Source: a virus
Lineage: Duplodnaviria > Heunggongvirae > Uroviricota > Caudoviricetes
Virus record (IMG/VR): IMGVR_UViG_3300025853_000050
Reading direction: 5' to 3' (one strand)
Length of the DNA stretch: 64,000 bases
Numbering within the stretch: position 1 is the first letter of the stretch; every line of letters begins with the position of its first letter. The notes under the pieces are model-generated. The model worked only from the letters and a program-made list of their open reading frames with translations, searched no databases and was not told the origin of the DNA. Position numbers and translations under genes: made by a program. Below, piece after piece: positions 1 to 64,000 of the stretch.

Positions 1-721
1 TTCCTATATTACTCTCATCAATAATTACTTCGGTATTTCCTATTTTTATTACAATTTGAGTATCGGATTCAATAGTTACATTTTGTTCGGAAAATATTCT
101 TAAGTTTCCTGAAACATCAACATCATAATTTCCATCCTGAACTTGTATTCCGTAATCTCCTACCACAAGTTTCAATTCGGTGCCAATTACGCTCTTTACA
201 AAGTTTCCTTCAAAACTCTGATATACATTACCAACATGGTCCGTTATTGATTCTCCGGAAGTAGTACCCATCCCAATTGAATTACTATCTCCGGCCGATG
301 CGATAAGAACGTTCTTACCCATATTTATTTGAGAACCGCCGGACACATTAATGGATTTTCCACCTGTTATTTTACCAGAATCTCCGGAAATATTTTCATG
401 TTTTGTGGAAGAAGTTGATTCAAATACATTACCGTCTACTTGTTTACTCGATCCACCGGCAGTATATTCAAAGCTTTGTCCAGCATTAAATTTAGTCCTA
501 ATTTCTTTTTTATCCGGATGGGAATGAATAGTTTCAAAACTTCCAGAAGCCTCATACCGTTCAACACTACTCTTATCAAGTTCCTTTGGGTTACTATATG
601 AAAATTCATATCTACCAGAAGGATCCCTTTTACCATAAAAATAAGGATACTTTGGAACTATACCACTATCCGGGTCCGCCCACATAGGTATAGGTAAAGT
701 TTTGTTATCATCGGTTGCCAT
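1..721 (-). CDS. virion structural protein, N-terminal part (G/S/N/V-rich beta-helix-like repeats; spike/fibre-like); C-terminus lies beyond window start
   Basis: Manual reverse-strand translation from ATG at 721 is open to position 1 (MATDDNKTLPIPMWADPDSG...VIKIGNTEVIIDESNIG). Absent from the ORF track because no stop occurs in the window. Lies 12 bp downstream of the gp5-like gene. Confidence 0.45.
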   Translation of the reverse strand, partial: MATDDNKTLPIPMWADPDSGIVPKYPYFYGKRDPSGRYEFSYSNPKELDKSSVERYEASGSFETIHSHPDKKEIRTKFNAGQSFEYTAGGSSKQVDGNVFESTSSTKHENISGDSGKITGGKSINVSGGSQINMGKNVLIASAGDSNSIGMGTTSGESITDHVGNVYQSFEGNFVKSVIGTELKLVVGDYGIQVQDGNYDVDVSGNLRIFSEQNVTIESDTQIVIKIGNTEVIIDESNIG

Positions 722-733
722 TTTGCTTCCTTA

Positions 734-2308
734 TCATTCAAATAAACGTATTCCCTCTGATGTCAAGGGGCTTGTATTGGACGAGTTATTTAATTTAGTA
801 GAATATTTATTAATTGCGTTTTTGGTAATTTTTCTCATGTTTTTGGCAATAGAAATCTTTTCTGAAAAATCCTTAATAATCGTTGTGGCTTTATCTGTAT
901 CTATTACCGATCTAGGTAAATGAGTTGATATTTGATTATTGATATTATCGGCCATTGATCCCAATAAGGTTTTTGGTGAACTAGAAGAATAATTCTTGAA
1001 GTTTTTTCCCAAAGATATTTCAATATAGTCAATCTTAATATTACTAATTTCAGCATCGAATATATCTATTAAGATATTCACCGCGAGAGTTTTATTTAAA
1101 AAGTATTCATTCAAGGCATTATATAATCTATCAATACTACGTTGTAATATTTCTTCTTCGGAAGTCTCATAATATGTTTCCCCAAGATTTCTTTTTGTGT
1201 AAAAAATCGTATTAGATTCTGGTTTAATCCATGTTTTATAACCTGGAAATTTTGATCTAGAATAATGATAATAATCTTGTATATACAAATCCGGAACTTT
1301 TGTGACTATATTCCTTTCCGGGATTGTATCGAAGTCAGAATTTACCACTACGTTATACGAAATAGTTTTTAGATTACCTCCGGTTTTTAAATATTCCTCC
1401 GAAAATTGTTCATGAGCATCATTTATTATTTTCTTATATTTCTCACTCAATAATTTTGATTTCGGTCCAGATAAAGCTTTTGTCAAAACATCAATAGTAT
1501 ATTGATACGAATATTGTATGGTGAATAATTTCAATACATTAAAATAAGATTCACTTAACATGTCTAGATGAGATTTTTCCGAATATGCCGCTAACATCAT
1601 ATCCGCCTTTTGTAAATCTTGATATACGTTAGGCAAAATTGGTACTAAACCAACTTCTTCCGAAACCTTCAATATATCCTTACCTGGTTTAGCTGCAGCT
1701 GTACTGGGCCCATCCGCATTTGGGGCATATTTTTCCCTCAAACCAGCAGTACCATTTTCTTCTCTTCCAATATCGCCAGCTGTCGGAGATGCACAATATG
1801 AATTATCAACAAAGGCTTTAATCAAATTATCCCTATTCATAATCAAATTTGCGGCCGGATTTTTGGAAATATTTGGCTTCGGCGAACCATCCGCAGGATC
1901 ATTATATTCAACTAAGGTTCCATCGGACTTAGGTAAAATACCACCAGGAAAATCTGGAGCGGGAGCGCCAATTTTACCGCCACTATTGGGGTCAGCTCCC
2001 ACTTGTGGCCCTTGGGATGAAGGGGTTTCTGCCCTACTAAACGATCCCATAATTATGGGAAATTGTTCGGCTTTATCTTCGGGCATATAACCTATCATTA
2101 CCCTTGAACCCACTGCTAATCCAGTTGGCGTTTCTCCCAATCCACTGGTTGCGGCAGAAGTACTGGATTGGAGTGGAATTGCCCAAGGTAAAGCACTGTC
2201 AGGTGTTAGTTTCTCGTTATCTTGATCGCCATAAGATCTAACCGAAACCCTTCCGGATTGAGAAGGATCATTTTCGATATTCCTTACTTCAGCAAATTTA
2301 AATCTCAT
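734..2308 (-). CDS. gp5-like baseplate central spike/hub protein (N-terminal OB-fold; no lysozyme domain recognised)
   Basis: N-terminus RFKFAEVRNIENDPSQSGRVSVRSYG resembles the gp5/VgrG OB-fold motif (GRVRVR). Sits between the gp27-like gene and the beta-helix-like ORF. Confidence 0.4.
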   Translation of the reverse strand: MRFKFAEVRNIENDPSQSGRVSVRSYGDQDNEKLTPDSALPWAIPLQSSTSAATSGLGETPTGLAVGSRVMIGYMPEDKAEQFPIIMGSFSRAETPSSQGPQVGADPNSGGKIGAPAPDFPGGILPKSDGTLVEYNDPADGSPKPNISKNPAANLIMNRDNLIKAFVDNSYCASPTAGDIGREENGTAGLREKYAPNADGPSTAAAKPGKDILKVSEEVGLVPILPNVYQDLQKADMMLAAYSEKSHLDMLSESYFNVLKLFTIQYSYQYTIDVLTKALSGPKSKLLSEKYKKIINDAHEQFSEEYLKTGGNLKTISYNVVVNSDFDTIPERNIVTKVPDLYIQDYYHYSRSKFPGYKTWIKPESNTIFYTKRNLGETYYETSEEEILQRSIDRLYNALNEYFLNKTLAVNILIDIFDAEISNIKIDYIEISLGKNFKNYSSSSPKTLLGSMADNINNQISTHLPRSVIDTDKATTIIKDFSEKISIAKNMRKITKNAINKYSTKLNNSSNTSPLTSEGIRLFE

Positions 2309-2317
2309 TATATCACC

Positions 2318-3502
2318 TTATGATTTAGGAATTGGGACAACAGCAACATTTTGCACATATCTAGGACTAATTCCTTCGTCTGCTATTTGGTGTTGAATGG
2401 CCGTAACCAAACCTTTCCCTTGAAGTCTATTTGGTGTATCTCCTGGGTCAATATCTATCAAACTCCCCAATTGTATTCCGCCATTACCATAAATTCTTAT
2501 CATACCGTTTACTTCTGAATACTTTGCTAATTCCCATGCTTTTTGTAATTGCGCTTTAACCACATTTGTCTTGTTTTTAGTATTAACCTTATCGTACAAA
2601 ATATTTATATAAACTGGGTTAGGCATTTCAACAGTTCTATCAATTACAGTTGGATCTTCGGGTTTAGTTGCCGGTGCAATTGGACCCATAGTATAAGTCT
2701 GACCAGTTGATAGATTAAATGACTTACCTGACAATTGCCCATCAATTCTTCTTTCCAGGTCAAAGGAAGAATCGACGTTTAAACCCATTATAGAATAAAT
2801 TAAATCTTGCTTAGAAATATTTCCCGTACCGGCATCTGATCTTTTAACGTATTCAAATTGAGGTTTTTGTTGCATCAATTTATTAAAGGTGGTAATTGTA
2901 TAAGAAGCAATCCCATTAACAACAGATTGAAAAAATACATAAAACGCAGAACCGCTAGAACTTGATGATCCAAGACCGTTCAATTTACTTCCAATTGCAT
3001 CTGAAGGTTTATCTAAAGTAAAATTTATTTGTTGAGGGGACGTGGACGAATCCCCAATTATCACATTTTTCGTAGTCCCCAGGTTTCCTTGTAATATACT
3101 TTTTGCAGTTGTGGTACTTGGACCTTCTTTCTTCCCCTGTACTGGATTTTTTAAATTTGCCAAATATTCCGGAGTAACTACTATCAATTCAGAAACTTGA
3201 TATTTTCCGCTACCTTTATTATTTTTGGTGGCGTCGTGCATATTAACATGTTTAAACGGCCTCATGTCAAATACAACTTTATTATTTAAATGATCCGTAA
3301 ATGTTATTATGATTTTATCTTTCTCGTTCCCAGGAAGAAACGCAAAGTTATTAAAAACATCTCTTAAATATATACTTGCCTTTGGGCCAAATGGATCCAA
3401 TATATTTTCTTTAATGTCTATAGACATTATTGGCAGATATTCTCCATTATAAGTAACATCAGCTATACAATCCCCTATACCAATTTCTTTTGTAAACGCC
3501 AT
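2318..3502 (-). CDS. baseplate hub subunit, gp27-like (tentative)
   Basis: 394 aa; size and position immediately upstream of the gp5-like gene, as in T4 27-5 pairing. No motif verified. Confidence 0.35.
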   Translation of the reverse strand: MAFTKEIGIGDCIADVTYNGEYLPIMSIDIKENILDPFGPKASIYLRDVFNNFAFLPGNEKDKIIITFTDHLNNKVVFDMRPFKHVNMHDATKNNKGSGKYQVSELIVVTPEYLANLKNPVQGKKEGPSTTTAKSILQGNLGTTKNVIIGDSSTSPQQINFTLDKPSDAIGSKLNGLGSSSSSGSAFYVFFQSVVNGIASYTITTFNKLMQQKPQFEYVKRSDAGTGNISKQDLIYSIMGLNVDSSFDLERRIDGQLSGKSFNLSTGQTYTMGPIAPATKPEDPTVIDRTVEMPNPVYINILYDKVNTKNKTNVVKAQLQKAWELAKYSEVNGMIRIYGNGGIQLGSLIDIDPGDTPNRLQGKGLVTAIQHQIADEGISPRYVQNVAVVPIPKS

Positions 3503-3505
3503 ATA

Positions 3506-4420
3506 TCAATTTCCCATTAATTCATTAAGTTCTTCTGCGGCTTGTCTGGAAAATTTAGAATCAATCAATCTTATAGTTGAGTTGAATTGATTCTTATTAT
3601 ATTCATATTCATAGTTAGTGACTTCTTTCCAATATACTAATTCTTCTTCCGAAATATTATTAGACACAGAAGATACATCAGTAAAAATTGTATTTGTTTG
3701 ACTTTCTATCCCGTAAATATAACTTGTTGGGAGAACTGAAACATCATCGTCTGTATAGAATGTACCCGATACGTTATTGATGTAAATCATATTATTAGAT
3801 ATAGTAGTTACTTCTCCTTTACCGAATTCTTCTACTTCTGGGTTAAATACAATTTTGCAAACTTCCCCTTCTATGAACGAATTAGAGGAAACTTCATAAG
3901 AAATAACTTTATTTGTATTAGACTTCCAGTCAATTTCCTTTCTTTTATATTGCTTTATATTGTTGAATGCATATTCTGGTTCCCAATACTTTTTCTGAGA
4001 ATCCACTAACGCTTCATAAGAACTTATAGATATCTTTTCCTTAAATTCCCAATCATTTTGATAATGGTGAACCTTTCTCAAAGATTCTTCAATGGAACCA
4101 TATTTTTTTATTAGAAAGTTCTCGAATTCTTCGCTATCCAAAAACCATTCATAATATGGATCAATGATATTATTCGAAAGGTATATTAACCAACTAAAAT
4201 ATGAATCTTTATAATATCTATAACTTAGATGATCCGCTCTTTCCGCATTTGATATATCGTAAGAATAAAAGTTATAAGGATTTTTAGAAATAGTATCAAG
4301 TAGGGTTGTCCTACGGGTTATATCCACAACTTCTGTATTAGAATATTGTATTATTGGAAATTTATCGAAATATTTTTCAGTAATTAATCTATTTGCCATT
4401 TTATTCTCCGAATCCGCCAT
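3506..4420 (-). CDS. baseplate/tail structural protein (unassigned)
   Basis: 304-aa ORF tightly packed in the late structural operon, 4 bp from the next gene. Confidence 0.35.
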   Translation of the reverse strand: MADSENKMANRLITEKYFDKFPIIQYSNTEVVDITRRTTLLDTISKNPYNFYSYDISNAERADHLSYRYYKDSYFSWLIYLSNNIIDPYYEWFLDSEEFENFLIKKYGSIEESLRKVHHYQNDWEFKEKISISSYEALVDSQKKYWEPEYAFNNIKQYKRKEIDWKSNTNKVISYEVSSNSFIEGEVCKIVFNPEVEEFGKGEVTTISNNMIYINNVSGTFYTDDDVSVLPTSYIYGIESQTNTIFTDVSSVSNNISEEELVYWKEVTNYEYEYNKNQFNSTIRLIDSKFSRQAAEELNELMGN

Positions 4421-5222
4421 CTTCTATTCCGACATCGTCAATTCCACCTTGTTGTTGACTTTCCGTAAATTCACCTTGGCTCCAAACGCCAACTTCTTTT
4501 AAATCTAGTCTAAGGGAAGCTAATACCGGAGAACCGTTTTCTACAAATGCCGGGCCAACTGGAGTATGATCAACTGTAACTCCCATAATTGCGCATGGTT
4601 TAAATCGTAACATATTAAACATGTCATTTGGAAATAGATTAATTAACGCCACGTTGGGATATCCCATAGTTGCCGCACCTATAACTGGAGAAGCATTATC
4701 TTTCAATGTATTTACCATATATCTCAAAGTTTTTGATTCTTGCTCTGTTCTCAGTGCAAATGTCCAACTAAATGAAAATTGTCTAAAAAACGGCCTTTGA
4801 AAGTACAAAATCAAATATGGATTTATTTGAAATCCAGTAATGTTTTGAACCGTTGGATTAGCAACAATAGCGGTTCCTGCATTTTTTACGGCATTTTTGA
4901 CCGGGGATTTACCAGCTCCCGTATTTGTATTAAAGCCATTAAAACTTACCGTACTATGTTCGGACCAACCAACAAGTAAACTATCATTGACTTTTTGAGG
5001 AATTGGTAGGTATAACAAATCGGACCCAGTCAATCCAATTTGATTACGCTCTCCGAAACTATATTCCTGAAATCCAATTTGCATATAAAAGTTATTACCC
5101 CCTTCTTCACCATTCAACAATAGATCATTGGGGAGAAATCTTTTCTTTATGATACGATCCGTGTCCAAAGGGGTTGGAAAATTCGTTACAAGAGGTTTGT
5201 TTAAAGTCGGCGCTAATGGCAT
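4401..5222 (-). CDS. baseplate/tail structural protein (unassigned); start taken at MPLAPTLNKP
   Basis: ORF track 4401..5297; internal Met at 5222 preferred because upstream residues overlap the AT-rich divergent promoter region. Confidence 0.35.
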   Translation of the reverse strand: MPLAPTLNKPLVTNFPTPLDTDRIIKKRFLPNDLLLNGEEGGNNFYMQIGFQEYSFGERNQIGLTGSDLLYLPIPQKVNDSLLVGWSEHSTVSFNGFNTNTGAGKSPVKNAVKNAGTAIVANPTVQNITGFQINPYLILYFQRPFFRQFSFSWTFALRTEQESKTLRYMVNTLKDNASPVIGAATMGYPNVALINLFPNDMFNMLRFKPCAIMGVTVDHTPVGPAFVENGSPVLASLRLDLKEVGVWSQGEFTESQQQGGIDDVGIEDGGFGE

Positions 5223-5235
5223 CTCTTTACCTTTA

Positions 5236-5243
5236 TATAAATA
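5236..5243 (+). promoter_or_regulatory. T4-type late promoter TATAAATA
   Basis: Exact TATAAATA about 38 nt upstream of ATG 5281, in the divergent region between the structural operons. Confidence 0.5.
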
Positions 5244-5280
5244 TATTAAATTATTATTTATTAAGTAATCTAGTAGAATT

Positions 5281-5727
5281 ATGTCGAAAAAATACACTCA
5301 AGGTTTTTTTAAACCGAAATATCCAGAAAAATACAAAGGAGATCCAACAAATATTGTTTATCGTTCTGGATATGAGCTTAAATTAATGTTGTATTTAGAC
5401 AATAGAAAGGAAATAATTACTTGGGCGTCGGAAGAACTATCTATTCCATATCGCTCTCCAATTGACAATAAAATACATCGTTATTTTCCAGACTTCATAG
5501 TATCTAAAATAAATAGTAAAGGAATGAAGGAAACCATATTGATTGAAGTGAAGCCATTAAAATTTACAACCGAGCCAAAAAAGAAAGCAAAAATAACAAA
5601 AAGTTATTTGACCGAAGTTAAAAATTGGGGAGTGAATCAAGCAAAATGGGAAGCCGCCGAACAGTATTGTAATGATCGTGGTTGGAGCTTTAAGATTTTC
5701 ACAGAAAAAGAATTAGGTATATTATAA
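5281..5727 (+). CDS. hypothetical virion/assembly protein with PD-(D/E)xK-like motif (RYFPDFIV...ILIEVKP)
   Basis: 148-aa ORF behind a late promoter. The motif is seen in the translation only. Confidence 0.4.
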   Translation: MSKKYTQGFFKPKYPEKYKGDPTNIVYRSGYELKLMLYLDNRKEIITWASEELSIPYRSPIDNKIHRYFPDFIVSKINSKGMKETILIEVKPLKFTTEPKKKAKITKSYLTEVKNWGVNQAKWEAAEQYCNDRGWSFKIFTEKELGIL

Positions 5728-6294
5728 ATGTCAAAGAATACGAATTTTCAAGATTTACTTAACAAATCGTCTTACGAACTACAAGAACAAAGAAAATCTG
5801 CAATCAATTGGATTCGAGACTTAATTTTAAAATTAAAAACCGCAACTACAAGAAACCCACAAGCCAAATCATTTCAAAAAGTAGGATTTCCGGAACTAGG
5901 TAGAATGTATTTATATTCATATGATCCAAAATATAAACATATATTGCCTTATTATGATGCATTTCCATTGGTTATTCCGATTGAATATTATGCCAATGGT
6001 TTCTTGGGTATAAATTTACACTACTTACCAGAAACAATGAGGATTGCACTTCTTCAAGAATTAAGTAAAATAACTAACAATAATAAATTTGACAAAACCA
6101 CTAAAATAAATGTAACTTATAGAATGCTTAAACAAATGTCAACTAGATTTGATGGAATTGACGGGTGTATAAAAAGATATTTATATAGTCATGTAAAAAG
6201 TAAATTTCAATTAGTAGCTCCTTCTGAATGGTCTAAAGTAGCAGTGTTACCATTACAACGTTGGATTTATAACAGTAGTAAAAGAAAAAGATAA
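5728..6294 (+). CDS. hypothetical structural/assembly protein
   Basis: 188-aa ORF translationally coupled (TAAATG) to the previous gene. Confidence 0.4.
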   Translation: MSKNTNFQDLLNKSSYELQEQRKSAINWIRDLILKLKTATTRNPQAKSFQKVGFPELGRMYLYSYDPKYKHILPYYDAFPLVIPIEYYANGFLGINLHYLPETMRIALLQELSKITNNNKFDKTTKINVTYRMLKQMSTRFDGIDGCIKRYLYSHVKSKFQLVAPSEWSKVAVLPLQRWIYNSSKRKR

Positions 6295-6923
6295 TGGGAT
6301 TTAACCTAAACAATTTTAAATCTAATATAAGCGGATATGGCTATTTAAAACCTCATGCATTTGAGGTTGCATTATCAATTCCGCCAATATTACAAAATAA
6401 AAAACTAGAAAGTTATGATGGAACTGAAAAGTCCCTCTTTAATGTAACCAATGACATATTACGATATAGAATTGATCAAGTAAAAATACCTGGGGTTTCT
6501 TTACTTTCCGCTGAAGTACAAAGATTCGGATTTGGTCCAACCCAAAAGATCCCATTCAATTCATATTATCACGATACAACTTTTTCTATCTTATTAGATA
6601 AAAAGGCCGATCTATTACATTTTTGGTATGATTGGATGAGAACTATATTTGAATTTAATGGTTCGGAATCCGGAATTAGAATACCAAAATATGTTTCAAA
6701 ATATAAAAGTGAATACACAAGTACCATGCAAATATTTTTATATGACCAGGTCGGAAATATTGTTAAAAAGATAAATCTATACGAAGCATTCCCTTCTTCT
6801 TTGTTGGAAATGCCATTAGCATGGAACGATAAAGGCGATTTAATACGCCTTGCAACCTCAATAACTTATTCTCAGTTTACCATAGAAGGCGGTGGATTGA
6901 AAGATCCTTTAGTGACTTATTAA
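6294..6923 (+). CDS. tail tube family protein (gp19/gp48/gp54-like)
   Basis: YLKPHAFEVALSIPP resembles the gp19-family N-terminal motif (PNLFQVEI). Start overlaps the previous stop (ATAATG). Confidence 0.4.
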   Translation: MGFNLNNFKSNISGYGYLKPHAFEVALSIPPILQNKKLESYDGTEKSLFNVTNDILRYRIDQVKIPGVSLLSAEVQRFGFGPTQKIPFNSYYHDTTFSILLDKKADLLHFWYDWMRTIFEFNGSESGIRIPKYVSKYKSEYTSTMQIFLYDQVGNIVKKINLYEAFPSSLLEMPLAWNDKGDLIRLATSITYSQFTIEGGGLKDPLVTY

Positions 6924-6965
6924 ATAAATTGATTTTGATTATACTAAACTTTTAATGGAGTAATT

Positions 6966-7670
6966 ATGTTACCAAAAATTGAACACCCTATTCATACTAT
7001 AAAAATTCCATCTATGGATAAAGAATTTAAATTTCGACCTTTCTTAGTTAAAGAAGAAAAACTTCTGTTAATTGCAAAAGAAAGTGAAGAGCCAACTGAT
7101 ATATTAGTTGCTATTAAACAAATTGTCACGAATTGCTGCCTTGATGAATTAGATACAGACGAATTGACTATCTTTGATTTGGAATATACATTTTTGAAAA
7201 TTAGATCGTTTTCGGTTGATAATATTGTTAATATTTCATTCCGAGATGTAGATGACGGGCAATTATATGATTTTGAAATAGATCTTGATACGATAAAAGT
7301 TGTTTTCCCGAAACAAAACGATCCAAATATTAAAATAGATGATAATTCCGGATTTATAATGAAATACCCATCAGCAGCCCTTTATAGTGATGATACATTT
7401 TTGGATATTGAAAAAGAACATATGTTTGAACTTATTATTCGTTGTGTAAAACAAATTTATAATGGAGATGAGGTCTATGATTCTGAAGATTTATCACCAG
7501 AAGAAATTGGAGATTTTCTCGAAGCATTGGATCTAAAAACTTTCTCAAAGGTTCAGGAATTTCTATCAAATTCGCCCACTATGAAGCACGAATTGTTTTA
7601 CACAGATTCATCTGGTATTGATAAGAAAATCGTACTTAGGTCACTAAACGATTTTTTCTCTTGGCGCTGA
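6966..7670 (+). CDS. acidic hypothetical baseplate-assembly protein
   Basis: 234-aa acidic ORF with an RBS (GGAGTAATTATG). Confidence 0.35.
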   Translation: MLPKIEHPIHTIKIPSMDKEFKFRPFLVKEEKLLLIAKESEEPTDILVAIKQIVTNCCLDELDTDELTIFDLEYTFLKIRSFSVDNIVNISFRDVDDGQLYDFEIDLDTIKVVFPKQNDPNIKIDDNSGFIMKYPSAALYSDDTFLDIEKEHMFELIIRCVKQIYNGDEVYDSEDLSPEEIGDFLEALDLKTFSKVQEFLSNSPTMKHELFYTDSSGIDKKIVLRSLNDFFSWR

Positions 7671-7840
7671 GTCATAATAACTTGGAAAATTACTTTAAAG
7701 TAAATTTTGCAATGGCTCAGCATCATAAATATTCAATAAGTGAATTAGAGAATATGGTCCCATTTGAACGGGATATTTATGTAGAATTGTTAAAATCATT
7801 TATTGAAAAGAAATCATCAAATTAACGGAAAGATATAGCA

Positions 7841-10800
7841 TTGAATTTCAGAGAAGCGGCTTCAGAAAAAGGTATTGGTGGAGATTTAGGTCAATTTATG
7901 CCTAATTCACAAAACGATGATCTTAATATTGATTCCCAAATCAATGCCATAGAACGTAACAATATACAAACCTTGGGTGGTATTAAAACCAATAATTCTT
8001 TAACTCAACAAAATATACGGTTACAAAAAGAAATATCTCAATCGTTAAAAACCCTAAATTCATTCCTCGAACAATCTAGATCATCGTTTAAATCCTATGG
8101 GAATATGTCTAGTTACGGAAGGCCGACACCACCAAAAGGACCAAGCGCCGGTGCCTCTCCAAACGTATCATCATCAACATTAGCATCGGATTCTGCTTCT
8201 TCATTAAATACCAGTCTGTCTGCTATCAATAAATATATGAAGTCGATGACTTCAGCTTCACCAACATATACCCAAACTTCTGGAATTGGGTATGGAGGAA
8301 GTCAACTTTTCCATCAACCTACTGCAACAGGGGGGGATATTGGTGGTATGTTTGGATCAATGTTAAAAAAGCCTATATTTGCAGGTTTAGCAGCCGCCGC
8401 TCTTGCTGCAAACGCTGCGGGGGCTAGTAGGGCCACTTTATCAAATACAAAAAACGCGCATACATCTACTAATGGTCTTATTCCAAAGGCTGGTCCAGCT
8501 GGACAAGCTTTAGACGCCGCTGTTAATGTTTTACAACAATTTTCACCCAGTAATGTTTCAGAAAATTCTGATTCTTCTGTATCTTCAGGGTCAGCTGATT
8601 TTACCAGTAATGTGTTAAAAGAAATACAAGAAAGATTTGGATCTAGCGGCGATATGCCTATAACGCAGACTCCTCAGTCTCCTTCTCAAACTTCTCTAAC
8701 AACACCAGCCGCACAAAATATCGAGCAACTTGCTAAGAATTTAGGTCTACCAACAGGTTATAACTGGCCCCCTGGTTTGTTAACTGAGGCATCATCCGAC
8801 CCTACGCTACAGTTCGTATTACAGAATAGTGGCGAAGCTGTTATAAAAAGTTTTATAAATAGATACAATACTGAACATCCGAATCAACCAACTTCTTCTC
8901 AAGCTCCCCCAACAACACCAGCCGCACAAACAACAAATACAATTCAACCAAATCAAATGCCGGCCGAGATTCGAGATCCATTCAAAAGAGATAGATTTAG
9001 AGAAGAACTTAAAGATCCCAAAGTTCTTAAAAGATTGCAGGCATTGACTTTATCAGAAGTGGGATATAAAGATAAAGAAACCCAAATGGGATTAATAGAA
9101 ACTTTAATGAATAGGGTTAATGCTCACCCTGGAACTTATAGTTCGTTAATGGATGCAATGGGAAGCGGAAATAGTAGCTATTACGCTCCATTTCACTCGG
9201 GTGGAAAGTTTAATCAAAATTATAATAAATTAATGGGCGATCCTGCGTTACAAGCCCAAATGGATAAAATTGTAGAACAAGTATTAGCTGGTTCAAATTA
9301 TAGTAATTTCGGAACTCAAAACTCTTCTGGATCTGTTGCAGCAAGTGCAGCAAGAAGCCAAACTATTACCGGAACTGGTAAAGTGTATAACTCGAAAGAA
9401 ACTTGGAGTAGAAAAGATAGATCAGAATATTCTAATATACATGGAGCTGGTATAGTTAGAGAAGAACAAGCTTGGCTCGAAAAAACCAAAAAAGCTTATG
9501 CTGCTTATCAAAAATGGATTGCGGAAAATGGTGAAGTTTCCTCTACAATCACATCGCCTACGCAACAAAGCCAACAAATACCTTCAACGAAAAAAACACA
9601 ACCGGTTTTATCATTATTTGAACAAACCAAAAAAACAGGAGTTACCGAAACCTCTCAAAAGGTTGTTGGTACAAAGTTTTATCCTTATGGAAAGCCCGGA
9701 GGGGCTCAACTTAATGTCGATAAATTTGGAAGAATTACGCCAATAACTGGAGCATTATCATATATAACACCAAAAGGAAATGTTCAAGGTATTACTTCCG
9801 GAGCTTTTGATATTAGGCGAACAGCGACCGGCGGAACCCGCAAACACTATGGAGTTGATATGTATGCAATTGACCCAGTAACTAATAGGTTACTTATTGG
9901 TCAAAATGCGCCTATTTTTGCACCAGTTAACGGAAAAATAATTCAAGCTTCAAGTAGTGTTTCCCCAAAGGCTGGAAAAGTTATTAAGATAAAAGGAAAG
10001 GATGGGATCGTATACCGTTTCCTACACACCGGTGGTCCGATAATAAACCCAAATACTGGTAAACCATATAAAGTAGGAGATGATGTAACTCAAGGAGATC
10101 AAATTTCTACTGTAACCGGAAGTGGAACTTATTTTGGAAGAGCAGCGCAAAAAAGGTATGGTGAATATTTAGATGCATTTGAAAGATCATTTGGAAAAGA
10201 AAAATTAACTACCGAAAAAAAACAAGAAATATATCAAAGGGCGCTAGATGACACTGTTAAATTTCTTGACGAAAATGGATGGGGAGAAATAACCGCTCCA
10301 CACTTACATTTTGAAACTAAAGAATACGGAGGAGGACTCTTAGATCCAGCTAGTGTATTTGATTTTATTAAAGATTTAGAAAGAGGATACACTAAAGCTA
10401 AATCTACACTCTTTTCGGCATTCCAAGCCGAAGATATGGTAGATATGAAACTACAAGAACCTGCTGTAGCAACTACAGGCAAAGGTTCTCCTAATTTTGC
10501 AATGGTGGTCCAAATCGCACCTGGTACTGGAAAAAGAGCTAAAACGCAAGAACAAATTGAAGAATTAATACAAACAAATATCAAAAAAAGTGGAAAAGAT
10601 TTCACAAAGGTATTTATACTCCCGCACTTCAGCGAAAAAGAAGCAAAAATGTATATTAATGCTGCCAAAGCAAAGGGAGTTGATTTTGTAGTATTGGGCC
10701 GTGAAGGTCACAAAATGTCAAAAGATTTTATGGAATTCCTAGAATCAAATGACGTAAAAAAAGAAAATATTGTCACATTTAAGGCCGAAGGCTTAAACAA

Positions 10801-11434
10801 TAAAGGACAAAGAGATACTACACATATGGGATTGCGCGGACAAGGCTATGCGCAAGGTAGTGTAGTAGAACCAAGTAGAGTATTTCAAGAATTAATAGAT
10901 AAAGGAATTATTCCAGAAGGAGCGAAAAAAATAATTGCTCAAGGGGCGAGTGTTGCTGGTCAACTTAGAGATGCAGCAAAAGCCCTTGGATTTGAAATTG
11001 TTGAAGGGAAAGGTTCCAAAGGATTAGTTGAAAATCCATCCGTTTCAGCTATTATTAAAATTTTGAATGAAAAATACGAAAATGGCGAAATTAGTGAAAA
11101 TACGCATAAAGAACTTGTTTCTGTAACCCTAGGAAAACCGCTTGAATTGCCTTCAAAGATCGAAGAAGAACCATTAGAACAAATCAATTATGAGTTGTTT
11201 AATCCACCAGATATATCTGGAACTGATGGGTTGGTTGAAGAACCTGAAAAACAACCTGAAGAACAACAATCAACTGACAACAGCGAACAGACACCTGGAG
11301 ATACTTCAGATGATAGAGATTGGCCAAATGCGCGCATTGATGCCGCCACATCAAGGAACGATCCCGATCCTGTCGACAAAGAAGAACCATATGATCCGGA
11401 TAAACACGATCCAAGAGGAAATGACTTTTGGTAA
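7841..11434 (+). CDS. large low-complexity structural protein with M23 (LytM) peptidase domain; tape-measure-like or virion lysin
   Basis: TTG start per the ORF track. HYGVDMYA (HxxxD) and APHLHFE (HxH) match the M23 zinc-site motifs. Long S/T/P/Q/A-rich regions and an acidic C-terminus. Confidence 0.55.
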   Translation: MNFREAASEKGIGGDLGQFMPNSQNDDLNIDSQINAIERNNIQTLGGIKTNNSLTQQNIRLQKEISQSLKTLNSFLEQSRSSFKSYGNMSSYGRPTPPKGPSAGASPNVSSSTLASDSASSLNTSLSAINKYMKSMTSASPTYTQTSGIGYGGSQLFHQPTATGGDIGGMFGSMLKKPIFAGLAAAALAANAAGASRATLSNTKNAHTSTNGLIPKAGPAGQALDAAVNVLQQFSPSNVSENSDSSVSSGSADFTSNVLKEIQERFGSSGDMPITQTPQSPSQTSLTTPAAQNIEQLAKNLGLPTGYNWPPGLLTEASSDPTLQFVLQNSGEAVIKSFINRYNTEHPNQPTSSQAPPTTPAAQTTNTIQPNQMPAEIRDPFKRDRFREELKDPKVLKRLQALTLSEVGYKDKETQMGLIETLMNRVNAHPGTYSSLMDAMGSGNSSYYAPFHSGGKFNQNYNKLMGDPALQAQMDKIVEQVLAGSNYSNFGTQNSSGSVAASAARSQTITGTGKVYNSKETWSRKDRSEYSNIHGAGIVREEQAWLEKTKKAYAAYQKWIAENGEVSSTITSPTQQSQQIPSTKKTQPVLSLFEQTKKTGVTETSQKVVGTKFYPYGKPGGAQLNVDKFGRITPITGALSYITPKGNVQGITSGAFDIRRTATGGTRKHYGVDMYAIDPVTNRLLIGQNAPIFAPVNGKIIQASSSVSPKAGKVIKIKGKDGIVYRFLHTGGPIINPNTGKPYKVGDDVTQGDQISTVTGSGTYFGRAAQKRYGEYLDAFERSFGKEKLTTEKKQEIYQRALDDTVKFLDENGWGEITAPHLHFETKEYGGGLLDPASVFDFIKDLERGYTKAKSTLFSAFQAEDMVDMKLQEPAVATTGKGSPNFAMVVQIAPGTGKRAKTQEQIEELIQTNIKKSGKDFTKVFILPHFSEKEAKMYINAAKAKGVDFVVLGREGHKMSKDFMEFLESNDVKKENIVTFKAEGLNNKGQRDTTHMGLRGQGYAQGSVVEPSRVFQELIDKGIIPEGAKKIIAQGASVAGQLRDAAKALGFEIVEGKGSKGLVENPSVSAIIKILNEKYENGEISENTHKELVSVTLGKPLELPSKIEEEPLEQINYELFNPPDISGTDGLVEEPEKQPEEQQSTDNSEQTPGDTSDDRDWPNARIDAATSRNDPDPVDKEEPYDPDKHDPRGNDFW

Positions 11435-11452
11435 ACCAAGGTAACTTCGTAT

Positions 11453-13561
11453 ATGCAAAATAACACATCACAAAACATAGAAATCTCGGAAAATATAAAT
11501 CCTTTCGAATTGGGGGTTGGAGATTTAATAGAAACTATTCGAGAATCCAACAGCTTAAAACTAAAACCTAGTTTAGAAAAAATAGCAAATAAAGGTTCTT
11601 CTATTTCAGAAGAAGTTAAAAATTTAAACAATTCTACTCAGCAATCTTTATTATCTCAAGGCCAAATTCTAAAAGAAATAGTTTCATTAACCAAAAATCT
11701 AAAAGAATTTGCGGAAGGAATAACTCGTTCAATTAGCAGTTTTGGTAATTTTTCTGCTGGAACACAATCACAATCGACGACCCCTTCACCAATTCAAAGC
11801 GGACTTGATAATATTTTATCATCATTTGGTATGGGCGGAGTGATTAGTGGATTATCGACAGGAACAGCTTTAATGGCTCCATTAGTTCCAAATTTAATTC
11901 AAAAGTCTTTTCCGGTAAATAGTTTTTTTGGAGGGAATTCTGGTGGAAATAGTAGAAGTAGTAATTTCAGAGGAAATTCCGGATTAGGATCTCTTGGTAA
12001 TTTTGTATCCGGAGTAAGATCATTAGGTTCTTCACTTCTTCCCAACCTCGGAGGAGGCGCTGCGACAGGATCTTCACTCTTTTCTAACCTCGGAAGAGGC
12101 GCTGCGACCGGATCTTCAACAGCACAAACATTATCTACACCAAGTACACCAAGTACAACAATATCCAATCCGCAAACAAGACCAGCAGTTGACCCGATTA
12201 AAGCCGCAATTAATCAACAAATAAAAGATGAAAATGATCCGATAAGTAATTTCAGTATGTCAAAACAACCTGATATTTTGGAAACTTTCAGTAATGATTA
12301 TACCTCACCGCTTCCTTTTGCGAAAAAAGATAATTTTTTATCTGAATATTTGGATACTAATCTTACTAATCAACGAGTAGATGCTGTTAAGAAATCTATT
12401 GAATCTTCGACTGGGATTGAAAATAGTACTCCTGCGGCACCAACTCAAGCTTCGTCAGCAACTCAAACTCAACAAGAGCAAGAACCCAGCACACCTGATA
12501 AATTAGCAAATTATTTCGAAGCCGCAGATCCGAAAAATATTTCTACCTTTGAATCTATAGTGAATAGATTTATAAAAGATGGAAAAGGCCCTTTTGTTGG
12601 AAACCTTTCAGAAGCAGAAATCAAAGCTCTAGAAGAAATGAAAAATGCTGGCTTATTTAGTTCAGATTTAGACCCACAAGAACGAGCTGAAAGATTAAGA
12701 TCTGTATTACAAGACCCATATATAAGAGAAGGGGCTCTTAGTATTAGTAAAGATTTAAGCGGAGCATGGATAAAGCCAGTTAAAGAGCTTGGAGAAACCA
12801 TCTTCGAAGAAATTAATGTTATGAATCAACCCCCGCAACCACAACAAACACCACAACAAACAAATACGCCGCAACGACAACAAACACCACAACAAACAAC
12901 CCCCGATAATGGAGGACCATTGGGGCCAGCTGTTTCTAATTTTTCAAAATTGTATCCAGCTCCGCCGGGAACTGAGTCTCCTGATATTCTTAATGATATA
13001 TTTGATAGAACTTTATATAGCGGGCCGCGAATTTCTAATACAACAAAATCCACAACCGGAGAAATTCCAATAACCCCATCAAGAGCCCAAGTTAATGGAG
13101 TCGGGTCGTCTGCTACGGAGAATTCTTCTAGTTCTCCATTATCGATACCAAAACTCCCTACATTATCAGAAACAACTTTACCTTTATCTTCCGAACAATT
13201 AAATACAATGCCAACTCCAGTACAGCCCGCTGGGGGTAGTGCTGAAGCCATTGAAGTTAATTCTCCAACTAAAGATACACCGTTATCATTGAATGCAGAA
13301 ATGGCTAATCAACCACCAGTTACAGATTCAAGTGAACTAGTAGATCCTACTGCTGGACAGAAGGTCGCCGCAAATGATGCAGCTAAAAACATGGAACTTA
13401 TAAGACAACAAAGTTCAGAAGATAGTCGTAATACTGGCCCTGATAACGGACCTTCGGATTCAATCTCTGGTAAAGGAAGACCGCCATCATTTACGCAGAC
13501 GGCCAGAAATATAGAACCATCGCCAACACATAGAGGTTCGGTAAGTACGAAAGTTGGGTAA
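11453..13561 (+). CDS. low-complexity S/T/P/Q-rich structural protein
   Basis: 702-aa ORF with PQQT repeats (QPPQPQQTPQQTNTPQRQQTPQQTTP) and GGNS repeats; follows the M23 protein. Confidence 0.4.
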   Translation: MQNNTSQNIEISENINPFELGVGDLIETIRESNSLKLKPSLEKIANKGSSISEEVKNLNNSTQQSLLSQGQILKEIVSLTKNLKEFAEGITRSISSFGNFSAGTQSQSTTPSPIQSGLDNILSSFGMGGVISGLSTGTALMAPLVPNLIQKSFPVNSFFGGNSGGNSRSSNFRGNSGLGSLGNFVSGVRSLGSSLLPNLGGGAATGSSLFSNLGRGAATGSSTAQTLSTPSTPSTTISNPQTRPAVDPIKAAINQQIKDENDPISNFSMSKQPDILETFSNDYTSPLPFAKKDNFLSEYLDTNLTNQRVDAVKKSIESSTGIENSTPAAPTQASSATQTQQEQEPSTPDKLANYFEAADPKNISTFESIVNRFIKDGKGPFVGNLSEAEIKALEEMKNAGLFSSDLDPQERAERLRSVLQDPYIREGALSISKDLSGAWIKPVKELGETIFEEINVMNQPPQPQQTPQQTNTPQRQQTPQQTTPDNGGPLGPAVSNFSKLYPAPPGTESPDILNDIFDRTLYSGPRISNTTKSTTGEIPITPSRAQVNGVGSSATENSSSSPLSIPKLPTLSETTLPLSSEQLNTMPTPVQPAGGSAEAIEVNSPTKDTPLSLNAEMANQPPVTDSSELVDPTAGQKVAANDAAKNMELIRQQSSEDSRNTGPDNGPSDSISGKGRPPSFTQTARNIEPSPTHRGSVSTKVG

Positions 13562-13579
13562 ATATTTAATAGAATTAAC

Positions 13580-13610
13580 AAAAAAGGGAGCGAAAGCTCC
13601 CTTTAGTTTT
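13580..13610. terminator. bidirectional rho-independent terminator between convergent genes
   Basis: gggagcgaaagctccc hairpin flanked by A-run and T-run. Confidence 0.6.
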
Positions 13611-14514
13611 ACTTATTTGCCAAGTTTTCAAAAAACTCTAACGAATCATCCTCATCATCATCGCCACTCATACTAAATGGCGGGGTTTCATCTTCTTCAA
13701 TAGAAGGGGCTGCCATTTCTCGTTGAGGTTTAGGTTGTAATTCCTCAATAGTTTCTGCTCGACTAGAACGATCCGTTTCCAAATCTTCGGCCAGAACTTT
13801 GGCCAATTTACGCTTCAATTCATCATAGCTTTTGAAGTTATCTGGTTTTAGGAAGTCAGCCAAACTAGCTTCTTGTTTCCAGATTGCTTCCAATTCAGAG
13901 TCATCATCCAAAAGAGCACCAGGAGAAGCAAACTCAGATTTATCATAGTTTCGGTATCCTTCTACATTACGAATTTTAAGTTTAAAGTTCGCGCCGTTCC
14001 AAAAATCAAACGGGTTAATTGGCGTTTCGTCTTGATATTGAGGATTCATTGCATCATTAAGCTTATCAAAAATCTTTTTACCGTACTTATAAAGAAATAC
14101 TTTACCTTCATTTGCAGGGTTAGCCGGGTCTTCAACTACGTAGATGTTAGAAATAAAATGAAGTCTACGTTTTTGCTTACGGGCGATTGCTTTATTGTCA
14201 TCAATACCACTGTTCCAAAGCTTTGAATTATATTCTGATACAGGATCATTTTGACCAATTGTGGTCAAAGAGTTTTCGATATACCAACCGCCTGGGCCTT
14301 GAAAGCCATGATCAAACAAACGTACAAATGGTACGTCTTCATCATTAGGTGCTGGGAGAAATCGGATAACTGCGTAACCGTTACCTGCTTTATCAACAGT
14401 TGGGGACCAAAAACGATCATCAGAAGAACGTTCGTTGCCAGATACAGCCGCTAGTTTTTTGGTCAAATCATCCATAGATTTAGATGACTGAGATTTAAGT
14501 TTTGAAAAATCCAT
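13609..14514 (-). CDS. 32: single-stranded DNA-binding protein gp32
   Basis: AGNGYAVIRFLP, NEGKVFLYKYGKKIFDKLN, GANFKLKIRNVEGYRNYDKSEF and an acidic C-terminal tail align closely with T4 gp32. Confidence 0.85.
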   Translation of the reverse strand: MDFSKLKSQSSKSMDDLTKKLAAVSGNERSSDDRFWSPTVDKAGNGYAVIRFLPAPNDEDVPFVRLFDHGFQGPGGWYIENSLTTIGQNDPVSEYNSKLWNSGIDDNKAIARKQKRRLHFISNIYVVEDPANPANEGKVFLYKYGKKIFDKLNDAMNPQYQDETPINPFDFWNGANFKLKIRNVEGYRNYDKSEFASPGALLDDDSELEAIWKQEASLADFLKPDNFKSYDELKRKLAKVLAEDLETDRSSRAETIEELQPKPQREMAAPSIEEDETPPFSMSGDDDEDDSLEFFENLANK

Positions 14515-14588
14515 ATTAGTATATTCCTTATATAATGTATATTTTATATTGTTGTATATGTATTGGATACTTCCGTATCCGCAAGTGT

Positions 14589-14596
14589 ATTTATAT
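14589..14596 (-). promoter_or_regulatory. late promoter TATAAATA upstream of gene 32
   Basis: Plus strand reads TATTTATA in the AT-rich 59-32 intergenic leader. T4 gene 32 is also served by a late promoter. Confidence 0.4.
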
Positions 14597-14598
14597 TA

Positions 14599-15183
14599 CT
14601 ATAAATTTGTGAAGAATTCAAGGACTATCTTTTTATATTTATCTTCGTCAAACTTAATTAATGGCGTATATTTTTCGATAGTCAATTTTATAGTTTCGTA
14701 AATAGGATCATATTCCATAATATCATCCCAGTATTTTTTCGATTTGGTTACTTTCAATAAAATACATAATGTTTCAAGGCTAATAACTTCAGCCAAATAT
14801 AACCTAAAAAGAAATGGATGAGATTCGTTTTTAGTGGGTTTAAAATTAGAATTAAATTCTTCATCTAATTTACCCAACTCCGTCTTAAAATGATAAGATA
14901 AAGATTGTTGCCTTTTTTTCCATTCCAAATAAATCTGTTCTGCATTTTCACTATACGCCAATTCTTTGACCCATACTTTAGGATCTTTAACTAGATTTGC
15001 GATTAAGAAATTGTGAACATTTTCATGTTTGGCTAGTTTATCAAAAAAGACTTTATCTTTTCTTTTATTAAACGAATCTTGATTAGATCTTACTTTGCCG
15101 TTATACTTAATATAATCGTATGTAGGTTTAGTAAAATGTTGCTTTAAAGCAAGATATTCTTTATAAGCTTCATAACCATTCAT
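14599..15183 (-). CDS. 59: helicase loader gp59
   Basis: NGKVRSNQDSFNKRKDKVFFDKLAKH matches the T4 gp59 region (YQKRRDKYFFQKLS). Position between 33-like and 32 as in T4. Confidence 0.7.
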   Translation of the reverse strand: MNGYEAYKEYLALKQHFTKPTYDYIKYNGKVRSNQDSFNKRKDKVFFDKLAKHENVHNFLIANLVKDPKVWVKELAYSENAEQIYLEWKKRQQSLSYHFKTELGKLDEEFNSNFKPTKNESHPFLFRLYLAEVISLETLCILLKVTKSKKYWDDIMEYDPIYETIKLTIEKYTPLIKFDEDKYKKIVLEFFTNL

Positions 15184-15186
15184 AAT

Positions 15187-15411
15187 TTAAATTGGCAATT
15201 GCGCCCCACGTTTCAAGATATTAAGATTTTCTGCTTCAGTTTGAATTTTAGATTTCATTGTTCGATCTCGTTTAATCCAATAAGCAGCAGTTTCAACTTC
15301 TAAATTATTTTTATCACACCATTCAATGACAGCATCAATATATTCCATTTTCTTTTCTTTACATAGAAGTTCTATTTCATCAACGAATTTATTTTTGTCA
15401 GTTGGTACCAT
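15187..15411 (-). CDS. gp33-like late transcription accessory protein (by synteny)
   Basis: 74-aa ORF immediately upstream of 59 in the T4 33-59-32 arrangement. Confidence 0.35.
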   Translation of the reverse strand: MVPTDKNKFVDEIELLCKEKKMEYIDAVIEWCDKNNLEVETAAYWIKRDRTMKSKIQTEAENLNILKRGAQLPI

Positions 15412-15437
15412 AATATTATTAACAATCTTTAGGTGAA

Positions 15438-15455
15438 AGGGGAGCCGAAGCTCCC
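15438..15455 (-). terminator. rho-independent terminator
   Basis: ggggagccgaagctcccc hairpin downstream of the 15466 gene. Confidence 0.55.
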
Positions 15456-15465
15456 CTGTGATAAT

Positions 15466-15834
15466 TTACCACTCGTAGCGAAGGCCAATTGAAGTTTCAT
15501 TATATTCAACCCCAAGACCATTAGCTGCATCTGGATTACCAGCAAACTCAAATGCCATATACGCATCTACTTGAGGTAGAATTGCATAATCTGCACCAAA
15601 GGTAACATCACTCAAAGTCAAATCAACTTCTTGAGCTACTTGAAGTTCAGTTTCAGTCCACAAGCTAACTGAGTTGATATCATAAGCAACACCGCCTCCA
15701 AGTGTTACATCTTGGGCATTTACCCCATATTCTGCAAAAGCCTCACCAGACCAAACGCCTGGTTGCATTCCACCAGCCAAGGCTGCTGTTGTTGAAACTA
15801 CCAATGCAGTAGTTGCAATCAAAAATGTTTTCAT
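15466..15834 (-). CDS. small secreted outer-membrane-protein-like protein (signal peptide, acidic beta-rich, C-terminal aromatic)
   Basis: MKTFLIATTALVVSTTAALAGG signal peptide; alternating beta-strand-like pattern; ends LRYEW. Start taken at the internal Met of ORF 15466..15900. Confidence 0.4.
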   Translation of the reverse strand: MKTFLIATTALVVSTTAALAGGMQPGVWSGEAFAEYGVNAQDVTLGGGVAYDINSVSLWTETELQVAQEVDLTLSDVTFGADYAILPQVDAYMAFEFAGNPDAANGLGVEYNETSIGLRYEW

Positions 15835-16154
15835 GTTAAACCTTTCATAAAATTTTAGGAAATAATGCCACACTTCTGTTTCGAGGCAGTGGCCGCCCAA
15901 TGATTACGCAGCTAAGGCGTAATCAAATGCTTTGAAGTTATCGTTAGCATTTATTTTTAAATAGCGTATTCTACAGAGAACTTACTTATTACCAGTCGAA
16001 CCTGAATCGTCCCCATCAAAAGAGTACTGGACGTTTGGAAAATCTATTACACCAGGTTTATTCCAACCCTGATAACCAATACTCTTCTGGTGGAGACGAC
16101 GGGAACTGCCCCCGTGTCCTGAATAACTTTTAGAATCTGATAATCAAATCCGCT

Positions 16155-16200
16155 TATTATTTATATAGTATATTTAATTTTAGTTTAGAAGTAAAGGAAT
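16155..16200 (-). promoter_or_regulatory. T4-type early promoter (minus strand)
   Basis: Reverse complement reads CCTTTACTTCT..(17)..TATACT/TATAAATAAT upstream of the 15834 gene region. Confidence 0.35.
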
Positions 16201-16225
16201 TTTTATAAGTTATCAACTGTTTTTT

Positions 16226-16582
16226 TTACCAAGTTATTATGTACTGACAATTTTGTTCAGATTTAATACTAAAGCCATCTTTACGTAATAAATCCATAAC
16301 TTCTTTTATCGTCTTTCCGGTTACAATATGATTTGAAATTGTCCATCTATTATTAACTTTATCATAACAAGAACTGCTGGTATAAGTATAATATTTTTCT
16401 TTACCTAATTCTTTTGAATGCTCTTTATCAAGTTCCGTGAAAAAATGCGTTAATCCAAAACTGCCTTTTTCGGCTTCATTTTCTATGCGTTTAGTTAACA
16501 TATTATAAACATCATTCACAGAACTTAATTTATATTGTTCAAATGTAATTTTACGTATTTCTTGCGCTTTATTCATCTTCAT
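16226..16582 (-). CDS. hypothetical protein
   Basis: 118-aa ORF. Confidence 0.3.
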   Translation of the reverse strand: MKMNKAQEIRKITFEQYKLSSVNDVYNMLTKRIENEAEKGSFGLTHFFTELDKEHSKELGKEKYYTYTSSSCYDKVNNRWTISNHIVTGKTIKEVMDLLRKDGFSIKSEQNCQYIITW

Positions 16583-16796
16583 CGTCTATATTCTCTTCGT
16601 CTTGATATTTTTCTGATTGAACTGTTTCTTTCGTAATTTCAACCCAATCCCACCGTTTACGAAAACCATATTCATATTCTTCATTAAGTTTATTTATCAA
16701 TTGTTGAGCTTCTTCCCTAGTTTCAAAAATACCTTTAAGATCTCCGGGCCCAGTTGGGTAATATTGATCCCCAGCCCATACACAATATACAATCAT
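16569..16796 (-). CDS. hypothetical acidic protein
   Basis: 75-aa ORF overlapping its neighbours by a few nt. Confidence 0.3.
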   Translation of the reverse strand: MIVYCVWAGDQYYPTGPGDLKGIFETREEAQQLINKLNEEYEYGFRKRWDWVEITKETVQSEKYQDEENIDDEDE

Positions 16797-17929
16797 TACG
16801 TCACCCTCAATAAAATTGTGTTATCATTAATACGATGAGCCAAGGTTGTTTCTTTGTCCATCTCGTCCATCAGCTTACGGAGGACGATTTTACCACCTTT
16901 AAGTACTCGTTCAACAAAATAATCCGGTTTGCGACCAGTTCGTTTAGTATGAGAATTTTGTTCATCATAATTAATGATGCTAGTACCTTTAACTTGCAAA
17001 CCTTCTCGATTCAAAGCCCTGAATACCGTCATGACTTTGTACTTAGTGTTAAAAGTCCATAACTCGGTGGCTCCAATAATCTTTTCCGGGTCAACAGAAG
17101 CAATTTTGTAATTCGTATCTTCTTTTTGATATTTCAGAGATTTAATCTTTTTGGCCGCCGGAATAGATTTTGGTTTACGGGGCTTACGAACTTTTTTGGT
17201 TACTTCCCCATAACGAGTAGCATCATCAACCAACATCATAAAGAACTTAATTTCTTTGGCTAGCTGACGTTTTTTCAAATATGCATAAGCTTCGTTAAGA
17301 TCTTTGTCTTTGCCTTCCTCTACTTCCAAATATTCAATCATAACAGGCGTATAAAAGTCAACAATATGTTTGGCGTAAGCCGCAGGAATATCCTGCTCTT
17401 TTAACCAATTATACAAAGAGAATTCCGGTTGATTTTCACGATCATCAACAATAGACTCAATCTCTCCGATAATATCGTTGGCTTTTTCTCTCATTCGATC
17501 TTGAATCGAAATTACCGGAGCTACTGGTTTCTTTTCTTTTTTAGTATTTTCATTGGAAGGAATTTTATTAAAAGATTTATTAATCTCTTCCATCATATAT
17601 TCAAAAGAGGATTCCGCAAGGGGCATACCACGAGATAGCATGCGAGCTACCCATGCTGCAGTATTTGGAACCCATACATCAGGAACTTTTCTGAATTTAC
17701 GCAATTCAGTATTGAGATCAGTTTCTTTCAAAAACTCCTCAATAAATTTACGAGCTTCTGCGGCCGAACACATATACGTATACCAGTTAAGCGCGCCGAT
17801 ATAATCAGATTGCGAATAACCTTCTTTCAAGACTGGTTCTTCACCGAAGTATTTTGCGTTAATCAGACTTGCTTGAGTCTTAGTCAACGATACTTTCTTT
17901 TTCTTTCGAACAGTAAGACCTCTGGCCAT
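16796..17929 (-). CDS. hypothetical protein (basic N-terminus)
   Basis: 377-aa ORF; no motif recognised. Confidence 0.35.
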   Translation of the reverse strand: MARGLTVRKKKKVSLTKTQASLINAKYFGEEPVLKEGYSQSDYIGALNWYTYMCSAAEARKFIEEFLKETDLNTELRKFRKVPDVWVPNTAAWVARMLSRGMPLAESSFEYMMEEINKSFNKIPSNENTKKEKKPVAPVISIQDRMREKANDIIGEIESIVDDRENQPEFSLYNWLKEQDIPAAYAKHIVDFYTPVMIEYLEVEEGKDKDLNEAYAYLKKRQLAKEIKFFMMLVDDATRYGEVTKKVRKPRKPKSIPAAKKIKSLKYQKEDTNYKIASVDPEKIIGATELWTFNTKYKVMTVFRALNREGLQVKGTSIINYDEQNSHTKRTGRKPDYFVERVLKGGKIVLRKLMDEMDKETTLAHRINDNTILLRVT

Positions 17930-17995
17930 GTTTAATTCCTTTATTCGTTACAGGTGTAATTATACTAGGTTTTAGGCCAGAGGTCAAGCCTTTTT

Positions 17996-18922
17996 TTATG
18001 ACGCCTCTGCCATTTCAACTGCTAGCTCCAGGGCTTTGGTCTTCAACTTCTTGTTTGGACCATACCAAGAAGAAGTAATTCGACCTTCCTGAGTTCGACC
18101 CATAAGGTGATCTGTGGTATAGGTAACAGCATTAAATACTGGCCACCAAGTACCTTGAGCATATTCCGCACCTGGTTGACTATCAACTACCGACAAAGCA
18201 GTAGAAGCATTTTTGGACATATCTTTAGCGCCATTTGTAGGAAATAGGCGCTTGAAGTAATCAACAACATGTTCGCCCTTGGCCCGTTTACTTCCCAAAA
18301 ATTCAGCCATCTCTTTATACTTCTGTAACTTATCAGTGGCAATACCCAGTACTTCCTTGGCCTGTTCAGGATCAAACTCTCGACGGTGAGAGAACTTTGC
18401 CATCCGATCAACCTTACCATTCAACGAAAGGGTTAGGGTATTGTTACAAACCACTCGAATCGGAGTGAATCGAATATCGGTAGAAAAACCATACTTGTGG
18501 AAGTTAGTGAACAAGAGATAAGAATCAATACGGTCGCTTTTAAACAACTCAAAAGACTCCTTTACTTTAGCCAAGCCCCAAACGATCCGACCTTCCTGAA
18601 GAGAACCAGCAGTATGCATTTCCATGTCACCGGCATTTACATACTCATTAAAAAACTCAAAGGCTTCTTGATTCTGCACCGGATTCCAATCATCAGTAAC
18701 AACATCAAGGATGCTATTATCCGAACTACGAACCAGTGCATTACGACCAATTTCTTTCACATCATCATTAAGAACGATCATTGCAGGATATTTTTTAACT
18801 GTCCAATCAATCCCCGCTTCGCGGAGCATTTGCTCGGGAGATAAATCAGCAATTACTTCTTTACCCAGACCATGCCATGGAACTTCTCCAGCATATGCCA
18901 TAGTTTCAACATTATGAGCCAT
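17996..18922 (-). CDS. phage/plasmid-like conserved protein (DUF932-like, tentative)
   Basis: 308-aa ORF; resemblance by memory only. Confidence 0.3.
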   Translation of the reverse strand: MAHNVETMAYAGEVPWHGLGKEVIADLSPEQMLREAGIDWTVKKYPAMIVLNDDVKEIGRNALVRSSDNSILDVVTDDWNPVQNQEAFEFFNEYVNAGDMEMHTAGSLQEGRIVWGLAKVKESFELFKSDRIDSYLLFTNFHKYGFSTDIRFTPIRVVCNNTLTLSLNGKVDRMAKFSHRREFDPEQAKEVLGIATDKLQKYKEMAEFLGSKRAKGEHVVDYFKRLFPTNGAKDMSKNASTALSVVDSQPGAEYAQGTWWPVFNAVTYTTDHLMGRTQEGRITSSWYGPNKKLKTKALELAVEMAEAS

Positions 18923-18995
18923 AATATAATTCCTTTCGTTAACTCAACCATAATCATATTATAATAAAACTTTTTAAAAAAGTAAAGATTTAATT

Positions 18996-19229
18996 TTAAT
19001 ATCTTTTGACTCGATACATTTCTTGCAATGCGTCATAAATTCGAGTCTTATCATTGCTCCGTAATTCGATGGTGGCATCAACCAAATCCATCAAGAAACG
19101 TATATCATCTTTGTTTAGACGGTTAAACCCTTCTCTCAAGATTACGTATCCGTTACACTGAAGATACTCAATCATTTCCTCGTCATCAATCTCAACTTCA
19201 ACATCAGTCTCATATATCATTATCAGCAA
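18996..19229 (-). CDS. hypothetical acidic protein
   Basis: 77-aa ORF. Confidence 0.3.
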   Translation of the reverse strand: MLIMIYETDVEVEIDDEEMIEYLQCNGYVILREGFNRLNKDDIRFLMDLVDATIELRSNDKTRIYDALQEMYRVKRY

Positions 19230-19394
19230 CTCCTAATCTATTATTTCATTTACCACAAAGTGATTATACTAAAGCTTTGGAGAAAAGTAAAGAAAAAAAT
19301 AGATATAATCAGAAAAAAATTAAAATAAATTTTAAGGAGAACTCAAAAAGCATCAGAACCCAAAAAAACAATCAAGAGTACATAAAAATATCTT

Positions 19395-19430
19395 TACATT
19401 TCACTTTATATAAATTATAATATACTTAAT
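19395..19430 (+). promoter_or_regulatory. early promoter TTTACA-17-TATAAT
   Basis: ctttacatttcactttatataaattataat upstream of ATG 19452. Confidence 0.4.
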
Positions 19431-19451
19431 TTTCAAATAAGGAAAAAGAAA

Positions 19452-19865
19452 ATGCTTTTACTCTTAAAGCAAGTTTTCAGTGGAGTCTTCACAAAAGTAT
19501 TAATAACACTGTTAATTGGAATGACAGGCTGGAATGTTTATAATCAGGTCACAACCAAAAACTTAAAGTCGCAATATCTTCAACTCTTAAGTGACAATGG
19601 AGTTTTGGTCAGAAATGTTGAGAGTAGTGTAGAGACTATCAACAGCCTCAAAGACTCAATTGAAAAATATGAAGAGCTAAACAATAAATTGCAACAAAAT
19701 TTGACGGCTTCCAATGGAAGGGTTAGAGTTTTACAAGAAAAATTAAATAAACACGATTTGACTGATTTATCCATTAAGAAACCAACACTAATCGAAAAGA
19801 GAATGCAAAATGCAACGAATGAAACTTTTAATAATTTCTTTGATTTCACTGGCCCTTCTAACTAG
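19452..19865 (+). CDS. i-spanin (inner-membrane spanin, Rz/PseT.3-like)
   Basis: N-terminal TM segment then a coiled-coil-rich periplasmic domain; overlaps the downstream lipoprotein gene. Confidence 0.5.
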   Translation: MLLLLKQVFSGVFTKVLITLLIGMTGWNVYNQVTTKNLKSQYLQLLSDNGVLVRNVESSVETINSLKDSIEKYEELNNKLQQNLTASNGRVRVLQEKLNKHDLTDLSIKKPTLIEKRMQNATNETFNNFFDFTGPSN

Positions 19866-20184
19866 CTGTGGAGTGGCTACCAACAAACCCCAAGGGACGG
19901 CATTAGCAAGCCCTCCAGTAGTTATTGAGAAGGCCGTACCAATTCAAGTACCATTGGCGGTTAGGCCAGAGATTCCAAATTTAACCCCACCAAGAATCAA
20001 AGTTATTAACGGTGGTAACTATAAAGAGTTTTTTGAAACCTATTTGGTTAAGGATCCAAAGGCTTCATATGTTGCTATCACGGTCAAGGACTATGAAAGG
20101 CTTTCGGTGAATTTGGCCAAATTAAAGGCTTATGTATCACAACAAAATGATGTTATTCGATATTATGAAGAAGCCCTGAGATAA
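19810..20184 (+). CDS. o-spanin (outer-membrane lipoprotein spanin, Rz1/PseT.2-like)
   Basis: Lipobox LLTSCG followed by a proline-rich region; start embedded in the 3' end of the i-spanin gene. Confidence 0.5.
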   Translation: MQRMKLLIISLISLALLTSCGVATNKPQGTALASPPVVIEKAVPIQVPLAVRPEIPNLTPPRIKVINGGNYKEFFETYLVKDPKASYVAITVKDYERLSVNLAKLKAYVSQQNDVIRYYEEALR

Positions 20185-20185
20185 T

Positions 20186-20275
20186 ATGGGTATTATTTTC
20201 CTTATTATATACTATACAATATTATTTGGCGCGGCATTTACGTTAATTTACCTGGATTTTTTTAAGGACGATTGA
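20186..20275 (+). CDS. small hydrophobic peptide (29 aa)
   Basis: MGIIFLIIYYTILFGAAFTLIYLDFFKDD; below the ORF-track size cutoff. Confidence 0.2.
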   Translation: MGIIFLIIYYTILFGAAFTLIYLDFFKDD

Positions 20276-20385
20276 TGGTATTTTTTATTGGATTATTTTT
20301 AGGCCTAGTCACGGGATTCATATTGGGAATGATTTTCAGTTACATCATACTTAATATGGTATCAAGAAATATGATTGATTTATGA
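20275..20385 (+). CDS. small hydrophobic peptide (36 aa)
   Basis: MVFFIGLFLGLVTGFILGMIFSYIILNMVSRNMIDL; start overlaps the previous stop. Confidence 0.2.
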   Translation: MVFFIGLFLGLVTGFILGMIFSYIILNMVSRNMIDL

Positions 20386-20495
20386 TTGAAATAAAGAAAC
20401 TAAAAATTTTGGGTAAGGTAACTAACGAACCAAGAAAGTATTCGGCGTAGGTAAGAACCTACGGAACGAACTATGACGACGGATTATCACCTTCG

Positions 20496-20768
20496 GTGAT
20501 TTATCCATATATAGATGATTTAACATATTTTCCGGGAAAGATATGCGGAGAGATTACTGAACCTGAAATTGGAGAAGAATATATCATACTTACAGTTTCC
20601 GATACTCTGATCCTGGTGACCAATCCCAAGTTAGTTGAAGATATTCATTATATGATGATGGATTATTATAAAAACTTTAAATATAAAATGAGAAATTTGG
20701 CGGTGGAGCTGGAAAATAAAATTGATAAAGAGGAAAATCAGTTTGACCAAATAAACTGGTGGTGTTAA
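20496..20768 (+). CDS. hypothetical protein (GTG start)
   Basis: 90-aa ORF. Confidence 0.25.
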   Translation: MIYPYIDDLTYFPGKICGEITEPEIGEEYIILTVSDTLILVTNPKLVEDIHYMMMDYYKNFKYKMRNLAVELENKIDKEENQFDQINWWC

Positions 20769-21385
20769 GGGATATGAAATTTGATCTTCCAGAACCTTGT
20801 CCAGAAGAATACTACTGGATGAATGCCGATCCAGATGAAATGTGGGTTATGGATAAACTTATTCTATCCAGAAAACTAAATTACATCTGCGGTCCTGTGG
20901 GACAAAGGGTGCCGAAACCAGATTGGTATATCGTCAGACCTTGTGTTAATGCACTCGGCCTTGGTATGGGGGCCAAAAAGGTTTGGATAGAAAACACAAC
21001 GGATAACATGCCTGTGGGACATTTTTGGTCAGAGTTCTTCGAAGGTGATCATCTAAGTGTAGATTATGTTTATGGAAAGCAGACGTTGTGTGTCAAAGGT
21101 ATCAAAAAAGAAAATACAATGACCCGTTGGGATCGTTGGATTAAAACAGACAAAACCATACCGTTCCCGTCTATTCTAAATCAGTTTTCTAATAAAGAAA
21201 TTATTAACTGTGAATTTATTGGTGGCAAACTAATTGAAGTGCATTTCAGAAGAAATGTTGACTTTGATAATGGAATAAAGGAGTTTATACCTGTATGGGA
21301 AGGTCAAAATAAAGTTCCACCGATGGGGTATAAGTTTATTGATTCAAAAGAGTTAAATGGGAGAATAGGAGCTTTTGTTAGATGA
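20759..21385 (+). CDS. hypothetical protein
   Basis: 208-aa ORF; no motif recognised. Confidence 0.35.
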   Translation: MVLRDMKFDLPEPCPEEYYWMNADPDEMWVMDKLILSRKLNYICGPVGQRVPKPDWYIVRPCVNALGLGMGAKKVWIENTTDNMPVGHFWSEFFEGDHLSVDYVYGKQTLCVKGIKKENTMTRWDRWIKTDKTIPFPSILNQFSNKEIINCEFIGGKLIEVHFRRNVDFDNGIKEFIPVWEGQNKVPPMGYKFIDSKELNGRIGAFVR

Positions 21386-21693
21386 CTAATGATAAAGAAA
21401 ATATTATGCAAAAATTGTCTGATCAAACTCAAGAATTTCAAGCATTAATCGAACAAGAAAAACAAGAAATGGACGCCTGGTGGGAAAGTCTTTCGAAGGA
21501 AGACCAAATGAAGGCATTCTACTCGGTAGTTAGCCGTATTGTAAAAGGTGAACTAGAAGACCAGGGATCATATCGTTACGTTTTATATAACGTATTTGGC
21601 TTTGATGCAGATGCATATATAATGGGAATGAATTGTGGATTTATGGCTTTACATAACGCAATCCCACTTGATGTGAAAAAGATGAGTGAATAA
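21382..21693 (+). CDS. hypothetical protein
   Basis: 103-aa ORF; stop/start overlap with its neighbours. Confidence 0.35.
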   Translation: MTNDKENIMQKLSDQTQEFQALIEQEKQEMDAWWESLSKEDQMKAFYSVVSRIVKGELEDQGSYRYVLYNVFGFDADAYIMGMNCGFMALHNAIPLDVKKMSE

Positions 21694-22076
21694 TGACTAA
21701 TAAAATTCCAGATAAGTCTTGGACCAAAAAGGATTTTAAGCTAGACTGGTTTTCAGGAACTGGTGCTGGTGGTCAACATCGAAATAAGCACCAAAACTGC
21801 GTTCGTATCACTCATATTGAGTCAGGTATTACTGTAATCGGACAGAACCATAGAGAAAGATCACGAAATCTAAAGGAAGCGTTTAATATACTTGCCAAGA
21901 AGGTTGTTCAGTGGTATTATGGAGAGGATCAAAAAAATCGGTTCAATGCCACGGATATTGTTAGGACTTACAATGAACCTGATAATCGTGTTGTTGATCA
22001 TAGAACTGGCAAGAAGGTTGCTTACAAGAACTTTGACCTAGAAGATATTATTGGAGAAATTTTAGCAGATGAATGA
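21693..22076 (+). CDS. class-I release-factor GGQ-domain protein (ArfB/YaeJ-like peptidyl-tRNA hydrolase)
   Basis: SGTGAGGQHRNKHQNCVRITHIESGITV matches the RF-1/ArfB GGQ catalytic motif (GGQHVN..VR..H). Size of about 127 aa is typical of ArfB. Confidence 0.6.
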   Translation: MTNKIPDKSWTKKDFKLDWFSGTGAGGQHRNKHQNCVRITHIESGITVIGQNHRERSRNLKEAFNILAKKVVQWYYGEDQKNRFNATDIVRTYNEPDNRVVDHRTGKKVAYKNFDLEDIIGEILADE

Positions 22077-22303
22077 AAAGGGTACGGTAATCTTGTCTTA
22101 GGTAATAATTCAACAAATAGCTAAAGCTTGATACAAAACTTTTAGTATAGTATAGACCCTTGGTTTTTATAATAAACTATTATTAATCGACCTTTTGATA
22201 CCAAAAAATTTCCCGGCGGTTTTTTTATATATAAGGCAAAGCGAAATCCCTTAAAGATGAGGTAAGGCTTTAGTTAAAAGAAAATCGTTTATCGCCTTGC
22301 TTT

Positions 22304-22412
22304 TCGTTTACTCTCGTTGGCGACCCTTCCTTCCCGTTGACTCTCGTTGAAGACTCTTCCTTCTCGTTGACTCTCGTTGAAGACTCTTCCTTCTCGTTGA
22401 CTCTCGTTGGCG
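22304..22412. repeat. tandem direct repeats, about 30-bp unit x3.5 (core CTCGTTGA)
   Basis: ctctcgttgaagactcttccttctcgttga repeated. Confidence 0.8.
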
Positions 22413-22460
22413 ATGCTTATACTCAAAAACTCCTAAACCCCCGAACCATATGTATTAATG

Positions 22461-22471
22461 GTGGGGGGGGG
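22461..22471. repeat. poly-G homopolymer tract (about 10 G)
   Basis: gtgggggggggtt. Confidence 0.8.
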
Positions 22472-22787
22472 TTAGAATAAAAATGACCCTAGCGCATGAT
22501 TCGTTCGTAAGCTTTAAGTATAGCGCTAGCGCAGCGCTACCGCTCAAGCGTTACTCGTGTATACTAATATATAATAAAAGTATCAGCTATATGGGCGAGA
22601 ATAAGAATACTACCCAAAATACAGCCCATCATAATAAAGAAACGAACCACGAAGAAATGGGATTCCATAACGTATCTCCTAAGAAACTTTTATATTATTT
22701 ACATTATACCGTATTTTACGGGGAACCGAAAGAACTTTTCTACGAAATTCAAATTATTATACGGGCACCGCGCTCGCATACAATTTG

Positions 22788-22918
22788 AGTATTTTATCGT
22801 TAGTTGGTTGGTTAGTTGTTGGTTGGTTAGTATATAGTTGGTTGGCAGTTGGTTGGTTAGTATATAGTTGGTTGGCAGTTGGTTGGTTAGTATATAGTTG
22901 GTTGGCAGTTGGTTGGTC
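22788..22918. repeat. tandem direct repeats, about 30-bp unit x3.5 (core GTTGGTTGG)
   Basis: agttggttggttagtatatagttggttggc repeated. Confidence 0.8.
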
Positions 22919-23004
22919 CAGCGCGCGAAGATTCTTAAGAAAACCTCTTTACTTCCAGGGCATCTTAGGGTACAATGGGGTATAGTTAATAAGGAGTTAA
23001 AGCT

Positions 23005-23253
23005 ATGTGGAATAAACCAACCCGTCGCTCTGTCGTCGCCTCTGTTATGTCTGCTAACGAAGGTCAGCCTATGGAAGCTGTCCTTCCCCTGATCGTTGAA
23101 GCTATTTATTCTAACGATCTCCAGAAAGACGGTTTTGGTATGAAGGAAGCTACCCGTGCATACCGTTCTGCCGTTCGTAATGGACGTGCTCCTGGTGAAA
23201 GCTATGCTGATACCAAGGCTAAGGTTACCGAACCCGAAATTGAGGTAGCCTGA
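23005..23253 (+). CDS. small early protein, paralog family A (MWNKPTRRSVVA...)
   Basis: 82 aa; one of four near-identical paralogs; PeSL cassette 1. Confidence 0.55.
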   Translation: MWNKPTRRSVVASVMSANEGQPMEAVLPLIVEAIYSNDLQKDGFGMKEATRAYRSAVRNGRAPGESYADTKAKVTEPEIEVA

Positions 23254-23369
23254 TTTAAGGGGGCTTCGGCCCCCTTTTTTTCGCTTCGCGCGCCGAAGAA
23301 TTCTAAGAAAACCTCTTTACTATCATGATCTTATAGGCTATACTTTAAAAATATATTAAAGGAGAGAAT

Positions 23370-23552
23370 ATGGAATATCCTAAAATTTGCTCAATGCATT
23401 CTGATCTAGAAGCTATGGTTGAGGCTGACGTTAGAGTATGGTGTGCGGAAAATAATCTATCGTTCAATAGTCCTTTTGCGGCATATCGTGCTTATTGGAA
23501 AGCTCAACTTGAAGAGTTTTACGACGATATCAAACACGCCTGGAAACAATAG
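23370..23552 (+). CDS. small early protein (unique)
   Basis: 60 aa; own cassette promoter and RBS GGAGAGAAT. Confidence 0.45.
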   Translation: MEYPKICSMHSDLEAMVEADVRVWCAENNLSFNSPFAAYRAYWKAQLEEFYDDIKHAWKQ

Positions 23553-23656
23553 GAAGGATCTTTTTGCCAGCGCGCCAGAAGAATTCTAAGAAAACCTCTT
23601 TACTTTCATGCCCGTTTAAGGTATAACATACCTATAGTTACTAAGGAGTTAAAGCT

Positions 23657-24166
23657 ATGTGGAACAAACCAACCCGTCGCTCGGTTGTTGCCGAAGTAAT
23701 GAACGCTAACACCGATAAGGCTATGGAAGACGTCCTTCCCCTGATCGTAGAAGCTGAATTGGAAGCCGGTTTTGAATGTGACCTTAAAGTCGCTCGTCGT
23801 CATTATGCTTCGGCTGTCCGTAACGGTCGAGCAACCGGAGTAATGCCGGAACGTAAAGTAGCTAGCCCAAAACCCCGTAAAAAGAAAACTAAAATTGAGG
23901 TAGCTACTACAGCAAGCCCAAAACAGAAAAAGTCTGAGACAAAAGAAACTATTACCGATCAGGAAAAGGATGCTGTTGTCCAGGCTAATATGAAGCGTCT
24001 AATGGATTACCGAGCAAAGCTAAAAGCTAAGGAACAAGACGAAGAAATCAAAAAAGAAGCCCAAGAACAAAAACGTTCGGACGATTACGATACTTCGTTT
24101 GACGATCCTTATGCTTCCCCTAGTTCGCTTTCTGTAGAACAAGTTTCTAACCTTACTGGATACTGA
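23657..24166 (+). CDS. family A paralog with Lys/Glu-rich C-terminal extension
   Basis: 169 aa; N-terminus MWNKPTRRSVVAEVMNANTDKAMEDVLPLIVEA shared with family A. Confidence 0.55.
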   Translation: MWNKPTRRSVVAEVMNANTDKAMEDVLPLIVEAELEAGFECDLKVARRHYASAVRNGRATGVMPERKVASPKPRKKKTKIEVATTASPKQKKSETKETITDQEKDAVVQANMKRLMDYRAKLKAKEQDEEIKKEAQEQKRSDDYDTSFDDPYASPSSLSVEQVSNLTGY

Positions 24167-24282
24167 TTAAAGGGGCTTCGGCCCCTTTTCTTTTGCCAGC
24201 GCGCTGAAGAATTCTAAGAAAACCTCTTTACTTCCATGGCGTCTTAGGGTACAATGACCTATAGTTAATAAGGAGTTCTGCT

Positions 24283-24429
24283 ATGATTAAGACCCGTGTT
24301 GCCTACGAAGCTGCTCTAGCCGTTTATCAGTCCTATCAGGATTTGGGCCGGACGTCTGGTAACGATTTCAAGTTTTTGTTTGAGCTTGCTTATCAAATCG
24401 GTGAATACGAACGTACCTATCTGAAATGA
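24283..24429 (+). CDS. small early protein, paralog family B (MIKTRVAYEAA...)
   Basis: 48 aa; below ORF-track cutoff; cassette promoter and RBS AAGGAG. Confidence 0.45.
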   Translation: MIKTRVAYEAALAVYQSYQDLGRTSGNDFKFLFELAYQIGEYERTYLK

Positions 24430-24538
24430 TCAACGGGGAGCTTCGGCTCCCCAGCGCGCTGAAGAATTCTAAGAAAACCTCTTTACTTCTATGCCCGTTT
24501 AGGGTATAACATACCTATAGTTACTAAGGAGTTCTACT

Positions 24539-24718
24539 ATGATTAAGACCCGTCTTGCCTACGAGGCCGCTTGTGCCGTTTATGACAAATATATTGCTGA
24601 GGGCCGGACGTCCGGTGACGACTCGAAGTTTTTGTCTGAGATATCCCGTCAACTCGCCGATTATGACCGTAGATGCGCCGAGGCTTTATTAAAAGCACTA
24701 GGATACGACTTTACATAA
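24539..24718 (+). CDS. family B paralog
   Basis: 59 aa: MIKTRLAYEAACAVYDKYIAEGRTSGDD... Confidence 0.45.
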   Translation: MIKTRLAYEAACAVYDKYIAEGRTSGDDSKFLSEISRQLADYDRRCAEALLKALGYDFT

Positions 24719-24832
24719 GGAAAGGGGCTTCGGCCCCTTTTTCGCGATGGCGCGCTCACGGATTCTAAGAAAACCTCTTTACTTCCACGGTAGCTTAGGG
24801 TAATATACTCTTATAACTTAAAGGAGCAAATT

Positions 24833-25063
24833 ATGTCTATCAAAAATTCTTATATTTCTGAAGGCTTCGACCTTAGCCACGAAAAAATGGGAATATATAT
24901 TGAGGAATTTGCTGATAATTCTACCCAGCTAACTATTGAGTTAGAAGTTATCCCTGGAGATTCTTATAATTCCCCAACTTTTACTTTCGCCGATCTTTAT
25001 GATGTAAAAAATGTTCGTGATATTCTGAACGAATATATTGAAATAGTTGAAAAAGAACTTTGA
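24833..25063 (+). CDS. small acidic early protein (unique)
   Basis: 76 aa; cassette 6. Confidence 0.45.
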   Translation: MSIKNSYISEGFDLSHEKMGIYIEEFADNSTQLTIELEVIPGDSYNSPTFTFADLYDVKNVRDILNEYIEIVEKEL

Positions 25064-25181
25064 GGAAAGGGGCTTCGGCCCCTTTTTTCTTACCCGAAGC
25101 GCGCCGAAGAATTCTAAGAAAACCTCTTTACTTCCACGGCAGCTTAGGGTATAATGACCTATAGTTAATAAGGAGCCTTAA

Positions 25182-25355
25182 ATGATGATTACCACTCGTG
25201 TTGCCTTTGAAGCCGCTTCTGCCGTTTATGACCGTTATATTAAAGAGTGCCGGGTCTACGGTGACGACTGGACGTTTTTGTGTGAGCTTGCCCGTCAACT
25301 CGCTGCGTTTGATTATGATTGGCGCCCAGCTGCTCTAGCTAATATTGATGAGTAA
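25182..25355 (+). CDS. family B paralog
   Basis: 57 aa: MMITTRVAFEAASAVYDRYIKECRVYGDD... Confidence 0.45.
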   Translation: MMITTRVAFEAASAVYDRYIKECRVYGDDWTFLCELARQLAAFDYDWRPAALANIDE

Positions 25356-25472
25356 GGAAAGGGGAGCTTCGGCTCCCTTTTTTCGCGATCGCGCGCTTGG
25401 CCATAAAAAACCTCTTTACTTCCATGCCCGTTTAAGGTATAATGTACCTATAGCTTTTAAGGAGACCTGCTG

Positions 25473-25670
25473 ATGAATAAAAATAATTACGGCAATCTAG
25501 TGTTAGGTGATATCGACCGTCCAGCCGGGGAGTGCCTTCGCTTTCGCCGGGATGAGAGCGGTGCGTGGTTTGAATATGTGCCACCACAGAATACAGGCCA
25601 AAATACCAAAATCTTTAAAATGGATAATCCAGCCGTAGTAAAAATGCTAATACGTATGTTGAAAGAATAA
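25473..25670 (+). CDS. small early protein (unique)
   Basis: 65 aa; cassette 8. Confidence 0.45.
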   Translation: MNKNNYGNLVLGDIDRPAGECLRFRRDESGAWFEYVPPQNTGQNTKIFKMDNPAVVKMLIRMLKE

Positions 25671-25773
25671 GGAAAGGGGAGCTTCGGCTCCCAGCGCGCT
25701 GGCCATAGAAAACCTCTTTACTTCCATAGCAGCATAGGGTATAATGTACCTATAGCTTTTAAGGAGTTCTGCT

Positions 25774-25947
25774 ATGAAAACCATTGCCGCCATCCGCCGT
25801 GAGATTACAAATCACATCACTGACAAAATTATGAGCAATCCGATGCACAAGGATTCGGACCGGATGACTATCCGTAAACGTACACTACAAGAATTGAAAG
25901 GTATCGACGAAGAATCCCTTCGTAGAATCCATACTAGCATAGCATGA
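25774..25947 (+). CDS. small basic early protein (unique)
   Basis: 57 aa: MKTIAAIRREITNHITDKIMSNPMHKD... Confidence 0.4.
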   Translation: MKTIAAIRREITNHITDKIMSNPMHKDSDRMTIRKRTLQELKGIDEESLRRIHTSIA

Positions 25948-26070
25948 TCCAACGGGGAGCTTCGGCTCCCCAGCGCGCTCGCGGATTTTTTAAGAAAACT
26001 TAAGAAAACCTCTTTACTTCCATGGCAGCTTAGGGTATAACATACCTATAGTTAATAAGGAGTTAAAGCT

Positions 26071-26319
26071 ATGTGGAATCGTCCTACTCGCCGTTCGGTT
26101 GTTGCCTCTGTTATGTCTGCTAACGAAGGCCAGCCTATGGAAGCCGTTTTGCCTTTGATCGTGGAAGCTATCCATTCCGAAAACTTAGAGAAAGATGGCT
26201 TTGGCATTAAGGAAGCTACCCGTGCCTATCGTTCGGCTGTTCGCAACGGTCGTGCTCCTGGTGAAAGCTATGCTGATTCTAAAGCTAAGGCTGCCGAACC
26301 CGAAATTGAGGTAGCCTGA
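26071..26319 (+). CDS. family A paralog
   Basis: 82 aa, near identical to 23005..23253. Confidence 0.55.
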   Translation: MWNRPTRRSVVASVMSANEGQPMEAVLPLIVEAIHSENLEKDGFGIKEATRAYRSAVRNGRAPGESYADSKAKAAEPEIEVA

Positions 26320-26450
26320 TTTAAGGGGGCTTCGGCCCCCTTTTCTTTTGCCAGAGCGCGCCGGAGGATTCTTAAAAAACCTAAGAAAACCTCTTTACTT
26401 CCATGGCAGCTTAGGGTACAATGGGGTATAGTTAATAAGGAGTTAAAGCT

Positions 26451-26699
26451 ATGTGGAATCGCCCTACTCGCCGTTCGGTTGTCGCTGGAGTAATGAACGC
26501 TAACACCGACAAGGCTATGGAAGATGTCCTTCCCCTGATCGTGGAAGCTATCCATTCCGAAAACTTGGAAAAGGATGGATTCGGTATTAAGGAAGCTACC
26601 CGTGCTTATCGTTCGGCTGTCCGTAATGGCCGGGCAACCGGTGAAAGCTTTGCCGATACTAAGGCCAAAGCCTCCGAACCCGAAATTGAGGTAGCCTGA
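26451..26699 (+). CDS. family A paralog
   Basis: 82 aa. Confidence 0.55.
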   Translation: MWNRPTRRSVVAGVMNANTDKAMEDVLPLIVEAIHSENLEKDGFGIKEATRAYRSAVRNGRATGESFADTKAKASEPEIEVA

Positions 26700-26810
26700 T
26701 TTAAGGGGGCTTCGGCCCCCTTTTCTCCATCGCGCGCTGGGCCATAGAAAACCTCTTTACTTCCATGGCAGCTTAGGGTATAATGTACCTATAGCTTTTA
26801 GGGGTTCGCT

Positions 26811-26882
26811 ATGACTACTTTTTTCGTGTTCGTTATCATTGGCCTTGTAGCTTATGATCTGTTTGTACTGGAGAACTATTAA
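26811..26882 (+). CDS. small hydrophobic peptide (23 aa)
   Basis: MTTFFVFVIIGLVAYDLFVLENY; cassette 12. Confidence 0.3.
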   Translation: MTTFFVFVIIGLVAYDLFVLENY

Positions 26883-26971
26883 TGACTTATGCTGGAGTGT
26901 TTGTCTATTTCACCGTTTTGTTTATCGGGATCGCCGTAATGCTATTGATTGATATCAATTACCGAGAAAAA
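26882..26971 (+). CDS. small hydrophobic peptide (29 aa)
   Basis: MTYAGVFVYFTVLFIGIAVMLLIDINYREK; start overlaps the previous stop (TAATGA). Confidence 0.3.
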
Positions 26972-27082
26972 TAAACGTAAAGCTGGAGGGATTTCCTCCA
27001 GCGCGCCAGGCCATATAAAACCTCTTTACTTCCATGGCAGCTTAGGGTATAACATACCTATAGGTAATAAGGAGTTAAATCT

Positions 27083-27304
27083 ATGGGTTTGCTGATGTGT
27101 TTGAATGATATTAATATACGTCGTGCCTATGAGAATGGTACGTTGGTTTGTGAACGATTGGTTGGTCGTCTCGGGCCGTTTATCGCCATTGGTGATGGTT
27201 ATGGCATTTTATGCGTAGCTGATAATGAGTATGATGCAATTGATCGTATTGAGCAGGCGATTGGAAAAGATTTGGAGAAAATTCCATGGGTTAAAAATAA
27301 ATGA
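27083..27304 (+). CDS. small early protein (unique)
   Basis: 73 aa; cassette 13. Confidence 0.45.
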   Translation: MGLLMCLNDINIRRAYENGTLVCERLVGRLGPFIAIGDGYGILCVADNEYDAIDRIEQAIGKDLEKIPWVKNK

Positions 27305-27405
27305 GAAATGGGAGCTTCGGCTCCCAGCGCGCCAGGCCATAAAAAACCTCTTTACTTCCATGGCAGCTTAGGGTATAATGGGGTTTAATCTTATGGAGAA
27401 GTTTT

Positions 27406-27654
27406 ATGAAACTCGGCGATGTAATGGAAACTTTTTCTTGGCAGCCTGAAATTGAACCTTCATTAAAAACTTTGGAAACCAGTTCAGATTTATTTGAACG
27501 GATTAATGCCAACAGCACTTTAATGTCTGTGGCCTTAAAAGTTTCAAACGGAGACGCTTTGCTAGCTGCGGATATCATGGGTCAAGTTCATAAGGTGCTT
27601 GGGCGCGCCGTCGGCATATTCATATTTTATGACCGAAGCGCGCGATCGCCATAA
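27406..27654 (+). CDS. small early protein (unique)
   Basis: 82 aa; cassette 14. Confidence 0.4.
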   Translation: MKLGDVMETFSWQPEIEPSLKTLETSSDLFERINANSTLMSVALKVSNGDALLAADIMGQVHKVLGRAVGIFIFYDRSARSP

Positions 27655-27842
27655 AAAAATTAATGAATTCAACGGATTACCCCTTTACTTTCAGCCCCTA
27701 AACGGTTAAGATATAAAACTAAGTTAAACGCCACGAGTTTCGAAATGAACTAATCGGTTCCATCGTGTTCGAAGAAAGAAAACAACTCATTTCCGAAATA
27801 TCCTTTCGATGTAACGGATCCTTCCTAACCCAGCGTTTAACG

Positions 27843-27965
27843 ATCGAGAACCAAGAATCCGGAACCAGGATTCGCGAACCAAGAATGCGCAACCAAGAAT
27901 CTACAACCAGGAATCTAACAGGAATGCGCAACCAAGATTCTAGAACCAAGAATGCGCAACCAAGA
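27843..27965. repeat. tandem repeats, about 14-15-bp unit x8 (AACCAAGAATGCGC)
   Basis: gaaccaagaatgcgcaaccaagaatctacaaccagg... Confidence 0.8.
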
Positions 27966-28207
27966 ATCCAACATATTATACAATACAACACACTATATTA
28001 CAATGTATAATAAGGTCTAGCTGTTAGGCAATTATCATTAGACCTTATTATACCCATTATGCATTAAACATACATTACTATTGAATTGAATTATGAAAAC
28101 TTAATTTTAGAAATTATTAAAAACGTATAGTGGATTGTATATTACACTTCCGGAATCATTGTTATAATAGAAAAGTATGGGCGGCTTTTGACCGCCTTTT
28201 TTTACAC

Positions 28208-28330
28208 CATGTTGTCAGGGAAGTTGGTCAAGGAAGTTGGTCAAGGAAGTTGGTCACGAGAGTTGGTCAGCCATGTTGGTCACGAGAGTTGGTCAGCCAT
28301 GTTGGTCACGAGAGTTGGTCAGCCATGTTG
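28208..28330. repeat. tandem repeats, about 13-bp unit x9 (core GTTGGTCA)
   Basis: gaagttggtcaaggaagttggtcacgagagttggtcagccatgttggtcac... Confidence 0.8.
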
Positions 28331-28344
28331 GTACGTTACACATA

Positions 28345-28812
28345 TCAATCTCCCAGAGACTTTAGAATATTCATTTTTAACAATCTACCGTTTTTCTGAT
28401 GTTCCTCAGCTTCTTTCAATGTTGAGAAATTTCGATCATGCATTCGATTAATCTTTGATACTTTTTCCTCAGCTTCTTTTCTATCAGTGAAATACTCAAC
28501 AGTTCCATGTTCGTTAATATCTTCAATTGTGATATACTGATAATCACATTTATCGTCAACTAGATAAACCCGATCAAGAAGTTCATATTTATCCCCAGAA
28601 TTACCAATATCACCTTCAATGTTTGTTGCGGTTTTGCCAGTCACTGTTAGTTCTTTTATCTTTCCAACCCACGTTTTGGCTGTATACCGAAACCACACCT
28701 TACCATCAAACTCAGCGAATTCTTTGTCAGGGGTATCATCAAACATCCGGCACTCTTCGATAACCCGATAAACAGTATCACCAATTTTCAAATTATTAAA
28801 ATCAAACATCAT
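28345..28812 (-). CDS. hypothetical protein
   Basis: 155-aa ORF. Confidence 0.35.
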   Translation of the reverse strand: MMFDFNNLKIGDTVYRVIEECRMFDDTPDKEFAEFDGKVWFRYTAKTWVGKIKELTVTGKTATNIEGDIGNSGDKYELLDRVYLVDDKCDYQYITIEDINEHGTVEYFTDRKEAEEKVSKINRMHDRNFSTLKEAEEHQKNGRLLKMNILKSLGD

Positions 28813-29215
28813 TTGGTCGCTTTGTTAGTGTGAACTTCCAATCGCTATGGTCTGGTAGATTATCGAACAATACGATATGATCAATCCGCCGATAATCTTC
28901 CCCACCAGAAACCCACATGTCGTCGTAGTTTTCACTAATTTTTGGTTTTTCCGGGTACATAAACACTTCTAGATTCCGATCCATAGCTGCCCATTGCCAT
29001 CTCCGGTCGATCACTTCCCATGGAATACGCAATTCAATATTTGGCTTGACACGATAAACATTATCTAGATACCAATTGCATTTTTCGCGAACATCATGCC
29101 AACCATTAGTATAACGTTGAATTGTCTTACCATCCCGTTCAGCCATCATAAGATGACGAACATGAGCTGCATGCATATCACCTAGTGCTAGCTTGCTTTC
29201 ATTACGTACAGTCAT
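28802..29215 (-). CDS. hypothetical protein (Trp-rich)
   Basis: 137-aa ORF. Confidence 0.35.
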   Translation of the reverse strand: MTVRNESKLALGDMHAAHVRHLMMAERDGKTIQRYTNGWHDVREKCNWYLDNVYRVKPNIELRIPWEVIDRRWQWAAMDRNLEVFMYPEKPKISENYDDMWVSGGEDYRRIDHIVLFDNLPDHSDWKFTLTKRPNDV

Positions 29216-29667
29216 TACTTTTCTCCTTTATAATAAACAACATGCCATTTGTCAAAAACACATTCATCTGTAAAAATAACATATACTGAATGTTGCATTC
29301 TCAGTGCACCATCATCCCATTCATAATTAGAACGGCTGCCCGTGCTAACAACAGCACCATCTTCTTTTGCCATACGACATGCCTCAATAAAGCTTAGATT
29401 TTTGGGATATTCTTTGTATTCTTCCCATTCATCATAACCGCTAGTAAGCCAGTTACCAATTGATGAGTCAACAACAAAAGAATCGTTATCGCATATGTCA
29501 TAGCTACCATCAGTATATACATCAGCATAGATATATCTGGTGGCGTCTTTCCAATTCCGGCGACGATACCTTTTACCATCAATCAATCCAGGGATAATTT
29601 CGTGGAATTTCATTGTTTTTCTAGTCTCCATTTCAAGGCCATACATCGCCGTACACGACTGATACAA
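29215..29667 (-). CDS. hypothetical protein (start possibly internal at MKFHEII)
   Basis: 150-aa ORF. Confidence 0.35.
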   Translation of the reverse strand: MYQSCTAMYGLEMETRKTMKFHEIIPGLIDGKRYRRRNWKDATRYIYADVYTDGSYDICDNDSFVVDSSIGNWLTSGYDEWEEYKEYPKNLSFIEACRMAKEDGAVVSTGSRSNYEWDDGALRMQHSVYVIFTDECVFDKWHVVYYKGEK

Positions 29668-29983
29668 TCGTTGATTCGCTGAGGTTTATTTTTGGGGATT
29701 TTTAATCATTCGTTTTTTTAACACTTATTATATAACATATGTTATTGTTTAGGGTTAGACCGTACAGTTTAAACTACATAAAAAACTATACGATCTTTTC
29801 ACTATCACTTAGTCTTACGGTATATTAGACTATCATCAAATTTTGTTATATTATTCAACGGAAACCATTGTTGGAAGTTTAATTCAAACATTTCAAAGGT
29901 CTGGCCTTTTTCCAGTTCTTTTTGCATGGTACGTTGTACGTCTTTGGGGAGTTTTCCGAAGGGAGTCATTAGTCTATATTCCT

Positions 29984-30802
29984 TTACTTACAACAAGTTA
30001 CACGGGCGATGCGTTGCCAGTTCTGAGGATTGCCGGCTCTTAGGTTGGCTACTTTGATTGCCATACGAAGTGAAAGCTCTCGGAGGCTGTTTTGGTTTTC
30101 TTCAATGAAGTCCATTACCTCTTTTTCTTTATTAGTGTCCGAGAGAAAGTTGTTTAGCATACCCTGGCTTACCACTTGTTTGATACGAATCAAGTAGTCA
30201 CGGCGTGTTTTAAGTGACAAGTCAATATAGTGACTACGTGATACAAGTGCTTCCAGGTGTGGAGTGAGTTTATGACGCTTATTAATCATGGCGTCGAAGT
30301 CAAGGTTTGTGATAAAGATAATTGTGCCGTTGAAGTCGAAGCTCTTGGGAACTTCCTCGCCGGTTTCATCATCAATTAAAGTGCCTTCGGAGAGCCAGGA
30401 TACTCGGCGTTGCTCGGTTGTATCACAAACGGCCTTCAGAATATTGAGTGAGGTATCGTCATGAAAGATAGTATCGGCGTCGTCGAATACAAGAACCTGC
30501 CCCTCATTACGATAGTTGTATAGAAGTTTAATCAGACCGGTTGCTCGAACGTAACCCTTCACAATCAAACTACTATTGGTATGCCCGGCTAGCTTTTCCT
30601 CAACCGTATATGACTTACCCAGGCCAGCCGGACCAGAAACGATTAGTGAGCGAGCCGTACCTAGAATACAGGCCTCGGCCAGAAGTCCAAGGACGTCGAA
30701 ACGGTCGTAAATACGCTGACTTACTTGCTCGTCAGTTTCTTCATGAACAACGGGCTTGGAGGAAACGGTCATCACCGGCAAACGGGTTTTATTTCTTGAC
30801 AT
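29984..30802 (-). CDS. AAA+ ATPase (Walker A GPAGLGKS, Walker B VLVFDDAD), function unknown
   Basis: Motifs seen in the translation; early promoter immediately upstream. Confidence 0.5.
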   Translation of the reverse strand: MSRNKTRLPVMTVSSKPVVHEETDEQVSQRIYDRFDVLGLLAEACILGTARSLIVSGPAGLGKSYTVEEKLAGHTNSSLIVKGYVRATGLIKLLYNYRNEGQVLVFDDADTIFHDDTSLNILKAVCDTTEQRRVSWLSEGTLIDDETGEEVPKSFDFNGTIIFITNLDFDAMINKRHKLTPHLEALVSRSHYIDLSLKTRRDYLIRIKQVVSQGMLNNFLSDTNKEKEVMDFIEENQNSLRELSLRMAIKVANLRAGNPQNWQRIARVTCCK

Positions 30803-30832
30803 AGTATATTCCCTTTATCAATTTATACACGT

Positions 30833-30862
30833 ATTATAGCCTAGGCCTTTATGAAAGTAAAG
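30833..30862 (-). promoter_or_regulatory. T4-type early promoter with conserved leader
   Basis: Reverse complement reads CTCTTTACTTT..TATAAT ACGTGTATAAATTGATAAAGG. Confidence 0.5.
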
Positions 30863-31396
30863 AGCTTTTTATTGGCTTGGGGCCGTTTCATTTTAGTTCA
30901 ATATTATATACTATTCTATAGTGGTCAAGCTTTATAATACACCTCAACCATTTTTAAGATAACATTTTTTCTGGGGTTTCCATAAATTTTGATTTGTTTA
31001 TCGAAGAAACCAGTAATGTCTTTTATGATAGTGTACTGCCATGTTTTACCCTTTCGTTCTTTCTCAGGACAAATACGGAGTAAAGAGTCAAAGAAAAGCC
31101 AGAATAATTTTGTGTGGTCATGGCCATGGCGTCTCTGAAGTTTTTTTCATTTTCAAACACATATACATAATCTCCTGTTTTCCATTATATACATAATAAA
31201 TTTATTCTCCTCTAATCAAGAATACTTATGAGTCAACTATCGGTTTTAATGTTTGACTCTATAGGTACAATTCGGCCACCAAAGAGGCATAACTGCTGTT
31301 TGCCATTTGCCGTTCACCAGCATCTCAATGGTCTTGCCGTTTTTATGGGAGGCCATCATAGCGTAGATTTCCTCCATGCTATGATCTTTCAGAAGC

Positions 31397-31711
31397 TTAT
31401 ACATTATCGGATTCTTTATTCTCATGATAAAATTTAATCATTCTGGCGATCCGCCCGTGATCTGCCATATACAAAACGTATTCGTTCAGGGTTAAGATGT
31501 TTTCTTCATCGACATATTCCAGGCCACCGTAGTAGTCCACTCTACGACGATCATGTTTATCCACCATCACGAACTCGCCATCTTTATCCACATGAAAAAT
31601 TCCACAACGAGGATCAAGGCCCAGGTCTCTGCCGAAAACTTTTTCAGTTTGCTCCAGAATACTATATTCTAGATCTTGTAGGGATTCAAAAATTTCATTC
31701 ACATTCATCAT
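31397..31711 (-). CDS. hypothetical protein
   Basis: Start taken at MMNVNEIF. Confidence 0.3.
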   Translation of the reverse strand: MMNVNEIFESLQDLEYSILEQTEKVFGRDLGLDPRCGIFHVDKDGEFVMVDKHDRRRVDYYGGLEYVDEENILTLNEYVLYMADHGRIARMIKFYHENKESDNV

Positions 31712-31946
31712 TTTCTTCCTTAAACCATTCCATACATTTACGAATACGTAGCTCAATTGATAGGAGTAAATCCTCGATTTCATCCTCGCATTCTTCGATA
31801 CGGTACTTGTTCATTACCGCCGAAGGATCACGGTTTGTTTTTATCCATTCCTTATAATCCATATTTCCGTCAATATCTATGCGATATTCGTTTAACATAT
31901 AGATATGATTAAGAAGGCGGGAAATAGCTTTATCTCGTTCAGTCAT
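31695..31946 (-). CDS. hypothetical acidic protein
   Basis: Start at MTERDK preceded by GGAGGATTCTCTGT. Confidence 0.35.
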   Translation of the reverse strand: MTERDKAISRLLNHIYMLNEYRIDIDGNMDYKEWIKTNRDPSAVMNKYRIEECEDEIEDLLLSIELRIRKCMEWFKEENDECE

Positions 31947-32154
31947 ACAGAGAATCCTCCAGGGCCAAAACTTCGTCAGAAACATTTTGATTCTCGAACC
32001 AACCCATAAACTGGAAAGGCTCGTCTTCTTCGTTTTCGTATTCGTCTTCATACTCGGGTTTCAGAAAACCGTTTTCGTCGTAACGCTCTTCTTGGCCGTC
32101 ATTGACCCAAGCGTGAAAGGAGGCCAAAACTTCAGGATCGATTTTTTTAGACAT
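31939..32154 (-). CDS. hypothetical highly acidic protein
   Basis: 71 aa; stop overlaps the next start (ATGACTGA). Confidence 0.35.
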   Translation of the reverse strand: MSKKIDPEVLASFHAWVNDGQEERYDENGFLKPEYEDEYENEEDEPFQFMGWFENQNVSDEVLALEDSLYD

Positions 32155-32184
32155 GATATAAAACCTTTATCAATTTATACACGT

Positions 32185-32226
32185 ATTATAGGCTAAGATC
32201 GTATGATAGTAAAGAGGTTTTTTATG
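32185..32226 (-). promoter_or_regulatory. T4-type early promoter with conserved leader
   Basis: AAAACCTCTTTACTATCAT..TATAAT..GTGTATAAATTGATAAAGG on the minus strand. Confidence 0.5.
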
Positions 32227-32231
32227 GTTTT

Positions 32232-32387
32232 TTATAAATTATTTTTCCTGACTCGCAGGTCTTCGATGGCGGCTTTTTTTGACCGAAACGGTCCGCCCAC
32301 AAACCGACCGTTTTGTCTCACATAGTAAAGGTATTTCCCACGGCCAGGAAGGAACCAGACTCGTTCCTTAAACAACGTATAATCCAT
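32232..32387 (-). CDS. small basic protein
   Basis: Start at MDYTLFKE; 51 aa. Confidence 0.25.
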   Translation of the reverse strand: MDYTLFKERVWFLPGRGKYLYYVRQNGRFVGGPFRSKKAAIEDLRVRKNNL

Positions 32388-32388
32388 A

Positions 32389-33174
32389 TCAATCAACCAC
32401 AAAACCAGAAGTGTCTTTACGAGCTTTACCCTTGGCGTACAAAGCCACGATAGAGCCATGAGGATCAAGGTGACGGATATCCGTATCATCACCGTCCACC
32501 ACAGGAAGTCCCATGAAAGTTTCCCCGTTCTCTAACAAACGCTGCACAATAGCACGCTCACGAAACACGACAGCAATACGATAGCCAGCGCTGACAGCTT
32601 GCTCGTTCACGTGTTGATAAAGGGGAACACCGGAATAGGAAAAAGTCAAATCGTAGTTTGATGGGATATTCTTACGATTAGTGAGTTTGGTATAATCGTA
32701 GAACTGAACTTCAGGAAACTCCTGAGGAATACCAAAATTCTCCCAACGAATATCGCTCGTGCCGTTCAAGCGGATCAAAGGAACATATCCGCTCTTCGTG
32801 ATAGACTTGACACAACGACGAATTTCCTTGCGAAGGAGTACCAGAAATTCGTCACGATATTGTTGGAAGAATAGGGTTTTACGGAGGCGACCAATTTGAA
32901 CGTTGGACATGGCGCCCATGCCAGCGGTGTTCAAACACGGAGCCTCACACTGAGCCAAAGCTGCTGTCGGGCACATATTCTCACCGGAACCACGCCCGGG
33001 AGTCAGATACATGATAGCAGTCTTGAAACCTTTTTTCTGACCTTTGATGGTTTTCGCATTACCATCAATCGCCAAAAGTTGTTCAGGTTTCTTGGAGAAC
33101 AACTCTCGGTATTTCGGAGTTGTTTCAATTTGCTCCCGGATTTTAGAGGGAACTTTGGTCAGATCATAAATCAT
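32389..33174 (-). CDS. conserved phage protein with Cys cluster (CPTAALAQCEAPC)
   Basis: 261-aa ORF. Confidence 0.35.
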   Translation of the reverse strand: MIYDLTKVPSKIREQIETTPKYRELFSKKPEQLLAIDGNAKTIKGQKKGFKTAIMYLTPGRGSGENMCPTAALAQCEAPCLNTAGMGAMSNVQIGRLRKTLFFQQYRDEFLVLLRKEIRRCVKSITKSGYVPLIRLNGTSDIRWENFGIPQEFPEVQFYDYTKLTNRKNIPSNYDLTFSYSGVPLYQHVNEQAVSAGYRIAVVFRERAIVQRLLENGETFMGLPVVDGDDTDIRHLDPHGSIVALYAKGKARKDTSGFVVD

Positions 33175-33204
33175 CTTATAAACCTTTAATCAATTTATAC
33201 ACGT

Positions 33205-33246
33205 ATTATAAGCTAAGCTGGCATGATAGTAAAGAGGTTTTTTATG
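33205..33246 (-). promoter_or_regulatory. T4-type early promoter with conserved leader
   Basis: Same consensus as at 32185. Confidence 0.5.
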
Positions 33247-33454
33247 TTTTTTTATAAACTGATGTGAACCCAACTCCCATGGCAGGGCATACAGTTATTT
33301 TCTCTGGGAGGCCATTCACATCTTTTTCGCCGCTTTCTCCGCAAATAAAATATGTTCCCGATACTTCTGGCCTTAAATGTTTAAATATTTTACGATAAAG
33401 ATTAAATAATTTATATTCTTCTTCTGTTATTTCAACCATCACCAGCTCGCCCAA
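33242..33454 (-). CDS. hypothetical protein
   Basis: 70-aa ORF. Confidence 0.25.
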   Translation of the reverse strand: MGELVMVEITEEEYKLFNLYRKIFKHLRPEVSGTYFICGESGEKDVNGLPEKITVCPAMGVGFTSVYKKT

Positions 33455-33855
33455 TAGTAAACATCATTGCCCTCAAAAACTTTGTTCCCAAAAAGGTTTT
33501 CAATTCGTTCAACAGTATATTCCAATTGGTCGTAGTAGTAATCGTCGTATGACGTATTACCAAAAAAGAAACCACTTTGTGAGGGAAGAAGATCTTCTGC
33601 TAGCTGTCGGTCGGCCAAAATTTTCTGACAAATATCTTGTAGATTTTCCAGAATCTCTTTGGTGACCAAGAATGGTTCACAATTATCGACTCCTGCCAGG
33701 TCCACAAAATATTTATGGATAGCATTGGCCTTACGCCAATACGCTTCTTCAATATAGTTACAACCAGAATTCTCGTAGCGAGGAAACTCCCCTTCACTAA
33801 CAGTAACCAAATGCATATCTAAACCCATGATATAACTCCTTATCAATTTATACAC
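33439..33855 (-). CDS. hypothetical protein
   Basis: 138-aa ORF directly behind an early promoter. Confidence 0.35.
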   Translation of the reverse strand: MYKLIRSYIMGLDMHLVTVSEGEFPRYENSGCNYIEEAYWRKANAIHKYFVDLAGVDNCEPFLVTKEILENLQDICQKILADRQLAEDLLPSQSGFFFGNTSYDDYYYDQLEYTVERIENLFGNKVFEGNDVYYWASW

Positions 33856-33857
33856 GT

Positions 33858-33890
33858 ATTATAAGCTAAGCCGGTATGATAGTAAAGAGG
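33858..33890 (-). promoter_or_regulatory. T4-type early promoter with conserved leader
   Basis: AAAAACCTCTTTACTATCATACCGGCTTAGCTTATAAT ACGTGTATAAATTGATAAGGAG. Confidence 0.5.
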
Positions 33891-33952
33891 TTTTTTTATG
33901 TTTTTTTATAAACTGATGTGAACTCAACGCTCATGACCGGAGAATATAAAGA

Positions 33953-33970
33953 TGGGAGCCGAAGCTCCCA
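33953..33970 (-). terminator. rho-independent terminator
   Basis: tgggagccgaagctccca hairpin downstream of pstS. Confidence 0.5.
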
Positions 33971-33976
33971 TCATAG

Positions 33977-34939
33977 TTATTGGAATTTACCGTTAGTGAC
34001 ACCAAATTCAGGAGCAACACGTTCTGCATCTGGAAGACTAATCAATCCAAGGTCAGCGAGATATCCATCAGGCCCCCACGTAGATTCATCAGTAAATTCA
34101 TTTACGTAATCTTCAACACCATCTATAACGGTATTATGATCATTTTTTACATAAAACCACAACGAACGAGAAACAGGATAAATGCCGTCGGCAATATTAT
34201 CGTAGGTTGGTTCAACACCATTGATAACCGCACCTTTAATTTTCTCATAATTTTGATCTAAGAATGAAAATCCAGCAATACCAAAAAGATTGTCATCTTT
34301 TGAGATTTTCTCGACAATAAGATTATCGTTTTCTCCGGCTTCAATATAGGCACCATCTTCTCGAAGTTCAACATGTAGGTCAAAAGCCTTGGCAATTGGT
34401 TCCATCACCAATTCTTCAAAGGCATCTCGTGTACCAGACGAAGGTGGTGGGCCCATAACAGCAATTGGAATATCGGGCAGGCCTGGTCGAACATCACTCC
34501 AATTGGTATAGGGATTTGGTACGGTTTCTCCGGCATATTTGATCGTTGAGTTCAGGGCAAAGAACAAATCTTCGTTGGTAATCTCCATATCATAACCGCC
34601 GATATTTCCGATCAAAACAATACCGTCATAACCAATTTTATATTCAGTTACTTCGGTCACGCCATTATCCCGACAAAGTGCTACCTCTTTATCTTTGATA
34701 CGTCGAGAAGCATTGGTAATGGTAGGAGTATCTTCATCAACACCGGAACAAAATAGTTTGAATCCTCCTCCGGAACCAGTAGATTCAATTGTTGCTTTCA
34801 TTCCAGTTTTGTTAGAAAACTGTTCGACCACGGCCGAAGCAAAGGGGAATACTGTAGATGATCCAACAATACGAATATCATTCGCACTTGCGGTCAATGC
34901 AGTAGTTGTTAGTAGGATTGTTGCTAGGATTGTTTTCAT
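33977..34939 (-). CDS. pstS: phosphate ABC transporter substrate-binding protein PstS (auxiliary metabolic gene)
   Basis: Signal peptide MKTILATILLTTTALTASA; IRIVGSSTVFPFASAVVEQF...STGSGGGFKLFCSG matches PstS family motifs. Confidence 0.7.
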   Translation of the reverse strand: MKTILATILLTTTALTASANDIRIVGSSTVFPFASAVVEQFSNKTGMKATIESTGSGGGFKLFCSGVDEDTPTITNASRRIKDKEVALCRDNGVTEVTEYKIGYDGIVLIGNIGGYDMEITNEDLFFALNSTIKYAGETVPNPYTNWSDVRPGLPDIPIAVMGPPPSSGTRDAFEELVMEPIAKAFDLHVELREDGAYIEAGENDNLIVEKISKDDNLFGIAGFSFLDQNYEKIKGAVINGVEPTYDNIADGIYPVSRSLWFYVKNDHNTVIDGVEDYVNEFTDESTWGPDGYLADLGLISLPDAERVAPEFGVTNGKFQ

Positions 34940-34940
34940 T

Positions 34941-35315
34941 TTAATTTCCTTCTTTTAGTGGAGAGAATCCGTTAAGGTTTTGTGTTCGTGGTTTGGGGGT
35001 AACAATAACAACTGGTTCGTTCTTTTCTTGGTATTCCATCAGTTCGCGATTAACTGGTGTTTTAATAGCTACTTTTGGTTGAACGTTCGAACCGAAGAAA
35101 AGTAAGGAACCCGCAAACAAGATAAGAAAAATGATATATCGTTTTCCAATAATTTTAAACTTTCCAGTTTTTTCGTAATGATTTATGGTGCTAACCCAAG
35201 TAACTGTTAAAAATTGATATACGATAAATAAACCAACCACCAGCACCAATAAAAACATCAAAAAGTTAAGTGCGGCAAAGGATGCCGCTCCCGTCATAAA
35301 TTCAAGATTAAACAT
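34941..35315 (-). CDS. small integral membrane protein (2-3 TM)
   Basis: Hydrophobic segments; overlaps the SPFH gene stop. Confidence 0.4.
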   Translation of the reverse strand: MFNLEFMTGAASFAALNFLMFLLVLVVGLFIVYQFLTVTWVSTINHYEKTGKFKIIGKRYIIFLILFAGSLLFFGSNVQPKVAIKTPVNRELMEYQEKNEPVVIVTPKPRTQNLNGFSPLKEGN

Positions 35316-36220
35316 TACTGTTTAGCTCCATTAAAGATTTTATTTTGAAGACCAATCGATCCCATCATATCAACAGGGAAGAATACCGCATTCTTATTTT
35401 TGGCCATTTCTTTCAAAACTTCTAACTCCATATAGCGAAGAACTTCTGGTGTCACACCTTCGGCCAAAATTTGATTTTGTTCGGCAATTGTTTGTGCTGC
35501 CAATAGGTCAGCTTCCCGTTCCGCTCGTGTTACTTCAAGACGAGCCTGGGCCTCACGAATTTTAACCTGAGCGTCAGCTTCAGCACGTTCTACGTCAATC
35601 TTACGGGATTGAGCGGCTTCACGAGCCTGGGTAATTACTGATGGAAATTTGATATTTGCCAGCCCGAATTGTTTAACTTCCAGGGGAGTTTTCTTCAGGG
35701 CACCTGATACTTCTTGTCGAAGTCGTTCAGATACTGCTGATTGGTTAGCAGCGATTTCAGCGATTGAATATTCCGAAAGAGTTGAACGAACAACATTACG
35801 AACCACTGATTGGCCGTATACTGTATAGATATTGGCCAGGGTTGTGCCGTAATTTCCACTGTCCAAACGGACAGGTACAACTCGATCAAACACCGAGATA
35901 ATCTGTGTTTTATCTTCAGTCAAGGCAAGAGTGAAACGAACATCAATTCCCAAGTCCAAGTTATCTTGCGGCATAAGCACAGTCATTTCTTCTTTCATAC
36001 CAACGTCAGAAGCTTCAACCACAACAAGTTTATCACAATTTACCCAACAGAAAGGTAGACGAAACCGACTCGGTGGAATTAAATCTCCTTGATATCCATT
36101 TTTACCAAGAATCATACCTACCGATGCAGGCGGCACTTCCACTCGTTCTCCCACACAGCCTGATAGGCTAAGAATCATTCCCACGGGAATTAGAGGTAGC
36201 AGGATCTTTTTCATTATCAA
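35315..36220 (-). CDS. SPFH/band-7 domain lipoprotein (HflC/QmcA-like)
   Basis: Lipobox LSLSGC; band-7 core; C-terminal Ala/Glu/Arg-rich coiled coil (AQVKIREAQARLEVTRAEREADLLAAQ). Confidence 0.55.
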   Translation of the reverse strand: MIMKKILLPLIPVGMILSLSGCVGERVEVPPASVGMILGKNGYQGDLIPPSRFRLPFCWVNCDKLVVVEASDVGMKEEMTVLMPQDNLDLGIDVRFTLALTEDKTQIISVFDRVVPVRLDSGNYGTTLANIYTVYGQSVVRNVVRSTLSEYSIAEIAANQSAVSERLRQEVSGALKKTPLEVKQFGLANIKFPSVITQAREAAQSRKIDVERAEADAQVKIREAQARLEVTRAEREADLLAAQTIAEQNQILAEGVTPEVLRYMELEVLKEMAKNKNAVFFPVDMMGSIGLQNKIFNGAKQ

Positions 36221-36383
36221 TTTCCTTTTTCAGTTTTGAACGTAGTTCTTCTAACCAATACATAGATTGGTTAAGATATTTTCTGGTGTCGTCTTTTAAT
36301 TTTGCATTATCAGACCGACCATAATCTAAATCATAATATGCCTCGTTGACATATCGTAGTATTTCTTTGTAAGTCATCACCAC
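36168..36383 (-). CDS. hypothetical protein
   Basis: 71-aa ORF. Confidence 0.25.
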   Translation of the reverse strand: MVMTYKEILRYVNEAYYDLDYGRSDNAKLKDDTRKYLNQSMYWLEELRSKLKKEIDNEKDPATSNSRGNDS

Positions 36384-36697
36384 ATCACAATCATCGCCGT
36401 TAGGATTAAAGCATAGATTAGATTGGTATTAATCTTTTTATTGATATCAATCAGGTATAAAGATTTAATCAACCCAGCATGTTTTTCATTTATTTTGGTA
36501 TTTTTTAGTTTTTTTGAACCGAGTAACTCGGACCACTGGCGGTAACACTCGGCTTCTGTCAAGGAATTAATTCCGATATAAAACTTCATAAAAACAAAAG
36601 CCCTACGCATTGCTACCCATAGTAAGCCCAATTGACAGGCCAATAAGGTATATCTTAAGATTTCAATCATGATAATTTTGACAATGATTCTACCCAA
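36377..36697 (-). CDS. small membrane protein
   Basis: 106 aa, hydrophobic. Confidence 0.3.
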   Translation of the reverse strand: MGRIIVKIIMIEILRYTLLACQLGLLWVAMRRAFVFMKFYIGINSLTEAECYRQWSELLGSKKLKNTKINEKHAGLIKSLYLIDINKKINTNLIYALILTAMIVMW

Positions 36698-36747
36698 GTA
36701 ACATCAATTATAATCGTACCCAACATTAATAACCACAATTATCAACT

Positions 36748-37023
36748 TTAATTTGATTTGCGGAAACAATTTAGGCCCATATACGGGGCATGTTTAACGT
36801 TGCCAATAGCAACAGTACAAATAGTATCAGGATCAGTTTTAGATTTCCATTCATAAACTCGAAAATCAAAACCAAATGCTTCTACTTTAAAAGCTTCGCT
36901 CTTTTGCGTGGGCCATCCGGAAGTAGCGATTGCACCCCAAACACCAGCCTGACTAGCAGTTGCAGCGCCGATCAACGCACCAGCAACAATACCACCAACG
37001 ACACCAAAAACAATCTTATACAT
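36748..37023 (-). CDS. small membrane protein with glycine-zipper segment
   Basis: FGVVGGIVAGALIGAATASQAGVWGAIA. Confidence 0.3.
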   Translation of the reverse strand: MYKIVFGVVGGIVAGALIGAATASQAGVWGAIATSGWPTQKSEAFKVEAFGFDFRVYEWKSKTDPDTICTVAIGNVKHAPYMGLNCFRKSN

Positions 37024-37040
37024 TTTTAAACCCTTTCAGT

Positions 37041-37313
37041 TTATGCGATTACCAGTACCTGTTGCACATTAAAACCAAAAGCTTTAAATTGCTCTTTTTC
37101 TGTCAGACCAAACGAACCAATATTTGATTTGTTTCCGTCTCCGGCGCATTCCATAAATTTCTTCCAGGCTTCCTTTTTGGTATCGCCAGCATTTTCCATG
37201 TTCATTTCAACCCACAACTCTTCGTTGGTTTTACCTTTACGGATTGATTGTGGAACGATAGCTATCATCATATGGTAAGGAGGCATCACCATCCATTTTT
37301 CAATTTTAGTCAT
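37041..37313 (-). CDS. hypothetical protein
   Basis: 90-aa ORF. Confidence 0.3.
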   Translation of the reverse strand: MTKIEKWMVMPPYHMMIAIVPQSIRKGKTNEELWVEMNMENAGDTKKEAWKKFMECAGDGNKSNIGSFGLTEKEQFKAFGFNVQQVLVIA

Positions 37314-37324
37314 TTATATTTTCC

Positions 37325-37585
37325 TTATTCAGTAATTTCACCAACAGCCAAAATCTGAATAGATTTTACTCCATTAGTATCGATTTCTACCTTTCCACCA
37401 GGAAAGGTAATCCTTTGTGCTCTGTCGTATGGATAATCGCCATGGTTAATAGAACCGGTAACGACCAAATTCATAGACTCGTATTGTCCCATTACATCTA
37501 TTGTGTAAAATGTAATTTTGGCTCGAATTAAGCCAGTGGTTGGCATCTTATTACCAAATTTCCAAACAACGTGTTCAACTTTCAT
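37325..37585 (-). CDS. hypothetical protein
   Basis: 86-aa ORF. Confidence 0.3.
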   Translation of the reverse strand: MKVEHVVWKFGNKMPTTGLIRAKITFYTIDVMGQYESMNLVVTGSINHGDYPYDRAQRITFPGGKVEIDTNGVKSIQILAVGEITE

Positions 37586-37623
37586 AACAAACCTTATTTC
37601 AATTTATAAGTTGATTATATATG

Positions 37624-37650
37624 AAAAGGGGCTGAAAGTAAACCCCTTTT
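37624..37650. terminator. stem-loop that also carries a minus-strand early promoter -35 box (PeSL-type)
   Basis: aaaaggggctgaaagtaaacccctttt; reverse complement reads GGGGTTTACTTTCAGCCCC followed by TATATAAT and the ATAAATTGAAATAAGG leader. Confidence 0.5.
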
Positions 37651-37665
37651 TATCGTTTTATTTTT

Positions 37666-37739
37666 TGGATGCGGAAGTAGGATTTGCACCTACGATCTTC
37701 TGCTTATGAGACAGAAATGTTACTACTACACCATTCCGC
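37666..37739 (-). tRNA. tRNA-Met/fMet/Ile2 (anticodon CAT)
   Basis: Cloverleaf drawn by hand; anticodon loop CTCATAA; CCA encoded. Confidence 0.6.
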
Positions 37740-37748
37740 TTTAAAACT

Positions 37749-37852
37749 ATCTTAAGAGATACACTGGTAAGATTTGCACTTACAATCGTTATCGTCTCGC
37801 ATTTTACTGCAACGGCGTTACTAGTTAGCCCACAGTGTATCTTTTAAGATAG
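37749..37852 (-). other. tRNA-like element enclosed by a 20-bp inverted repeat (possible pseudo-tRNA)
   Basis: ctatcttaagagatacactg at 37749 pairs with cagtgtatcttttaagatag at 37833; the interior has a T-arm-like GTAAGTGCAAATCTTAC. Confidence 0.25.
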
Positions 37853-37865
37853 TTTTGCCTAGCCT

Positions 37866-38175
37866 GAGATTATAGCATAAGATGGAAGTCTTTTGTAGCA
37901 TTATCGTAAGCCTTGCGAGCCACGTTCTCTACGTATCCACTGCATTGTGTGGAACACTAATACAGTATCTTCCAACGCTGCCTTTTTATACAGGTGGCAT
38001 TTCCTGTGTCATACGTCACTACTCGTCTTTCAATCTTCCGCCTGCCTTGCGAGCAGTTCAACTCCGCTAAGAGTTTACGTTTTCTTTCCAAACAAACACA
38101 TCCGCCTTGCGAGCTTCAATGCACCATATTCCCTTACGAGTATGGTATTAAGCGTCTTTAATGACGTACCGGAGT
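37866..38175 (-). ncRNA. structured non-coding stretch inside the tRNA operon (candidate stable RNA, cf. T4 RNA C/D)
   Basis: No ORF; three copies of GCCTTGCGAGC; lies between tRNA genes. Confidence 0.25.
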
Positions 38176-38189
38176 AGACTTTGCTTTTT

Positions 38190-38262
38190 AAACAAATGCA
38201 GGATTTGAACCCACTACCTAAAGATTATGCGTCTTTTGCTCTACCAAATGAGCTAATTTGCG
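38190..38262 (-). tRNA. tRNA-like, anticodon CAT with atypical G33 (possible pseudogene)
   Basis: Good D-arm GCTC-ATTTGGTA-GAGC; T-loop TTCAAAT; anticodon loop CGCATAA. Confidence 0.35.
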
Positions 38263-38289
38263 AACCTACTGTGATGTGCCACTCCAGTT

Positions 38290-38745
38290 GCTTCATATCC
38301 TTTTGGGATACAAAATACAACACATCACCTGTCTTTCTCCTTGCGGGATACTAAACGATACTTCAAGTTTCCAGGTCCTACCCTTTCAACTCTTGTAATG
38401 CTACTTTGCCTTTCCACGCTAATGGTCAAACTCAGTAACTACTCATTGAGTGTAAGATTCGGTAGTTTGGTTAATCGTAGCTTCACCACCACAGTCAATT
38501 AGACCTCACCGATTGGCTCCGGTCACATCCTTTCGGACTACAATTCTACCTTGCTCCACTATTGCCATTCTACTGACAACGAGTTGCTTTCGGCTATCAA
38601 CCGAGTCAACTCCACTCTGAGCTTGTATAGAAGGACCATTGCTGGCGGCAGTTTATAGGAAACCTGCCTTTGGGACTGTTACCAGTCTTACCCTATTCCC
38701 ATGACCCGAAGATCATGGGACAAGCGAGCTATACCTCGCAATTTA
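38290..38745 (-). ncRNA. structured non-coding stretch (several hairpins, UUCG-type loops) inside the tRNA operon
   Basis: Hairpins cccatgacccgaagatcatggg, ggcagtttataggaaacctgcc and gtcacatcctttcggac; no plausible ORF. Confidence 0.25.
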
Positions 38746-38749
38746 TTTA

Positions 38750-38825
38750 TGGTGCTGTTAGTAGGAATCGAACCCACAACCTGCTGATTACAAAACAGCT
38801 GCTCTTCCAATTGAGCTATAACAGC
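38750..38825 (-). tRNA. tRNA-Thr (TGT)
   Basis: GCTGTTA acceptor, D GCTC-AATTGGAA-GAGC, anticodon loop TTTGTAA, T-arm GTGGG-TTCGATT-CCTAC, CCA encoded. Confidence 0.7.
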
Positions 38826-38839
38826 GAATTATTCGTTTT

Positions 38840-38914
38840 GCTGGATAGGTTGGACTCGAACCAACAACCTGCTGATTAACAGTCAGCTGCACTGCCATTG
38901 TGCTACTATCCAGC
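38840..38914 (-). tRNA. tRNA-Asn (GTT)
   Basis: Anticodon arm GCTGA-CTGTTAA-TCAGC; T-arm GTTGG-TTCGAGT-CCAAC; embedded in a 16-bp inverted repeat. Confidence 0.55.
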
Positions 38915-38942
38915 AAAACGAACAAAATTCTTATTAAAAAAA

Positions 38943-39018
38943 TGGCGAAGGTGCCAGGACTCGAACCCGAACTTTCAGTTTTGGAGACTGACGTGCTAGC
39001 CATTAACACTACACCAAC
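38943..39018 (-). tRNA. tRNA-Trp (CCA), imperfect acceptor stem
   Basis: Anticodon arm TCAGT-CTCCAAA-ACTGA; two T-T mismatches in the acceptor stem. Confidence 0.45.
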
Positions 39019-39026
39019 ATATTTTT

Positions 39027-39101
39027 TGGGGGCAGCGGTAGGATTTGAACCTACGATCTCCAACTTATGAGGATGGCGAGATAACCACTTCTCCACGCTG
39101 C
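39027..39101 (-). tRNA. tRNA-Met/fMet/Ile2 (CAT)
   Basis: Anticodon loop CTCATAA; T-arm GTAGG-TTCAAAT-CCTAC; CCA encoded. Confidence 0.55.
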
Positions 39102-39206
39102 GTCAACTTTATTTATATTGACAAATCATTTCAAGTTATATGCATTTTTCTCTTTCGTATTTTGGTAGGCGACCTGGGTTACGATCTGTCGCTTTTAATT
39201 GTTTTG

Positions 39207-39297
39207 TAGTCCCTATGGGATTCGAACCCATATCGCTCTCTAATCTGGAGACGGTGCCGCTTATAAGACGGGTGTTTTACCATTAAACTAAGGGACT
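39207..39297 (-). tRNA. type-II-like tRNA (long variable arm), anticodon unresolved (loop CTTATAA)
   Basis: Acceptor AGTCCCT/AGGGACT; D GTTT-AATGGTA-AAAC; T-arm ATGGG-TTCGAAT-CCCAT; flanked by a 17-bp inverted repeat. Confidence 0.35.
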
Positions 39298-39435
39298 ACA
39301 AAACAATCAAATTAACTTCTTTATATTTTCCCAATCTAAATTATGTTTATCCAAAACAACTTTTTTACCACACAATTCACATACGCAATGTTTATACGTA
39401 GCCTTTCCCATCTCAATCCTTCCGCCCATTATTTT

Positions 39436-39508
39436 TGGATGATTCGGGAGGATTCGAACCTCCGACAACTGAGTCAAAGTCAGCTATGATACCACTTCAC
39501 CACGAATC
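39436..39508 (-). tRNA. tRNA-Gln (TTG)
   Basis: Anticodon arm GCTGA-CTTTGAC-TCAGT; T-arm GGAGG-TTCGAAT-CCTCC. Confidence 0.55.
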
Positions 39509-39514
39509 AAAAAT

Positions 39515-39590
39515 TGGTAGACCCTGTGAGATTCGAACTCACGGCCTTCCGATTAAAAGTCAGATGCTCTTCCAACTGAGCTAAGGGTCC
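39515..39590 (-). tRNA. tRNA-Lys (TTT)
   Basis: D GCTC-AGTTGGAA-GAGC; anticodon loop CTTTTAA; T-arm GTGAG-TTCGAAT-CTCAC; CCA encoded. Confidence 0.65.
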
Positions 39591-39595
39591 ATACT

Positions 39596-39669
39596 TGGTT
39601 GCCCTACGAGGTAACGATCCTCGGTCTTTCGATTATCAGTCGAATGCTTTCCCATTAAGCTATAGGGCA
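39596..39669 (-). tRNA. tRNA-Ile (GAT), unusual T-loop ATCGTTA
   Basis: Anticodon arm TTCGA-CTGATAA-TCGAA; D GCTT-AATGGGAA-AAGC; CCA encoded. Confidence 0.55.
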
Positions 39670-39794
39670 ATAATAATTTGCTAGGCGATCCCGTCCACTC
39701 ATCCCTAACAATCTCCCGCATCCTTCACTCTAACCGAGTATCTAACTTGCGAGCTTACCTTGCTAATTTCCTTTTTTATCAACTTATAGATATA

Positions 39795-39832
39795 TTATAG
39801 TATATCTAGCATAAAAAGTAAAGAAGTTTTTA
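39795..39832 (-). promoter_or_regulatory. early promoter driving the first tRNA block
   Basis: Reverse complement reads CTTCTTTACTTTTTATGCTAGATATACTATAATAT. Confidence 0.45.
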
Positions 39833-40066
39833 TTGGCTAACACCAATAAAATTTGCTTTAATTAAATTTGACGAAATACTGTTAAGTTGGTTAACAACTG
39901 AAATCAAACGATCATAACTTTCTTTAGAAATTTCCTCATCATTTTCAATTTCTCCAAAGGCCATAATTGAAGTTTTTTTAATATCCGATGCTAAATTATC
40001 AATCATTTCCCAATAAATTAATTCCTTATCACTAGGCTCTGCAATTTTATTCCAATTAATTTCCAT
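39830..40066 (-). CDS. hypothetical acidic protein
   Basis: 78-aa ORF. Confidence 0.3.
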   Translation of the reverse strand: MEINWNKIAEPSDKELIYWEMIDNLASDIKKTSIMAFGEIENDEEISKESYDRLISVVNQLNSISSNLIKANFIGVSQ

Positions 40067-40093
40067 TTAAACTTCCTATTCAATTTATACATA

Positions 40094-40126
40094 TATTATA
40101 GTTTATTTCAAACTGAAAGTAAAGAG
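40094..40126 (-). promoter_or_regulatory. T4-type early promoter with conserved leader
   Basis: AAAAAACTCTTTACTTTCAGTTTGAAATAAACTATAATATATGTATAAATTGAATAGGAAG. Confidence 0.45.
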
Positions 40127-40137
40127 TTTTTTATGAT

Positions 40138-40353
40138 TTAGACAAATTTAATATGCTTTCGACCTTTATCATCAATATACACTGATGCAAAATAATCACT
40201 ATCGTTTTGATCCTTTTTCTCCAATTTCTCAATCAAAGATTTCTTTTTAATTCTGGCAGTGACCGTTTCTGCCGCATTCAGGTGAACTTCTCCTCGTACA
40301 AAATCCGCTGTCTTAATTTCTTCAATCAGTTCCTTTGCTGTATATCTTTTCAT
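40138..40353 (-). CDS. hypothetical protein
   Basis: 71-aa ORF. Confidence 0.3.
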   Translation of the reverse strand: MKRYTAKELIEEIKTADFVRGEVHLNAAETVTARIKKKSLIEKLEKKDQNDSDYFASVYIDDKGRKHIKFV

Positions 40354-40657
40354 TTGTCTTTCCTACTACTAATTCCGTATTGGAATAAAACCAGCATTCA
40401 TGTTTCTCAATGCTACTTAGTTCTTGAAATGTTCGGTAATTCATACCAGTTTCTGAATTCCATTCAAAACAAGATATCCAATCTCCCCAATACTCTTCTT
40501 TGTCAGTAATATACTTATCTATAACAAAATGGCATTGCACATAACCAGGAGCTGTTGTTTGTGAACCAACCCCTTTAATAAAGTCGTCTTGTCCGCCTTT
40601 ATACAGAGCCTCAAATATTTCTTCGTTTTCAAACTTATGTATAATCATTAGTACCAC
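40322..40657 (-). CDS. hypothetical protein
   Basis: 111-aa ORF. Confidence 0.3.
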   Translation of the reverse strand: MVLMIIHKFENEEIFEALYKGGQDDFIKGVGSQTTAPGYVQCHFVIDKYITDKEEYWGDWISCFEWNSETGMNYRTFQELSSIEKHECWFYSNTELVVGKTNEKIYSKGTD

Positions 40658-40986
40658 AAACTCGTATAATATTTACCAAACAATTCCAATCCTTCAAAGA
40701 ATTTATCGGCCTTTTCGCTTTTTTCCCAATACATACCACAATTCTCATGCTTGGCATAAATTTCAAAGGAATAAATCATCTTGTCCAGAATATCTGTCAT
40801 CATACCATCCTCGGTTTCTTTATCTAGGACATATTTATATTTGATATCTTTGAATTGTTTCAAAGCAGGAAGAATGATAATGGCCAAAGTTGAATCCAAA
40901 GAATAGAAATCTTCTCCATCAAATTCTACCTTAACTTTTTTACGGGAATTGTTATCTTTTTTATATTTACCAATATTTACTTTCAT
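40648..40986 (-). CDS. hypothetical protein
   Basis: 112-aa ORF. Confidence 0.3.
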   Translation of the reverse strand: MKVNIGKYKKDNNSRKKVKVEFDGEDFYSLDSTLAIIILPALKQFKDIKYKYVLDKETEDGMMTDILDKMIYSFEIYAKHENCGMYWEKSEKADKFFEGLELFGKYYTSLWY

Positions 40987-41004
40987 TGTATCATCCTATA
41001 AAAT

Positions 41005-41081
41005 TGGTGGCCCCTGTAGGATTCGAACCCACGACCCTGGAGGTAGAAACTCCATGCTCTAATCCGCTGAGCTAAGGGGCC
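41005..41081 (-). tRNA. tRNA-Arg (TCT)
   Basis: D GCTC-AGCGGATTA-GAGC; anticodon arm TGGAG-TTTCTAC-CTCCA; CCA encoded. Confidence 0.65.
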
Positions 41082-41091
41082 ATTAAACTTT

Positions 41092-41418
41092 TTACACAGA
41101 AATATTTTTTAGATTTTGCACGACTTCGCCCACAGTAAGGTCTTCGCGATCTTCTACAAGGGCATAGTACGTCTTATCAAAAATATCGGGTTTACAAGGA
41201 TAAAATTCGCCTTGTACCCCGCAAATAATATAATCCCCAAGACTAGCATTCATCGTCCCTTCAAGGGTCTGAATACTCAAACTTTTTGGGGAGTAATTTT
41301 TAGATACACGCCAAGAATTACTGGACCCAAAGAAATCAATAATTTCTTGATAGTTGTCACCATTCCACTGAACCGCAGTTACTTCAACTGGTTTTTTACG
41401 ATATCGTTTTACGCTCAT
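41092..41418 (-). CDS. conserved hypothetical phage protein
   Basis: 108-aa ORF. Confidence 0.35.
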   Translation of the reverse strand: MSVKRYRKKPVEVTAVQWNGDNYQEIIDFFGSSNSWRVSKNYSPKSLSIQTLEGTMNASLGDYIICGVQGEFYPCKPDIFDKTYYALVEDREDLTVGEVVQNLKNISV

Positions 41419-41933
41419 GGATACACCCTTTTTAATTCACCATTAATATTGTATACCGAAATTTTATCAAATCCTTCGTTTATTGTTGGCATCTGAAAAC
41501 TACGTTCCATCTTAAACAAGACTTCTTGGGGAATTTTCTTATACACCCGTTTTGTAATTCGACGGTTCCAAACATCTAAATCATCAATGGTGATAAAACA
41601 TGCGTTAAACGTCCATTCATCATCACTAGATGATAAAATCTTTGAAGTAATTTTCCCACGCTTTTTGCGCGAAAGATTGGTTTGATCCCAAATAATGTTG
41701 TTTGACGTATAATTAAATGCATCATCCAAACGGTCATCACAAAAATTCGTGGCTTCTTTAATCGTATCGGCAAAGATATCGTTATACGTTGAACCCAGTT
41801 TTTGCACTTTATCTTCAATATACCGGTCCGTGCTGTACACAAATGCATTCGGATCCATAAGTCGAAATTTCTCAACCAAAGTAGACTTACCTGAATAAGG
41901 CATCCCAACCATAATAGTACAAACACGCTTCAT
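41415..41933 (-). CDS. P-loop polynucleotide-kinase-like protein (T4 Pnk kinase-domain-like, GMPYSGKST)
   Basis: Start taken at MKRVCTIMVGMPYSGKSTLVEKF; the ORF-track N-terminal extension runs through the upstream tRNA and is rejected. Confidence 0.5.
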   Translation of the reverse strand: MKRVCTIMVGMPYSGKSTLVEKFRLMDPNAFVYSTDRYIEDKVQKLGSTYNDIFADTIKEATNFCDDRLDDAFNYTSNNIIWDQTNLSRKKRGKITSKILSSSDDEWTFNACFITIDDLDVWNRRITKRVYKKIPQEVLFKMERSFQMPTINEGFDKISVYNINGELKRVYP

Positions 41934-41951
41934 AATATATCTCCAAAGAAT

Positions 41952-42029
41952 TGGTGCGAATAGTGGGATTCGAACCCACACTGTACGAATTTTAAGTTCG
42001 TTGTCTCCTACCGGTTGGACTATATTCGC
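41952..42029 (-). tRNA. tRNA with Leu-type anticodon TAA on a short-variable-arm (class I) scaffold
   Basis: Acceptor GCGAATA/TATTCGC; anticodon arm ACGAA-CTTAAAA-TTCGT; T-arm GTGGG-TTCGAAT-CCCAC; CCA encoded. Confidence 0.5.
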
Positions 42030-42042
42030 TTTATTATTTACA

Positions 42043-42078
42043 TAGTATAGCTTATTTAAGCTTAGAAGTAAAGACTTT
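42043..42078 (-). promoter_or_regulatory. early promoter for the second tRNA/kinase block
   Basis: Reverse complement reads GTCTTTACTTCTAAGCTTAAATAAGCTATACT. Confidence 0.4.
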
Positions 42079-42257
42079 TTCCGTCTCAATACAAACAATT
42101 ATTATATCATATTCCGGAAGAAATTTTCTTCTTTCTTTTAATTTAGATTCTTCTTCCATGCATTCTTCCATAGAAGGCATTTCAAAAGACATAAATGTAA
42201 TATCCATTGGATCAGGATTAGATTTTAATGCAAAAGATAATACTAATTCTATTAACA

Positions 42258-42503
42258 TCAAAAACTTTCTTTATCCAATATATCAGATAAATCGACACAA
42301 TTGGTTGCATAAAAGAATTTATCGTCAGGTTCTGTTATAAAAGTCTCTGACTGTAATGCTTTACAAAGTGCCATATTCGGAACTGGTATCGTCAGAATAT
42401 TTTGCTCCAAAGGTTTAGTTTCTCCGGGCAACACAATAGCGACTAAAAGATAAATTAATTTCATTATAGAACTCCTTGAATTGTGGGCTAACCATTGACC
42501 CAC
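42258..42503 (-). CDS. small secreted protein (signal peptide at internal Met MKLIYLLVAIVLPG)
   Basis: 81-aa ORF. Confidence 0.3.
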   Translation of the reverse strand: MGQWLAHNSRSSIMKLIYLLVAIVLPGETKPLEQNILTIPVPNMALCKALQSETFITEPDDKFFYATNCVDLSDILDKESF

Positions 42504-42512
42504 GCGGACGTA

Positions 42513-42764
42513 TTAAGTCGTCACACTGATAAAATCTGATCTTTCAGGAGTTTTATTAAGATCTTCCCATTCTTGACGGGTTGTTCCGTAAAGAATAAAT
42601 TCTTGAGCTTCGACAGAAATATCAGGAAATGCATCCTCCAGTGTAATTTCCCCATTTTCAAAAGCATGATATTTTATATCAAAATCTAACTGAGAATAGT
42701 TCTTAAACTCCAGAGTTCTTACTCTTTCGGTCAACATCGATTTATTTCTGAATCTGGCTGACAT
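42513..42764 (-). CDS. hypothetical protein
   Basis: 83-aa ORF. Confidence 0.3.
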   Translation of the reverse strand: MSARFRNKSMLTERVRTLEFKNYSQLDFDIKYHAFENGEITLEDAFPDISVEAQEFILYGTTRQEWEDLNKTPERSDFISVTT

Positions 42765-42973
42765 TATTCTTCATCATCTCCATGACCAGGATTGATTACG
42801 AATAACATAAACAACTCAATCGTCAAAACCAAAGGCCAAAATACGAAATACAAACCATTTGGCCTTTCCCCTTCATAATCAGGTGGAAATTGCAACAAAT
42901 TAGATATTGCAACCCCACCTATGTAATAAACCCAAAGTAGAGTACAAGCAAGTATAGTCTCTAGAAGAGTCAT
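42764..42973 (-). CDS. small membrane protein
   Basis: 69 aa, two hydrophobic segments. Confidence 0.3.
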   Translation of the reverse strand: MTLLETILACTLLWVYYIGGVAISNLLQFPPDYEGERPNGLYFVFWPLVLTIELFMLFVINPGHGDDEE

Positions 42974-43092
42974 ACGTTTCCTTCCTAGATGTTTATGTCA
43001 TACTTCTATTTATACTTTTGGTTTACTTTGATTTTCCAATTTAATTTCCAAACTTTGACCATCCAAACAACATATTTTTTGATTTTGTGTTT

Positions 43093-44409
43093 TTATAGCA
43101 TGGCATTTTGTCGAACCTCATCAAAAGTGGTTTCACGAACAAGTTTTCCATTATAGAATACACGCTTAAGTCTTGGATCATCAAATCGACCTTTTTTAGA
43201 CTTCTTACCAGGATCGGTAATAGGGTCTTTGAATACGTCTCGCCATACGCCATCAACCTTTGCAGCAGAACACTTCATGGCAAACTTCTGATCATCTCTT
43301 TGAGATGTACTTAAAAGGTTTGCACCCATACCAAATGCCACATTATCGGCAGAATACCTATTGACGAATAGTGTCTGTAGAATTTTATCAATAGCCTCAT
43401 AATCAACACCATCACCCTGAATTACACGGACGTTATTTAACACACGATATCCCTTTGAGTTTTTTGTACTCCCATATTTCTTATCTAAAAGTTTAACGGT
43501 ATCACGGACAACTTTCCAAGGAATACCAGAGTCGGGGCGAACAACAACTGTCGCACCTGAATCAATAACTTCTTGCCTTAGTTTTTCGCCCCAGAGATTT
43601 TCCACGGCATTATAGATATCATAGCTATCCGATACCACTGCCACTAACGCTCCAGGTTTACCAAACTGTTTTACCATATTGCGATATGCTTCGACTTCAT
43701 TCTCTTTACCCCACGAAGTGATAGTAGAGTGTTCAGCCGCCGGAATAGAAAATCCAGCCATATCTGCGCCATAGTATTTTCTGGCACCAAGAGTGGCAAC
43801 AATGGTATCTGTACCCATGAAGTTAATCAAGTGTGACATACCACCAAGCATTGCGCTTTCATTTGACGACACTCCTCTTGCACCAAAGTCATGGAGTTTA
43901 AACACCAATCCTTCACGGCTATCAGAAGTCTTATCCATATAACTTGCGATCAGCTTCTTAATTTCTCGCGAGTTGGTAGCAACTGTAGTTGGATACCAGA
44001 TAGCACGAAGAAGTGCGGTCTCAAGATAAGTAGTCAACCAAAAGCAATTTGGGTCTGTGTTTTCAATAGTGAGCATCACATCATGAATAGCGACTGGCAT
44101 TCCTTCGGGAACAGCCTTGATTTCCACTGGCAAATATCCATCATGTTCATTTAGGATATACTCCCAACCAGAACGGTTGAAAGGTTCTCCATGTGCAGTC
44201 CAAATTGCTTCTGCTTCGTCAATATCTTCTTGTGTAATTGGATCTGACAAGTATTCTTTAATAAAAGCCTGTAGGCCAAAGAATACTAGCTCATTATATT
44301 TTCCATCACGAGATTCAATATAAGAATATACCGCCTCGGTTTTTGGTGGATATTGTACAAACATTGATGCTTTATAGCTATCAGTATTCAATAAAATTGA
44401 TTGTTTCAT
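43093..44409 (-). CDS. nadV: nicotinamide phosphoribosyltransferase (NAMPT) NadV
   Basis: N-terminus MKQSILLNTDSYKASMFVQYPP is the characteristic NAMPT opening; 438 aa. Confidence 0.8.
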   Translation of the reverse strand: MKQSILLNTDSYKASMFVQYPPKTEAVYSYIESRDGKYNELVFFGLQAFIKEYLSDPITQEDIDEAEAIWTAHGEPFNRSGWEYILNEHDGYLPVEIKAVPEGMPVAIHDVMLTIENTDPNCFWLTTYLETALLRAIWYPTTVATNSREIKKLIASYMDKTSDSREGLVFKLHDFGARGVSSNESAMLGGMSHLINFMGTDTIVATLGARKYYGADMAGFSIPAAEHSTITSWGKENEVEAYRNMVKQFGKPGALVAVVSDSYDIYNAVENLWGEKLRQEVIDSGATVVVRPDSGIPWKVVRDTVKLLDKKYGSTKNSKGYRVLNNVRVIQGDGVDYEAIDKILQTLFVNRYSADNVAFGMGANLLSTSQRDDQKFAMKCSAAKVDGVWRDVFKDPITDPGKKSKKGRFDDPRLKRVFYNGKLVRETTFDEVRQNAML

Positions 44410-44459
44410 TTAGAACTCCTCTAAAGTTTATGTTACCTAACTCTTTGTTAGGATTTTTA

Positions 44460-45527
44460 TTAAAGACCAACAAAGTAGTCAATAATTCCGTAGTGATCCT
44501 CAAACATCACCTTACTATCCAGTTCACTCAATTTAAACCATTTGGCTTCAATTGCATCATCTGAACCCTTGACCTTTGGTAATTCTTCCATAGGTGTTAA
44601 TTCAAAGTAAAAAGCATTAGTGATAGTGCGTCCACGTGATGAACGATTTGGGTCATCAAACGTATGTTGTCCCTTGATAGAACCTTTCAATACTGGTGCA
44701 GGAACTTTCAAACGAGTTTCTTCTCGCAGTTCTCGAATACATCCGTCAAGTAGAGTTTCTGTTTGATTTAAAAATCCGCCAGGCAAAGCCCATTGACCAA
44801 TTCCTGGTGCATGACCTCGGCGTACAAGTAGAATGTGTCCAGATTGAATTACTACCGCATCAGTGGTAACGAATGTAGGAGGATAAGGTGCATATTTCCA
44901 TGAATCCTTATACTCTTGGATCATTTCATATTCTTGCTTTAAAAGTGCCCAATAGTCTTTATTGATAATATTCTCAATCACTTTTTGTGCAGGATTTGGC
45001 ATATCACGTTTGTAATATTTTTCATTGGGGAAGGATAGCAAGTCTTCACGAATGTTAGTTGCATTGATGCCTTTGTAATCAGAAACTGCAACCGAATCCA
45101 TTCCTGGGAACATTTTCAAATAGTATGAAGTATTATCTTTTGAATGACCGATCAACCCGACCTTCTTAATCCATTTAGGATTGTCAAGGTTATTTAGATT
45201 ACGATTACAATTAGAAAGGTTAGTATCATCATCAATAATCAATTGAATTTCTGATAGCCATTTACTGTCATTATATGGATAATCATCCACACCATCAATA
45301 CATAAACGACCATCTTCGTAAGCATCATCATTGGATGCACGAATCATCGCATGTCGTTCTCCGTATGTAAATGGATTTCGTATTGTTCTTGGTCCACCAC
45401 ATGAACCAATGATAACTAATACTTCGTCCGCTCTCTTTAGAGCTTCATCAATAACGGCCTGATGTCCATTATGAAATGGTTGAAAACGACCGATAAAGAC
45501 CAACAGGTCAAATTCTTTTTTACTCAT
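44460..45527 (-). CDS. natV: bifunctional NMN adenylyltransferase / Nudix hydrolase NatV
   Basis: FIGRFQPFHNGH (HxGH nucleotidyltransferase motif) plus a C-terminal Nudix box GGFLNQTETLLDGCIRELREETRL. Confidence 0.75.
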   Translation of the reverse strand: MSKKEFDLLVFIGRFQPFHNGHQAVIDEALKRADEVLVIIGSCGGPRTIRNPFTYGERHAMIRASNDDAYEDGRLCIDGVDDYPYNDSKWLSEIQLIIDDDTNLSNCNRNLNNLDNPKWIKKVGLIGHSKDNTSYYLKMFPGMDSVAVSDYKGINATNIREDLLSFPNEKYYKRDMPNPAQKVIENIINKDYWALLKQEYEMIQEYKDSWKYAPYPPTFVTTDAVVIQSGHILLVRRGHAPGIGQWALPGGFLNQTETLLDGCIRELREETRLKVPAPVLKGSIKGQHTFDDPNRSSRGRTITNAFYFELTPMEELPKVKGSDDAIEAKWFKLSELDSKVMFEDHYGIIDYFVGL

Positions 45528-45586
45528 CTTACTAAAACTCCTTTAGTATTTTACTTATACAGACACTCTATGTATCTGATTTTATT

Positions 45587-45663
45587 TGGTGAACCTGGAA
45601 GGATTCGAACCCTCGACCTTGTGGTTCGTAGCCACACGCTCTGTCCAACTGAGCTACAGGTCC
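45587..45663 (-). tRNA. tRNA-Arg (ACG)
   Basis: D GCTC-AGTTGGACA-GAGC; anticodon arm TGTGG-CTACGAA-CCACA; CCA encoded. Confidence 0.65.
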
Positions 45664-45669
45664 ATAATT

Positions 45670-45740
45670 TGGTGACTGTAGATAGAATCGAACTATCCCT
45701 GGTGGCTTATGAAACCACTGTCAAGACCACTTGTACAGTC
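45670..45740 (-). tRNA. tRNA, anticodon CAT (loop TTCATAA)
   Basis: T-arm GATAG-TTCGATT-CTATC; acceptor GACTGTA/TACAGTC; CCA encoded. Confidence 0.45.
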
Positions 45741-45741
45741 A

Positions 45742-45818
45742 TGGTGCCCATGGTGGGATTCGAACCCACAACCTCTTGAATCTAAATCAAGCATCTCTTC
45801 CAATTGGACTACACAGGC
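45742..45818 (-). tRNA. tRNA with Leu-type anticodon TAG on a class I scaffold
   Basis: Anticodon arm CTTGA-TTTAGAT-TCAAG; T-arm GTGGG-TTCGAAT-CCCAC; CCA encoded. Confidence 0.45.
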
Positions 45819-45823
45819 AATTA

Positions 45824-46018
45824 TTAATTCTCCAATGCCTTTAGAGCTTGAGCCGCTTTTAATGCATCATCAAACGTATCAAACGATGGAGCGTTTTGAA
45901 TTTGGTCTTCGTCAAATGATCCATCTTCGTAACACATAACAACGTAATAAAGTTCCCCAACTCGTCTTACAGAATAAGACGTTTCGATACTGGTTCCTTT
46001 ATACGAACCGAAAAACAT
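45824..46018 (-). CDS. hypothetical protein
   Basis: 64-aa ORF behind an early promoter. Confidence 0.3.
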   Translation of the reverse strand: MFFGSYKGTSIETSYSVRRVGELYYVVMCYEDGSFDEDQIQNAPSFDTFDDALKAAQALKALEN

Positions 46019-46044
46019 TTATCACTCCTTATCAATTTATACTC

Positions 46045-46078
46045 ATATTATAGTTTATATCAAAAGCGAAGTCAAGCG
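46045..46078 (-). promoter_or_regulatory. early promoter with conserved leader
   Basis: AAAACGCTTGACTTCGCTTTTGATATAAACTATAATATGAGTATAAATTGATAAGGAG. Confidence 0.45.
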
Positions 46079-46088
46079 TTTTTTATGT

Positions 46089-46163
46089 TGGAGGAACACG
46101 TAGGAATCAAACCTACCTAATGTGGATTTGCAATCCACCGCCTACTCAGTCAGCCTGTGCTCC
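46089..46163 (-). tRNA. tRNA-Cys (GCA)
   Basis: Anticodon arm GTGGA-TTGCAAA-TCCAC; T-arm GTAGG-TTTGATT-CCTAC; CCA encoded. Confidence 0.55.
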
Positions 46164-46251
46164 AAAACATAATATAGAAAATAGCCGATGTTAAAATTAA
46201 AACAAGAATTATATCTCCAGTTTCCATTATCTATTTTCCTATTTTAGAAGT

Positions 46252-46345
46252 TGGCGGATGATTGAGGTGTCGATCCCCAATCGGGCTTCTAACCCGACCA
46301 CACTGTTTTCAAGACAGGTCCAGAGGCCGCTCTGGTTAATCATCC
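46252..46345 (-). tRNA. tRNA-Ser (TGA), type II
   Basis: Anticodon loop CTTGAAA; long variable arm hairpin GTCGGGTTAGAAGCCCGAT; 3' end AATCATCCGCCA. Confidence 0.5.
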
Positions 46346-46350
46346 AATTT

Positions 46351-46385
46351 TGGCGGAGCCGCTGGGAGTCGAACCCAGTGAACCT
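46351..46385 (-). other. tRNA 3'-half fragment (T-arm + acceptor 3' strand + CCA, no 5' half)
   Basis: AGGTTCA-CTGGG-TTCGACT-CCCAG-CGGCTCC-G-CCA; no complementary 5' strand nearby. Confidence 0.35.
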
Positions 46386-46465
46386 TGGCGGTGAGTGAGG
46401 GATTCGAACCCTCGATAGAACTTTTAATCCTATGACGGTTTAGCAAACCACTCATCCAACCCACC
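46386..46465 (-). tRNA. tRNA-Ser(GCT)-like with variable-arm hairpin but no recognisable D-arm (likely degenerate)
   Basis: Anticodon loop TTGCTAA; variable arm CATAGGATTAAAAGTTCTATCG; 3' end CTCACCGCCA as in bacterial tRNA-Ser(GCU); only 7 nt between acceptor and anticodon stem. Confidence 0.3.
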
Positions 46466-47038
46466 GATTTCTTTCTTTCGAAGCACTATCAGATTTTCGG
46501 GAAAATGTTCCCATTTAGCCTTATCTAAATCTGTTTCATATCCTTTGACTTCAATATAAGACTTTAATTCTTTTACATAGAAATCTGGTTGATACGTAGA
46601 TTTAGTTCCATCTGGTTTAGTGTACGGAAAACGTTTTTTATTTCTTTCCCAGTTTAATTGCATTTTATCAGCAAATTCACAAAATGCCAATTCCCAACTA
46701 CCATCTACCTTTATCTTTCCGGCAATAGGGGACTCATAATCATATTTTGGACATCTTCCAGCGATACACTCCCATCCAGTAGCGTATAATGCTTTTTTGC
46801 TCTCAGACATCTTTCTTTTGGTTTCTGCTGTGTGTTTCTTACCTCTAAATGTTCCAGGTTTACCCTTATTCCAAGCAGTTTGTACACCCACTTTTCCAGT
46901 ATTCCAAGGAACATACCCTTTTTTATTACCGCCACAAATTTTTGAATTTGGGTTATTCCTACAACCAATCTCATGTTTTTTATTGGCACCAGGATTAGTT
47001 GTTTCCCTGCCGCAGAATTGACAAATAAATAGTTTCAT
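46430..47038 (-). CDS. homing-endonuclease-like protein (Zn-ribbon CQFCGRE..HEIGCR, NUMOD3-like GKKHTAETKRKMS, C-terminal PD-(D/E)xK-like core QPDFYV..IEVKG)
   Basis: Start at MKLFICQF. Embedded in the tRNA cluster, the same setting as T4 segB. Confidence 0.4.
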   Translation of the reverse strand: MKLFICQFCGRETTNPGANKKHEIGCRNNPNSKICGGNKKGYVPWNTGKVGVQTAWNKGKPGTFRGKKHTAETKRKMSESKKALYATGWECIAGRCPKYDYESPIAGKIKVDGSWELAFCEFADKMQLNWERNKKRFPYTKPDGTKSTYQPDFYVKELKSYIEVKGYETDLDKAKWEHFPENLIVLRKKEIGGLDEWFAKPS

Positions 47039-47161
47039 GCTGGAAATCTCCCTTTGTATTTCTAGAGTAGGTAGATGCGCCAACATCGTGACCTACATTA
47101 CTATTTATACAAATGAAATTTCAATCCGCTGCATTACCATCCTGCCCCGACTCCTTTAATA

Positions 47162-47237
47162 TGGTGCTAAAAGGAGGAATCGAACCTCCGACACCCTGAT
47201 CTTTAATCAGGTGCTCTACCAACTGAGCTATCTTAGC
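47162..47237 (-). tRNA. tRNA, anticodon unresolved (loop TTAAAGA reads as AAA)
   Basis: Canonical D-arm GCTC-AGTTGGTA-GAGC and T-arm GGAGG-TTCGATT-CCTCC; anticodon stem CCTGA/TCAGG. Confidence 0.45.
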
Positions 47238-47241
47238 AATT

Positions 47242-47316
47242 TGGTACAGGATAGTGGAATCGAACCACTGACATTCTGCGTGTAAAACAGACGCTCTACC
47301 CCTGAGCTAATCCTGC
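47242..47316 (-). tRNA. tRNA-Val (TAC)
   Basis: D GCTC-AGGGGTA-GAGC; anticodon arm TCTGT-TTTACAC-GCAGA; T-arm AGTGG-TTCGATT-CCACT; CCA encoded. Confidence 0.6.
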
Positions 47317-47675
47317 ATTAAATCTTTCATTCTATTCGCTTCATTTTCAAGAGTATTCAAAACAAAATGCTTCAAATATTCTTCCACAATAGGTCCAGTA
47401 TCTATACCAGGATATGGGTTATGAGGAATGATTGTATCATACTCAAAAGTTACCATATCATCGGCCTGACCTTCGACCTCAATAACTTCTAGGTTTTTAA
47501 CGCCAAAAATAAGACCGGCATATTCACCGGTATGAATCTCGAACAATTGATAACCATCGGTTTCCAATAGACTATCTGGATGATGTTCAGATAAAAAATC
47601 GTTAAATTCTACTTTGTAGATACTTTCTTTGTAGAAGTCATAATCAATTCCAATTTTATATTTACCACTGTTCAT
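47307..47675 (-). CDS. hypothetical acidic protein (start at MNSGKYK)
   Basis: The ORF-track N-terminus overlaps tRNA-His and is rejected. Confidence 0.3.
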   Translation of the reverse strand: MNSGKYKIGIDYDFYKESIYKVEFNDFLSEHHPDSLLETDGYQLFEIHTGEYAGLIFGVKNLEVIEVEGQADDMVTFEYDTIIPHNPYPGIDTGPIVEEYLKHFVLNTLENEANRMKDLMQD

Positions 47676-47690
47676 ATCATAACTTTCATT

Positions 47691-47767
47691 TGGGGTGACC
47701 GACGGGGCTCGAACCCGCGACGTCCAGTACCACAAACTGGCGCTCTACCAACTGAGCTACGGCCAAC
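47691..47767 (-). tRNA. tRNA-His (GTG) with G-1:C73
   Basis: Anticodon arm CCAGT-TTGTGGT-ACTGG; D GCTC-AGTTGGTA-GAGC; extra 5' G pairs with discriminator C. Confidence 0.6.
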
Positions 47768-47773
47768 ATAAAA

Positions 47774-47849
47774 TGGCGCTCGTGATGGGTTTCGATCCCA
47801 CTGCCTTCGGTTCGACAGACCGACGCTCTCCCGATTGAGCTACACGAGC
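47774..47849 (-). tRNA. tRNA-Asp (GTC), T-loop ATCGAAA
   Basis: Acceptor GCTCGTG/CACGAGC; anticodon arm TCGGT-CTGTCGA-ACCGA; CCA encoded. Confidence 0.6.
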
Positions 47850-47943
47850 ATTTATTTAGGGTTAGCCCTTTCCACCTTGATTGAACTTATCTAGAAAGAA
47901 CAATCTTCCTCGATTAAGAGGCTAAGTGTGCTAACCCGTGCCT

Positions 47944-48018
47944 TGGAGCAGCTGGAGGGAATCGAACCCTCATCCTCTGGTTGGAAGCCAGACATAATAG
48001 CCATTATACTACAACTGC
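47944..48018 (-). tRNA. tRNA-Gly (TCC)
   Basis: Anticodon arm TCTGG-CTTCCAA-CCAGA; T-arm GAGGG-TTCGATT-CCCTC; CCA encoded. Confidence 0.6.
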
Positions 48019-48031
48019 AATTTATTATACT

Positions 48032-48109
48032 TGGTCTGGGCGGGAGGATTCGAACCTCCGACCACTCGCTTCCAAGGCGAGCATTCTGACCAGACTGAAC
48101 TACGCCCAG
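48032..48109 (-). tRNA. tRNA-Pro (TGG)
   Basis: Acceptor CTGGGCG/CGCCCAG; anticodon loop CTTGGAA; T-arm GGAGG-TTCGAAT-CCTCC; CCA encoded. Confidence 0.6.
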
Positions 48110-48309
48110 ACCAAGTATAATTTGATTAGACCCCGTTACATTCACCCGATGGCGATAACACCTCACGAGACCATAAGGCCCCGTCTAACCATGCCCTAAT
48201 ATTACCCTCTCATTAGAGGACCGAACTATAACATGGTGACTAGACCATGCCAGGGAGTTCGGTCGTTAGATACCAGCAACCGGTTGCCATATTATGGTAT
48301 CCCTTTGTT

Positions 48310-48383
48310 TGGTGGAGCTGGAGGGAATCGAACCCTCTGACGTCGATCTTGCAAGGATCAACCGCTACCCATAGACCAGCCCC
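48310..48383 (-). tRNA. tRNA-Ala (TGC)
   Basis: Anticodon arm TGATC-CTTGCAA-GATCG; T-arm GAGGG-TTCGATT-CCCTC; CCA encoded. Confidence 0.55.
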
Positions 48384-48412
48384 AAATTCCGACTAACGAC
48401 GTTACTGGCGCA

Positions 48413-48595
48413 TTATACTTCCGGTCTTTTATTCAAGACCTTTTTATCGATATAACAATAGTCATACCCATAACATTCTTCTTGCTTATTGGCAACTTCT
48501 AATTCTTTATATGCCAAATCTTTATCATCAAATACTGCAATTACATGAGTGCTTTCGTATTCATGACCACCTAATAGGATATAGATAGTATGCAT
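48413..48595 (-). CDS. hypothetical protein
   Basis: 60-aa ORF. Confidence 0.25.
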   Translation of the reverse strand: MHTIYILLGGHEYESTHVIAVFDDKDLAYKELEVANKQEECYGYDYCYIDKKVLNKRPEV

Positions 48596-48613
48596 ATTAG
48601 CCTCCTAGAATTA

Positions 48614-48699
48614 TGGTGGGTGTGGAAGGATTCGAACCTACTCACCATAAAGGGGTGGGTTTACAGCCCACCGCGACTCTCCAACTTCACCGCACACCC
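48614..48699 (-). tRNA. tRNA-Tyr (GTA), type II
   Basis: Anticodon arm GTGGG-CTGTAAA-CCCAC; long variable arm; acceptor GGGTGTG/CACACCC; CCA encoded. Confidence 0.6.
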
Positions 48700-48717
48700 T
48701 TATTTAATTTTCATTAT

Positions 48718-48752
48718 TGTAGTTTATTTAGGTTAAAAAGTAAAGAAGTTTT
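48718..48752 (-). promoter_or_regulatory. early promoter for the third tRNA block
   Basis: Reverse complement reads AACTTCTTTACTTTTTAACCTAAATAAACTACAATAATG. Confidence 0.4.
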
Positions 48753-49099
48753 TATGAATTTCATTAATTTTTCGGGGTAACATCAACTTCGCATGTACAT
48801 CCTACCATATCAAAGGTTAGAAAAAAGACCTGTCCAATATGACTTTGAGTTTCAACTAATTTGTAATTAGTGGCCTTCTCAGAAGTAATACTCATTACAT
48901 TAAAAATGTTTTGAATTAATTCTTGATTTACACACATCATCCGTATTTCTTCAGTTCTTTTTGTAGAGTTTCAATTTCAGTTTGAGTTTTCAGAATATTT
49001 GATTCGTCATGAAAAGCAGTATATTCTTTTAGTTGTTTGTTTGCTTCTTTGAGCATCTGCTTTAACATTAGTACATTGCTTTTGTTCATGTTTATTCCT

Positions 49100-49354
49100 T
49101 TAGTTATTAGGATAGAGTATCAATGCCAATGGATTGCTGCGAATTTCATCAGCATAATCGTCATATTCTTCCTGAAGATTATACTCATAATAAACATCTC
49201 CAGAACATGACGAATATGGCACATAATATGCGTCATCTACTTGACAAAGCGGTGAATATTTATTTCCTTCGGCGTCACAACTAATAATGATTTCCATATC
49301 AGGACTAATATCATTATAATGATTTAGTTGTTCTAGTAAATCTTTAACTTTCAT
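49100..49354 (-). CDS. small acidic protein, paralog of 58551..58817
   Basis: Shared pattern ...SSDSEGN.YSP..D.D..YY.PYS..SG..Y....L.EE.D.Y..DEIR... Confidence 0.4.
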   Translation of the reverse strand: MKVKDLLEQLNHYNDISPDMEIIISCDAEGNKYSPLCQVDDAYYVPYSSCSGDVYYEYNLQEEYDDYADEIRSNPLALILYPNN

Positions 49355-49357
49355 AAA

Positions 49358-49864
49358 TCAAGCAGCCTTTCTATAAACTGTATGACCCTTGTTGGCAACA
49401 CGGTCAGCGCCGAATGAACTTGCCCAAGAATGCGGCTTGAACTTAATCTTATCTTCGGTTAAGCCAGTGACTCCAAGAACATATCCTGCCGCTTCTTTTA
49501 TTGCGCAGGAAGATCCATGTTTTTCATCCTCATTAATATCCAAGTGAATAGAAATATCATACTCATCCACCAAAGGTGCCAATTGATTATACAATTCGCA
49601 AACTTTCATAACTTCGTTCATCATACGCATTTTTGGACGATTCTTTTTAAGGTCATAATCAGGCTCATACGAAATGCTTGAGAAGATTTTACAACCATTT
49701 TTACCATTTAGATGAATAATAGCGACAGTTGCGTATTTTCCCATTTTCTTTTTATCTTCAGTATTGTTTACCACAGAATCGCAACCTAGATAAATTTTTG
49801 TATTATTATCATACTCAGTTAAAAGTTCGATTATTTCGTTTAGTTGTTTTTCGGTAAATACCAT
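49358..49864 (-). CDS. hypothetical protein
   Basis: 168-aa ORF. Confidence 0.3.
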   Translation of the reverse strand: MVFTEKQLNEIIELLTEYDNNTKIYLGCDSVVNNTEDKKKMGKYATVAIIHLNGKNGCKIFSSISYEPDYDLKKNRPKMRMMNEVMKVCELYNQLAPLVDEYDISIHLDINEDEKHGSSCAIKEAAGYVLGVTGLTEDKIKFKPHSWASSFGADRVANKGHTVYRKAA

Positions 49865-50372
49865 AATTAATCTCTTTTTCTAAAGAAAGCATAAACATTA
49901 AATTATATACATTAACTTGTAATTCTTCTAGGGTTCCGTTATTATTAATACAATAATCGGCCATATCTTTAGTTATTGTCATACTTTTATTTGATTCAAG
50001 CGGTTCTCGTTTTGAGCGGTCAACCCAAATTACTGCATCAATAATTCCTGTTCTTTTTAAAGAACCTAACTCATGTTTGTTCCTTAACCCACAATATACA
50101 TCATATTGTTCGTATAAAGCCTTACCCAAACGGGCCAGATCATTTTTATTATAATCGCAAATCAAATCAAACCATTCAGATCTATGATTGTGGCGGTCGT
50201 CATAACATTCTTTCGAAGTTTTGTATCCATACTTATCTTTCAGTTCGTCAAAAATAAATAAATCACAACAAAACTGAGAACTACTTTGAAATGTTAATCC
50301 AAAGTGATCTCGAAGAATTTCGGATACTGTATCTTTGCCATGACGACCATGACCCACAACCATTAGTTTCAC
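49815..50372 (-). CDS. P-loop protein, deoxynucleoside-monophosphate-kinase-like (VGHGRHGKDT cf. T4 gp1 GVKRSGKDT)
   Basis: N-terminal P-loop; the 3' end overlaps the next ORF, so the true end is uncertain. Confidence 0.4.
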   Translation of the reverse strand: MKLMVVGHGRHGKDTVSEILRDHFGLTFQSSSQFCCDLFIFDELKDKYGYKTSKECYDDRHNHRSEWFDLICDYNKNDLARLGKALYEQYDVYCGLRNKHELGSLKRTGIIDAVIWVDRSKREPLESNKSMTITKDMADYCINNNGTLEELQVNVYNLMFMLSLEKEINYGIYRKTTKRNNRTFN

Positions 50373-50375
50373 TAT

Positions 50376-51146
50376 CTAAACTCCGGTATTAATAGCAGAT
50401 TTGTAACTATCACTTAAAGGCGGAATATTACTCTTTACCGACGGAGATCCTACGTGTCCATGTTTGGCAAGATTTTGTCTTTGTTCATTGGCATATTTTT
50501 CAATTACTGGAAATAAATGACTGTGCGGTCGTAAATTAGCCTTTTCCAAAGCGTCTTCACTATTCAACCATTCTTCATACAATTCCTTTTTAAGCTTAAA
50601 TCGACAGAAATATTTCTCATATCCACCTTCAAATGGATTGACATTATATCCCGTTTTGTCATTTGCTAGAATAGGAGAATCCATAATAGTATTTCCTGCA
50701 TAGAAAATGACCATTTCTTCATCTTCTTCATTATAAAAGTAGTAATTGCCCATTTTTCTTCTGCAAGCTTTTACAATATTGTTTTTGCATCTAAGAATAC
50801 TCATATAAACATCATTGATAGATTTAATTTCACCCACATCATCAATATACGGGATTTTTTCTTTCAAATACGAAGTAATTGTTTCCCTATCAACCGCATC
50901 ATCTGTTGATACTTTATCGATCTGAAAGCCTCCACCTAAAATCGATTCTTCGTCATCACCCTCACGAACCAAATGTCTCATAAAGAAATTTAATTTTGAA
51001 GTAGAATCCTCCATTTTCATAACAGGGAATGCATCCAAAATATTGTCCATCCCGGCAATCGGGGTTGATGCCACCACAGGTCTAACAAAGGTGGCCGTGG
51101 CTCCTCCAAATAATCCTGCAATAAACGTTCGCCTACTCAATTCCAT
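50376..51146 (-). CDS. Tat-signal (twin-arginine) exported protein, function unknown
   Basis: MELSRRTFIAGLFGGATATFVRPVVAS has the SRRxFIxG twin-arginine motif. Confidence 0.45.
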   Translation of the reverse strand: MELSRRTFIAGLFGGATATFVRPVVASTPIAGMDNILDAFPVMKMEDSTSKLNFFMRHLVREGDDEESILGGGFQIDKVSTDDAVDRETITSYLKEKIPYIDDVGEIKSINDVYMSILRCKNNIVKACRRKMGNYYFYNEEDEEMVIFYAGNTIMDSPILANDKTGYNVNPFEGGYEKYFCRFKLKKELYEEWLNSEDALEKANLRPHSHLFPVIEKYANEQRQNLAKHGHVGSPSVKSNIPPLSDSYKSAINTGV

Positions 51147-51165
51147 ATTCTATCTCCTAATTTTT

Positions 51166-51462
51166 CTATGGACCAACCGTAACTGTTGTTACACCTGTTG
51201 CTCTGGGATGACCACAAGTATCTGGATCACCCTTTCTATTTACGGGAACTCCAACACAAAATACTGTTGAGCTTCCATTATCGGTTTCGGGGTCAGCATG
51301 CTCACCAACCCCATGAGGCTCTACCGGATCGCCATCGGTGGCCACTAATTGCCCACCTGCAAATACAGTAGATTGTTTGGTAGATATTACCACGGCATCA
51401 GCAGTATTTGGTTTGCCGATTGTATGAATATCTTTACCAGAATTTACACCTATTCCTACCAT
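51166..51462 (-). CDS. PAAR-repeat-like spike-tip protein (gp5.4-like, 98 aa)
   Basis: Gly/Val-rich; GDPVEPHGVGEH and KGDPDTCGHPRATG motifs resemble PAAR-domain metal-site repeats. Confidence 0.4.
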   Translation of the reverse strand: MVGIGVNSGKDIHTIGKPNTADAVVISTKQSTVFAGGQLVATDGDPVEPHGVGEHADPETDNGSSTVFCVGVPVNRKGDPDTCGHPRATGVTTVTVGP

Positions 51463-51482
51463 AAAATTACTCTCATAAGTAG

Positions 51483-52184
51483 TTAATTACGATACGCCGC
51501 CTGCCAATGCATTGCATCATAGTTTCTATTTTTACCTAAAGAATACCATCCTTCTTTCTCGAAGGCTTCCACAAATTTAGCACATTCAGGTCTGCTAAAA
51601 TAAGCATCTTTCCATTTTGTCCTTAGCCCATTCCTGGCCGGATCAAGGTCAATGGCACATCCCCAAGAATGCGTAGACCAACGGCTCCCGCCACGGATCT
51701 TTCGGACAACATAACAACCACCATACAGATCAAAACCATGTTTTCTGATCTCGTCCATACTATAGTTTTTCTTGATATCATTGAAGATTCTTTTCAAAGA
51801 TGGGGCTACTTTTTCGTGACATGACATTGAATTAATTATGACACCCTTATCCCAAGATAATCTCATCTGATAAGGCAGTTTTAATTTAACTCTACTGGAT
51901 CCAGGTTGTCCATAAAATTCAATCAAAGATGCAGTAGATTCTTTCGGCCAGTGGTTTTTACTGGCAGGTTTTTCTATTTTATCCCGCCATTCATTGTCTA
52001 AATGTTCAGACATAGCACGACGAGTATTTGGTCCGATAATACCGTCAGCAGTTAAACCATTCATTTCCTGAAAGGCCATTACCGCTGTTTCTGATAATCT
52101 TCCCCAAAGTCCATCAATGGAACCGTGATATAGTCCTAGGTCTTTTAAATATTGCTGTTGTTCCCTTGTAATACTTCTGCGCAT
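51483..52184 (-). CDS. endolysin: N-terminal peptidoglycan-binding domain + C-terminal M15-type zinc peptidase
   Basis: LKDLGLYHGSIDGLWGRLSETAVMAFQEMNGLTADGIIGPNT (PG_binding_1-like); HSWGCAIDLD (M15/VanY H..G.A.D motif). Confidence 0.65.
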   Translation of the reverse strand: MRRSITREQQQYLKDLGLYHGSIDGLWGRLSETAVMAFQEMNGLTADGIIGPNTRRAMSEHLDNEWRDKIEKPASKNHWPKESTASLIEFYGQPGSSRVKLKLPYQMRLSWDKGVIINSMSCHEKVAPSLKRIFNDIKKNYSMDEIRKHGFDLYGGCYVVRKIRGGSRWSTHSWGCAIDLDPARNGLRTKWKDAYFSRPECAKFVEAFEKEGWYSLGKNRNYDAMHWQAAYRN

Positions 52185-52228
52185 GTGTTTCTCCTATGGC
52201 TATGATACACCATAGGAGAATTGTTTGC

Positions 52229-52504
52229 CTACAGCATATCTACAATTCGGCCATTGGCATCAATGGCCCTTACCCTATAATTAGGGTGCATGCGAGATAC
52301 ACTTTGCATGGAAAAATTCACAACAGAAGCATTACCATCCATAATTGTTTGAACAGTTCGCCAATTAAATCCATCTTGAATCTGAATCTGAACAGTCATA
52401 TCACGGATGACATTTGCCGGAACGTCTGTATTTTGATTCTGTGATGGATTAGTGCCCGAACCAATTGCCATCAAAACATCACCAAGTGTGCTCCAAAAAC
52501 CCAT
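52229..52504 (-). CDS. hypothetical protein
   Basis: 91-aa ORF. Confidence 0.3.
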   Translation of the reverse strand: MGFWSTLGDVLMAIGSGTNPSQNQNTDVPANVIRDMTVQIQIQDGFNWRTVQTIMDGNASVVNFSMQSVSRMHPNYRVRAIDANGRIVDML

Positions 52505-52559
52505 ATTCTTTTCCTTTATTCAATTTTCATTTTTATTATATACTAAATTTTATTAGAAG

Positions 52560-53234
52560 TCAAGCTAATAATCTAAGTATTTCATTAATATAATTTCCCC
52601 TATCTTTCACAAATACTAATGGCTCATCTTCAAAATCAACGGTCATAATAATTACAATTTGAGGAACCGGTATTTTATACATTACCTCGAACATCATAGA
52701 ATAGATTGTGGATTGTAGAAAATAACTTTTAATATCATCATCAGTTTTAATTTTCTTTGACGTTTTATAGTCAATTACTGAAGTCACTCCATCATACTCA
52801 GCAATCAAATCGGACCTTCCAGCGCATTTTAAAGCTTTTGAATATAGAGCAATTTCCACTCCACGAATATTATCTACGTGTTTATTTAATATCTTTTTGA
52901 TAGGCTTAAATTGATAAACATTAAATGGCATTTGGCCATCTAAGAAGTTTTCGTCATTTTTTACATACTTCTCCGCTATGTCATGAATAGAACTACCCCT
53001 GTTAGTGGATTGGGTAGATATTTTTTTTGCCTCTTCTTCCCCAACCCTCGACTTCCATTCTTCAACCCAAGAGTTATCTAAAACTTCAGAAAGAATGGAA
53101 GTAACTGATTTGAGTTTAGTTTTTCCATCAGGCAAAACATAATGTCGTTTTCCGTTAATGGTTTCAGTTTTTAGGTCTAAGTGTTCAACTAGCTGATGGT
53201 TGAACTTTTTCTTTTTCATTATAGTCAATTCCAT
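52560..53234 (-). CDS. PD-(D/E)xK family nuclease (RecB/YqaJ-like)
   Basis: GRSDLIAEYDG....VIDYKTSKK matches the D..(D/E)xK core arrangement. Confidence 0.4.
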   Translation of the reverse strand: MELTIMKKKKFNHQLVEHLDLKTETINGKRHYVLPDGKTKLKSVTSILSEVLDNSWVEEWKSRVGEEEAKKISTQSTNRGSSIHDIAEKYVKNDENFLDGQMPFNVYQFKPIKKILNKHVDNIRGVEIALYSKALKCAGRSDLIAEYDGVTSVIDYKTSKKIKTDDDIKSYFLQSTIYSMMFEVMYKIPVPQIVIIMTVDFEDEPLVFVKDRGNYINEILRLLA

Positions 53235-53400
53235 TCACAACCGAAATAGTTCGATAATAGAAATGTTGTCCGTAAGATTCTATCTCTTCCTTTGGATATC
53301 CTTCTTCTACAAGCCATTCATTTACATTCCCTAAACGATCATCGGGACATACCTTTGGAAACCCATACAACCATCCAAATGGGGGATCAATCATTATCAT
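53185..53400 (-). CDS. hypothetical protein
   Basis: 71-aa ORF. Confidence 0.25.
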   Translation of the reverse strand: MIMIDPPFGWLYGFPKVCPDDRLGNVNEWLVEEGYPKEEIESYGQHFYYRTISVVNGIDYNEKEKVQPSAS

Positions 53401-53630
53401 TACATTACAACCGTATTGTATTTCAATTTTGGAGTTTGGACAAATCCCTTAATTGAACCTTCATCAGAAGAAAGTTTTAAATTTGATCTTATTTTTCTAG
53501 ACACTTTGTTAAATTCTGTTAAAGATAAACTAGTCTTAAATGAATTTTCAGACGAATTTAGTTCGTATTGAGGATCTTTAGTCAATTCAAAATATTCGGA
53601 AGAATAGTCGTTAAAATAAGTTTGTTTCAT
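53400..53630 (-). CDS. hypothetical protein
   Basis: 76-aa ORF. Confidence 0.25.
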   Translation of the reverse strand: MKQTYFNDYSSEYFELTKDPQYELNSSENSFKTSLSLTEFNKVSRKIRSNLKLSSDEGSIKGFVQTPKLKYNTVVM

Positions 53631-53932
53631 TAATTTCTCCGCATTTGAGCTGCATCAACAGCTTGTTTATTAGAAGTGATTGGAATAAGGTTTGATTTAT
53701 GAGATGTAACAACACCTTTAATGTAAGTTCCCGTATATTTTGGTTTGGTTTTTAACTCACAAGAACCAACACTATTACTCATACTCACATTATTGGGTAA
53801 TGGATCGCAAGAATAATCGGGAATTTTGGTAACTCCACGTTTCTTCAAGCGACCCTTATATGGTTGTAGACCCATACTACGGAGCCACTTATCGTGTTCC
53901 ATTTTGGATTTGATCAAGCTTTTCTTAGTCAT
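53630..53932 (-). CDS. hypothetical basic protein
   Basis: 100-aa ORF. Confidence 0.3.
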   Translation of the reverse strand: MTKKSLIKSKMEHDKWLRSMGLQPYKGRLKKRGVTKIPDYSCDPLPNNVSMSNSVGSCELKTKPKYTGTYIKGVVTSHKSNLIPITSNKQAVDAAQMRRN

Positions 53933-54151
53933 TTAATCTCCAAGATCTACGATAGGTAAAGTCTTAAGTTTGATGGTTTTATCATTCTTAAGTTTGTTCA
54001 TAAAGTCATAAGCAGTTTCAAAGTTTTTAAAACTCTTGTTTTTATCGACAACAAAGTTATCTTTATTAACAATCATGTAATTAACTTTATACATAGTATC
54101 AATCCTTATATTTGTAGAAAGTATGAACTCCGATAGTTTGTACCTTTTCAA
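53933..54151 (-). CDS. hypothetical protein
   Basis: 72-aa ORF. Confidence 0.25.
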   Translation of the reverse strand: MKRYKLSEFILSTNIRIDTMYKVNYMIVNKDNFVVDKNKSFKNFETAYDFMNKLKNDKTIKLKTLPIVDLGD

Positions 54152-54485
54152 GTTTTGGGGAGTGAGCCCAACGGGGATTTACCCAATAAGCATGAAAGAA
54201 CATAGCACCTGTTTTGGGTACTAGTCCATCCAAAGCAAGGTTAGCGATTTCCATGGCTTGTTCCCATGCTTTTTCATCTTTGATATTATATTCATTTTTA
54301 CCAGGTTTATACCAAGAAAACTGCTTACGTTGTTTGACAACCGAGCATACATCATTTGGATATTTTGAACTTGTCACTCGATTCATCGTGACTTCGGCAA
54401 CGGCCATCTGACCATCGTACGATTCTCCACGAGATTCAAAATACACATTCATAGCCAAGCAAATTGCTGCGGTTGTCATTAACAT
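54099..54485 (-). CDS. cell-wall hydrolase, SleB/CwlJ-like (Hydrolase_2 family)
   Basis: YFESRGESYDGQMAVAEVTMNRV matches the SleB-family motif EARGE...AVA.V..NR. Confidence 0.5.
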   Translation of the reverse strand: MLMTTAAICLAMNVYFESRGESYDGQMAVAEVTMNRVTSSKYPNDVCSVVKQRKQFSWYKPGKNEYNIKDEKAWEQAMEIANLALDGLVPKTGAMFFHAYWVNPRWAHSPKLEKVQTIGVHTFYKYKD

Positions 54486-54511
54486 AATTTTATCCTTTTA
54501 TCAATTTAGAA

Positions 54512-54546
54512 GCTTATTATATATTAATTTATACGGAAAGTAAAGA
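54512..54546 (-). promoter_or_regulatory. T4-type early promoter
   Basis: Reverse complement reads AACCTCTTTACTTTCCGTATAAATTAATATATAATAAG. Confidence 0.45.
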
Positions 54547-54550
54547 GGTT

Positions 54551-55648
54551 TTAATCTTCCCTCTTACCCCATCCGTAATCCGTAACAACAGGGAACCTTG
54601 GAATGCCATCAGGTGTTGGTGTGAAGTAACGAACAGTTGCCCAGTCAGGCTTTTTACCAGATTCAAGCAAACCGCTAAGTTTTTCATAAGTCCCACGGAC
54701 ACCAGCCGAAAAATCTTGACCGTCTTCAGTTTTGAAATGAAACCGTTTAATGGCCCCTGACCAGTTACCCAAACCTTCTTCAACATCCAAAACAGTATAT
54801 TCGTCAGACAAAAACTCCTTGCGCTTCAACAAATACTTCGAACGTTTGTTCTCATATTTCTCGTTAAGTCTAACCATTTGACCTTCATACTCATCATTCA
54901 AATAACGTCCGTAAAGTTCGTTCAATTCTTCATCGGAAGATACATATTGAGTATCAACAGGTTTGATATAATTCCGATCAATATCGTTATCTTTTAATCG
55001 TGCAAACAATTTCTGTAGTCGTGTCCAGAAAGGTTCAGCGCTGTATTGATCATAAACATGGAATTGAATTAATTCTTCGGATTTAAGATAATCTTCAGTT
55101 TTTGGTTTTGTTTTACGAACAATGGAAGTGATCTCGTTAAAGTCATCCCGAAGTTCGTGATTATACAATTCTCCATCCAGAATAATGTCCTTATCCAACC
55201 CCATCAAAGCCTGAACGATATGTGGACAAGATACAATTTCTTTACCTGCTCTTGTCCACAATTTACCATTCATATAAATGCATCTGATGCCATCCAGCTT
55301 AGGCTGAGACCATACTGGATACACTAAAGGAGCCTTTAGTTTGGTATAATCGTTTGCTAGCATCGGTTTGAATTTATCGAACTTACCGACATCATCAATA
55401 TTCAAAAAATATCCACGAGTCAGTTTCTTTTCCATATCAGCTGTGGCTTCAAAAATTGCTTGCTCTTCTTCATTACGTTCGTTGGATCGACCAACATTTG
55501 TGGCTTCCACAATCTTAGGCTCGCTGGTAACTTTTTTACCATCAATTAAACCAGCAACGGTGTACCAAGAATTACCATCCGCAAACGCTTGCCATGTTCT
55601 GATTTTACCCTTTGTATCCAATTTATAGATTACGTTCGTACTAAACAT
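54551..55648 (-). CDS. ATP-dependent DNA ligase (T7-type, about 365 aa)
   Basis: Motif I PKLDGIRC (KxDG); EGQMVRLNE (motif IV-like); LLKRK (motif V-like). Confidence 0.65.
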   Translation of the reverse strand: MFSTNVIYKLDTKGKIRTWQAFADGNSWYTVAGLIDGKKVTSEPKIVEATNVGRSNERNEEEQAIFEATADMEKKLTRGYFLNIDDVGKFDKFKPMLANDYTKLKAPLVYPVWSQPKLDGIRCIYMNGKLWTRAGKEIVSCPHIVQALMGLDKDIILDGELYNHELRDDFNEITSIVRKTKPKTEDYLKSEELIQFHVYDQYSAEPFWTRLQKLFARLKDNDIDRNYIKPVDTQYVSSDEELNELYGRYLNDEYEGQMVRLNEKYENKRSKYLLKRKEFLSDEYTVLDVEEGLGNWSGAIKRFHFKTEDGQDFSAGVRGTYEKLSGLLESGKKPDWATVRYFTPTPDGIPRFPVVTDYGWGKRED

Positions 55649-56073
55649 TATTCATTCCTATCCAAGTAAACAGACATTTTTCCAATTGTATATTCAGATA
55701 CTTCTAAGGTGTTTTTATCAACCGCACCGCAACCGATAAGATTGTATATCAATGGCACGTCAGATTCTAATAGCTGTTTATACGCTTCAGACAGAGGCGT
55801 TTGGAATGTTGTAAATTCCACAAATACGTCTTCGCCATCGATCACGATTGAATTAATCTTACCAATTACTTTGTCAAGCACAACTTCCGATAAAAACGTT
55901 GTCTCGGAAATATTTTCTGGGCCATCTAATTCAACAAACAATTCATTGGTAAGCGCTTCATCAATAGCATTTTGAAGCACATCCGTATTATAGATTCTAC
56001 CAGATACACACGGTACTCCAGCTTTCATCATCACTTTTACTGTTTTAGTAATACTCATTCCACAACAACCCAT
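55648..56073 (-). CDS. hypothetical protein
   Basis: 141-aa ORF. Confidence 0.3.
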   Translation of the reverse strand: MGCCGMSITKTVKVMMKAGVPCVSGRIYNTDVLQNAIDEALTNELFVELDGPENISETTFLSEVVLDKVIGKINSIVIDGEDVFVEFTTFQTPLSEAYKQLLESDVPLIYNLIGCGAVDKNTLEVSEYTIGKMSVYLDRNE

Positions 56074-56366
56074 TCAATTTTGGTTACTTCTTTTTGTTCA
56101 ACACGCCAAAGTTCTTGCGGATAATCTTCGGGCTCTGATCCATATGCGTAGCTATTATCATACCAACCAACCCAACTACCCCATAGGGATTCGTCTTTGG
56201 TTACATTTTCATCAATAACCATTCGAATTTGGTAACTGGTGATGTCATGCTTAACATGTACTTCATCAAGCTGTTCGTCCCAGTCCCAATCATCATTATC
56301 AAAGTATTCAAAAATCTCTGGGTGCGTATCGCGTGTGATTTTGTTGATTTTTCTATAGTGTGCCAT
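56055..56366 (-). CDS. hypothetical Trp/acidic-rich protein
   Basis: 103-aa ORF. Confidence 0.3.
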   Translation of the reverse strand: MAHYRKINKITRDTHPEIFEYFDNDDWDWDEQLDEVHVKHDITSYQIRMVIDENVTKDESLWGSWVGWYDNSYAYGSEPEDYPQELWRVEQKEVTKIEWVVVE

Positions 56367-56894
56367 TTATTTCAGTTCCTCAATGTTTACTGGTGTGTAA
56401 TTAGTCTGCTCGACGCAAACACATTTGTACGGTCCTTCAGGACTTTTATTTTGGTGGATATGACCATGTACATTAATGGGTGTTAAATCACCAAATCGTC
56501 CTTCTTTAAGAGTAGAAGGATGTACTGGGACATGCGTCAGCAAAAGACCTAAATCTTTAAACTGACGCCACATCATGACCTTTTGAAAGTGACCACTCAA
56601 AGTCAATTCCTTGACATTATCATGATTACCAACAATCAGCCGTTTTGATCCCATTAGTCTAGGGAAATTCTTAGCCATCCAATCTCTCTTGTTAGTGCCA
56701 AAGAGAACATCACCAAGATGATAAACTTCGTCACCAGGTCTTACAACCTGATTCCAGTTTCTAATCATGATTTCATTCATCTCTTGAACACTATCAAAAG
56801 ATCGAACTGGGTTACCAATACTATCATTAAAGTTGAGAATATTGGCATGGTTAAAGTGGGTATCAGAGATTACCCAAATATCACGAGCCATCAC
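56367..56894 (-). CDS. calcineurin-like metallophosphoesterase
   Basis: ISDTHFNH, HLGDVLFG, GNHD and GHIH metal-ligand motifs in canonical order. Confidence 0.6.
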   Translation of the reverse strand: MMARDIWVISDTHFNHANILNFNDSIGNPVRSFDSVQEMNEIMIRNWNQVVRPGDEVYHLGDVLFGTNKRDWMAKNFPRLMGSKRLIVGNHDNVKELTLSGHFQKVMMWRQFKDLGLLLTHVPVHPSTLKEGRFGDLTPINVHGHIHQNKSPEGPYKCVCVEQTNYTPVNIEELK

Positions 56895-57150
56895 GAGCCT
56901 TCATAAAGTTGTAGTAAGCTTCTTTCATTGCATCTGCAAAGACTTCGGCTTCCAATTCATAATCAAAACAATCCTCGGCATCAAGATCATCTTCTTCATC
57001 CTCAAGAATCATTTCATTCTTTTCCAACATATCCAGGACTTCATCCTGAGACATATATTTCAAGCATGCAGTCAACATAGTTTCTTCAGATACCAAATTG
57101 TTATCTACTAGATCATATGCATAACCACGTGCGTCTTTAATCTGTTTCAT
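56881..57150 (-). CDS. hypothetical highly acidic protein
   Basis: 89-aa ORF. Confidence 0.3.
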   Translation of the reverse strand: MKQIKDARGYAYDLVDNNLVSEETMLTACLKYMSQDEVLDMLEKNEMILEDEEDDLDAEDCFDYELEAEVFADAMKEAYYNFMKARDGS

Positions 57151-57220
57151 TTTGATTTCCTTTTCTCAATTTATGAATTGAATATATCCGATATCGAACT
57201 TTTTGTCAATCGGAAAATAC

Positions 57221-57484
57221 TTATTCTTGGATAGTAACTTCAAGAACATCAATTGTATCTTTCAAAGACTCAGGATATTCTTCGTCTTTTAGAAAGGACA
57301 CTAATTGATGCTCATGCTCTGCAATGAGAGTGAAGTAATACAATGATGGGTCTGTAGGATCACGATCAAAGTCACCAACATACATACCACCCTCTGTTAC
57401 CAGAGTCATTAGTACATTACGAAAATCCTTATGGTCGTCAAGATCAATAAGGATTTTCTTCAGTGTAATTGTATAATACTTCAT
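57221..57484 (-). CDS. hypothetical protein
   Basis: 87-aa ORF. Confidence 0.3.
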   Translation of the reverse strand: MKYYTITLKKILIDLDDHKDFRNVLMTLVTEGGMYVGDFDRDPTDPSLYYFTLIAEHEHQLVSFLKDEEYPESLKDTIDVLEVTIQE

Positions 57485-57784
57485 TACTCTACATTCTCCA
57501 ATTCATAGATATCAGCTAGTTCGTCATAATACTGATCTTCAGACATTAGATAACCTCTACTACTTTGTCGTCCATCATATAGTGGACAGATGCCTCAAAA
57601 CCCAATTTCTTTGAGAATTGAATTGCATCAATGATATTATCAAAGATTTTCCAGTGATAATAATTGAAGTTGTTTAGATAAACCTGATACATAACATCAC
57701 CTCTTTGTTCTCATTATGATTATAATATCAAATCATATCTTAGATGTCAACAAAAAAATAGGGAAACTTTCGCTCCCCCTATTT

Positions 57785-58540
57785 TCACTCCAAATCAAAA
57801 TAAGCCAACTCAAAATTATTATGGCCAAACTCATGAGGATAACCACGACAGTTCATGTGAACCTGAGTATTACCCAAATGATAGCCTATACTATAGTGTG
57901 TATGGCCACAAATCCAATGTTTGATATCTGAGTCAGCAACAAAGTTTTCAAGATTTGAATGGAAAGCATAGTTCAACTTACTATTCGCATGTTGTGGTGC
58001 CATCGACAATTGCGACGGACAATGATGTGTAACAACCACATCCGCACTTCTATCAAAGTTTCTGATACTTAATTCATGATAAGACACCATATCATCCACA
58101 GTGAATTTTTCGCCTTTATCGGAGCCCCTAATCCAATTATAATCATTCATACCATGATGAATAGAGTACATATCAATAGGGTTTCGATTGTTGGCATTAG
58201 TCCACAATGTAGAACACCAGAAAGTTTTACCATCAAAAATCATGCCCTCATTTTCAAGGACAAAAAGATTACTGATGTAACCAAGACGTTCTTGAATTTG
58301 ATAGAACGCATCAGGAAAGCGTGAGTCATAATATTCATGGTTTCCCATGATATAGATCACGCTCCCAAAGTTGGCACAAGTATCCTTGAACCATTGGTGC
58401 ATTGCACCTGTACCACGATTATTCAATGTACTTGCCATTGTGATATCACCAGCAAGGATTAACAAATCCGCACCATCGTTTTCCAATGGCTTCATTAGCC
58501 GATGTTCTAGATGTAGATCACTTGCATAAGCGATTTTCAT
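57785..58540 (-). CDS. calcineurin-like metallophosphoesterase, paralog 1
   Basis: SDLHLEH, AGDIT, GNHEYY, VTHHCP and GHTHY motifs; paralogous to 59194..59937. Confidence 0.6.
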   Translation of the reverse strand: MKIAYASDLHLEHRLMKPLENDGADLLILAGDITMASTLNNRGTGAMHQWFKDTCANFGSVIYIMGNHEYYDSRFPDAFYQIQERLGYISNLFVLENEGMIFDGKTFWCSTLWTNANNRNPIDMYSIHHGMNDYNWIRGSDKGEKFTVDDMVSYHELSIRNFDRSADVVVTHHCPSQLSMAPQHANSKLNYAFHSNLENFVADSDIKHWICGHTHYSIGYHLGNTQVHMNCRGYPHEFGHNNFELAYFDLE

Positions 58541-58550
58541 TGTTTTTCTC

Positions 58551-58817
58551 CTAATTAATAGGGAATAATACTAATGCCCTTTGTTCTTGACGAATTTCAT
58601 CAACATCATATTCATCAGGCTCTTCTTCTAAATTCTGGTCAAAATACATCTCACCAGAATAGGTGCTATATGGTATATAATAACCTTCATCAAAATCAGA
58701 AAATGGTGAATAATTATTACCCTCGCTGTCTGAACTCATAACAACTAACATTTCTGGATCATATGTTTCCAAAATTTGGATAAAGTCTTTTACATTCATT
58801 TCATTTACTCCAATCAT
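58551..58817 (-). CDS. small acidic protein, paralog of 49100..49354
   Basis: Alignable by eye with the 49100 protein; immediately downstream of metallophosphoesterase paralog 1. Confidence 0.4.
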   Translation of the reverse strand: MIGVNEMNVKDFIQILETYDPEMLVVMSSDSEGNNYSPFSDFDEGYYIPYSTYSGEMYFDQNLEEEPDEYDVDEIRQEQRALVLFPIN

Positions 58818-59154
58818 AATTTAACCAGTCAGTATCTTCATCAAGCATAACAGTTCCTGGATATTTGTCAAGTAGTTTTTGGTAGATTCCAACAGACGCC
58901 ATTTTTAAACCATACCGTTCTTTATTACAGACATATCGACTACCAGAAGAACCCCAGATGTTATAGCAATCACCAGCATCTTCCACTGAAACAATTCCTG
59001 AATTAAGACGCCAGGAATCGCCGTATAGATAACTACCGCCCCAGGCACCTAGTACACGATAGTCAACATCATGATATGGGTTAGCAATTTTAAGTACTAC
59101 CCAAAAGTCAGGGTTATATGTGTTCATCAAAGTCATCCTATTCAAATTATACAC
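58801..59154 (-). CDS. hypothetical protein
   Basis: 117-aa ORF. Confidence 0.3.
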   Translation of the reverse strand: MYNLNRMTLMNTYNPDFWVVLKIANPYHDVDYRVLGAWGGSYLYGDSWRLNSGIVSVEDAGDCYNIWGSSGSRYVCNKERYGLKMASVGIYQKLLDKYPGTVMLDEDTDWLNYDWSK

Positions 59155-59157
59155 ATA

Positions 59158-59192
59158 TTATAAAATAATTTTATTAAGAAGTAAAGCGTTTT
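59158..59192 (-). promoter_or_regulatory. T4-type early promoter
   Basis: Reverse complement reads AAAAAACGCTTTACTTCTTAATAAAATTATTTTATAATATGTGTATAATTTGAATAGG. Confidence 0.45.
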
Positions 59193-59193
59193 T

Positions 59194-59937
59194 TTAAATC
59201 TCAAAATATTTCATTTTGAATTCAGGTCGCATATCATCCAAATAACAATTTGACATAACTTTTGTGCCACCAATTTCAAATTCAGTGTTGTAATGAACAT
59301 GCCCGTAAATCCAATATTTGATATTTGAATCATGAATCTTTTCGTCTAAATTACTATAAAAAGCACCAGAAGTAGTACTATATCTAAAACGAGGATGCGT
59401 CGCTTTATAACTAGGAGCATGATGCGTTACCACAATATCTGCATTATAATTAATTGAATTGACCGTTTCTTCAAACAATTTAACTGTATCGCTTGGTGAT
59501 AGATTTCTTGTATATCCATCCCCACAAGAAATACGATTGTAATCATTAATCGTCATCCTACATTGTTCCATGATTAAAGGGTCATTACGGTTCATATCTG
59601 ACCACAATGTTCCCATCCAAATTTTGATACCATAATAATCGTATTCATGGTTGTTGGCAATACACAAATTACCAATGTGACCTAACTTCTCCCGAAGAAT
59701 TCTAACTGTATCATCAATATGACCCATATAGTGTTCATGATTACCAGGAATATACAAAACCTGATGAAAATTACTACAAGTTTCCTCAAAGAACTTTAGA
59801 TACTTTTCTGCCTCGAATGCGACACAAATATCACCGGCCAGGATTAATAGGTCCGCCCCCTCTTCATTCTGAAGTCCTTCGGACAGCTTTGTCCATTCTA
59901 AATGAATATCAGAACAATAAGCAATTTTCTTAGTCAT
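59194..59937 (-). CDS. calcineurin-like metallophosphoesterase, paralog 2
   Basis: SDIHLEW, AGDIC, GNHEHY, VTHHAP and GHVHY motifs. Confidence 0.6.
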   Translation of the reverse strand: MTKKIAYCSDIHLEWTKLSEGLQNEEGADLLILAGDICVAFEAEKYLKFFEETCSNFHQVLYIPGNHEHYMGHIDDTVRILREKLGHIGNLCIANNHEYDYYGIKIWMGTLWSDMNRNDPLIMEQCRMTINDYNRISCGDGYTRNLSPSDTVKLFEETVNSINYNADIVVTHHAPSYKATHPRFRYSTTSGAFYSNLDEKIHDSNIKYWIYGHVHYNTEFEIGGTKVMSNCYLDDMRPEFKMKYFEI

Positions 59938-60208
59938 GTCAACCCCTTTTTATGTTTTACTTTTCTGGTGTACTTAGTTTTGTTACGAACTATTTTATGC
60001 TTAAACTGACCCTTACAAAGAGCAGCAGCAATAGGGTTTCTTTTGATACTCATGATATTAACCTTTCAAATCACATGATTATTATACTAAGGTTATGTCT
60101 GATAGTAAAGATAAAAATAAGGGTAATTCATAAATTTCTTTCTTTACTTTCACATAGGGTTAGGGTATAATATGCGTATAAATTGAAAACGGCGATTAGG
60201 AGTAAAAA

Positions 60209-60496
60209 ATGTCCCGTGTTCCAATAACAATAAAAATTGATGAGTTTATTTGTACAGATCTAGGGTATATTCGTAAAATGCATAAAACCCGAGATTATTC
60301 GCAGTTGATGGCGGTTGTCGAACGCATGCAAATGCACGCAAATGCAATGGAGTCTGCAATTCATAACTATAGCGATATTAAATACAAATTGGCCTTAAAG
60401 GTAAATGACCCAGAAGTTTCAGATGAAGATTTTCGCAAACTTTCCAAAAAAGCTTTGAATCATATTTCTGAAAAATATGACGTGGAAGGGGATTAA
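60209..60496 (+). CDS. hypothetical protein
   Basis: 95-aa ORF with RBS AGGAG. Confidence 0.35.
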   Translation: MSRVPITIKIDEFICTDLGYIRKMHKTRDYSQLMAVVERMQMHANAMESAIHNYSDIKYKLALKVNDPEVSDEDFRKLSKKALNHISEKYDVEGD

Positions 60497-60499
60497 TCC

Positions 60500-60682
60500 A
60501 TGACTGAAGATCGCGACATTTTTGAAGAGTTTCATAAAGCCGTGAAGAATAAGCGAGCAGAGCGTATTAAACGGGACAGTGCTGCTCGACATCGACGAAA
60601 AGCCGCTAAACAAGCAAAATACGAACATCAACGCAAAGTTGACGAAGAATACGAAGATATGTATTATAAGGATTATAATTAA
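60500..60682 (+). CDS. small basic protein
   Basis: 60 aa, Arg/Lys-rich. Confidence 0.3.
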   Translation: MTEDRDIFEEFHKAVKNKRAERIKRDSAARHRRKAAKQAKYEHQRKVDEEYEDMYYKDYN

Positions 60683-61272
60683 TGTTATATCCAGATCCCA
60701 CAAAAGTTATTCTGACTGACTGTGATGGAGTATTGGTGAATTGGGATTATGCTTTCAAGGGATATATGATGTCTCATGGTTATAAAGTAGAAACAGAGAC
60801 CGAATATTGCATGGGTCAAACTTTCGGTATTGATCCTGATCATGCATTTGAAATGATCCAGCGATTCAACGAAAGTGCGGCAATTGCCAATCTTCCCCCA
60901 ATGCGAGATGCTATCAAGTACGTTCGCAAATTGCACGAAGAACATGGTTATATCTTTCACGTGATTACCACAGTTGGTAATTCAGAGGATACTATCCGTG
61001 CCCGTAAAACTAATCTGGAAAATCTATTTGGTAAAACCGCAATCGCCAAAATTGATTGTTTGGATCACGAAGAAAGTAAAACCACTTGCCTCGAACATTA
61101 TAAAGACAGTGGATGTTTTTGGCTTGAAGATAAACCAAGCAATGCAGTTTTAGGTGCAGAATTGGGGCTAAATTCTATACTGCTCCATCATACATATAAT
61201 TCAAATTTTAGCCACCCATTGATCAACCGAATCGTTACTTGGAAAAACCTTTATAACGATTATTTTGTTTAA
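60682..61272 (+). CDS. HAD-superfamily phosphatase (motif I ILTDCDGVL; cf. phosphatase domain of T4 Pnk, DVDGTL)
   Basis: DxDG(V/T) motif at the N-terminus; 196 aa. Confidence 0.5.
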   Translation: MLYPDPTKVILTDCDGVLVNWDYAFKGYMMSHGYKVETETEYCMGQTFGIDPDHAFEMIQRFNESAAIANLPPMRDAIKYVRKLHEEHGYIFHVITTVGNSEDTIRARKTNLENLFGKTAIAKIDCLDHEESKTTCLEHYKDSGCFWLEDKPSNAVLGAELGLNSILLHHTYNSNFSHPLINRIVTWKNLYNDYFV

Positions 61273-61280
61273 ATAGTAAT

Positions 61281-61356
61281 GGTCCTGTGGTGTAATGGTC
61301 AACACCCACTGCTCATAACAGTCGAGATATCGGTTCGAATCCGGTCGGGACTACCA
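61281..61356 (+). tRNA. tRNA-Met/fMet/Ile2 (CAT), plus strand
   Basis: D GTGT-AATGGTCA-ACAC; anticodon loop CTCATAA; T-arm ATCGG-TTCGAAT-CCGGT; CCA encoded. Confidence 0.5.
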
Positions 61357-61375
61357 CTTTTCTTGGAGATGTAAT

Positions 61376-61642
61376 ATGGACGATTATACAGTGCATGAAG
61401 TTTTAATTGACAGTCATCATGGAATTTATGTTCCTCAGATTTTTGCTGAACGCTATGATGCCAACGAATATCATTTATATGGTATTGATCCAGAAGATAT
61501 TGATATTCTGATTGAAGGCCCGGATCACGAAGATTATTGGGAAGCCTGGAATAATGTTTTGAATGATGCCTTTAGTGAAGATGGAAGAAAATACCTCCAT
61601 CAAGATGGCGATTTGTTTTTAATTGAATGGAATGATGAATGA
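61376..61642 (+). CDS. hypothetical acidic protein
   Basis: 88-aa ORF. Confidence 0.35.
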   Translation: MDDYTVHEVLIDSHHGIYVPQIFAERYDANEYHLYGIDPEDIDILIEGPDHEDYWEAWNNVLNDAFSEDGRKYLHQDGDLFLIEWNDE

Positions 61643-62001
61643 AACCCTTTGTACATGCCAAAAACTCCGTGAAACGATACGGAGGTCAAATCGAAGATTA
61701 TATGCCAATTCATAATTGGTTTGATCAAACAAAATCGGCTTATGCTAATTTCGGCCACCGGGCCATTCTCCATAATACATTCGGAATTTACCTATGCGAG
61801 CAAGTGTTTGGAGATACAATGGTAAACTCGGATGGTAAGACTTTGTCTGTTCGAGATATTGGCGAGGATCATGTGAAAGAAGATTGTGGTGGTAAAATCC
61901 CAACAATCAAGGATTGGTTGAAAAGTATTGAACCGGAAGCCTGGATGTTAGGTAAGGGTCAGAAAGCCTTTGCCAAAATGAATAATTTAGATGCTGAGTG
62001 A
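61639..62001 (+). CDS. hypothetical protein
   Basis: 120-aa ORF. Confidence 0.35.
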   Translation: MKPFVHAKNSVKRYGGQIEDYMPIHNWFDQTKSAYANFGHRAILHNTFGIYLCEQVFGDTMVNSDGKTLSVRDIGEDHVKEDCGGKIPTIKDWLKSIEPEAWMLGKGQKAFAKMNNLDAE

Positions 62002-62552
62002 GGAGTTACAAAATGAGCACAGCAATGAATGAAATTGCTTCTTGGAACGACAGAGTGCAAGATCTGGAAGATAAACTCAATAAAATGAAACGTGAGATGG
62101 TTGAACCATTCACCGAACTATTGGTTAAACTTATTAAGGAAGAACTTTTTGATAAGTATCAAGTAGAAAAGGTATTTTGGACTCAATATACTCCATATTT
62201 CAATGATGGCGAAGCTTGTGAATTTAGTGTTCAGGAAAAGGCTTGTGTTGTCATCGGCGATGAAGATGCTTGTGATTATGAAGGTAGCATTTTGTACTAC
62301 ACAAGTATGGAAGATTTACAAAAAGATCTAAATCATCCAACATATGGTTGGTATAGATCAAACGCCAAAGATGCTCTTGAAGTTTCTAAACTTGAGCCTA
62401 ATTATTTTGAATTAGTCAAAACTTGGCGGAAAATTGCCCGTGTTATGGATAATATCAGTACTGATATTTATCTATTCGCTTTTGGTGATCATGTTAAAGT
62501 AACCATCGTCCGAGATGGGGAAATTGAAATTGATGAGTATGATCACGACTAA
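61998..62552 (+). CDS. hypothetical acidic protein
   Basis: 184-aa ORF. Confidence 0.35.
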   Translation: MRSYKMSTAMNEIASWNDRVQDLEDKLNKMKREMVEPFTELLVKLIKEELFDKYQVEKVFWTQYTPYFNDGEACEFSVQEKACVVIGDEDACDYEGSILYYTSMEDLQKDLNHPTYGWYRSNAKDALEVSKLEPNYFELVKTWRKIARVMDNISTDIYLFAFGDHVKVTIVRDGEIEIDEYDHD

Positions 62553-62596
62553 ATAAAAATGTCTCTATATTATAATATAATGAAATTGGAACTATA

Positions 62597-62860
62597 ATGG
62601 GTCAACTTGAGCAACATCTACGAGAAACAAGGCAAGAAGCAAATATCCTATACGTAATAGCGATCATATCGTGCATCGTGTCAAACGCTGCCTTTCTTCC
62701 TATTACGTATTTTCCTAATTTGTCTACTAATATGTCTATTGGAACTCAGGCAAATATAGGCGCGGTCGCGTGTACATTTGCGCTAATTGGGTTCGTAACT
62801 ATAACCAGGGCAAGTGCGCTTTACACATATTTAAAACGTAATTCGGCCTCTATAGTATAA
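62597..62860 (+). CDS. small membrane protein (uncertain; 3' end overlaps tRNA-like gene)
   Basis: 87 aa, hydrophobic. Confidence 0.25.
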   Translation: MGQLEQHLRETRQEANILYVIAIISCIVSNAAFLPITYFPNLSTNMSIGTQANIGAVACTFALIGFVTITRASALYTYLKRNSASIV

Positions 62861-62921
62861 TGGTTAGTGCGCCTGCCTCTAAATCAGTGAAGTGTTGGTT
62901 CGAATCCGACTAGAGACACCA
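62846..62921 (+). tRNA. tRNA-like gene with anticodon CTA (amber-suppressor-type), weak anticodon stem
   Basis: Standard 76-nt geometry: acceptor GCCTCTA/TAGAGAC, TA, D GTAT-AATGGTTA-GTGC, anticodon loop CTCTAAA, T-arm GTTGG-TTCGAAT-CCGAC, ACCA. Confidence 0.4.
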
Positions 62922-63017
62922 AAAAACTTATAAGGAATTAAATATGTACTAGATTAGACCACCTCCTAGCAACTTGCTATGAACATAAATGAAAAATTAT
63001 ATATTAGGAGAATTAAA

Positions 63018-63506
63018 ATGAGTATTGAACTAAAAGTTAAAACAAAACACCTGGCCGAAGAAGCCAGAATTATTCGCTTTGAAGAAAAGAAATTTACGAA
63101 ACGTTTACGTGCAGATATTGCATATAACTACGATTCGAGTGATAGTTTTGTAAGTCGTAATAAAAATTATAAAACATTCTATGATCTTTATACCCATAGG
63201 GTTAATGTTGTTCGTAATGAACAACGTGCTTCATATTTGGCACGGGCCTTCATTGAAGGTAAAGAATATAACAGAGTTGAACATACACGAAATCCTGATA
63301 AGTATGAAGAATTCTTTCATATTATTACCAAGCGGGTTGCTATCATGGTGGCAAAATACGACGCGAAATATTCTTATTATCGTTATAAATATGAAAAAGA
63401 ACCTAATTACGCCGATGCTTTACTAAAGGCTATTCGCGAATGGTGTGATGCCAGACCCCATTACGATTCTGAAATGAAGCGCAACAAAGCTTTGCATAAT
63501 CAATAA
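63018..63506 (+). CDS. hypothetical protein (start at MSIELKV after RBS TTAGGAGAAT)
   Basis: ORF track 62979..63506; the internal start with a good RBS is preferred. Confidence 0.35.
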   Translation: MSIELKVKTKHLAEEARIIRFEEKKFTKRLRADIAYNYDSSDSFVSRNKNYKTFYDLYTHRVNVVRNEQRASYLARAFIEGKEYNRVEHTRNPDKYEEFFHIITKRVAIMVAKYDAKYSYYRYKYEKEPNYADALLKAIREWCDARPHYDSEMKRNKALHNQ

Positions 63507-63516
63507 ATTATTGAAT

Positions 63517-63551
63517 CCCCTAAATATCTAAAACATTTAGGGGATTTTTTT
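63517..63551 (+). terminator. rho-independent terminator
   Basis: cccctaaatatctaaaacatttagggg followed by a T-run. Confidence 0.55.
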
Positions 63552-64000
63552 ATGCTAAATTTCAAACAATTTGTGAACCAACAACTCAAAGAACAATCCG
63601 AGTTAGAAGATGGTTTATCTGAAAATATTTTATCTGGATTATTCAAATTAGGAACCAAGTTGGCCACAAAAAAGGCCACCAAAGAAGCTTCGAAAGTGGC
63701 TAAAGAAGTTGCTCCTTCGGCCCGAGATCGCGCCATCGAAGCACTTCAACGATCAAATTTCGGTAAAGATACAAAAACTTCTAGTGGTTATGATGTTTTG
63801 GCTGCTGGAGCCAAGCTTAAACAAAAATTACGCGACCCCTCGACCAGTGGAGCTGCTGAACCAAAATCTATTGCTGGTGATATGTTAAACAAATATAAAT
63901 CAAAAGGCACTCCGAAAGCAGCAACGACGCTCAAGGCAAGCACACAAAATGTATCACCGGGCCAGGCACTCAAACCAGGTAAAAGAATGTCATCAACACC
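63552..64000 (+). CDS. hypothetical Lys/Ala-rich protein, 5' part (continues beyond window)
   Basis: ATG at 63552 (MLNFKQFVNQQLKEQ...) stays open to the window end. Confidence 0.35.
   Translation, partial: MLNFKQFVNQQLKEQSELEDGLSENILSGLFKLGTKLATKKATKEASKVAKEVAPSARDRAIEALQRSNFGKDTKTSSGYDVLAAGAKLKQKLRDPSTSGAAEPKSIAGDMLNKYKSKGTPKAATTLKASTQNVSPGQALKPGKRMSST

Follow-up and report, generated by a model that had tools for sequence, protein, structure and literature searches.

The window, by which we mean the whole 64,000-nucleotide stretch of viral DNA analysed here, carries an array of tRNA genes on its minus strand. ARAGORN identified 23 tRNA genes between positions 37666 and 48699, 21 of which were matched by the Rfam tRNA family (RF00005) at its gathering score. 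The tRNA-Tyr gene, not among these 21, was matched in the Rfam E-value search, and for tRNA-Ala Rfam gave a sub-threshold tmRNA-like match alone. Three further genes, namely tRNA-Ser(UGA), a tRNA(CAU) at 45670 and a Ser(GCU)-like tRNA, emerged when ARAGORN was relaxed and Rfam was searched by E-value, so that the total is 26, all on one strand; the preliminary description had estimated about 25. Its hand-called anticodons were all reproduced by automated prediction, including AAA for the loop at 47162, and no gene received a different assignment. CCA, which it had seen in many genes, is encoded in 23 of the 26, and G-1 of tRNA-His indeed faces C73. The elements of the region are as follows (−, minus strand):

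48716–48744 (−): promoter-like site P1, TTTACT-N17-TACAAT, upstream of tRNA-Tyr (motif search)
48614–48699 (−): tRNA-Tyr(GUA), class II, CCA encoded (ARAGORN; Rfam 40.2 bits)
48310–48383 (−): tRNA-Ala(UGC), G3:U70, A73, degenerate D arm (ARAGORN; sequence reading)
48112–48309 (−): structured spacer RNA between Ala and Pro (MFE −66.8 kcal/mol, z = −3.0)
48032–48109 (−): tRNA-Pro(UGG) (ARAGORN and Rfam)
47944–48018 (−): tRNA-Gly(UCC) (ARAGORN and Rfam)
47774–47849 (−): tRNA-Asp(GUC), T-loop AUCGAAA, A54 (ARAGORN)
47691–47767 (−): tRNA-His(GUG), G-1 opposite C73, U1/C72 mismatch (ARAGORN; sequence)
47242–47316 (−): tRNA-Val(UAC) (ARAGORN and Rfam)
47162–47237 (−): tRNA-Phe body with anticodon AAA, loop UUAAAGA (TTAAAGA in DNA) (ARAGORN; Rfam 70.2 bits)
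47122–47154 (−): tRNA-Ser(GCU) 5' fragment: acceptor strand, D arm, anticodon stem to G34 (alignment)
46430–47086 (−): free-standing homing-endonuclease-like gene, 218 aa (Pfam NUMOD3; PHROG 15137)
46386–46465 (−): Ser(GCU)-like tRNA, long variable arm, no proper D arm (Rfam tRNA 36.3 bits)
46351–46385 (−): 3' fragment: T arm and acceptor strand CGGCTCC-G-CCA (sequence reading)
46252–46345 (−): (8/4) Sec-like tRNA-Ser(UGA) (Rfam tRNA-Sec near threshold; relaxed ARAGORN; MFE fold)
46089–46163 (−): tRNA-Cys(GCA), U73, aberrant D arm (ARAGORN and Rfam)
46047–46075 (−): promoter-like site P2, TTGACT-N17-TATAAT (motif search)
45742–45818 (−): tRNA-Leu(UAG), class I, 77 nt, 5-nt variable loop, A73, CCA (ARAGORN; Rfam 60 bits)
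45670–45740 (−): tRNA(CAU), compact D arm CAAG-UGGU-CUUG, A73, CCA (Rfam 32.5 bits; fold)
45587–45663 (−): tRNA-Arg(ACG) (ARAGORN and Rfam)
44460–45527 (−): natV, NMN adenylyltransferase plus Nudix (Pfam CTP_transf_like and NUDIX)
43093–44409 (−): nadV, nicotinamide phosphoribosyltransferase (Pfam NAPRTase, 1.2e-61, and NAMPT_N)
42044–42072 (−): promoter-like site P3 (motif search)
41952–42029 (−): tRNA-Leu(UAA), class I, 78 nt, variable loop ACAGU (5 nt), Leu-type D arm, A73, CCA (ARAGORN; Rfam 64.4 bits)
41415–41933 (−): P-loop kinase, weakly polynucleotide-kinase-like (Pfam AAA_33, 1.6e-9)
41005–41081 (−): tRNA-Arg(UCU) (ARAGORN and Rfam)
40095–40123 (−): promoter-like site P4 (motif search)
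39794–39822 (−): promoter-like site P5, ahead of the block from Ile to GOLLD (motif search)
39596–39669 (−): tRNA-Ile(GAU), T-loop AUCGUUA, A54 with U58 (ARAGORN)
39515–39590 (−): tRNA-Lys(UUU) (ARAGORN and Rfam)
39436–39509 (−): tRNA-Gln(UUG) (ARAGORN and Rfam)
39206–39297 (−): tRNA(UAU), five-helix, 92 nt, A73, no encoded CCA (ARAGORN; Rfam 61.8 bits; MFE fold)
39027–39102 (−): tRNA(CAU) (ARAGORN and Rfam)
38943–39018 (−): tRNA-Trp(CCA), two U/U mismatches in the acceptor stem (ARAGORN)
38840–38912 (−): tRNA-Asn(GUU), no encoded CCA (ARAGORN)
38750–38825 (−): tRNA-Thr(UGU) (ARAGORN and Rfam)
37861–38748 (−): GOLLD RNA, 5' bound ~38748 (RF02032)
37745–37856 (−): tRNA-like cloverleaf on a ~24-bp stem, directly 3' of GOLLD (relaxed ARAGORN; fold z = −5.0)
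37666–37740 (−): tRNA(CAU), T-loop UGCAAAU (ARAGORN and Rfam)
37624–37650 (−): terminator-like hairpin, GGGG...CCCC then UUUU, closing the block (sequence reading)

The ~0.9-kb GOLLD RNA, which the preliminary description had missed, matches RF02032 with 224.5 bits (gathering score: 150). Its conserved 3' core spans 37861–38328 and contains a tRNA(CAU) (38190–38262) that falls in a linker of the RF02032 model; 38329–~38748 is likely the variable 5' domain of GOLLD, and this 5' part folds with z = −3.8. Three to five Met/Ile2(CAT) genes had been proposed. Four CAT tRNAs are indeed present, but the one at 38190–38262 belongs to the GOLLD RNA. GOLLD also lies within tRNA clusters of four lake-metagenome relatives (loci L411, L433, L415 and L430), whose arrays have ~5 to 34 tRNAs, as counted within the stretch fetched.

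The motif TT[GT]AC[TA]-N16-18-TA[CT]A[AC]T has 29 matches in the window, compared with 1.8 expected from shuffles. Five such sigma-70-like sites (P1–P5) lie inside the cluster, instead of the three promoter-driven blocks assumed before. Transcription of the array would start at no fewer than five copies of a sigma-70-like promoter that is the phage's own, and the tRNAs would be processed from polycistronic transcripts. The structured spacer between Ala and Pro had no Rfam family match.

Codon usage was counted on the phage side only, in the 59 ORFs of the window. UUU accounts for 72% of Phe codons, AUA for 20% of Ile codons, UUA and CUA for 28% and 15% of Leu codons, AAA for 74% of Lys codons and CAA for 80% of Gln codons, and this bias fits the U34/G34-type anticodon set of the array. 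Most likely, the tRNAs supply decoders for the A/U-ending codons preferred by the phage and would make it less reliant on the host tRNA pool. The amino-acid coverage found by ARAGORN is almost complete and goes beyond rare codons. GAA, used 792 times, is among the commonest codons of the window, yet neither ARAGORN nor Rfam found a tRNA-Glu in the cluster; this gene could lie beyond the window.

Several members had been called atypical. They are genuinely non-canonical, but comparison with a set of ~430 other loci showed that most of these features are not peculiar to this phage. The three T-loops said to begin with A were confirmed exactly (ATCGTTA in Ile(GAU), ATCGAAA in Asp and ATCGACA in Ser(UGA)), and such A54 loops recur in other loci. 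The Leu anticodons UAA and UAG on class I short-variable-arm scaffolds were likewise confirmed, with both genes matched by ARAGORN and Rfam; the D arm of tRNA-Leu(UAG) has a 3-bp stem and a Leu-type 11-nt loop. Among the distinct tRNA-Leu of 368 phage loci, 80 have a short and 72 a long variable arm, that is, short-arm tRNA-Leu is about as frequent as long-arm tRNA-Leu in the sampled phage arrays. Both groups share a 3-bp D stem with a 10–11-nt D loop, and most of their members carry A73 (84% of the short-arm and 93% of the long-arm tRNAs). A bacterial LeuRS charging a type I tRNA-Leu has been described, and type I tRNA-Leu from Streptomyces is not charged by E. coli LeuRS (PMC6614811). Since the E. 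coli enzyme fails on this tRNA, charging of the short tRNA-Leu would depend on the host.

The atypical members named earlier held up, but the list had not recognised the (8/4) tRNA-Ser(UGA), the two-hairpin tRNA(UAU) and the remnants of tRNA-Ser(GCU). tRNA-Ser(UGA) consists of an 8-bp acceptor, a 6-bp D stem with a 4-nt D loop, a long variable arm and a 4-bp T stem, followed by G73 and CCA. It scored 42.8 bits with Rfam tRNA-Sec (gathering score: 47), and its 8/4 structure was returned by the MFE fold (z = −2.5). (8/4) tRNA-Ser are known from phage clusters (PMC5389517).

In tRNA(UAU), absent from the earlier list of genes altogether, a second hairpin (UCUC-CAGAUUA-GAGA) comes after the canonical anticodon arm (CUUAUAA), and 5 nt separate this hairpin from the T arm; all five helices appear in the MFE fold. 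The family of this tRNA comprises at least 194 distinct sequences with A73, in which the second hairpin has 4–5 covarying base pairs and a 7-nt loop with GAU, replaced by the valine anticodon GAC in two members. No published description of this widespread family was found in the literature. The body of the window's tRNA(UAU) is Ile-like (C4:G69, U12:A23, C29:G41), judged by an identity set reportedly established by Nureki et al. 1994, and its D arm is not Leu-like. The GAU hairpin may mimic the anticodon arm of tRNA-Ile(GAU), whereby host IleRS would charge a tRNA with a UAU anticodon.

Another charging of the class I Leu-anticodon tRNAs or of tRNA(UAU), with recoding or mistranslation of UUR, CUN or AUA, is very unlikely. 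V-arm tRNAs of nematodes that carry a UAU anticodon accept leucine in vitro (PMC3333845, PMC4300185), allo-tRNAs can serve as missense suppressors (PMC5389517), and the two GAC hairpins would suit such a reading. However, the short tRNA-Leu retain the Leu-type D arm and A73 of the long-arm tRNA-Leu of the same loci, the tRNA(UAU) body points to isoleucine, and ordinary phage genes of the window use UUA, UUG, CUA and AUA frequently.

Two cases stand apart from the recurrent classes. The anticodon GAA is found in all 34 metagenomic tRNAs having the anticodon stem of Phe(AAA) and in 42 of 43 phage tRNA-Phe genes, so that Phe(AAA) looks like a singleton, a one-off G34A substitution. The tRNA-Ser(GCU) gene lies in pieces around the endonuclease gene, whose earlier identification is supported by both Pfam and PHROGs (PHROG 15137 'endonuclease', E = 1.7e-15). 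The 5' fragment at 47122–47154 is 96–100% identical over 26–27 nt to intact Ser(GCU) genes of three other loci (L138, L150, L279), and the acceptor strand of the 3' fragment at 46351–46385 is complementary to it at 47154. The Ser(GCU)-like tRNA between them overlaps with its 5' end the end of the endonuclease ORF; its anticodon arm could be parsed by hand (GTGGT-TTGCTAA-ACCGT), and its MFE fold contains no cloverleaf. The homing-type endonuclease has probably cut up the neighbouring tRNA-Ser(GCU) gene. We also note that the D arms or anticodon stems of Ala, Cys and the Ser(GCU)-like tRNA are very weak, and these genes could be non-functional.

These cases, the missing D arm of the Ser(GCU)-like copy and the inactivity of allo-tRNA(UAU) variants as E. 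coli suppressors (Mukai et al., PMC5389517) would agree with the atypical members being pseudogenes or degenerating duplicates without a role in translation. For the atypical members at large this is improbable: the class I Leu, (8/4) Ser and two-hairpin tRNA(UAU) architectures occur in hundreds of divergent loci, with compensatory stem changes and retained A73 and CCA ends. Judged from the sequences, this recurrence and compensation indicate purifying selection. As a general explanation decay is ruled out by the covariation, and it applies solely to Phe(AAA) and the pieces of Ser(GCU).

Three protein genes besides the endonuclease split the cluster, as had been described. Pfam confirmed nadV (NAPRTase and NAMPT_N) and natV (cytidylyltransferase and NUDIX), so the array carries NAD+ salvage genes; NadV is up to 59% identical to phage NadV. 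The kinase, previously called PNK-like, matches AAA_33 and PHROG 505 'polynucleotide kinase' (1.6e-9), the latter similarity being weak. Phage T4 uses Pnk/Rnl to repair tRNA-Lys, and phage T5 tRNAs reportedly evade tRNA-targeting toxins. Such precedents raise the possibility, which we consider the less probable one, that the array mainly replaces host tRNAs cleaved or depleted by defences such as anticodon nucleases, with the odd scaffolds and loop variants as poor nuclease substrates and the kinase joining in tRNA repair. Many members depart from a host-like structure in their D arm, T-loop and variable region, the kinase lies inside the array, and almost all amino acids are covered without rare codons being singled out. 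However, Pfam and PHROGs revealed neither an RNA ligase nor a phosphatase domain nor any known anti-nuclease gene beside the kinase, and the anticodon bias towards preferred A/U-ending codons is a direct prediction of codon supplementation. The two roles are compatible.

To summarize, the region is very probably a horizontally mobile tRNA array that would serve A/U-rich codons; it belongs to a large tailed phage, AT-rich (37% G+C) and without a close sequenced relative. Phe(AAA) seems to stem from a recent point mutation, and the pieces of Ser(GCU) from damage by the endonuclease. With these exceptions, most non-canonical members represent recurrent structural classes and not decay products: Leu with a 5-nt variable arm, Leu-type D arm and A73, (8/4) Ser, UGGU-capped 4-bp D stems, A54 T-loops and the tandem-hairpin tRNA(UAU). 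These classes travel jointly in mobile tRNA arrays, both in phages and in some bacteria. Short Leu and two-hairpin tRNA(UAU) occur together in acidobacterial chromosomal arrays too, where the 8 kb fetched contained as many as 27 tRNAs. Long tRNA arrays are associated with homing endonucleases (PMC8421152), and a horizontally acquired Mycobacterium cluster combines tRNA-Ile(TAT), a short-loop tRNA-Leu(TAG) and an HNH endonuclease, with GOLLD RNA present in some members of its clade (PMC6582537).

ARAGORN predicted 27 genes in the window, 23 of which are minus-strand tRNAs within 37666-48699, and the Rfam tRNA model at its curated threshold confirmed 21 of these 23. In an Rfam E-value search, tRNA-Tyr passed, and tRNA-Ala gave a sub-threshold tmRNA-like match and nothing else. 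Three further genes were recovered by relaxed ARAGORN and the Rfam E-value search:

45670-45740, minus strand, tRNA(CAU)
46252-46345, minus strand, tRNA-Ser(UGA), 94 nt
46386-46465, minus strand, Ser(GCU)-like gene

The array thus has 26 genes in 11 kb, minus strand throughout, where at least 20 dense one-strand genes were looked for. The preliminary description, made from the sequence by eye, had put the number at about 25, and all the anticodons that it listed were reproduced by ARAGORN. The CCA end that it noted in many genes is encoded in 23 of the 26. Searches against Pfam and PHROGs identified NadV and NatV as well as an AAA_33 kinase weakly similar to polynucleotide kinases and an endonuclease with NUMOD3, which backs the reported interruption of the cluster by nadV/natV, a PNK-like kinase and an endonuclease-like gene. 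This interpretation was largely right but incomplete, as the GOLLD RNA, the 8/4 scaffold of tRNA-Ser(UGA), the split tRNA-Ser(GCU) pieces and the five-helix tRNA(UAU) had been overlooked.

The cluster had further been divided into three blocks driven by early promoters. The promoter motif TTTACT-N17-TATAAT after an A-rich tract occurs in 29 copies in the window (1.8 expected), and motif matching placed five promoter-like copies inside the cluster:

48744, promoter-like copy
46075, promoter-like copy
42072, promoter-like copy
40123, promoter-like copy
39822, promoter-like copy

Therefore, five transcription units are predicted, not three. Outside the cluster, the plus strand at 22948-27379 carries nine near-identical promoter motifs (aaaacctcTTTACTTCCATGGCAGCTTAGGGTATAAT), one per 0.3-0.9 kb; most of them precede an ORF of 48-82 aa, and the region, which has no large gene, has the appearance of a series of small early genes.

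The window has a G+C content of 37% and encodes a homologue of a myovirus-type baseplate hub/tail lysozyme. The array lies in a phage genome and contains a NUMOD3/PHROG endonuclease gene, as expected of a phage tRNA array or L-array. In a megablast search of 50,697 phage records with the complete cluster as query, no close relative was found, just a 49-nt tRNA match, and NadV and NatV share at most 54-60% identity with other phage proteins. For a 142-aa ORF between the His and Val genes, relatives were absent from the viral contigs and metagenomes searched. We assembled about 430 comparison loci (L-numbers below). Their sources were 80 viral contigs anchored on NatV, pattern scans of viral contigs (three) and of bacterial genomes (one), and one metagenome scan anchored on the anticodon arm of the tRNA-Phe.

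Two minus-strand spacers within the tRNA operon, 48112-48309 and 47850-47943, fold significantly better than shuffled sequences (z = -3.0 and -3.4) and match no Rfam family; judging by their predicted folds, they may be uncharacterised small RNAs or processing elements. An ARAGORN call of tRNA-Lys(ttt) at 6588-6682 on the plus strand (95 nt) lies inside an ORF, folds poorly and lacks Rfam support, and is probably a false positive. A permuted two-piece tmRNA is encoded at 15813-16182 on the minus strand (Rfam tmRNA_permuted, 94.7 bits; alpha_tmRNA, 86.2 bits), with the tag peptide ANDNFKAFDYALAA according to ARAGORN. The alphaproteobacterial type of this tag may be a hint at the host.

The gene at 47162 has the anticodon loop UUAAAGA and hence, as described initially and reproduced by ARAGORN, the anticodon AAA instead of the GAA of tRNA-Phe. 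Its body is that of a normal tRNA-Phe, with 86-96% identity outside the anticodon to GAA tRNA-Phe genes of lake metagenomes. All 34 metagenomic tRNAs sharing its exact anticodon stem and variable loop carry GAA, as do 42 of the 43 phage tRNA-Phe genes of the comparison loci. The sole other ARAGORN call of Phe(aaa), in L273, is dubious and unrelated in sequence. A34 is therefore a singleton G-to-A change, and the comparison suggests that Phe(AAA) is probably a one-off mutation. It could stem from a sequencing or assembly error, from a recent neutral or harmful mutation, or from strain-specific adaptation to the 72% UUU usage. G34 is a determinant for PheRS in E. coli. As a side observation, G37, which the window tRNA-Phe(AAA) also has, is found in 29 of 42 phage tRNA-Phe(GAA) genes (L001-L368), A37 being usual in bacteria. 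The T-loops reported to begin with A54 proved exact: AUCGUUA in Ile(GAU), AUCGAAA in Asp and AUCGACA in Ser(UGA). The first of these, in which A54 and U58 are swapped, is shared by further loci such as L051, L030 and L018.

The endonuclease gene (46430-47086) has pieces of a tRNA-Ser(GCU) on both flanks. As far as G34, the 5′ piece (47154-47122) can be aligned with intact Ser(GCU) genes from other phages, and the 3′ piece (46385-46351) has an acceptor strand complementary to that of the 5′ piece; between the two lie the endonuclease ORF and the second, Ser(GCU)-like gene, which has no D arm. A group I intron was considered for this split and rejected: the Rfam search found no intron family at E ≤ 5, the non-coding flank of the ORF is just ~35 nt before it and nil after it, and the outer gene lacks the 3′ strand of the anticodon stem and the variable arm, and the pieces form no single cloverleaf. 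Nor does the acceptor strand GGAGUCG of the outer 5′ piece find a pairing partner in the 3′ end of the inner, tRNA-like gene. From this arrangement, we read the pieces as the result of a rearrangement probably associated with the endonuclease, as is known for T4 SegB, the model of an endonuclease cutting within tRNA genes (cited in PMC8421152).

The unconstrained minimum free energy fold of tRNA-Ser(UGA) has an 8-bp acceptor stem (GGAUGAUU/AAUCAUCC) and a 4-bp T stem, i.e., the 8 + 4 split. The tRNA further has a 6-bp D stem with the 4-nt loop CGGC, the anticodon UGA, G73 and a variable arm of 6 bp by ARAGORN and 9 bp in the minimum free energy fold; with the tRNA-Sec model it scored 42.8 bits, slightly below the threshold of 47. 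We conclude that its predicted structure is an (8/4) Sec-like scaffold. Such (8/4) tRNA-Ser were found in phage tRNA clusters by Mukai et al. in 2017 (PMC5389517), and the window gene shares with them the 8/4 branch, the 6-bp D stem with a tetraloop, the long variable arm, G73 and the Ser anticodon. Their companion, an (8/4) tRNA-His, is absent from the window, where the tRNA-His is of the 7/5 type with G-1:C73.

Automated calls agreed with the hand-folded class I genes for Leu(UAA) and Leu(UAG), ruling out a folding error. The former is 78 nt long with the variable loop ACAGU, the latter 77 nt with a variable loop of 5 nt; their D arms (GUC-CAACCGGUAGGA-GAC and GUC-CAAUUGGAAGA-GAU) have a 3-bp stem and a 10-11-nt Leu-type loop with a GG motif, and both carry A73. 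The short variable arm had been listed as an oddity, but it is not peculiar to this phage: among the distinct tRNA-Leu that ARAGORN called in 368 phage loci, 80 are short (73-79 nt) and 72 long, with identical D-arm geometry and mostly A73 in both groups. Short tRNA-Leu is therefore a regular phage design. The Streptomyces coelicolor type I tRNA-Leu(CAA) of Fan et al. in 2019 (PMC6614811) is alike in A73 and in its 5-nt variable loop (ACAGC, against ACAGU in the window Leu(UAA)), mitochondrial tRNA-Leu likewise combines a Leu anticodon with a 5-nt variable loop, and a tRNA-Leu(TAG) with a short loop is on record from a Mycobacterium cluster that was acquired horizontally (PMC6582537). The window genes differ from the Streptomyces tRNA in their anticodons (UAA and UAG) and in being phage-borne, short forms being as frequent as long ones in our sample. 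Since the Streptomyces tRNA is charged by its own LeuRS and not by that of E. coli (PMC6614811), the function of the short tRNA-Leu in the window hinges on the host. Class I Leu and (8/4) Ser are thus known scaffolds, yet much commoner in phages than the literature surveyed here suggests.

At 37861-38328, the window matches positions 1-416 of the 416 of the GOLLD RNA model (RF02032) with 224.5 bits against a gathering score of 150. A tRNA(CAU) at 38190-38262 occupies the variable linker of the model, and tRNAs lie on either flank. The 420 nt upstream of the core, as far as tRNA-Thr, fold much better than shuffled sequences (z = -3.8) and are probably the variable 5′ half of GOLLD, a domain outside the Rfam model that was assigned from its structure; GOLLD RNAs typically measure ~800 nt in total, their 5′ half being structured and variable. 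Four loci from lake metagenomes (L411, L433, L415 and L430) share ~72-77% identity with the GOLLD region of the window and likewise have GOLLD with an embedded tRNA, in arrays of ~5 to 34 tRNAs within the fetched stretch. In L411, the embedded tRNA (12027-12099) has the anticodon UAG (Leu) on a 73-nt class I scaffold, whereas that of the window is CAU, showing that the type of the embedded tRNA is not fixed. Directly 3′ of GOLLD, at 37745-37856 on the minus strand, a tRNA-like cloverleaf sits atop a perfect stem of ~24 bp (z = -5.0); it shares the T-loop UGCAAAU, with G55 for U55, with the tRNA(CAU) at 37666-37740.

Among the 59 ORFs of the window, UUU accounts for 72% of Phe codons, AAA for 74% of Lys, CAA for 80% of Gln, GAA for 82% of Glu, AUA for 20% of Ile and UUA for 28% of Leu. 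The anticodons of the array are nearly all of the U34 or G34 type, suited to codons ending in A or U; no tRNA-Glu is present among its 26 tRNA genes. This match between codon bias and anticodons makes codon supplementation the best-supported function predicted from the sequence. A role in counter-defence, which is compatible with it, is a possibility that would account for the non-host-like scaffolds and the nearby kinase.

The tRNA(UAU) at 39206-39297 has 92 nt, five helices, a 7/5 acceptor branch and A73 (AGUCCCU-UA-GUUU-AAUGGUA-AAAC-A-CCCGU-CUUAUAA-GCGGC-ACCG-UCUC-CAGAUUA-GAGA-GCGAU-AUGGG-UUCGAAU-CCCAU-AGGGACU-A). Its first hairpin (arm A) is a canonical anticodon arm with the loop CUUAUAA, comprising U33, the anticodon UAU and A37, and is followed by a second, 4-bp hairpin (arm B, UCUC-CAGAUUA-GAGA) and then GCGAU. 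The pairs C4:G69 and U12:A23 and, in arm A, C29:G41 are the same as in the neighbouring tRNA-Ile(GAU).

The loop CAGAUUA was seen on different, compensating stems in two NatV-anchored loci. When just the UAU loop and a common T-loop were fixed in a scan, 110 distinct sequences were obtained; 52 contained CAGAUUA, and in nearly all other bona fide tRNAs the loop differed but retained GAU at its positions 3-5 (UAGAUUU, UAGAUUG, CAGAUAA, CAGAUGG, CCGAUUA, CUGAUUA and others). Conversely, a scan fixing arm B and the T-loop gave 114 distinct sequences, with UAU as the arm-A anticodon in 113. Arm B is also present in 9 of the 10 phage UAU tRNAs, window included, from loci anchored independently of tRNA(UAU). 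The family comprises 194 distinct sequences, with A73 in 193 and the arm-A loop YYUAURN, by search design, in all; GAU was kept in 194 of ~197 bona fide sequences. Arm B, with its 7-nt loop NNGAUNN, has 4 bp in 139 members and 5 bp in 45. Counting from its loop, the first pair is C-G in 184 (a number partly forced by the search patterns) and the third in 183, and the second and fourth vary with compensation; the spacing to the T stem is 5-6 nt in 189. At least three D-arm architectures occur in the family (canonical, 4 bp + UGGU, and GCAC-NNNN-GUGC), and conservation of GAU across them is therefore not simple inheritance.

RNAalifold, applied to 42 representatives less than 86% similar by sequence-matching ratio, predicted the five helices independently, with double compensatory changes in 15 and 25 sequences at the two variable pairs of arm B. 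Five covarying helices in 42 divergent sequences argue against an intron-containing or mis-folded gene. Kissing of the UAU loop with the GAU loop was also rejected, as a hand check found neither consistent complementarity nor covariation between the loops. We conclude from these comparisons that the two-hairpin tRNA(UAU) appears to represent a widespread, mostly phage-borne family with tandem anticodon-type arms. Among other tRNA families, a search for an anticodon-like loop in a long variable arm yielded just scattered tRNAs with GNRA-type extra arms.

Members of the family occur, unannotated, in the isolated Synechococcus phages S-SRM01 and S-SKS1 and Lactobacillus phage LpeD, and a variant in Lactobacillus phage 3-521 is annotated as tRNA-Ile. 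They were also found in 33 bacterial genome contigs, mostly of Pyrinomonadaceae and Blastocatellia (Acidobacteria). In such contigs (L371-L397, up to 607 kb), the arrays have up to 27 tRNAs within the 8 kb fetched and share hallmarks of the phage array: four anticodons are served by tRNA-Leu of 77-78 nt, and tRNA-Ile(GAU) adjoins the two-hairpin tRNA(UAU). Three loci (L374, L395 and L400, contigs of a Pseudomonadota MAG and Solimonas sp.) have an extra hairpin, CCGUCCC-AUUG-GGGACGG, between the anticodon and GAU arms, which results in six helices. GAC, a valine anticodon triplet, replaces GAU in the second hairpin of L204 and of L301 (3000-3090, Lactobacillus phage 3-521); these variants are either noise or a hint of valine identity.

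A minus-strand ORF of ~41 codons with a CxxC motif (MGGRIEMGKATYKHCVCELCGKK...) lies at 39307-39432, between tRNA-Gln and tRNA(UAU). The homologous tRNA of Lactobacillus phages LpeD and 3-521 has a gene for an HNH endonuclease as its direct neighbour, and by analogy the ORF could be an endonuclease remnant. Two plus-strand tRNAs, one with CUA and the other with CAU, lie at 62846-62921 and 61281-61356. The former is amber-suppressor-like ('Pyl' according to ARAGORN) with a weak anticodon stem; the latter has a body like that of the two-hairpin family and, from its sequence, may be a tRNA-Ile2.

Arm A is spaced canonically to the D arm and arm B to the T arm, where the 5-6 nt resemble the variable loop of a class I tRNA; this gives the molecule the appearance of a tRNA that has two anticodon arms in tandem. 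With the anticodon arm of bacterial tRNA-Ile(GAU), arm B has in common the 7-nt loop, GAU at the anticodon position and C-G at the equivalents of 31-39 and 29-41. In the comparison loci, C-G at the 29-41 equivalent is found in 94% of arms B, in 62% of real tRNA-Ile(GAU) and in 13% of all tRNAs. C29:G41 was reportedly described as an identity element of E. coli IleRS by Nureki et al. in 1994.

A possible, if still doubtful, explanation is that arm B mimics the anticodon arm of tRNA-Ile(GAU) and lets the ordinary IleRS of the host charge a UAU tRNA. Arm A, with its canonical Y32-U33-UAU-R37 loop, would decode AUA. Arm B would replicate the anticodon arm of tRNA-Ile(GAU) but, in most cases owing to A33 and U37, should not decode; it would supply to the anticodon-binding domain of IleRS the G34-A35-U36 determinant that the UAU anticodon lacks. 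In E. coli, IleRS charges tRNA-Ile with the anticodon UAU 360-fold less efficiently than the lysidine form (LAU), and in Mycoplasma mobile UAU charging was solved by an altered IleRS (Arg865) (PMC3575796). The host enzyme being beyond the reach of the phage, the grafted GAU arm would be a solution on the side of the tRNA, making AUA readable whatever the host, with no need for TilS or a specialised IleRS. Alternatively, the second hairpin might play a structural role or serve as an attachment point for a phage protein or a modification enzyme. The two-hairpin tRNA(UAU) might also be leucylated, as is the nematode V-arm tRNA(UAU) (nev-tRNA, PMC3333845), which likewise combines UAU with a long extra arm; the nematode tRNA, however, has Leu-type arms. 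The M. mobile tRNA-Ile(UAU) likewise reads AUA through UAU without lysidine, but it is class I and its fix lies in IleRS (PMC3575796). In contrast to both, the family described here has a tRNA-Ile(GAU)-like extra hairpin and occurs mainly in phages.

Seen as an identity-element mimic, the hairpin offers a directly testable hypothesis on an old problem of tRNA identity, namely how a UAU tRNA can be charged with Ile by a synthetase that reads G34 or lysidine. If it is a transplanted identity element, it would represent a new principle of tRNA recognition and could be of use in the engineering of tRNAs that are orthogonal or anticodon-independent. More generally, tRNA-Leu without a long arm, 8/4 Ser and tetraloop D arms are textbook exceptions that appear to be standard in mobile tRNA arrays. 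As a result, they are under-counted or mislabelled by standard tRNA finders and in phage annotations, and host synthetases must tolerate such shapes.

Abundant allo-tRNA(UAU) of Acidobacteria, which may form five-stem junctions, were described by Mukai et al. and showed no activity as serine suppressors in E. coli (PMC5389517). These may overlap with the two-hairpin family; an Ile-charged tRNA would likewise score as inactive in their serine-specific reporter. By description, they are set apart by an 8/4 or 9/3 branch and by G73 or U73 (a potential Ser identity), whereas the window tRNA(UAU) is 7/5 with A73. In a limited literature search, we found no published description of the family, although the work on tRNA-Ile(UAU) of lactic acid bacteria in Tomikawa 2018 and Uesugi 2022 may already include one of the arm; the two-hairpin tRNA(UAU) is the sole element of the array for which this search returned none.

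The array as a whole resembles known systems. Phage tRNA clusters and bacterial L-arrays consist of dozens of one-strand tRNA genes, are mobile and are often associated with a homing endonuclease (PMC8421152, PMC5966550, PMC6409571); the window array is, in addition, broken by nadV/natV and the kinase and bears a GOLLD RNA. The latter shows no essential difference from RF02032, with a full-length match, a tRNA in the linker and flanking tRNAs. The Mycobacterium mucogenicum cluster reported by Behra et al. in 2019 is a close match as a package, with a tRNA-Ile(TAT) of demonstrated expression, a short-loop tRNA-Leu, an HNH endonuclease and, in the same clade, GOLLD, but it is chromosomal and belongs to an actinobacterium (PMC6582537). 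Compared by description only, its tRNA-Ile(TAT) is presented in that paper without mention of a second hairpin. We conclude that the array adds one more case to a known kind, the mobile tRNA arrays of phages that carry GOLLD and a homing endonuclease.
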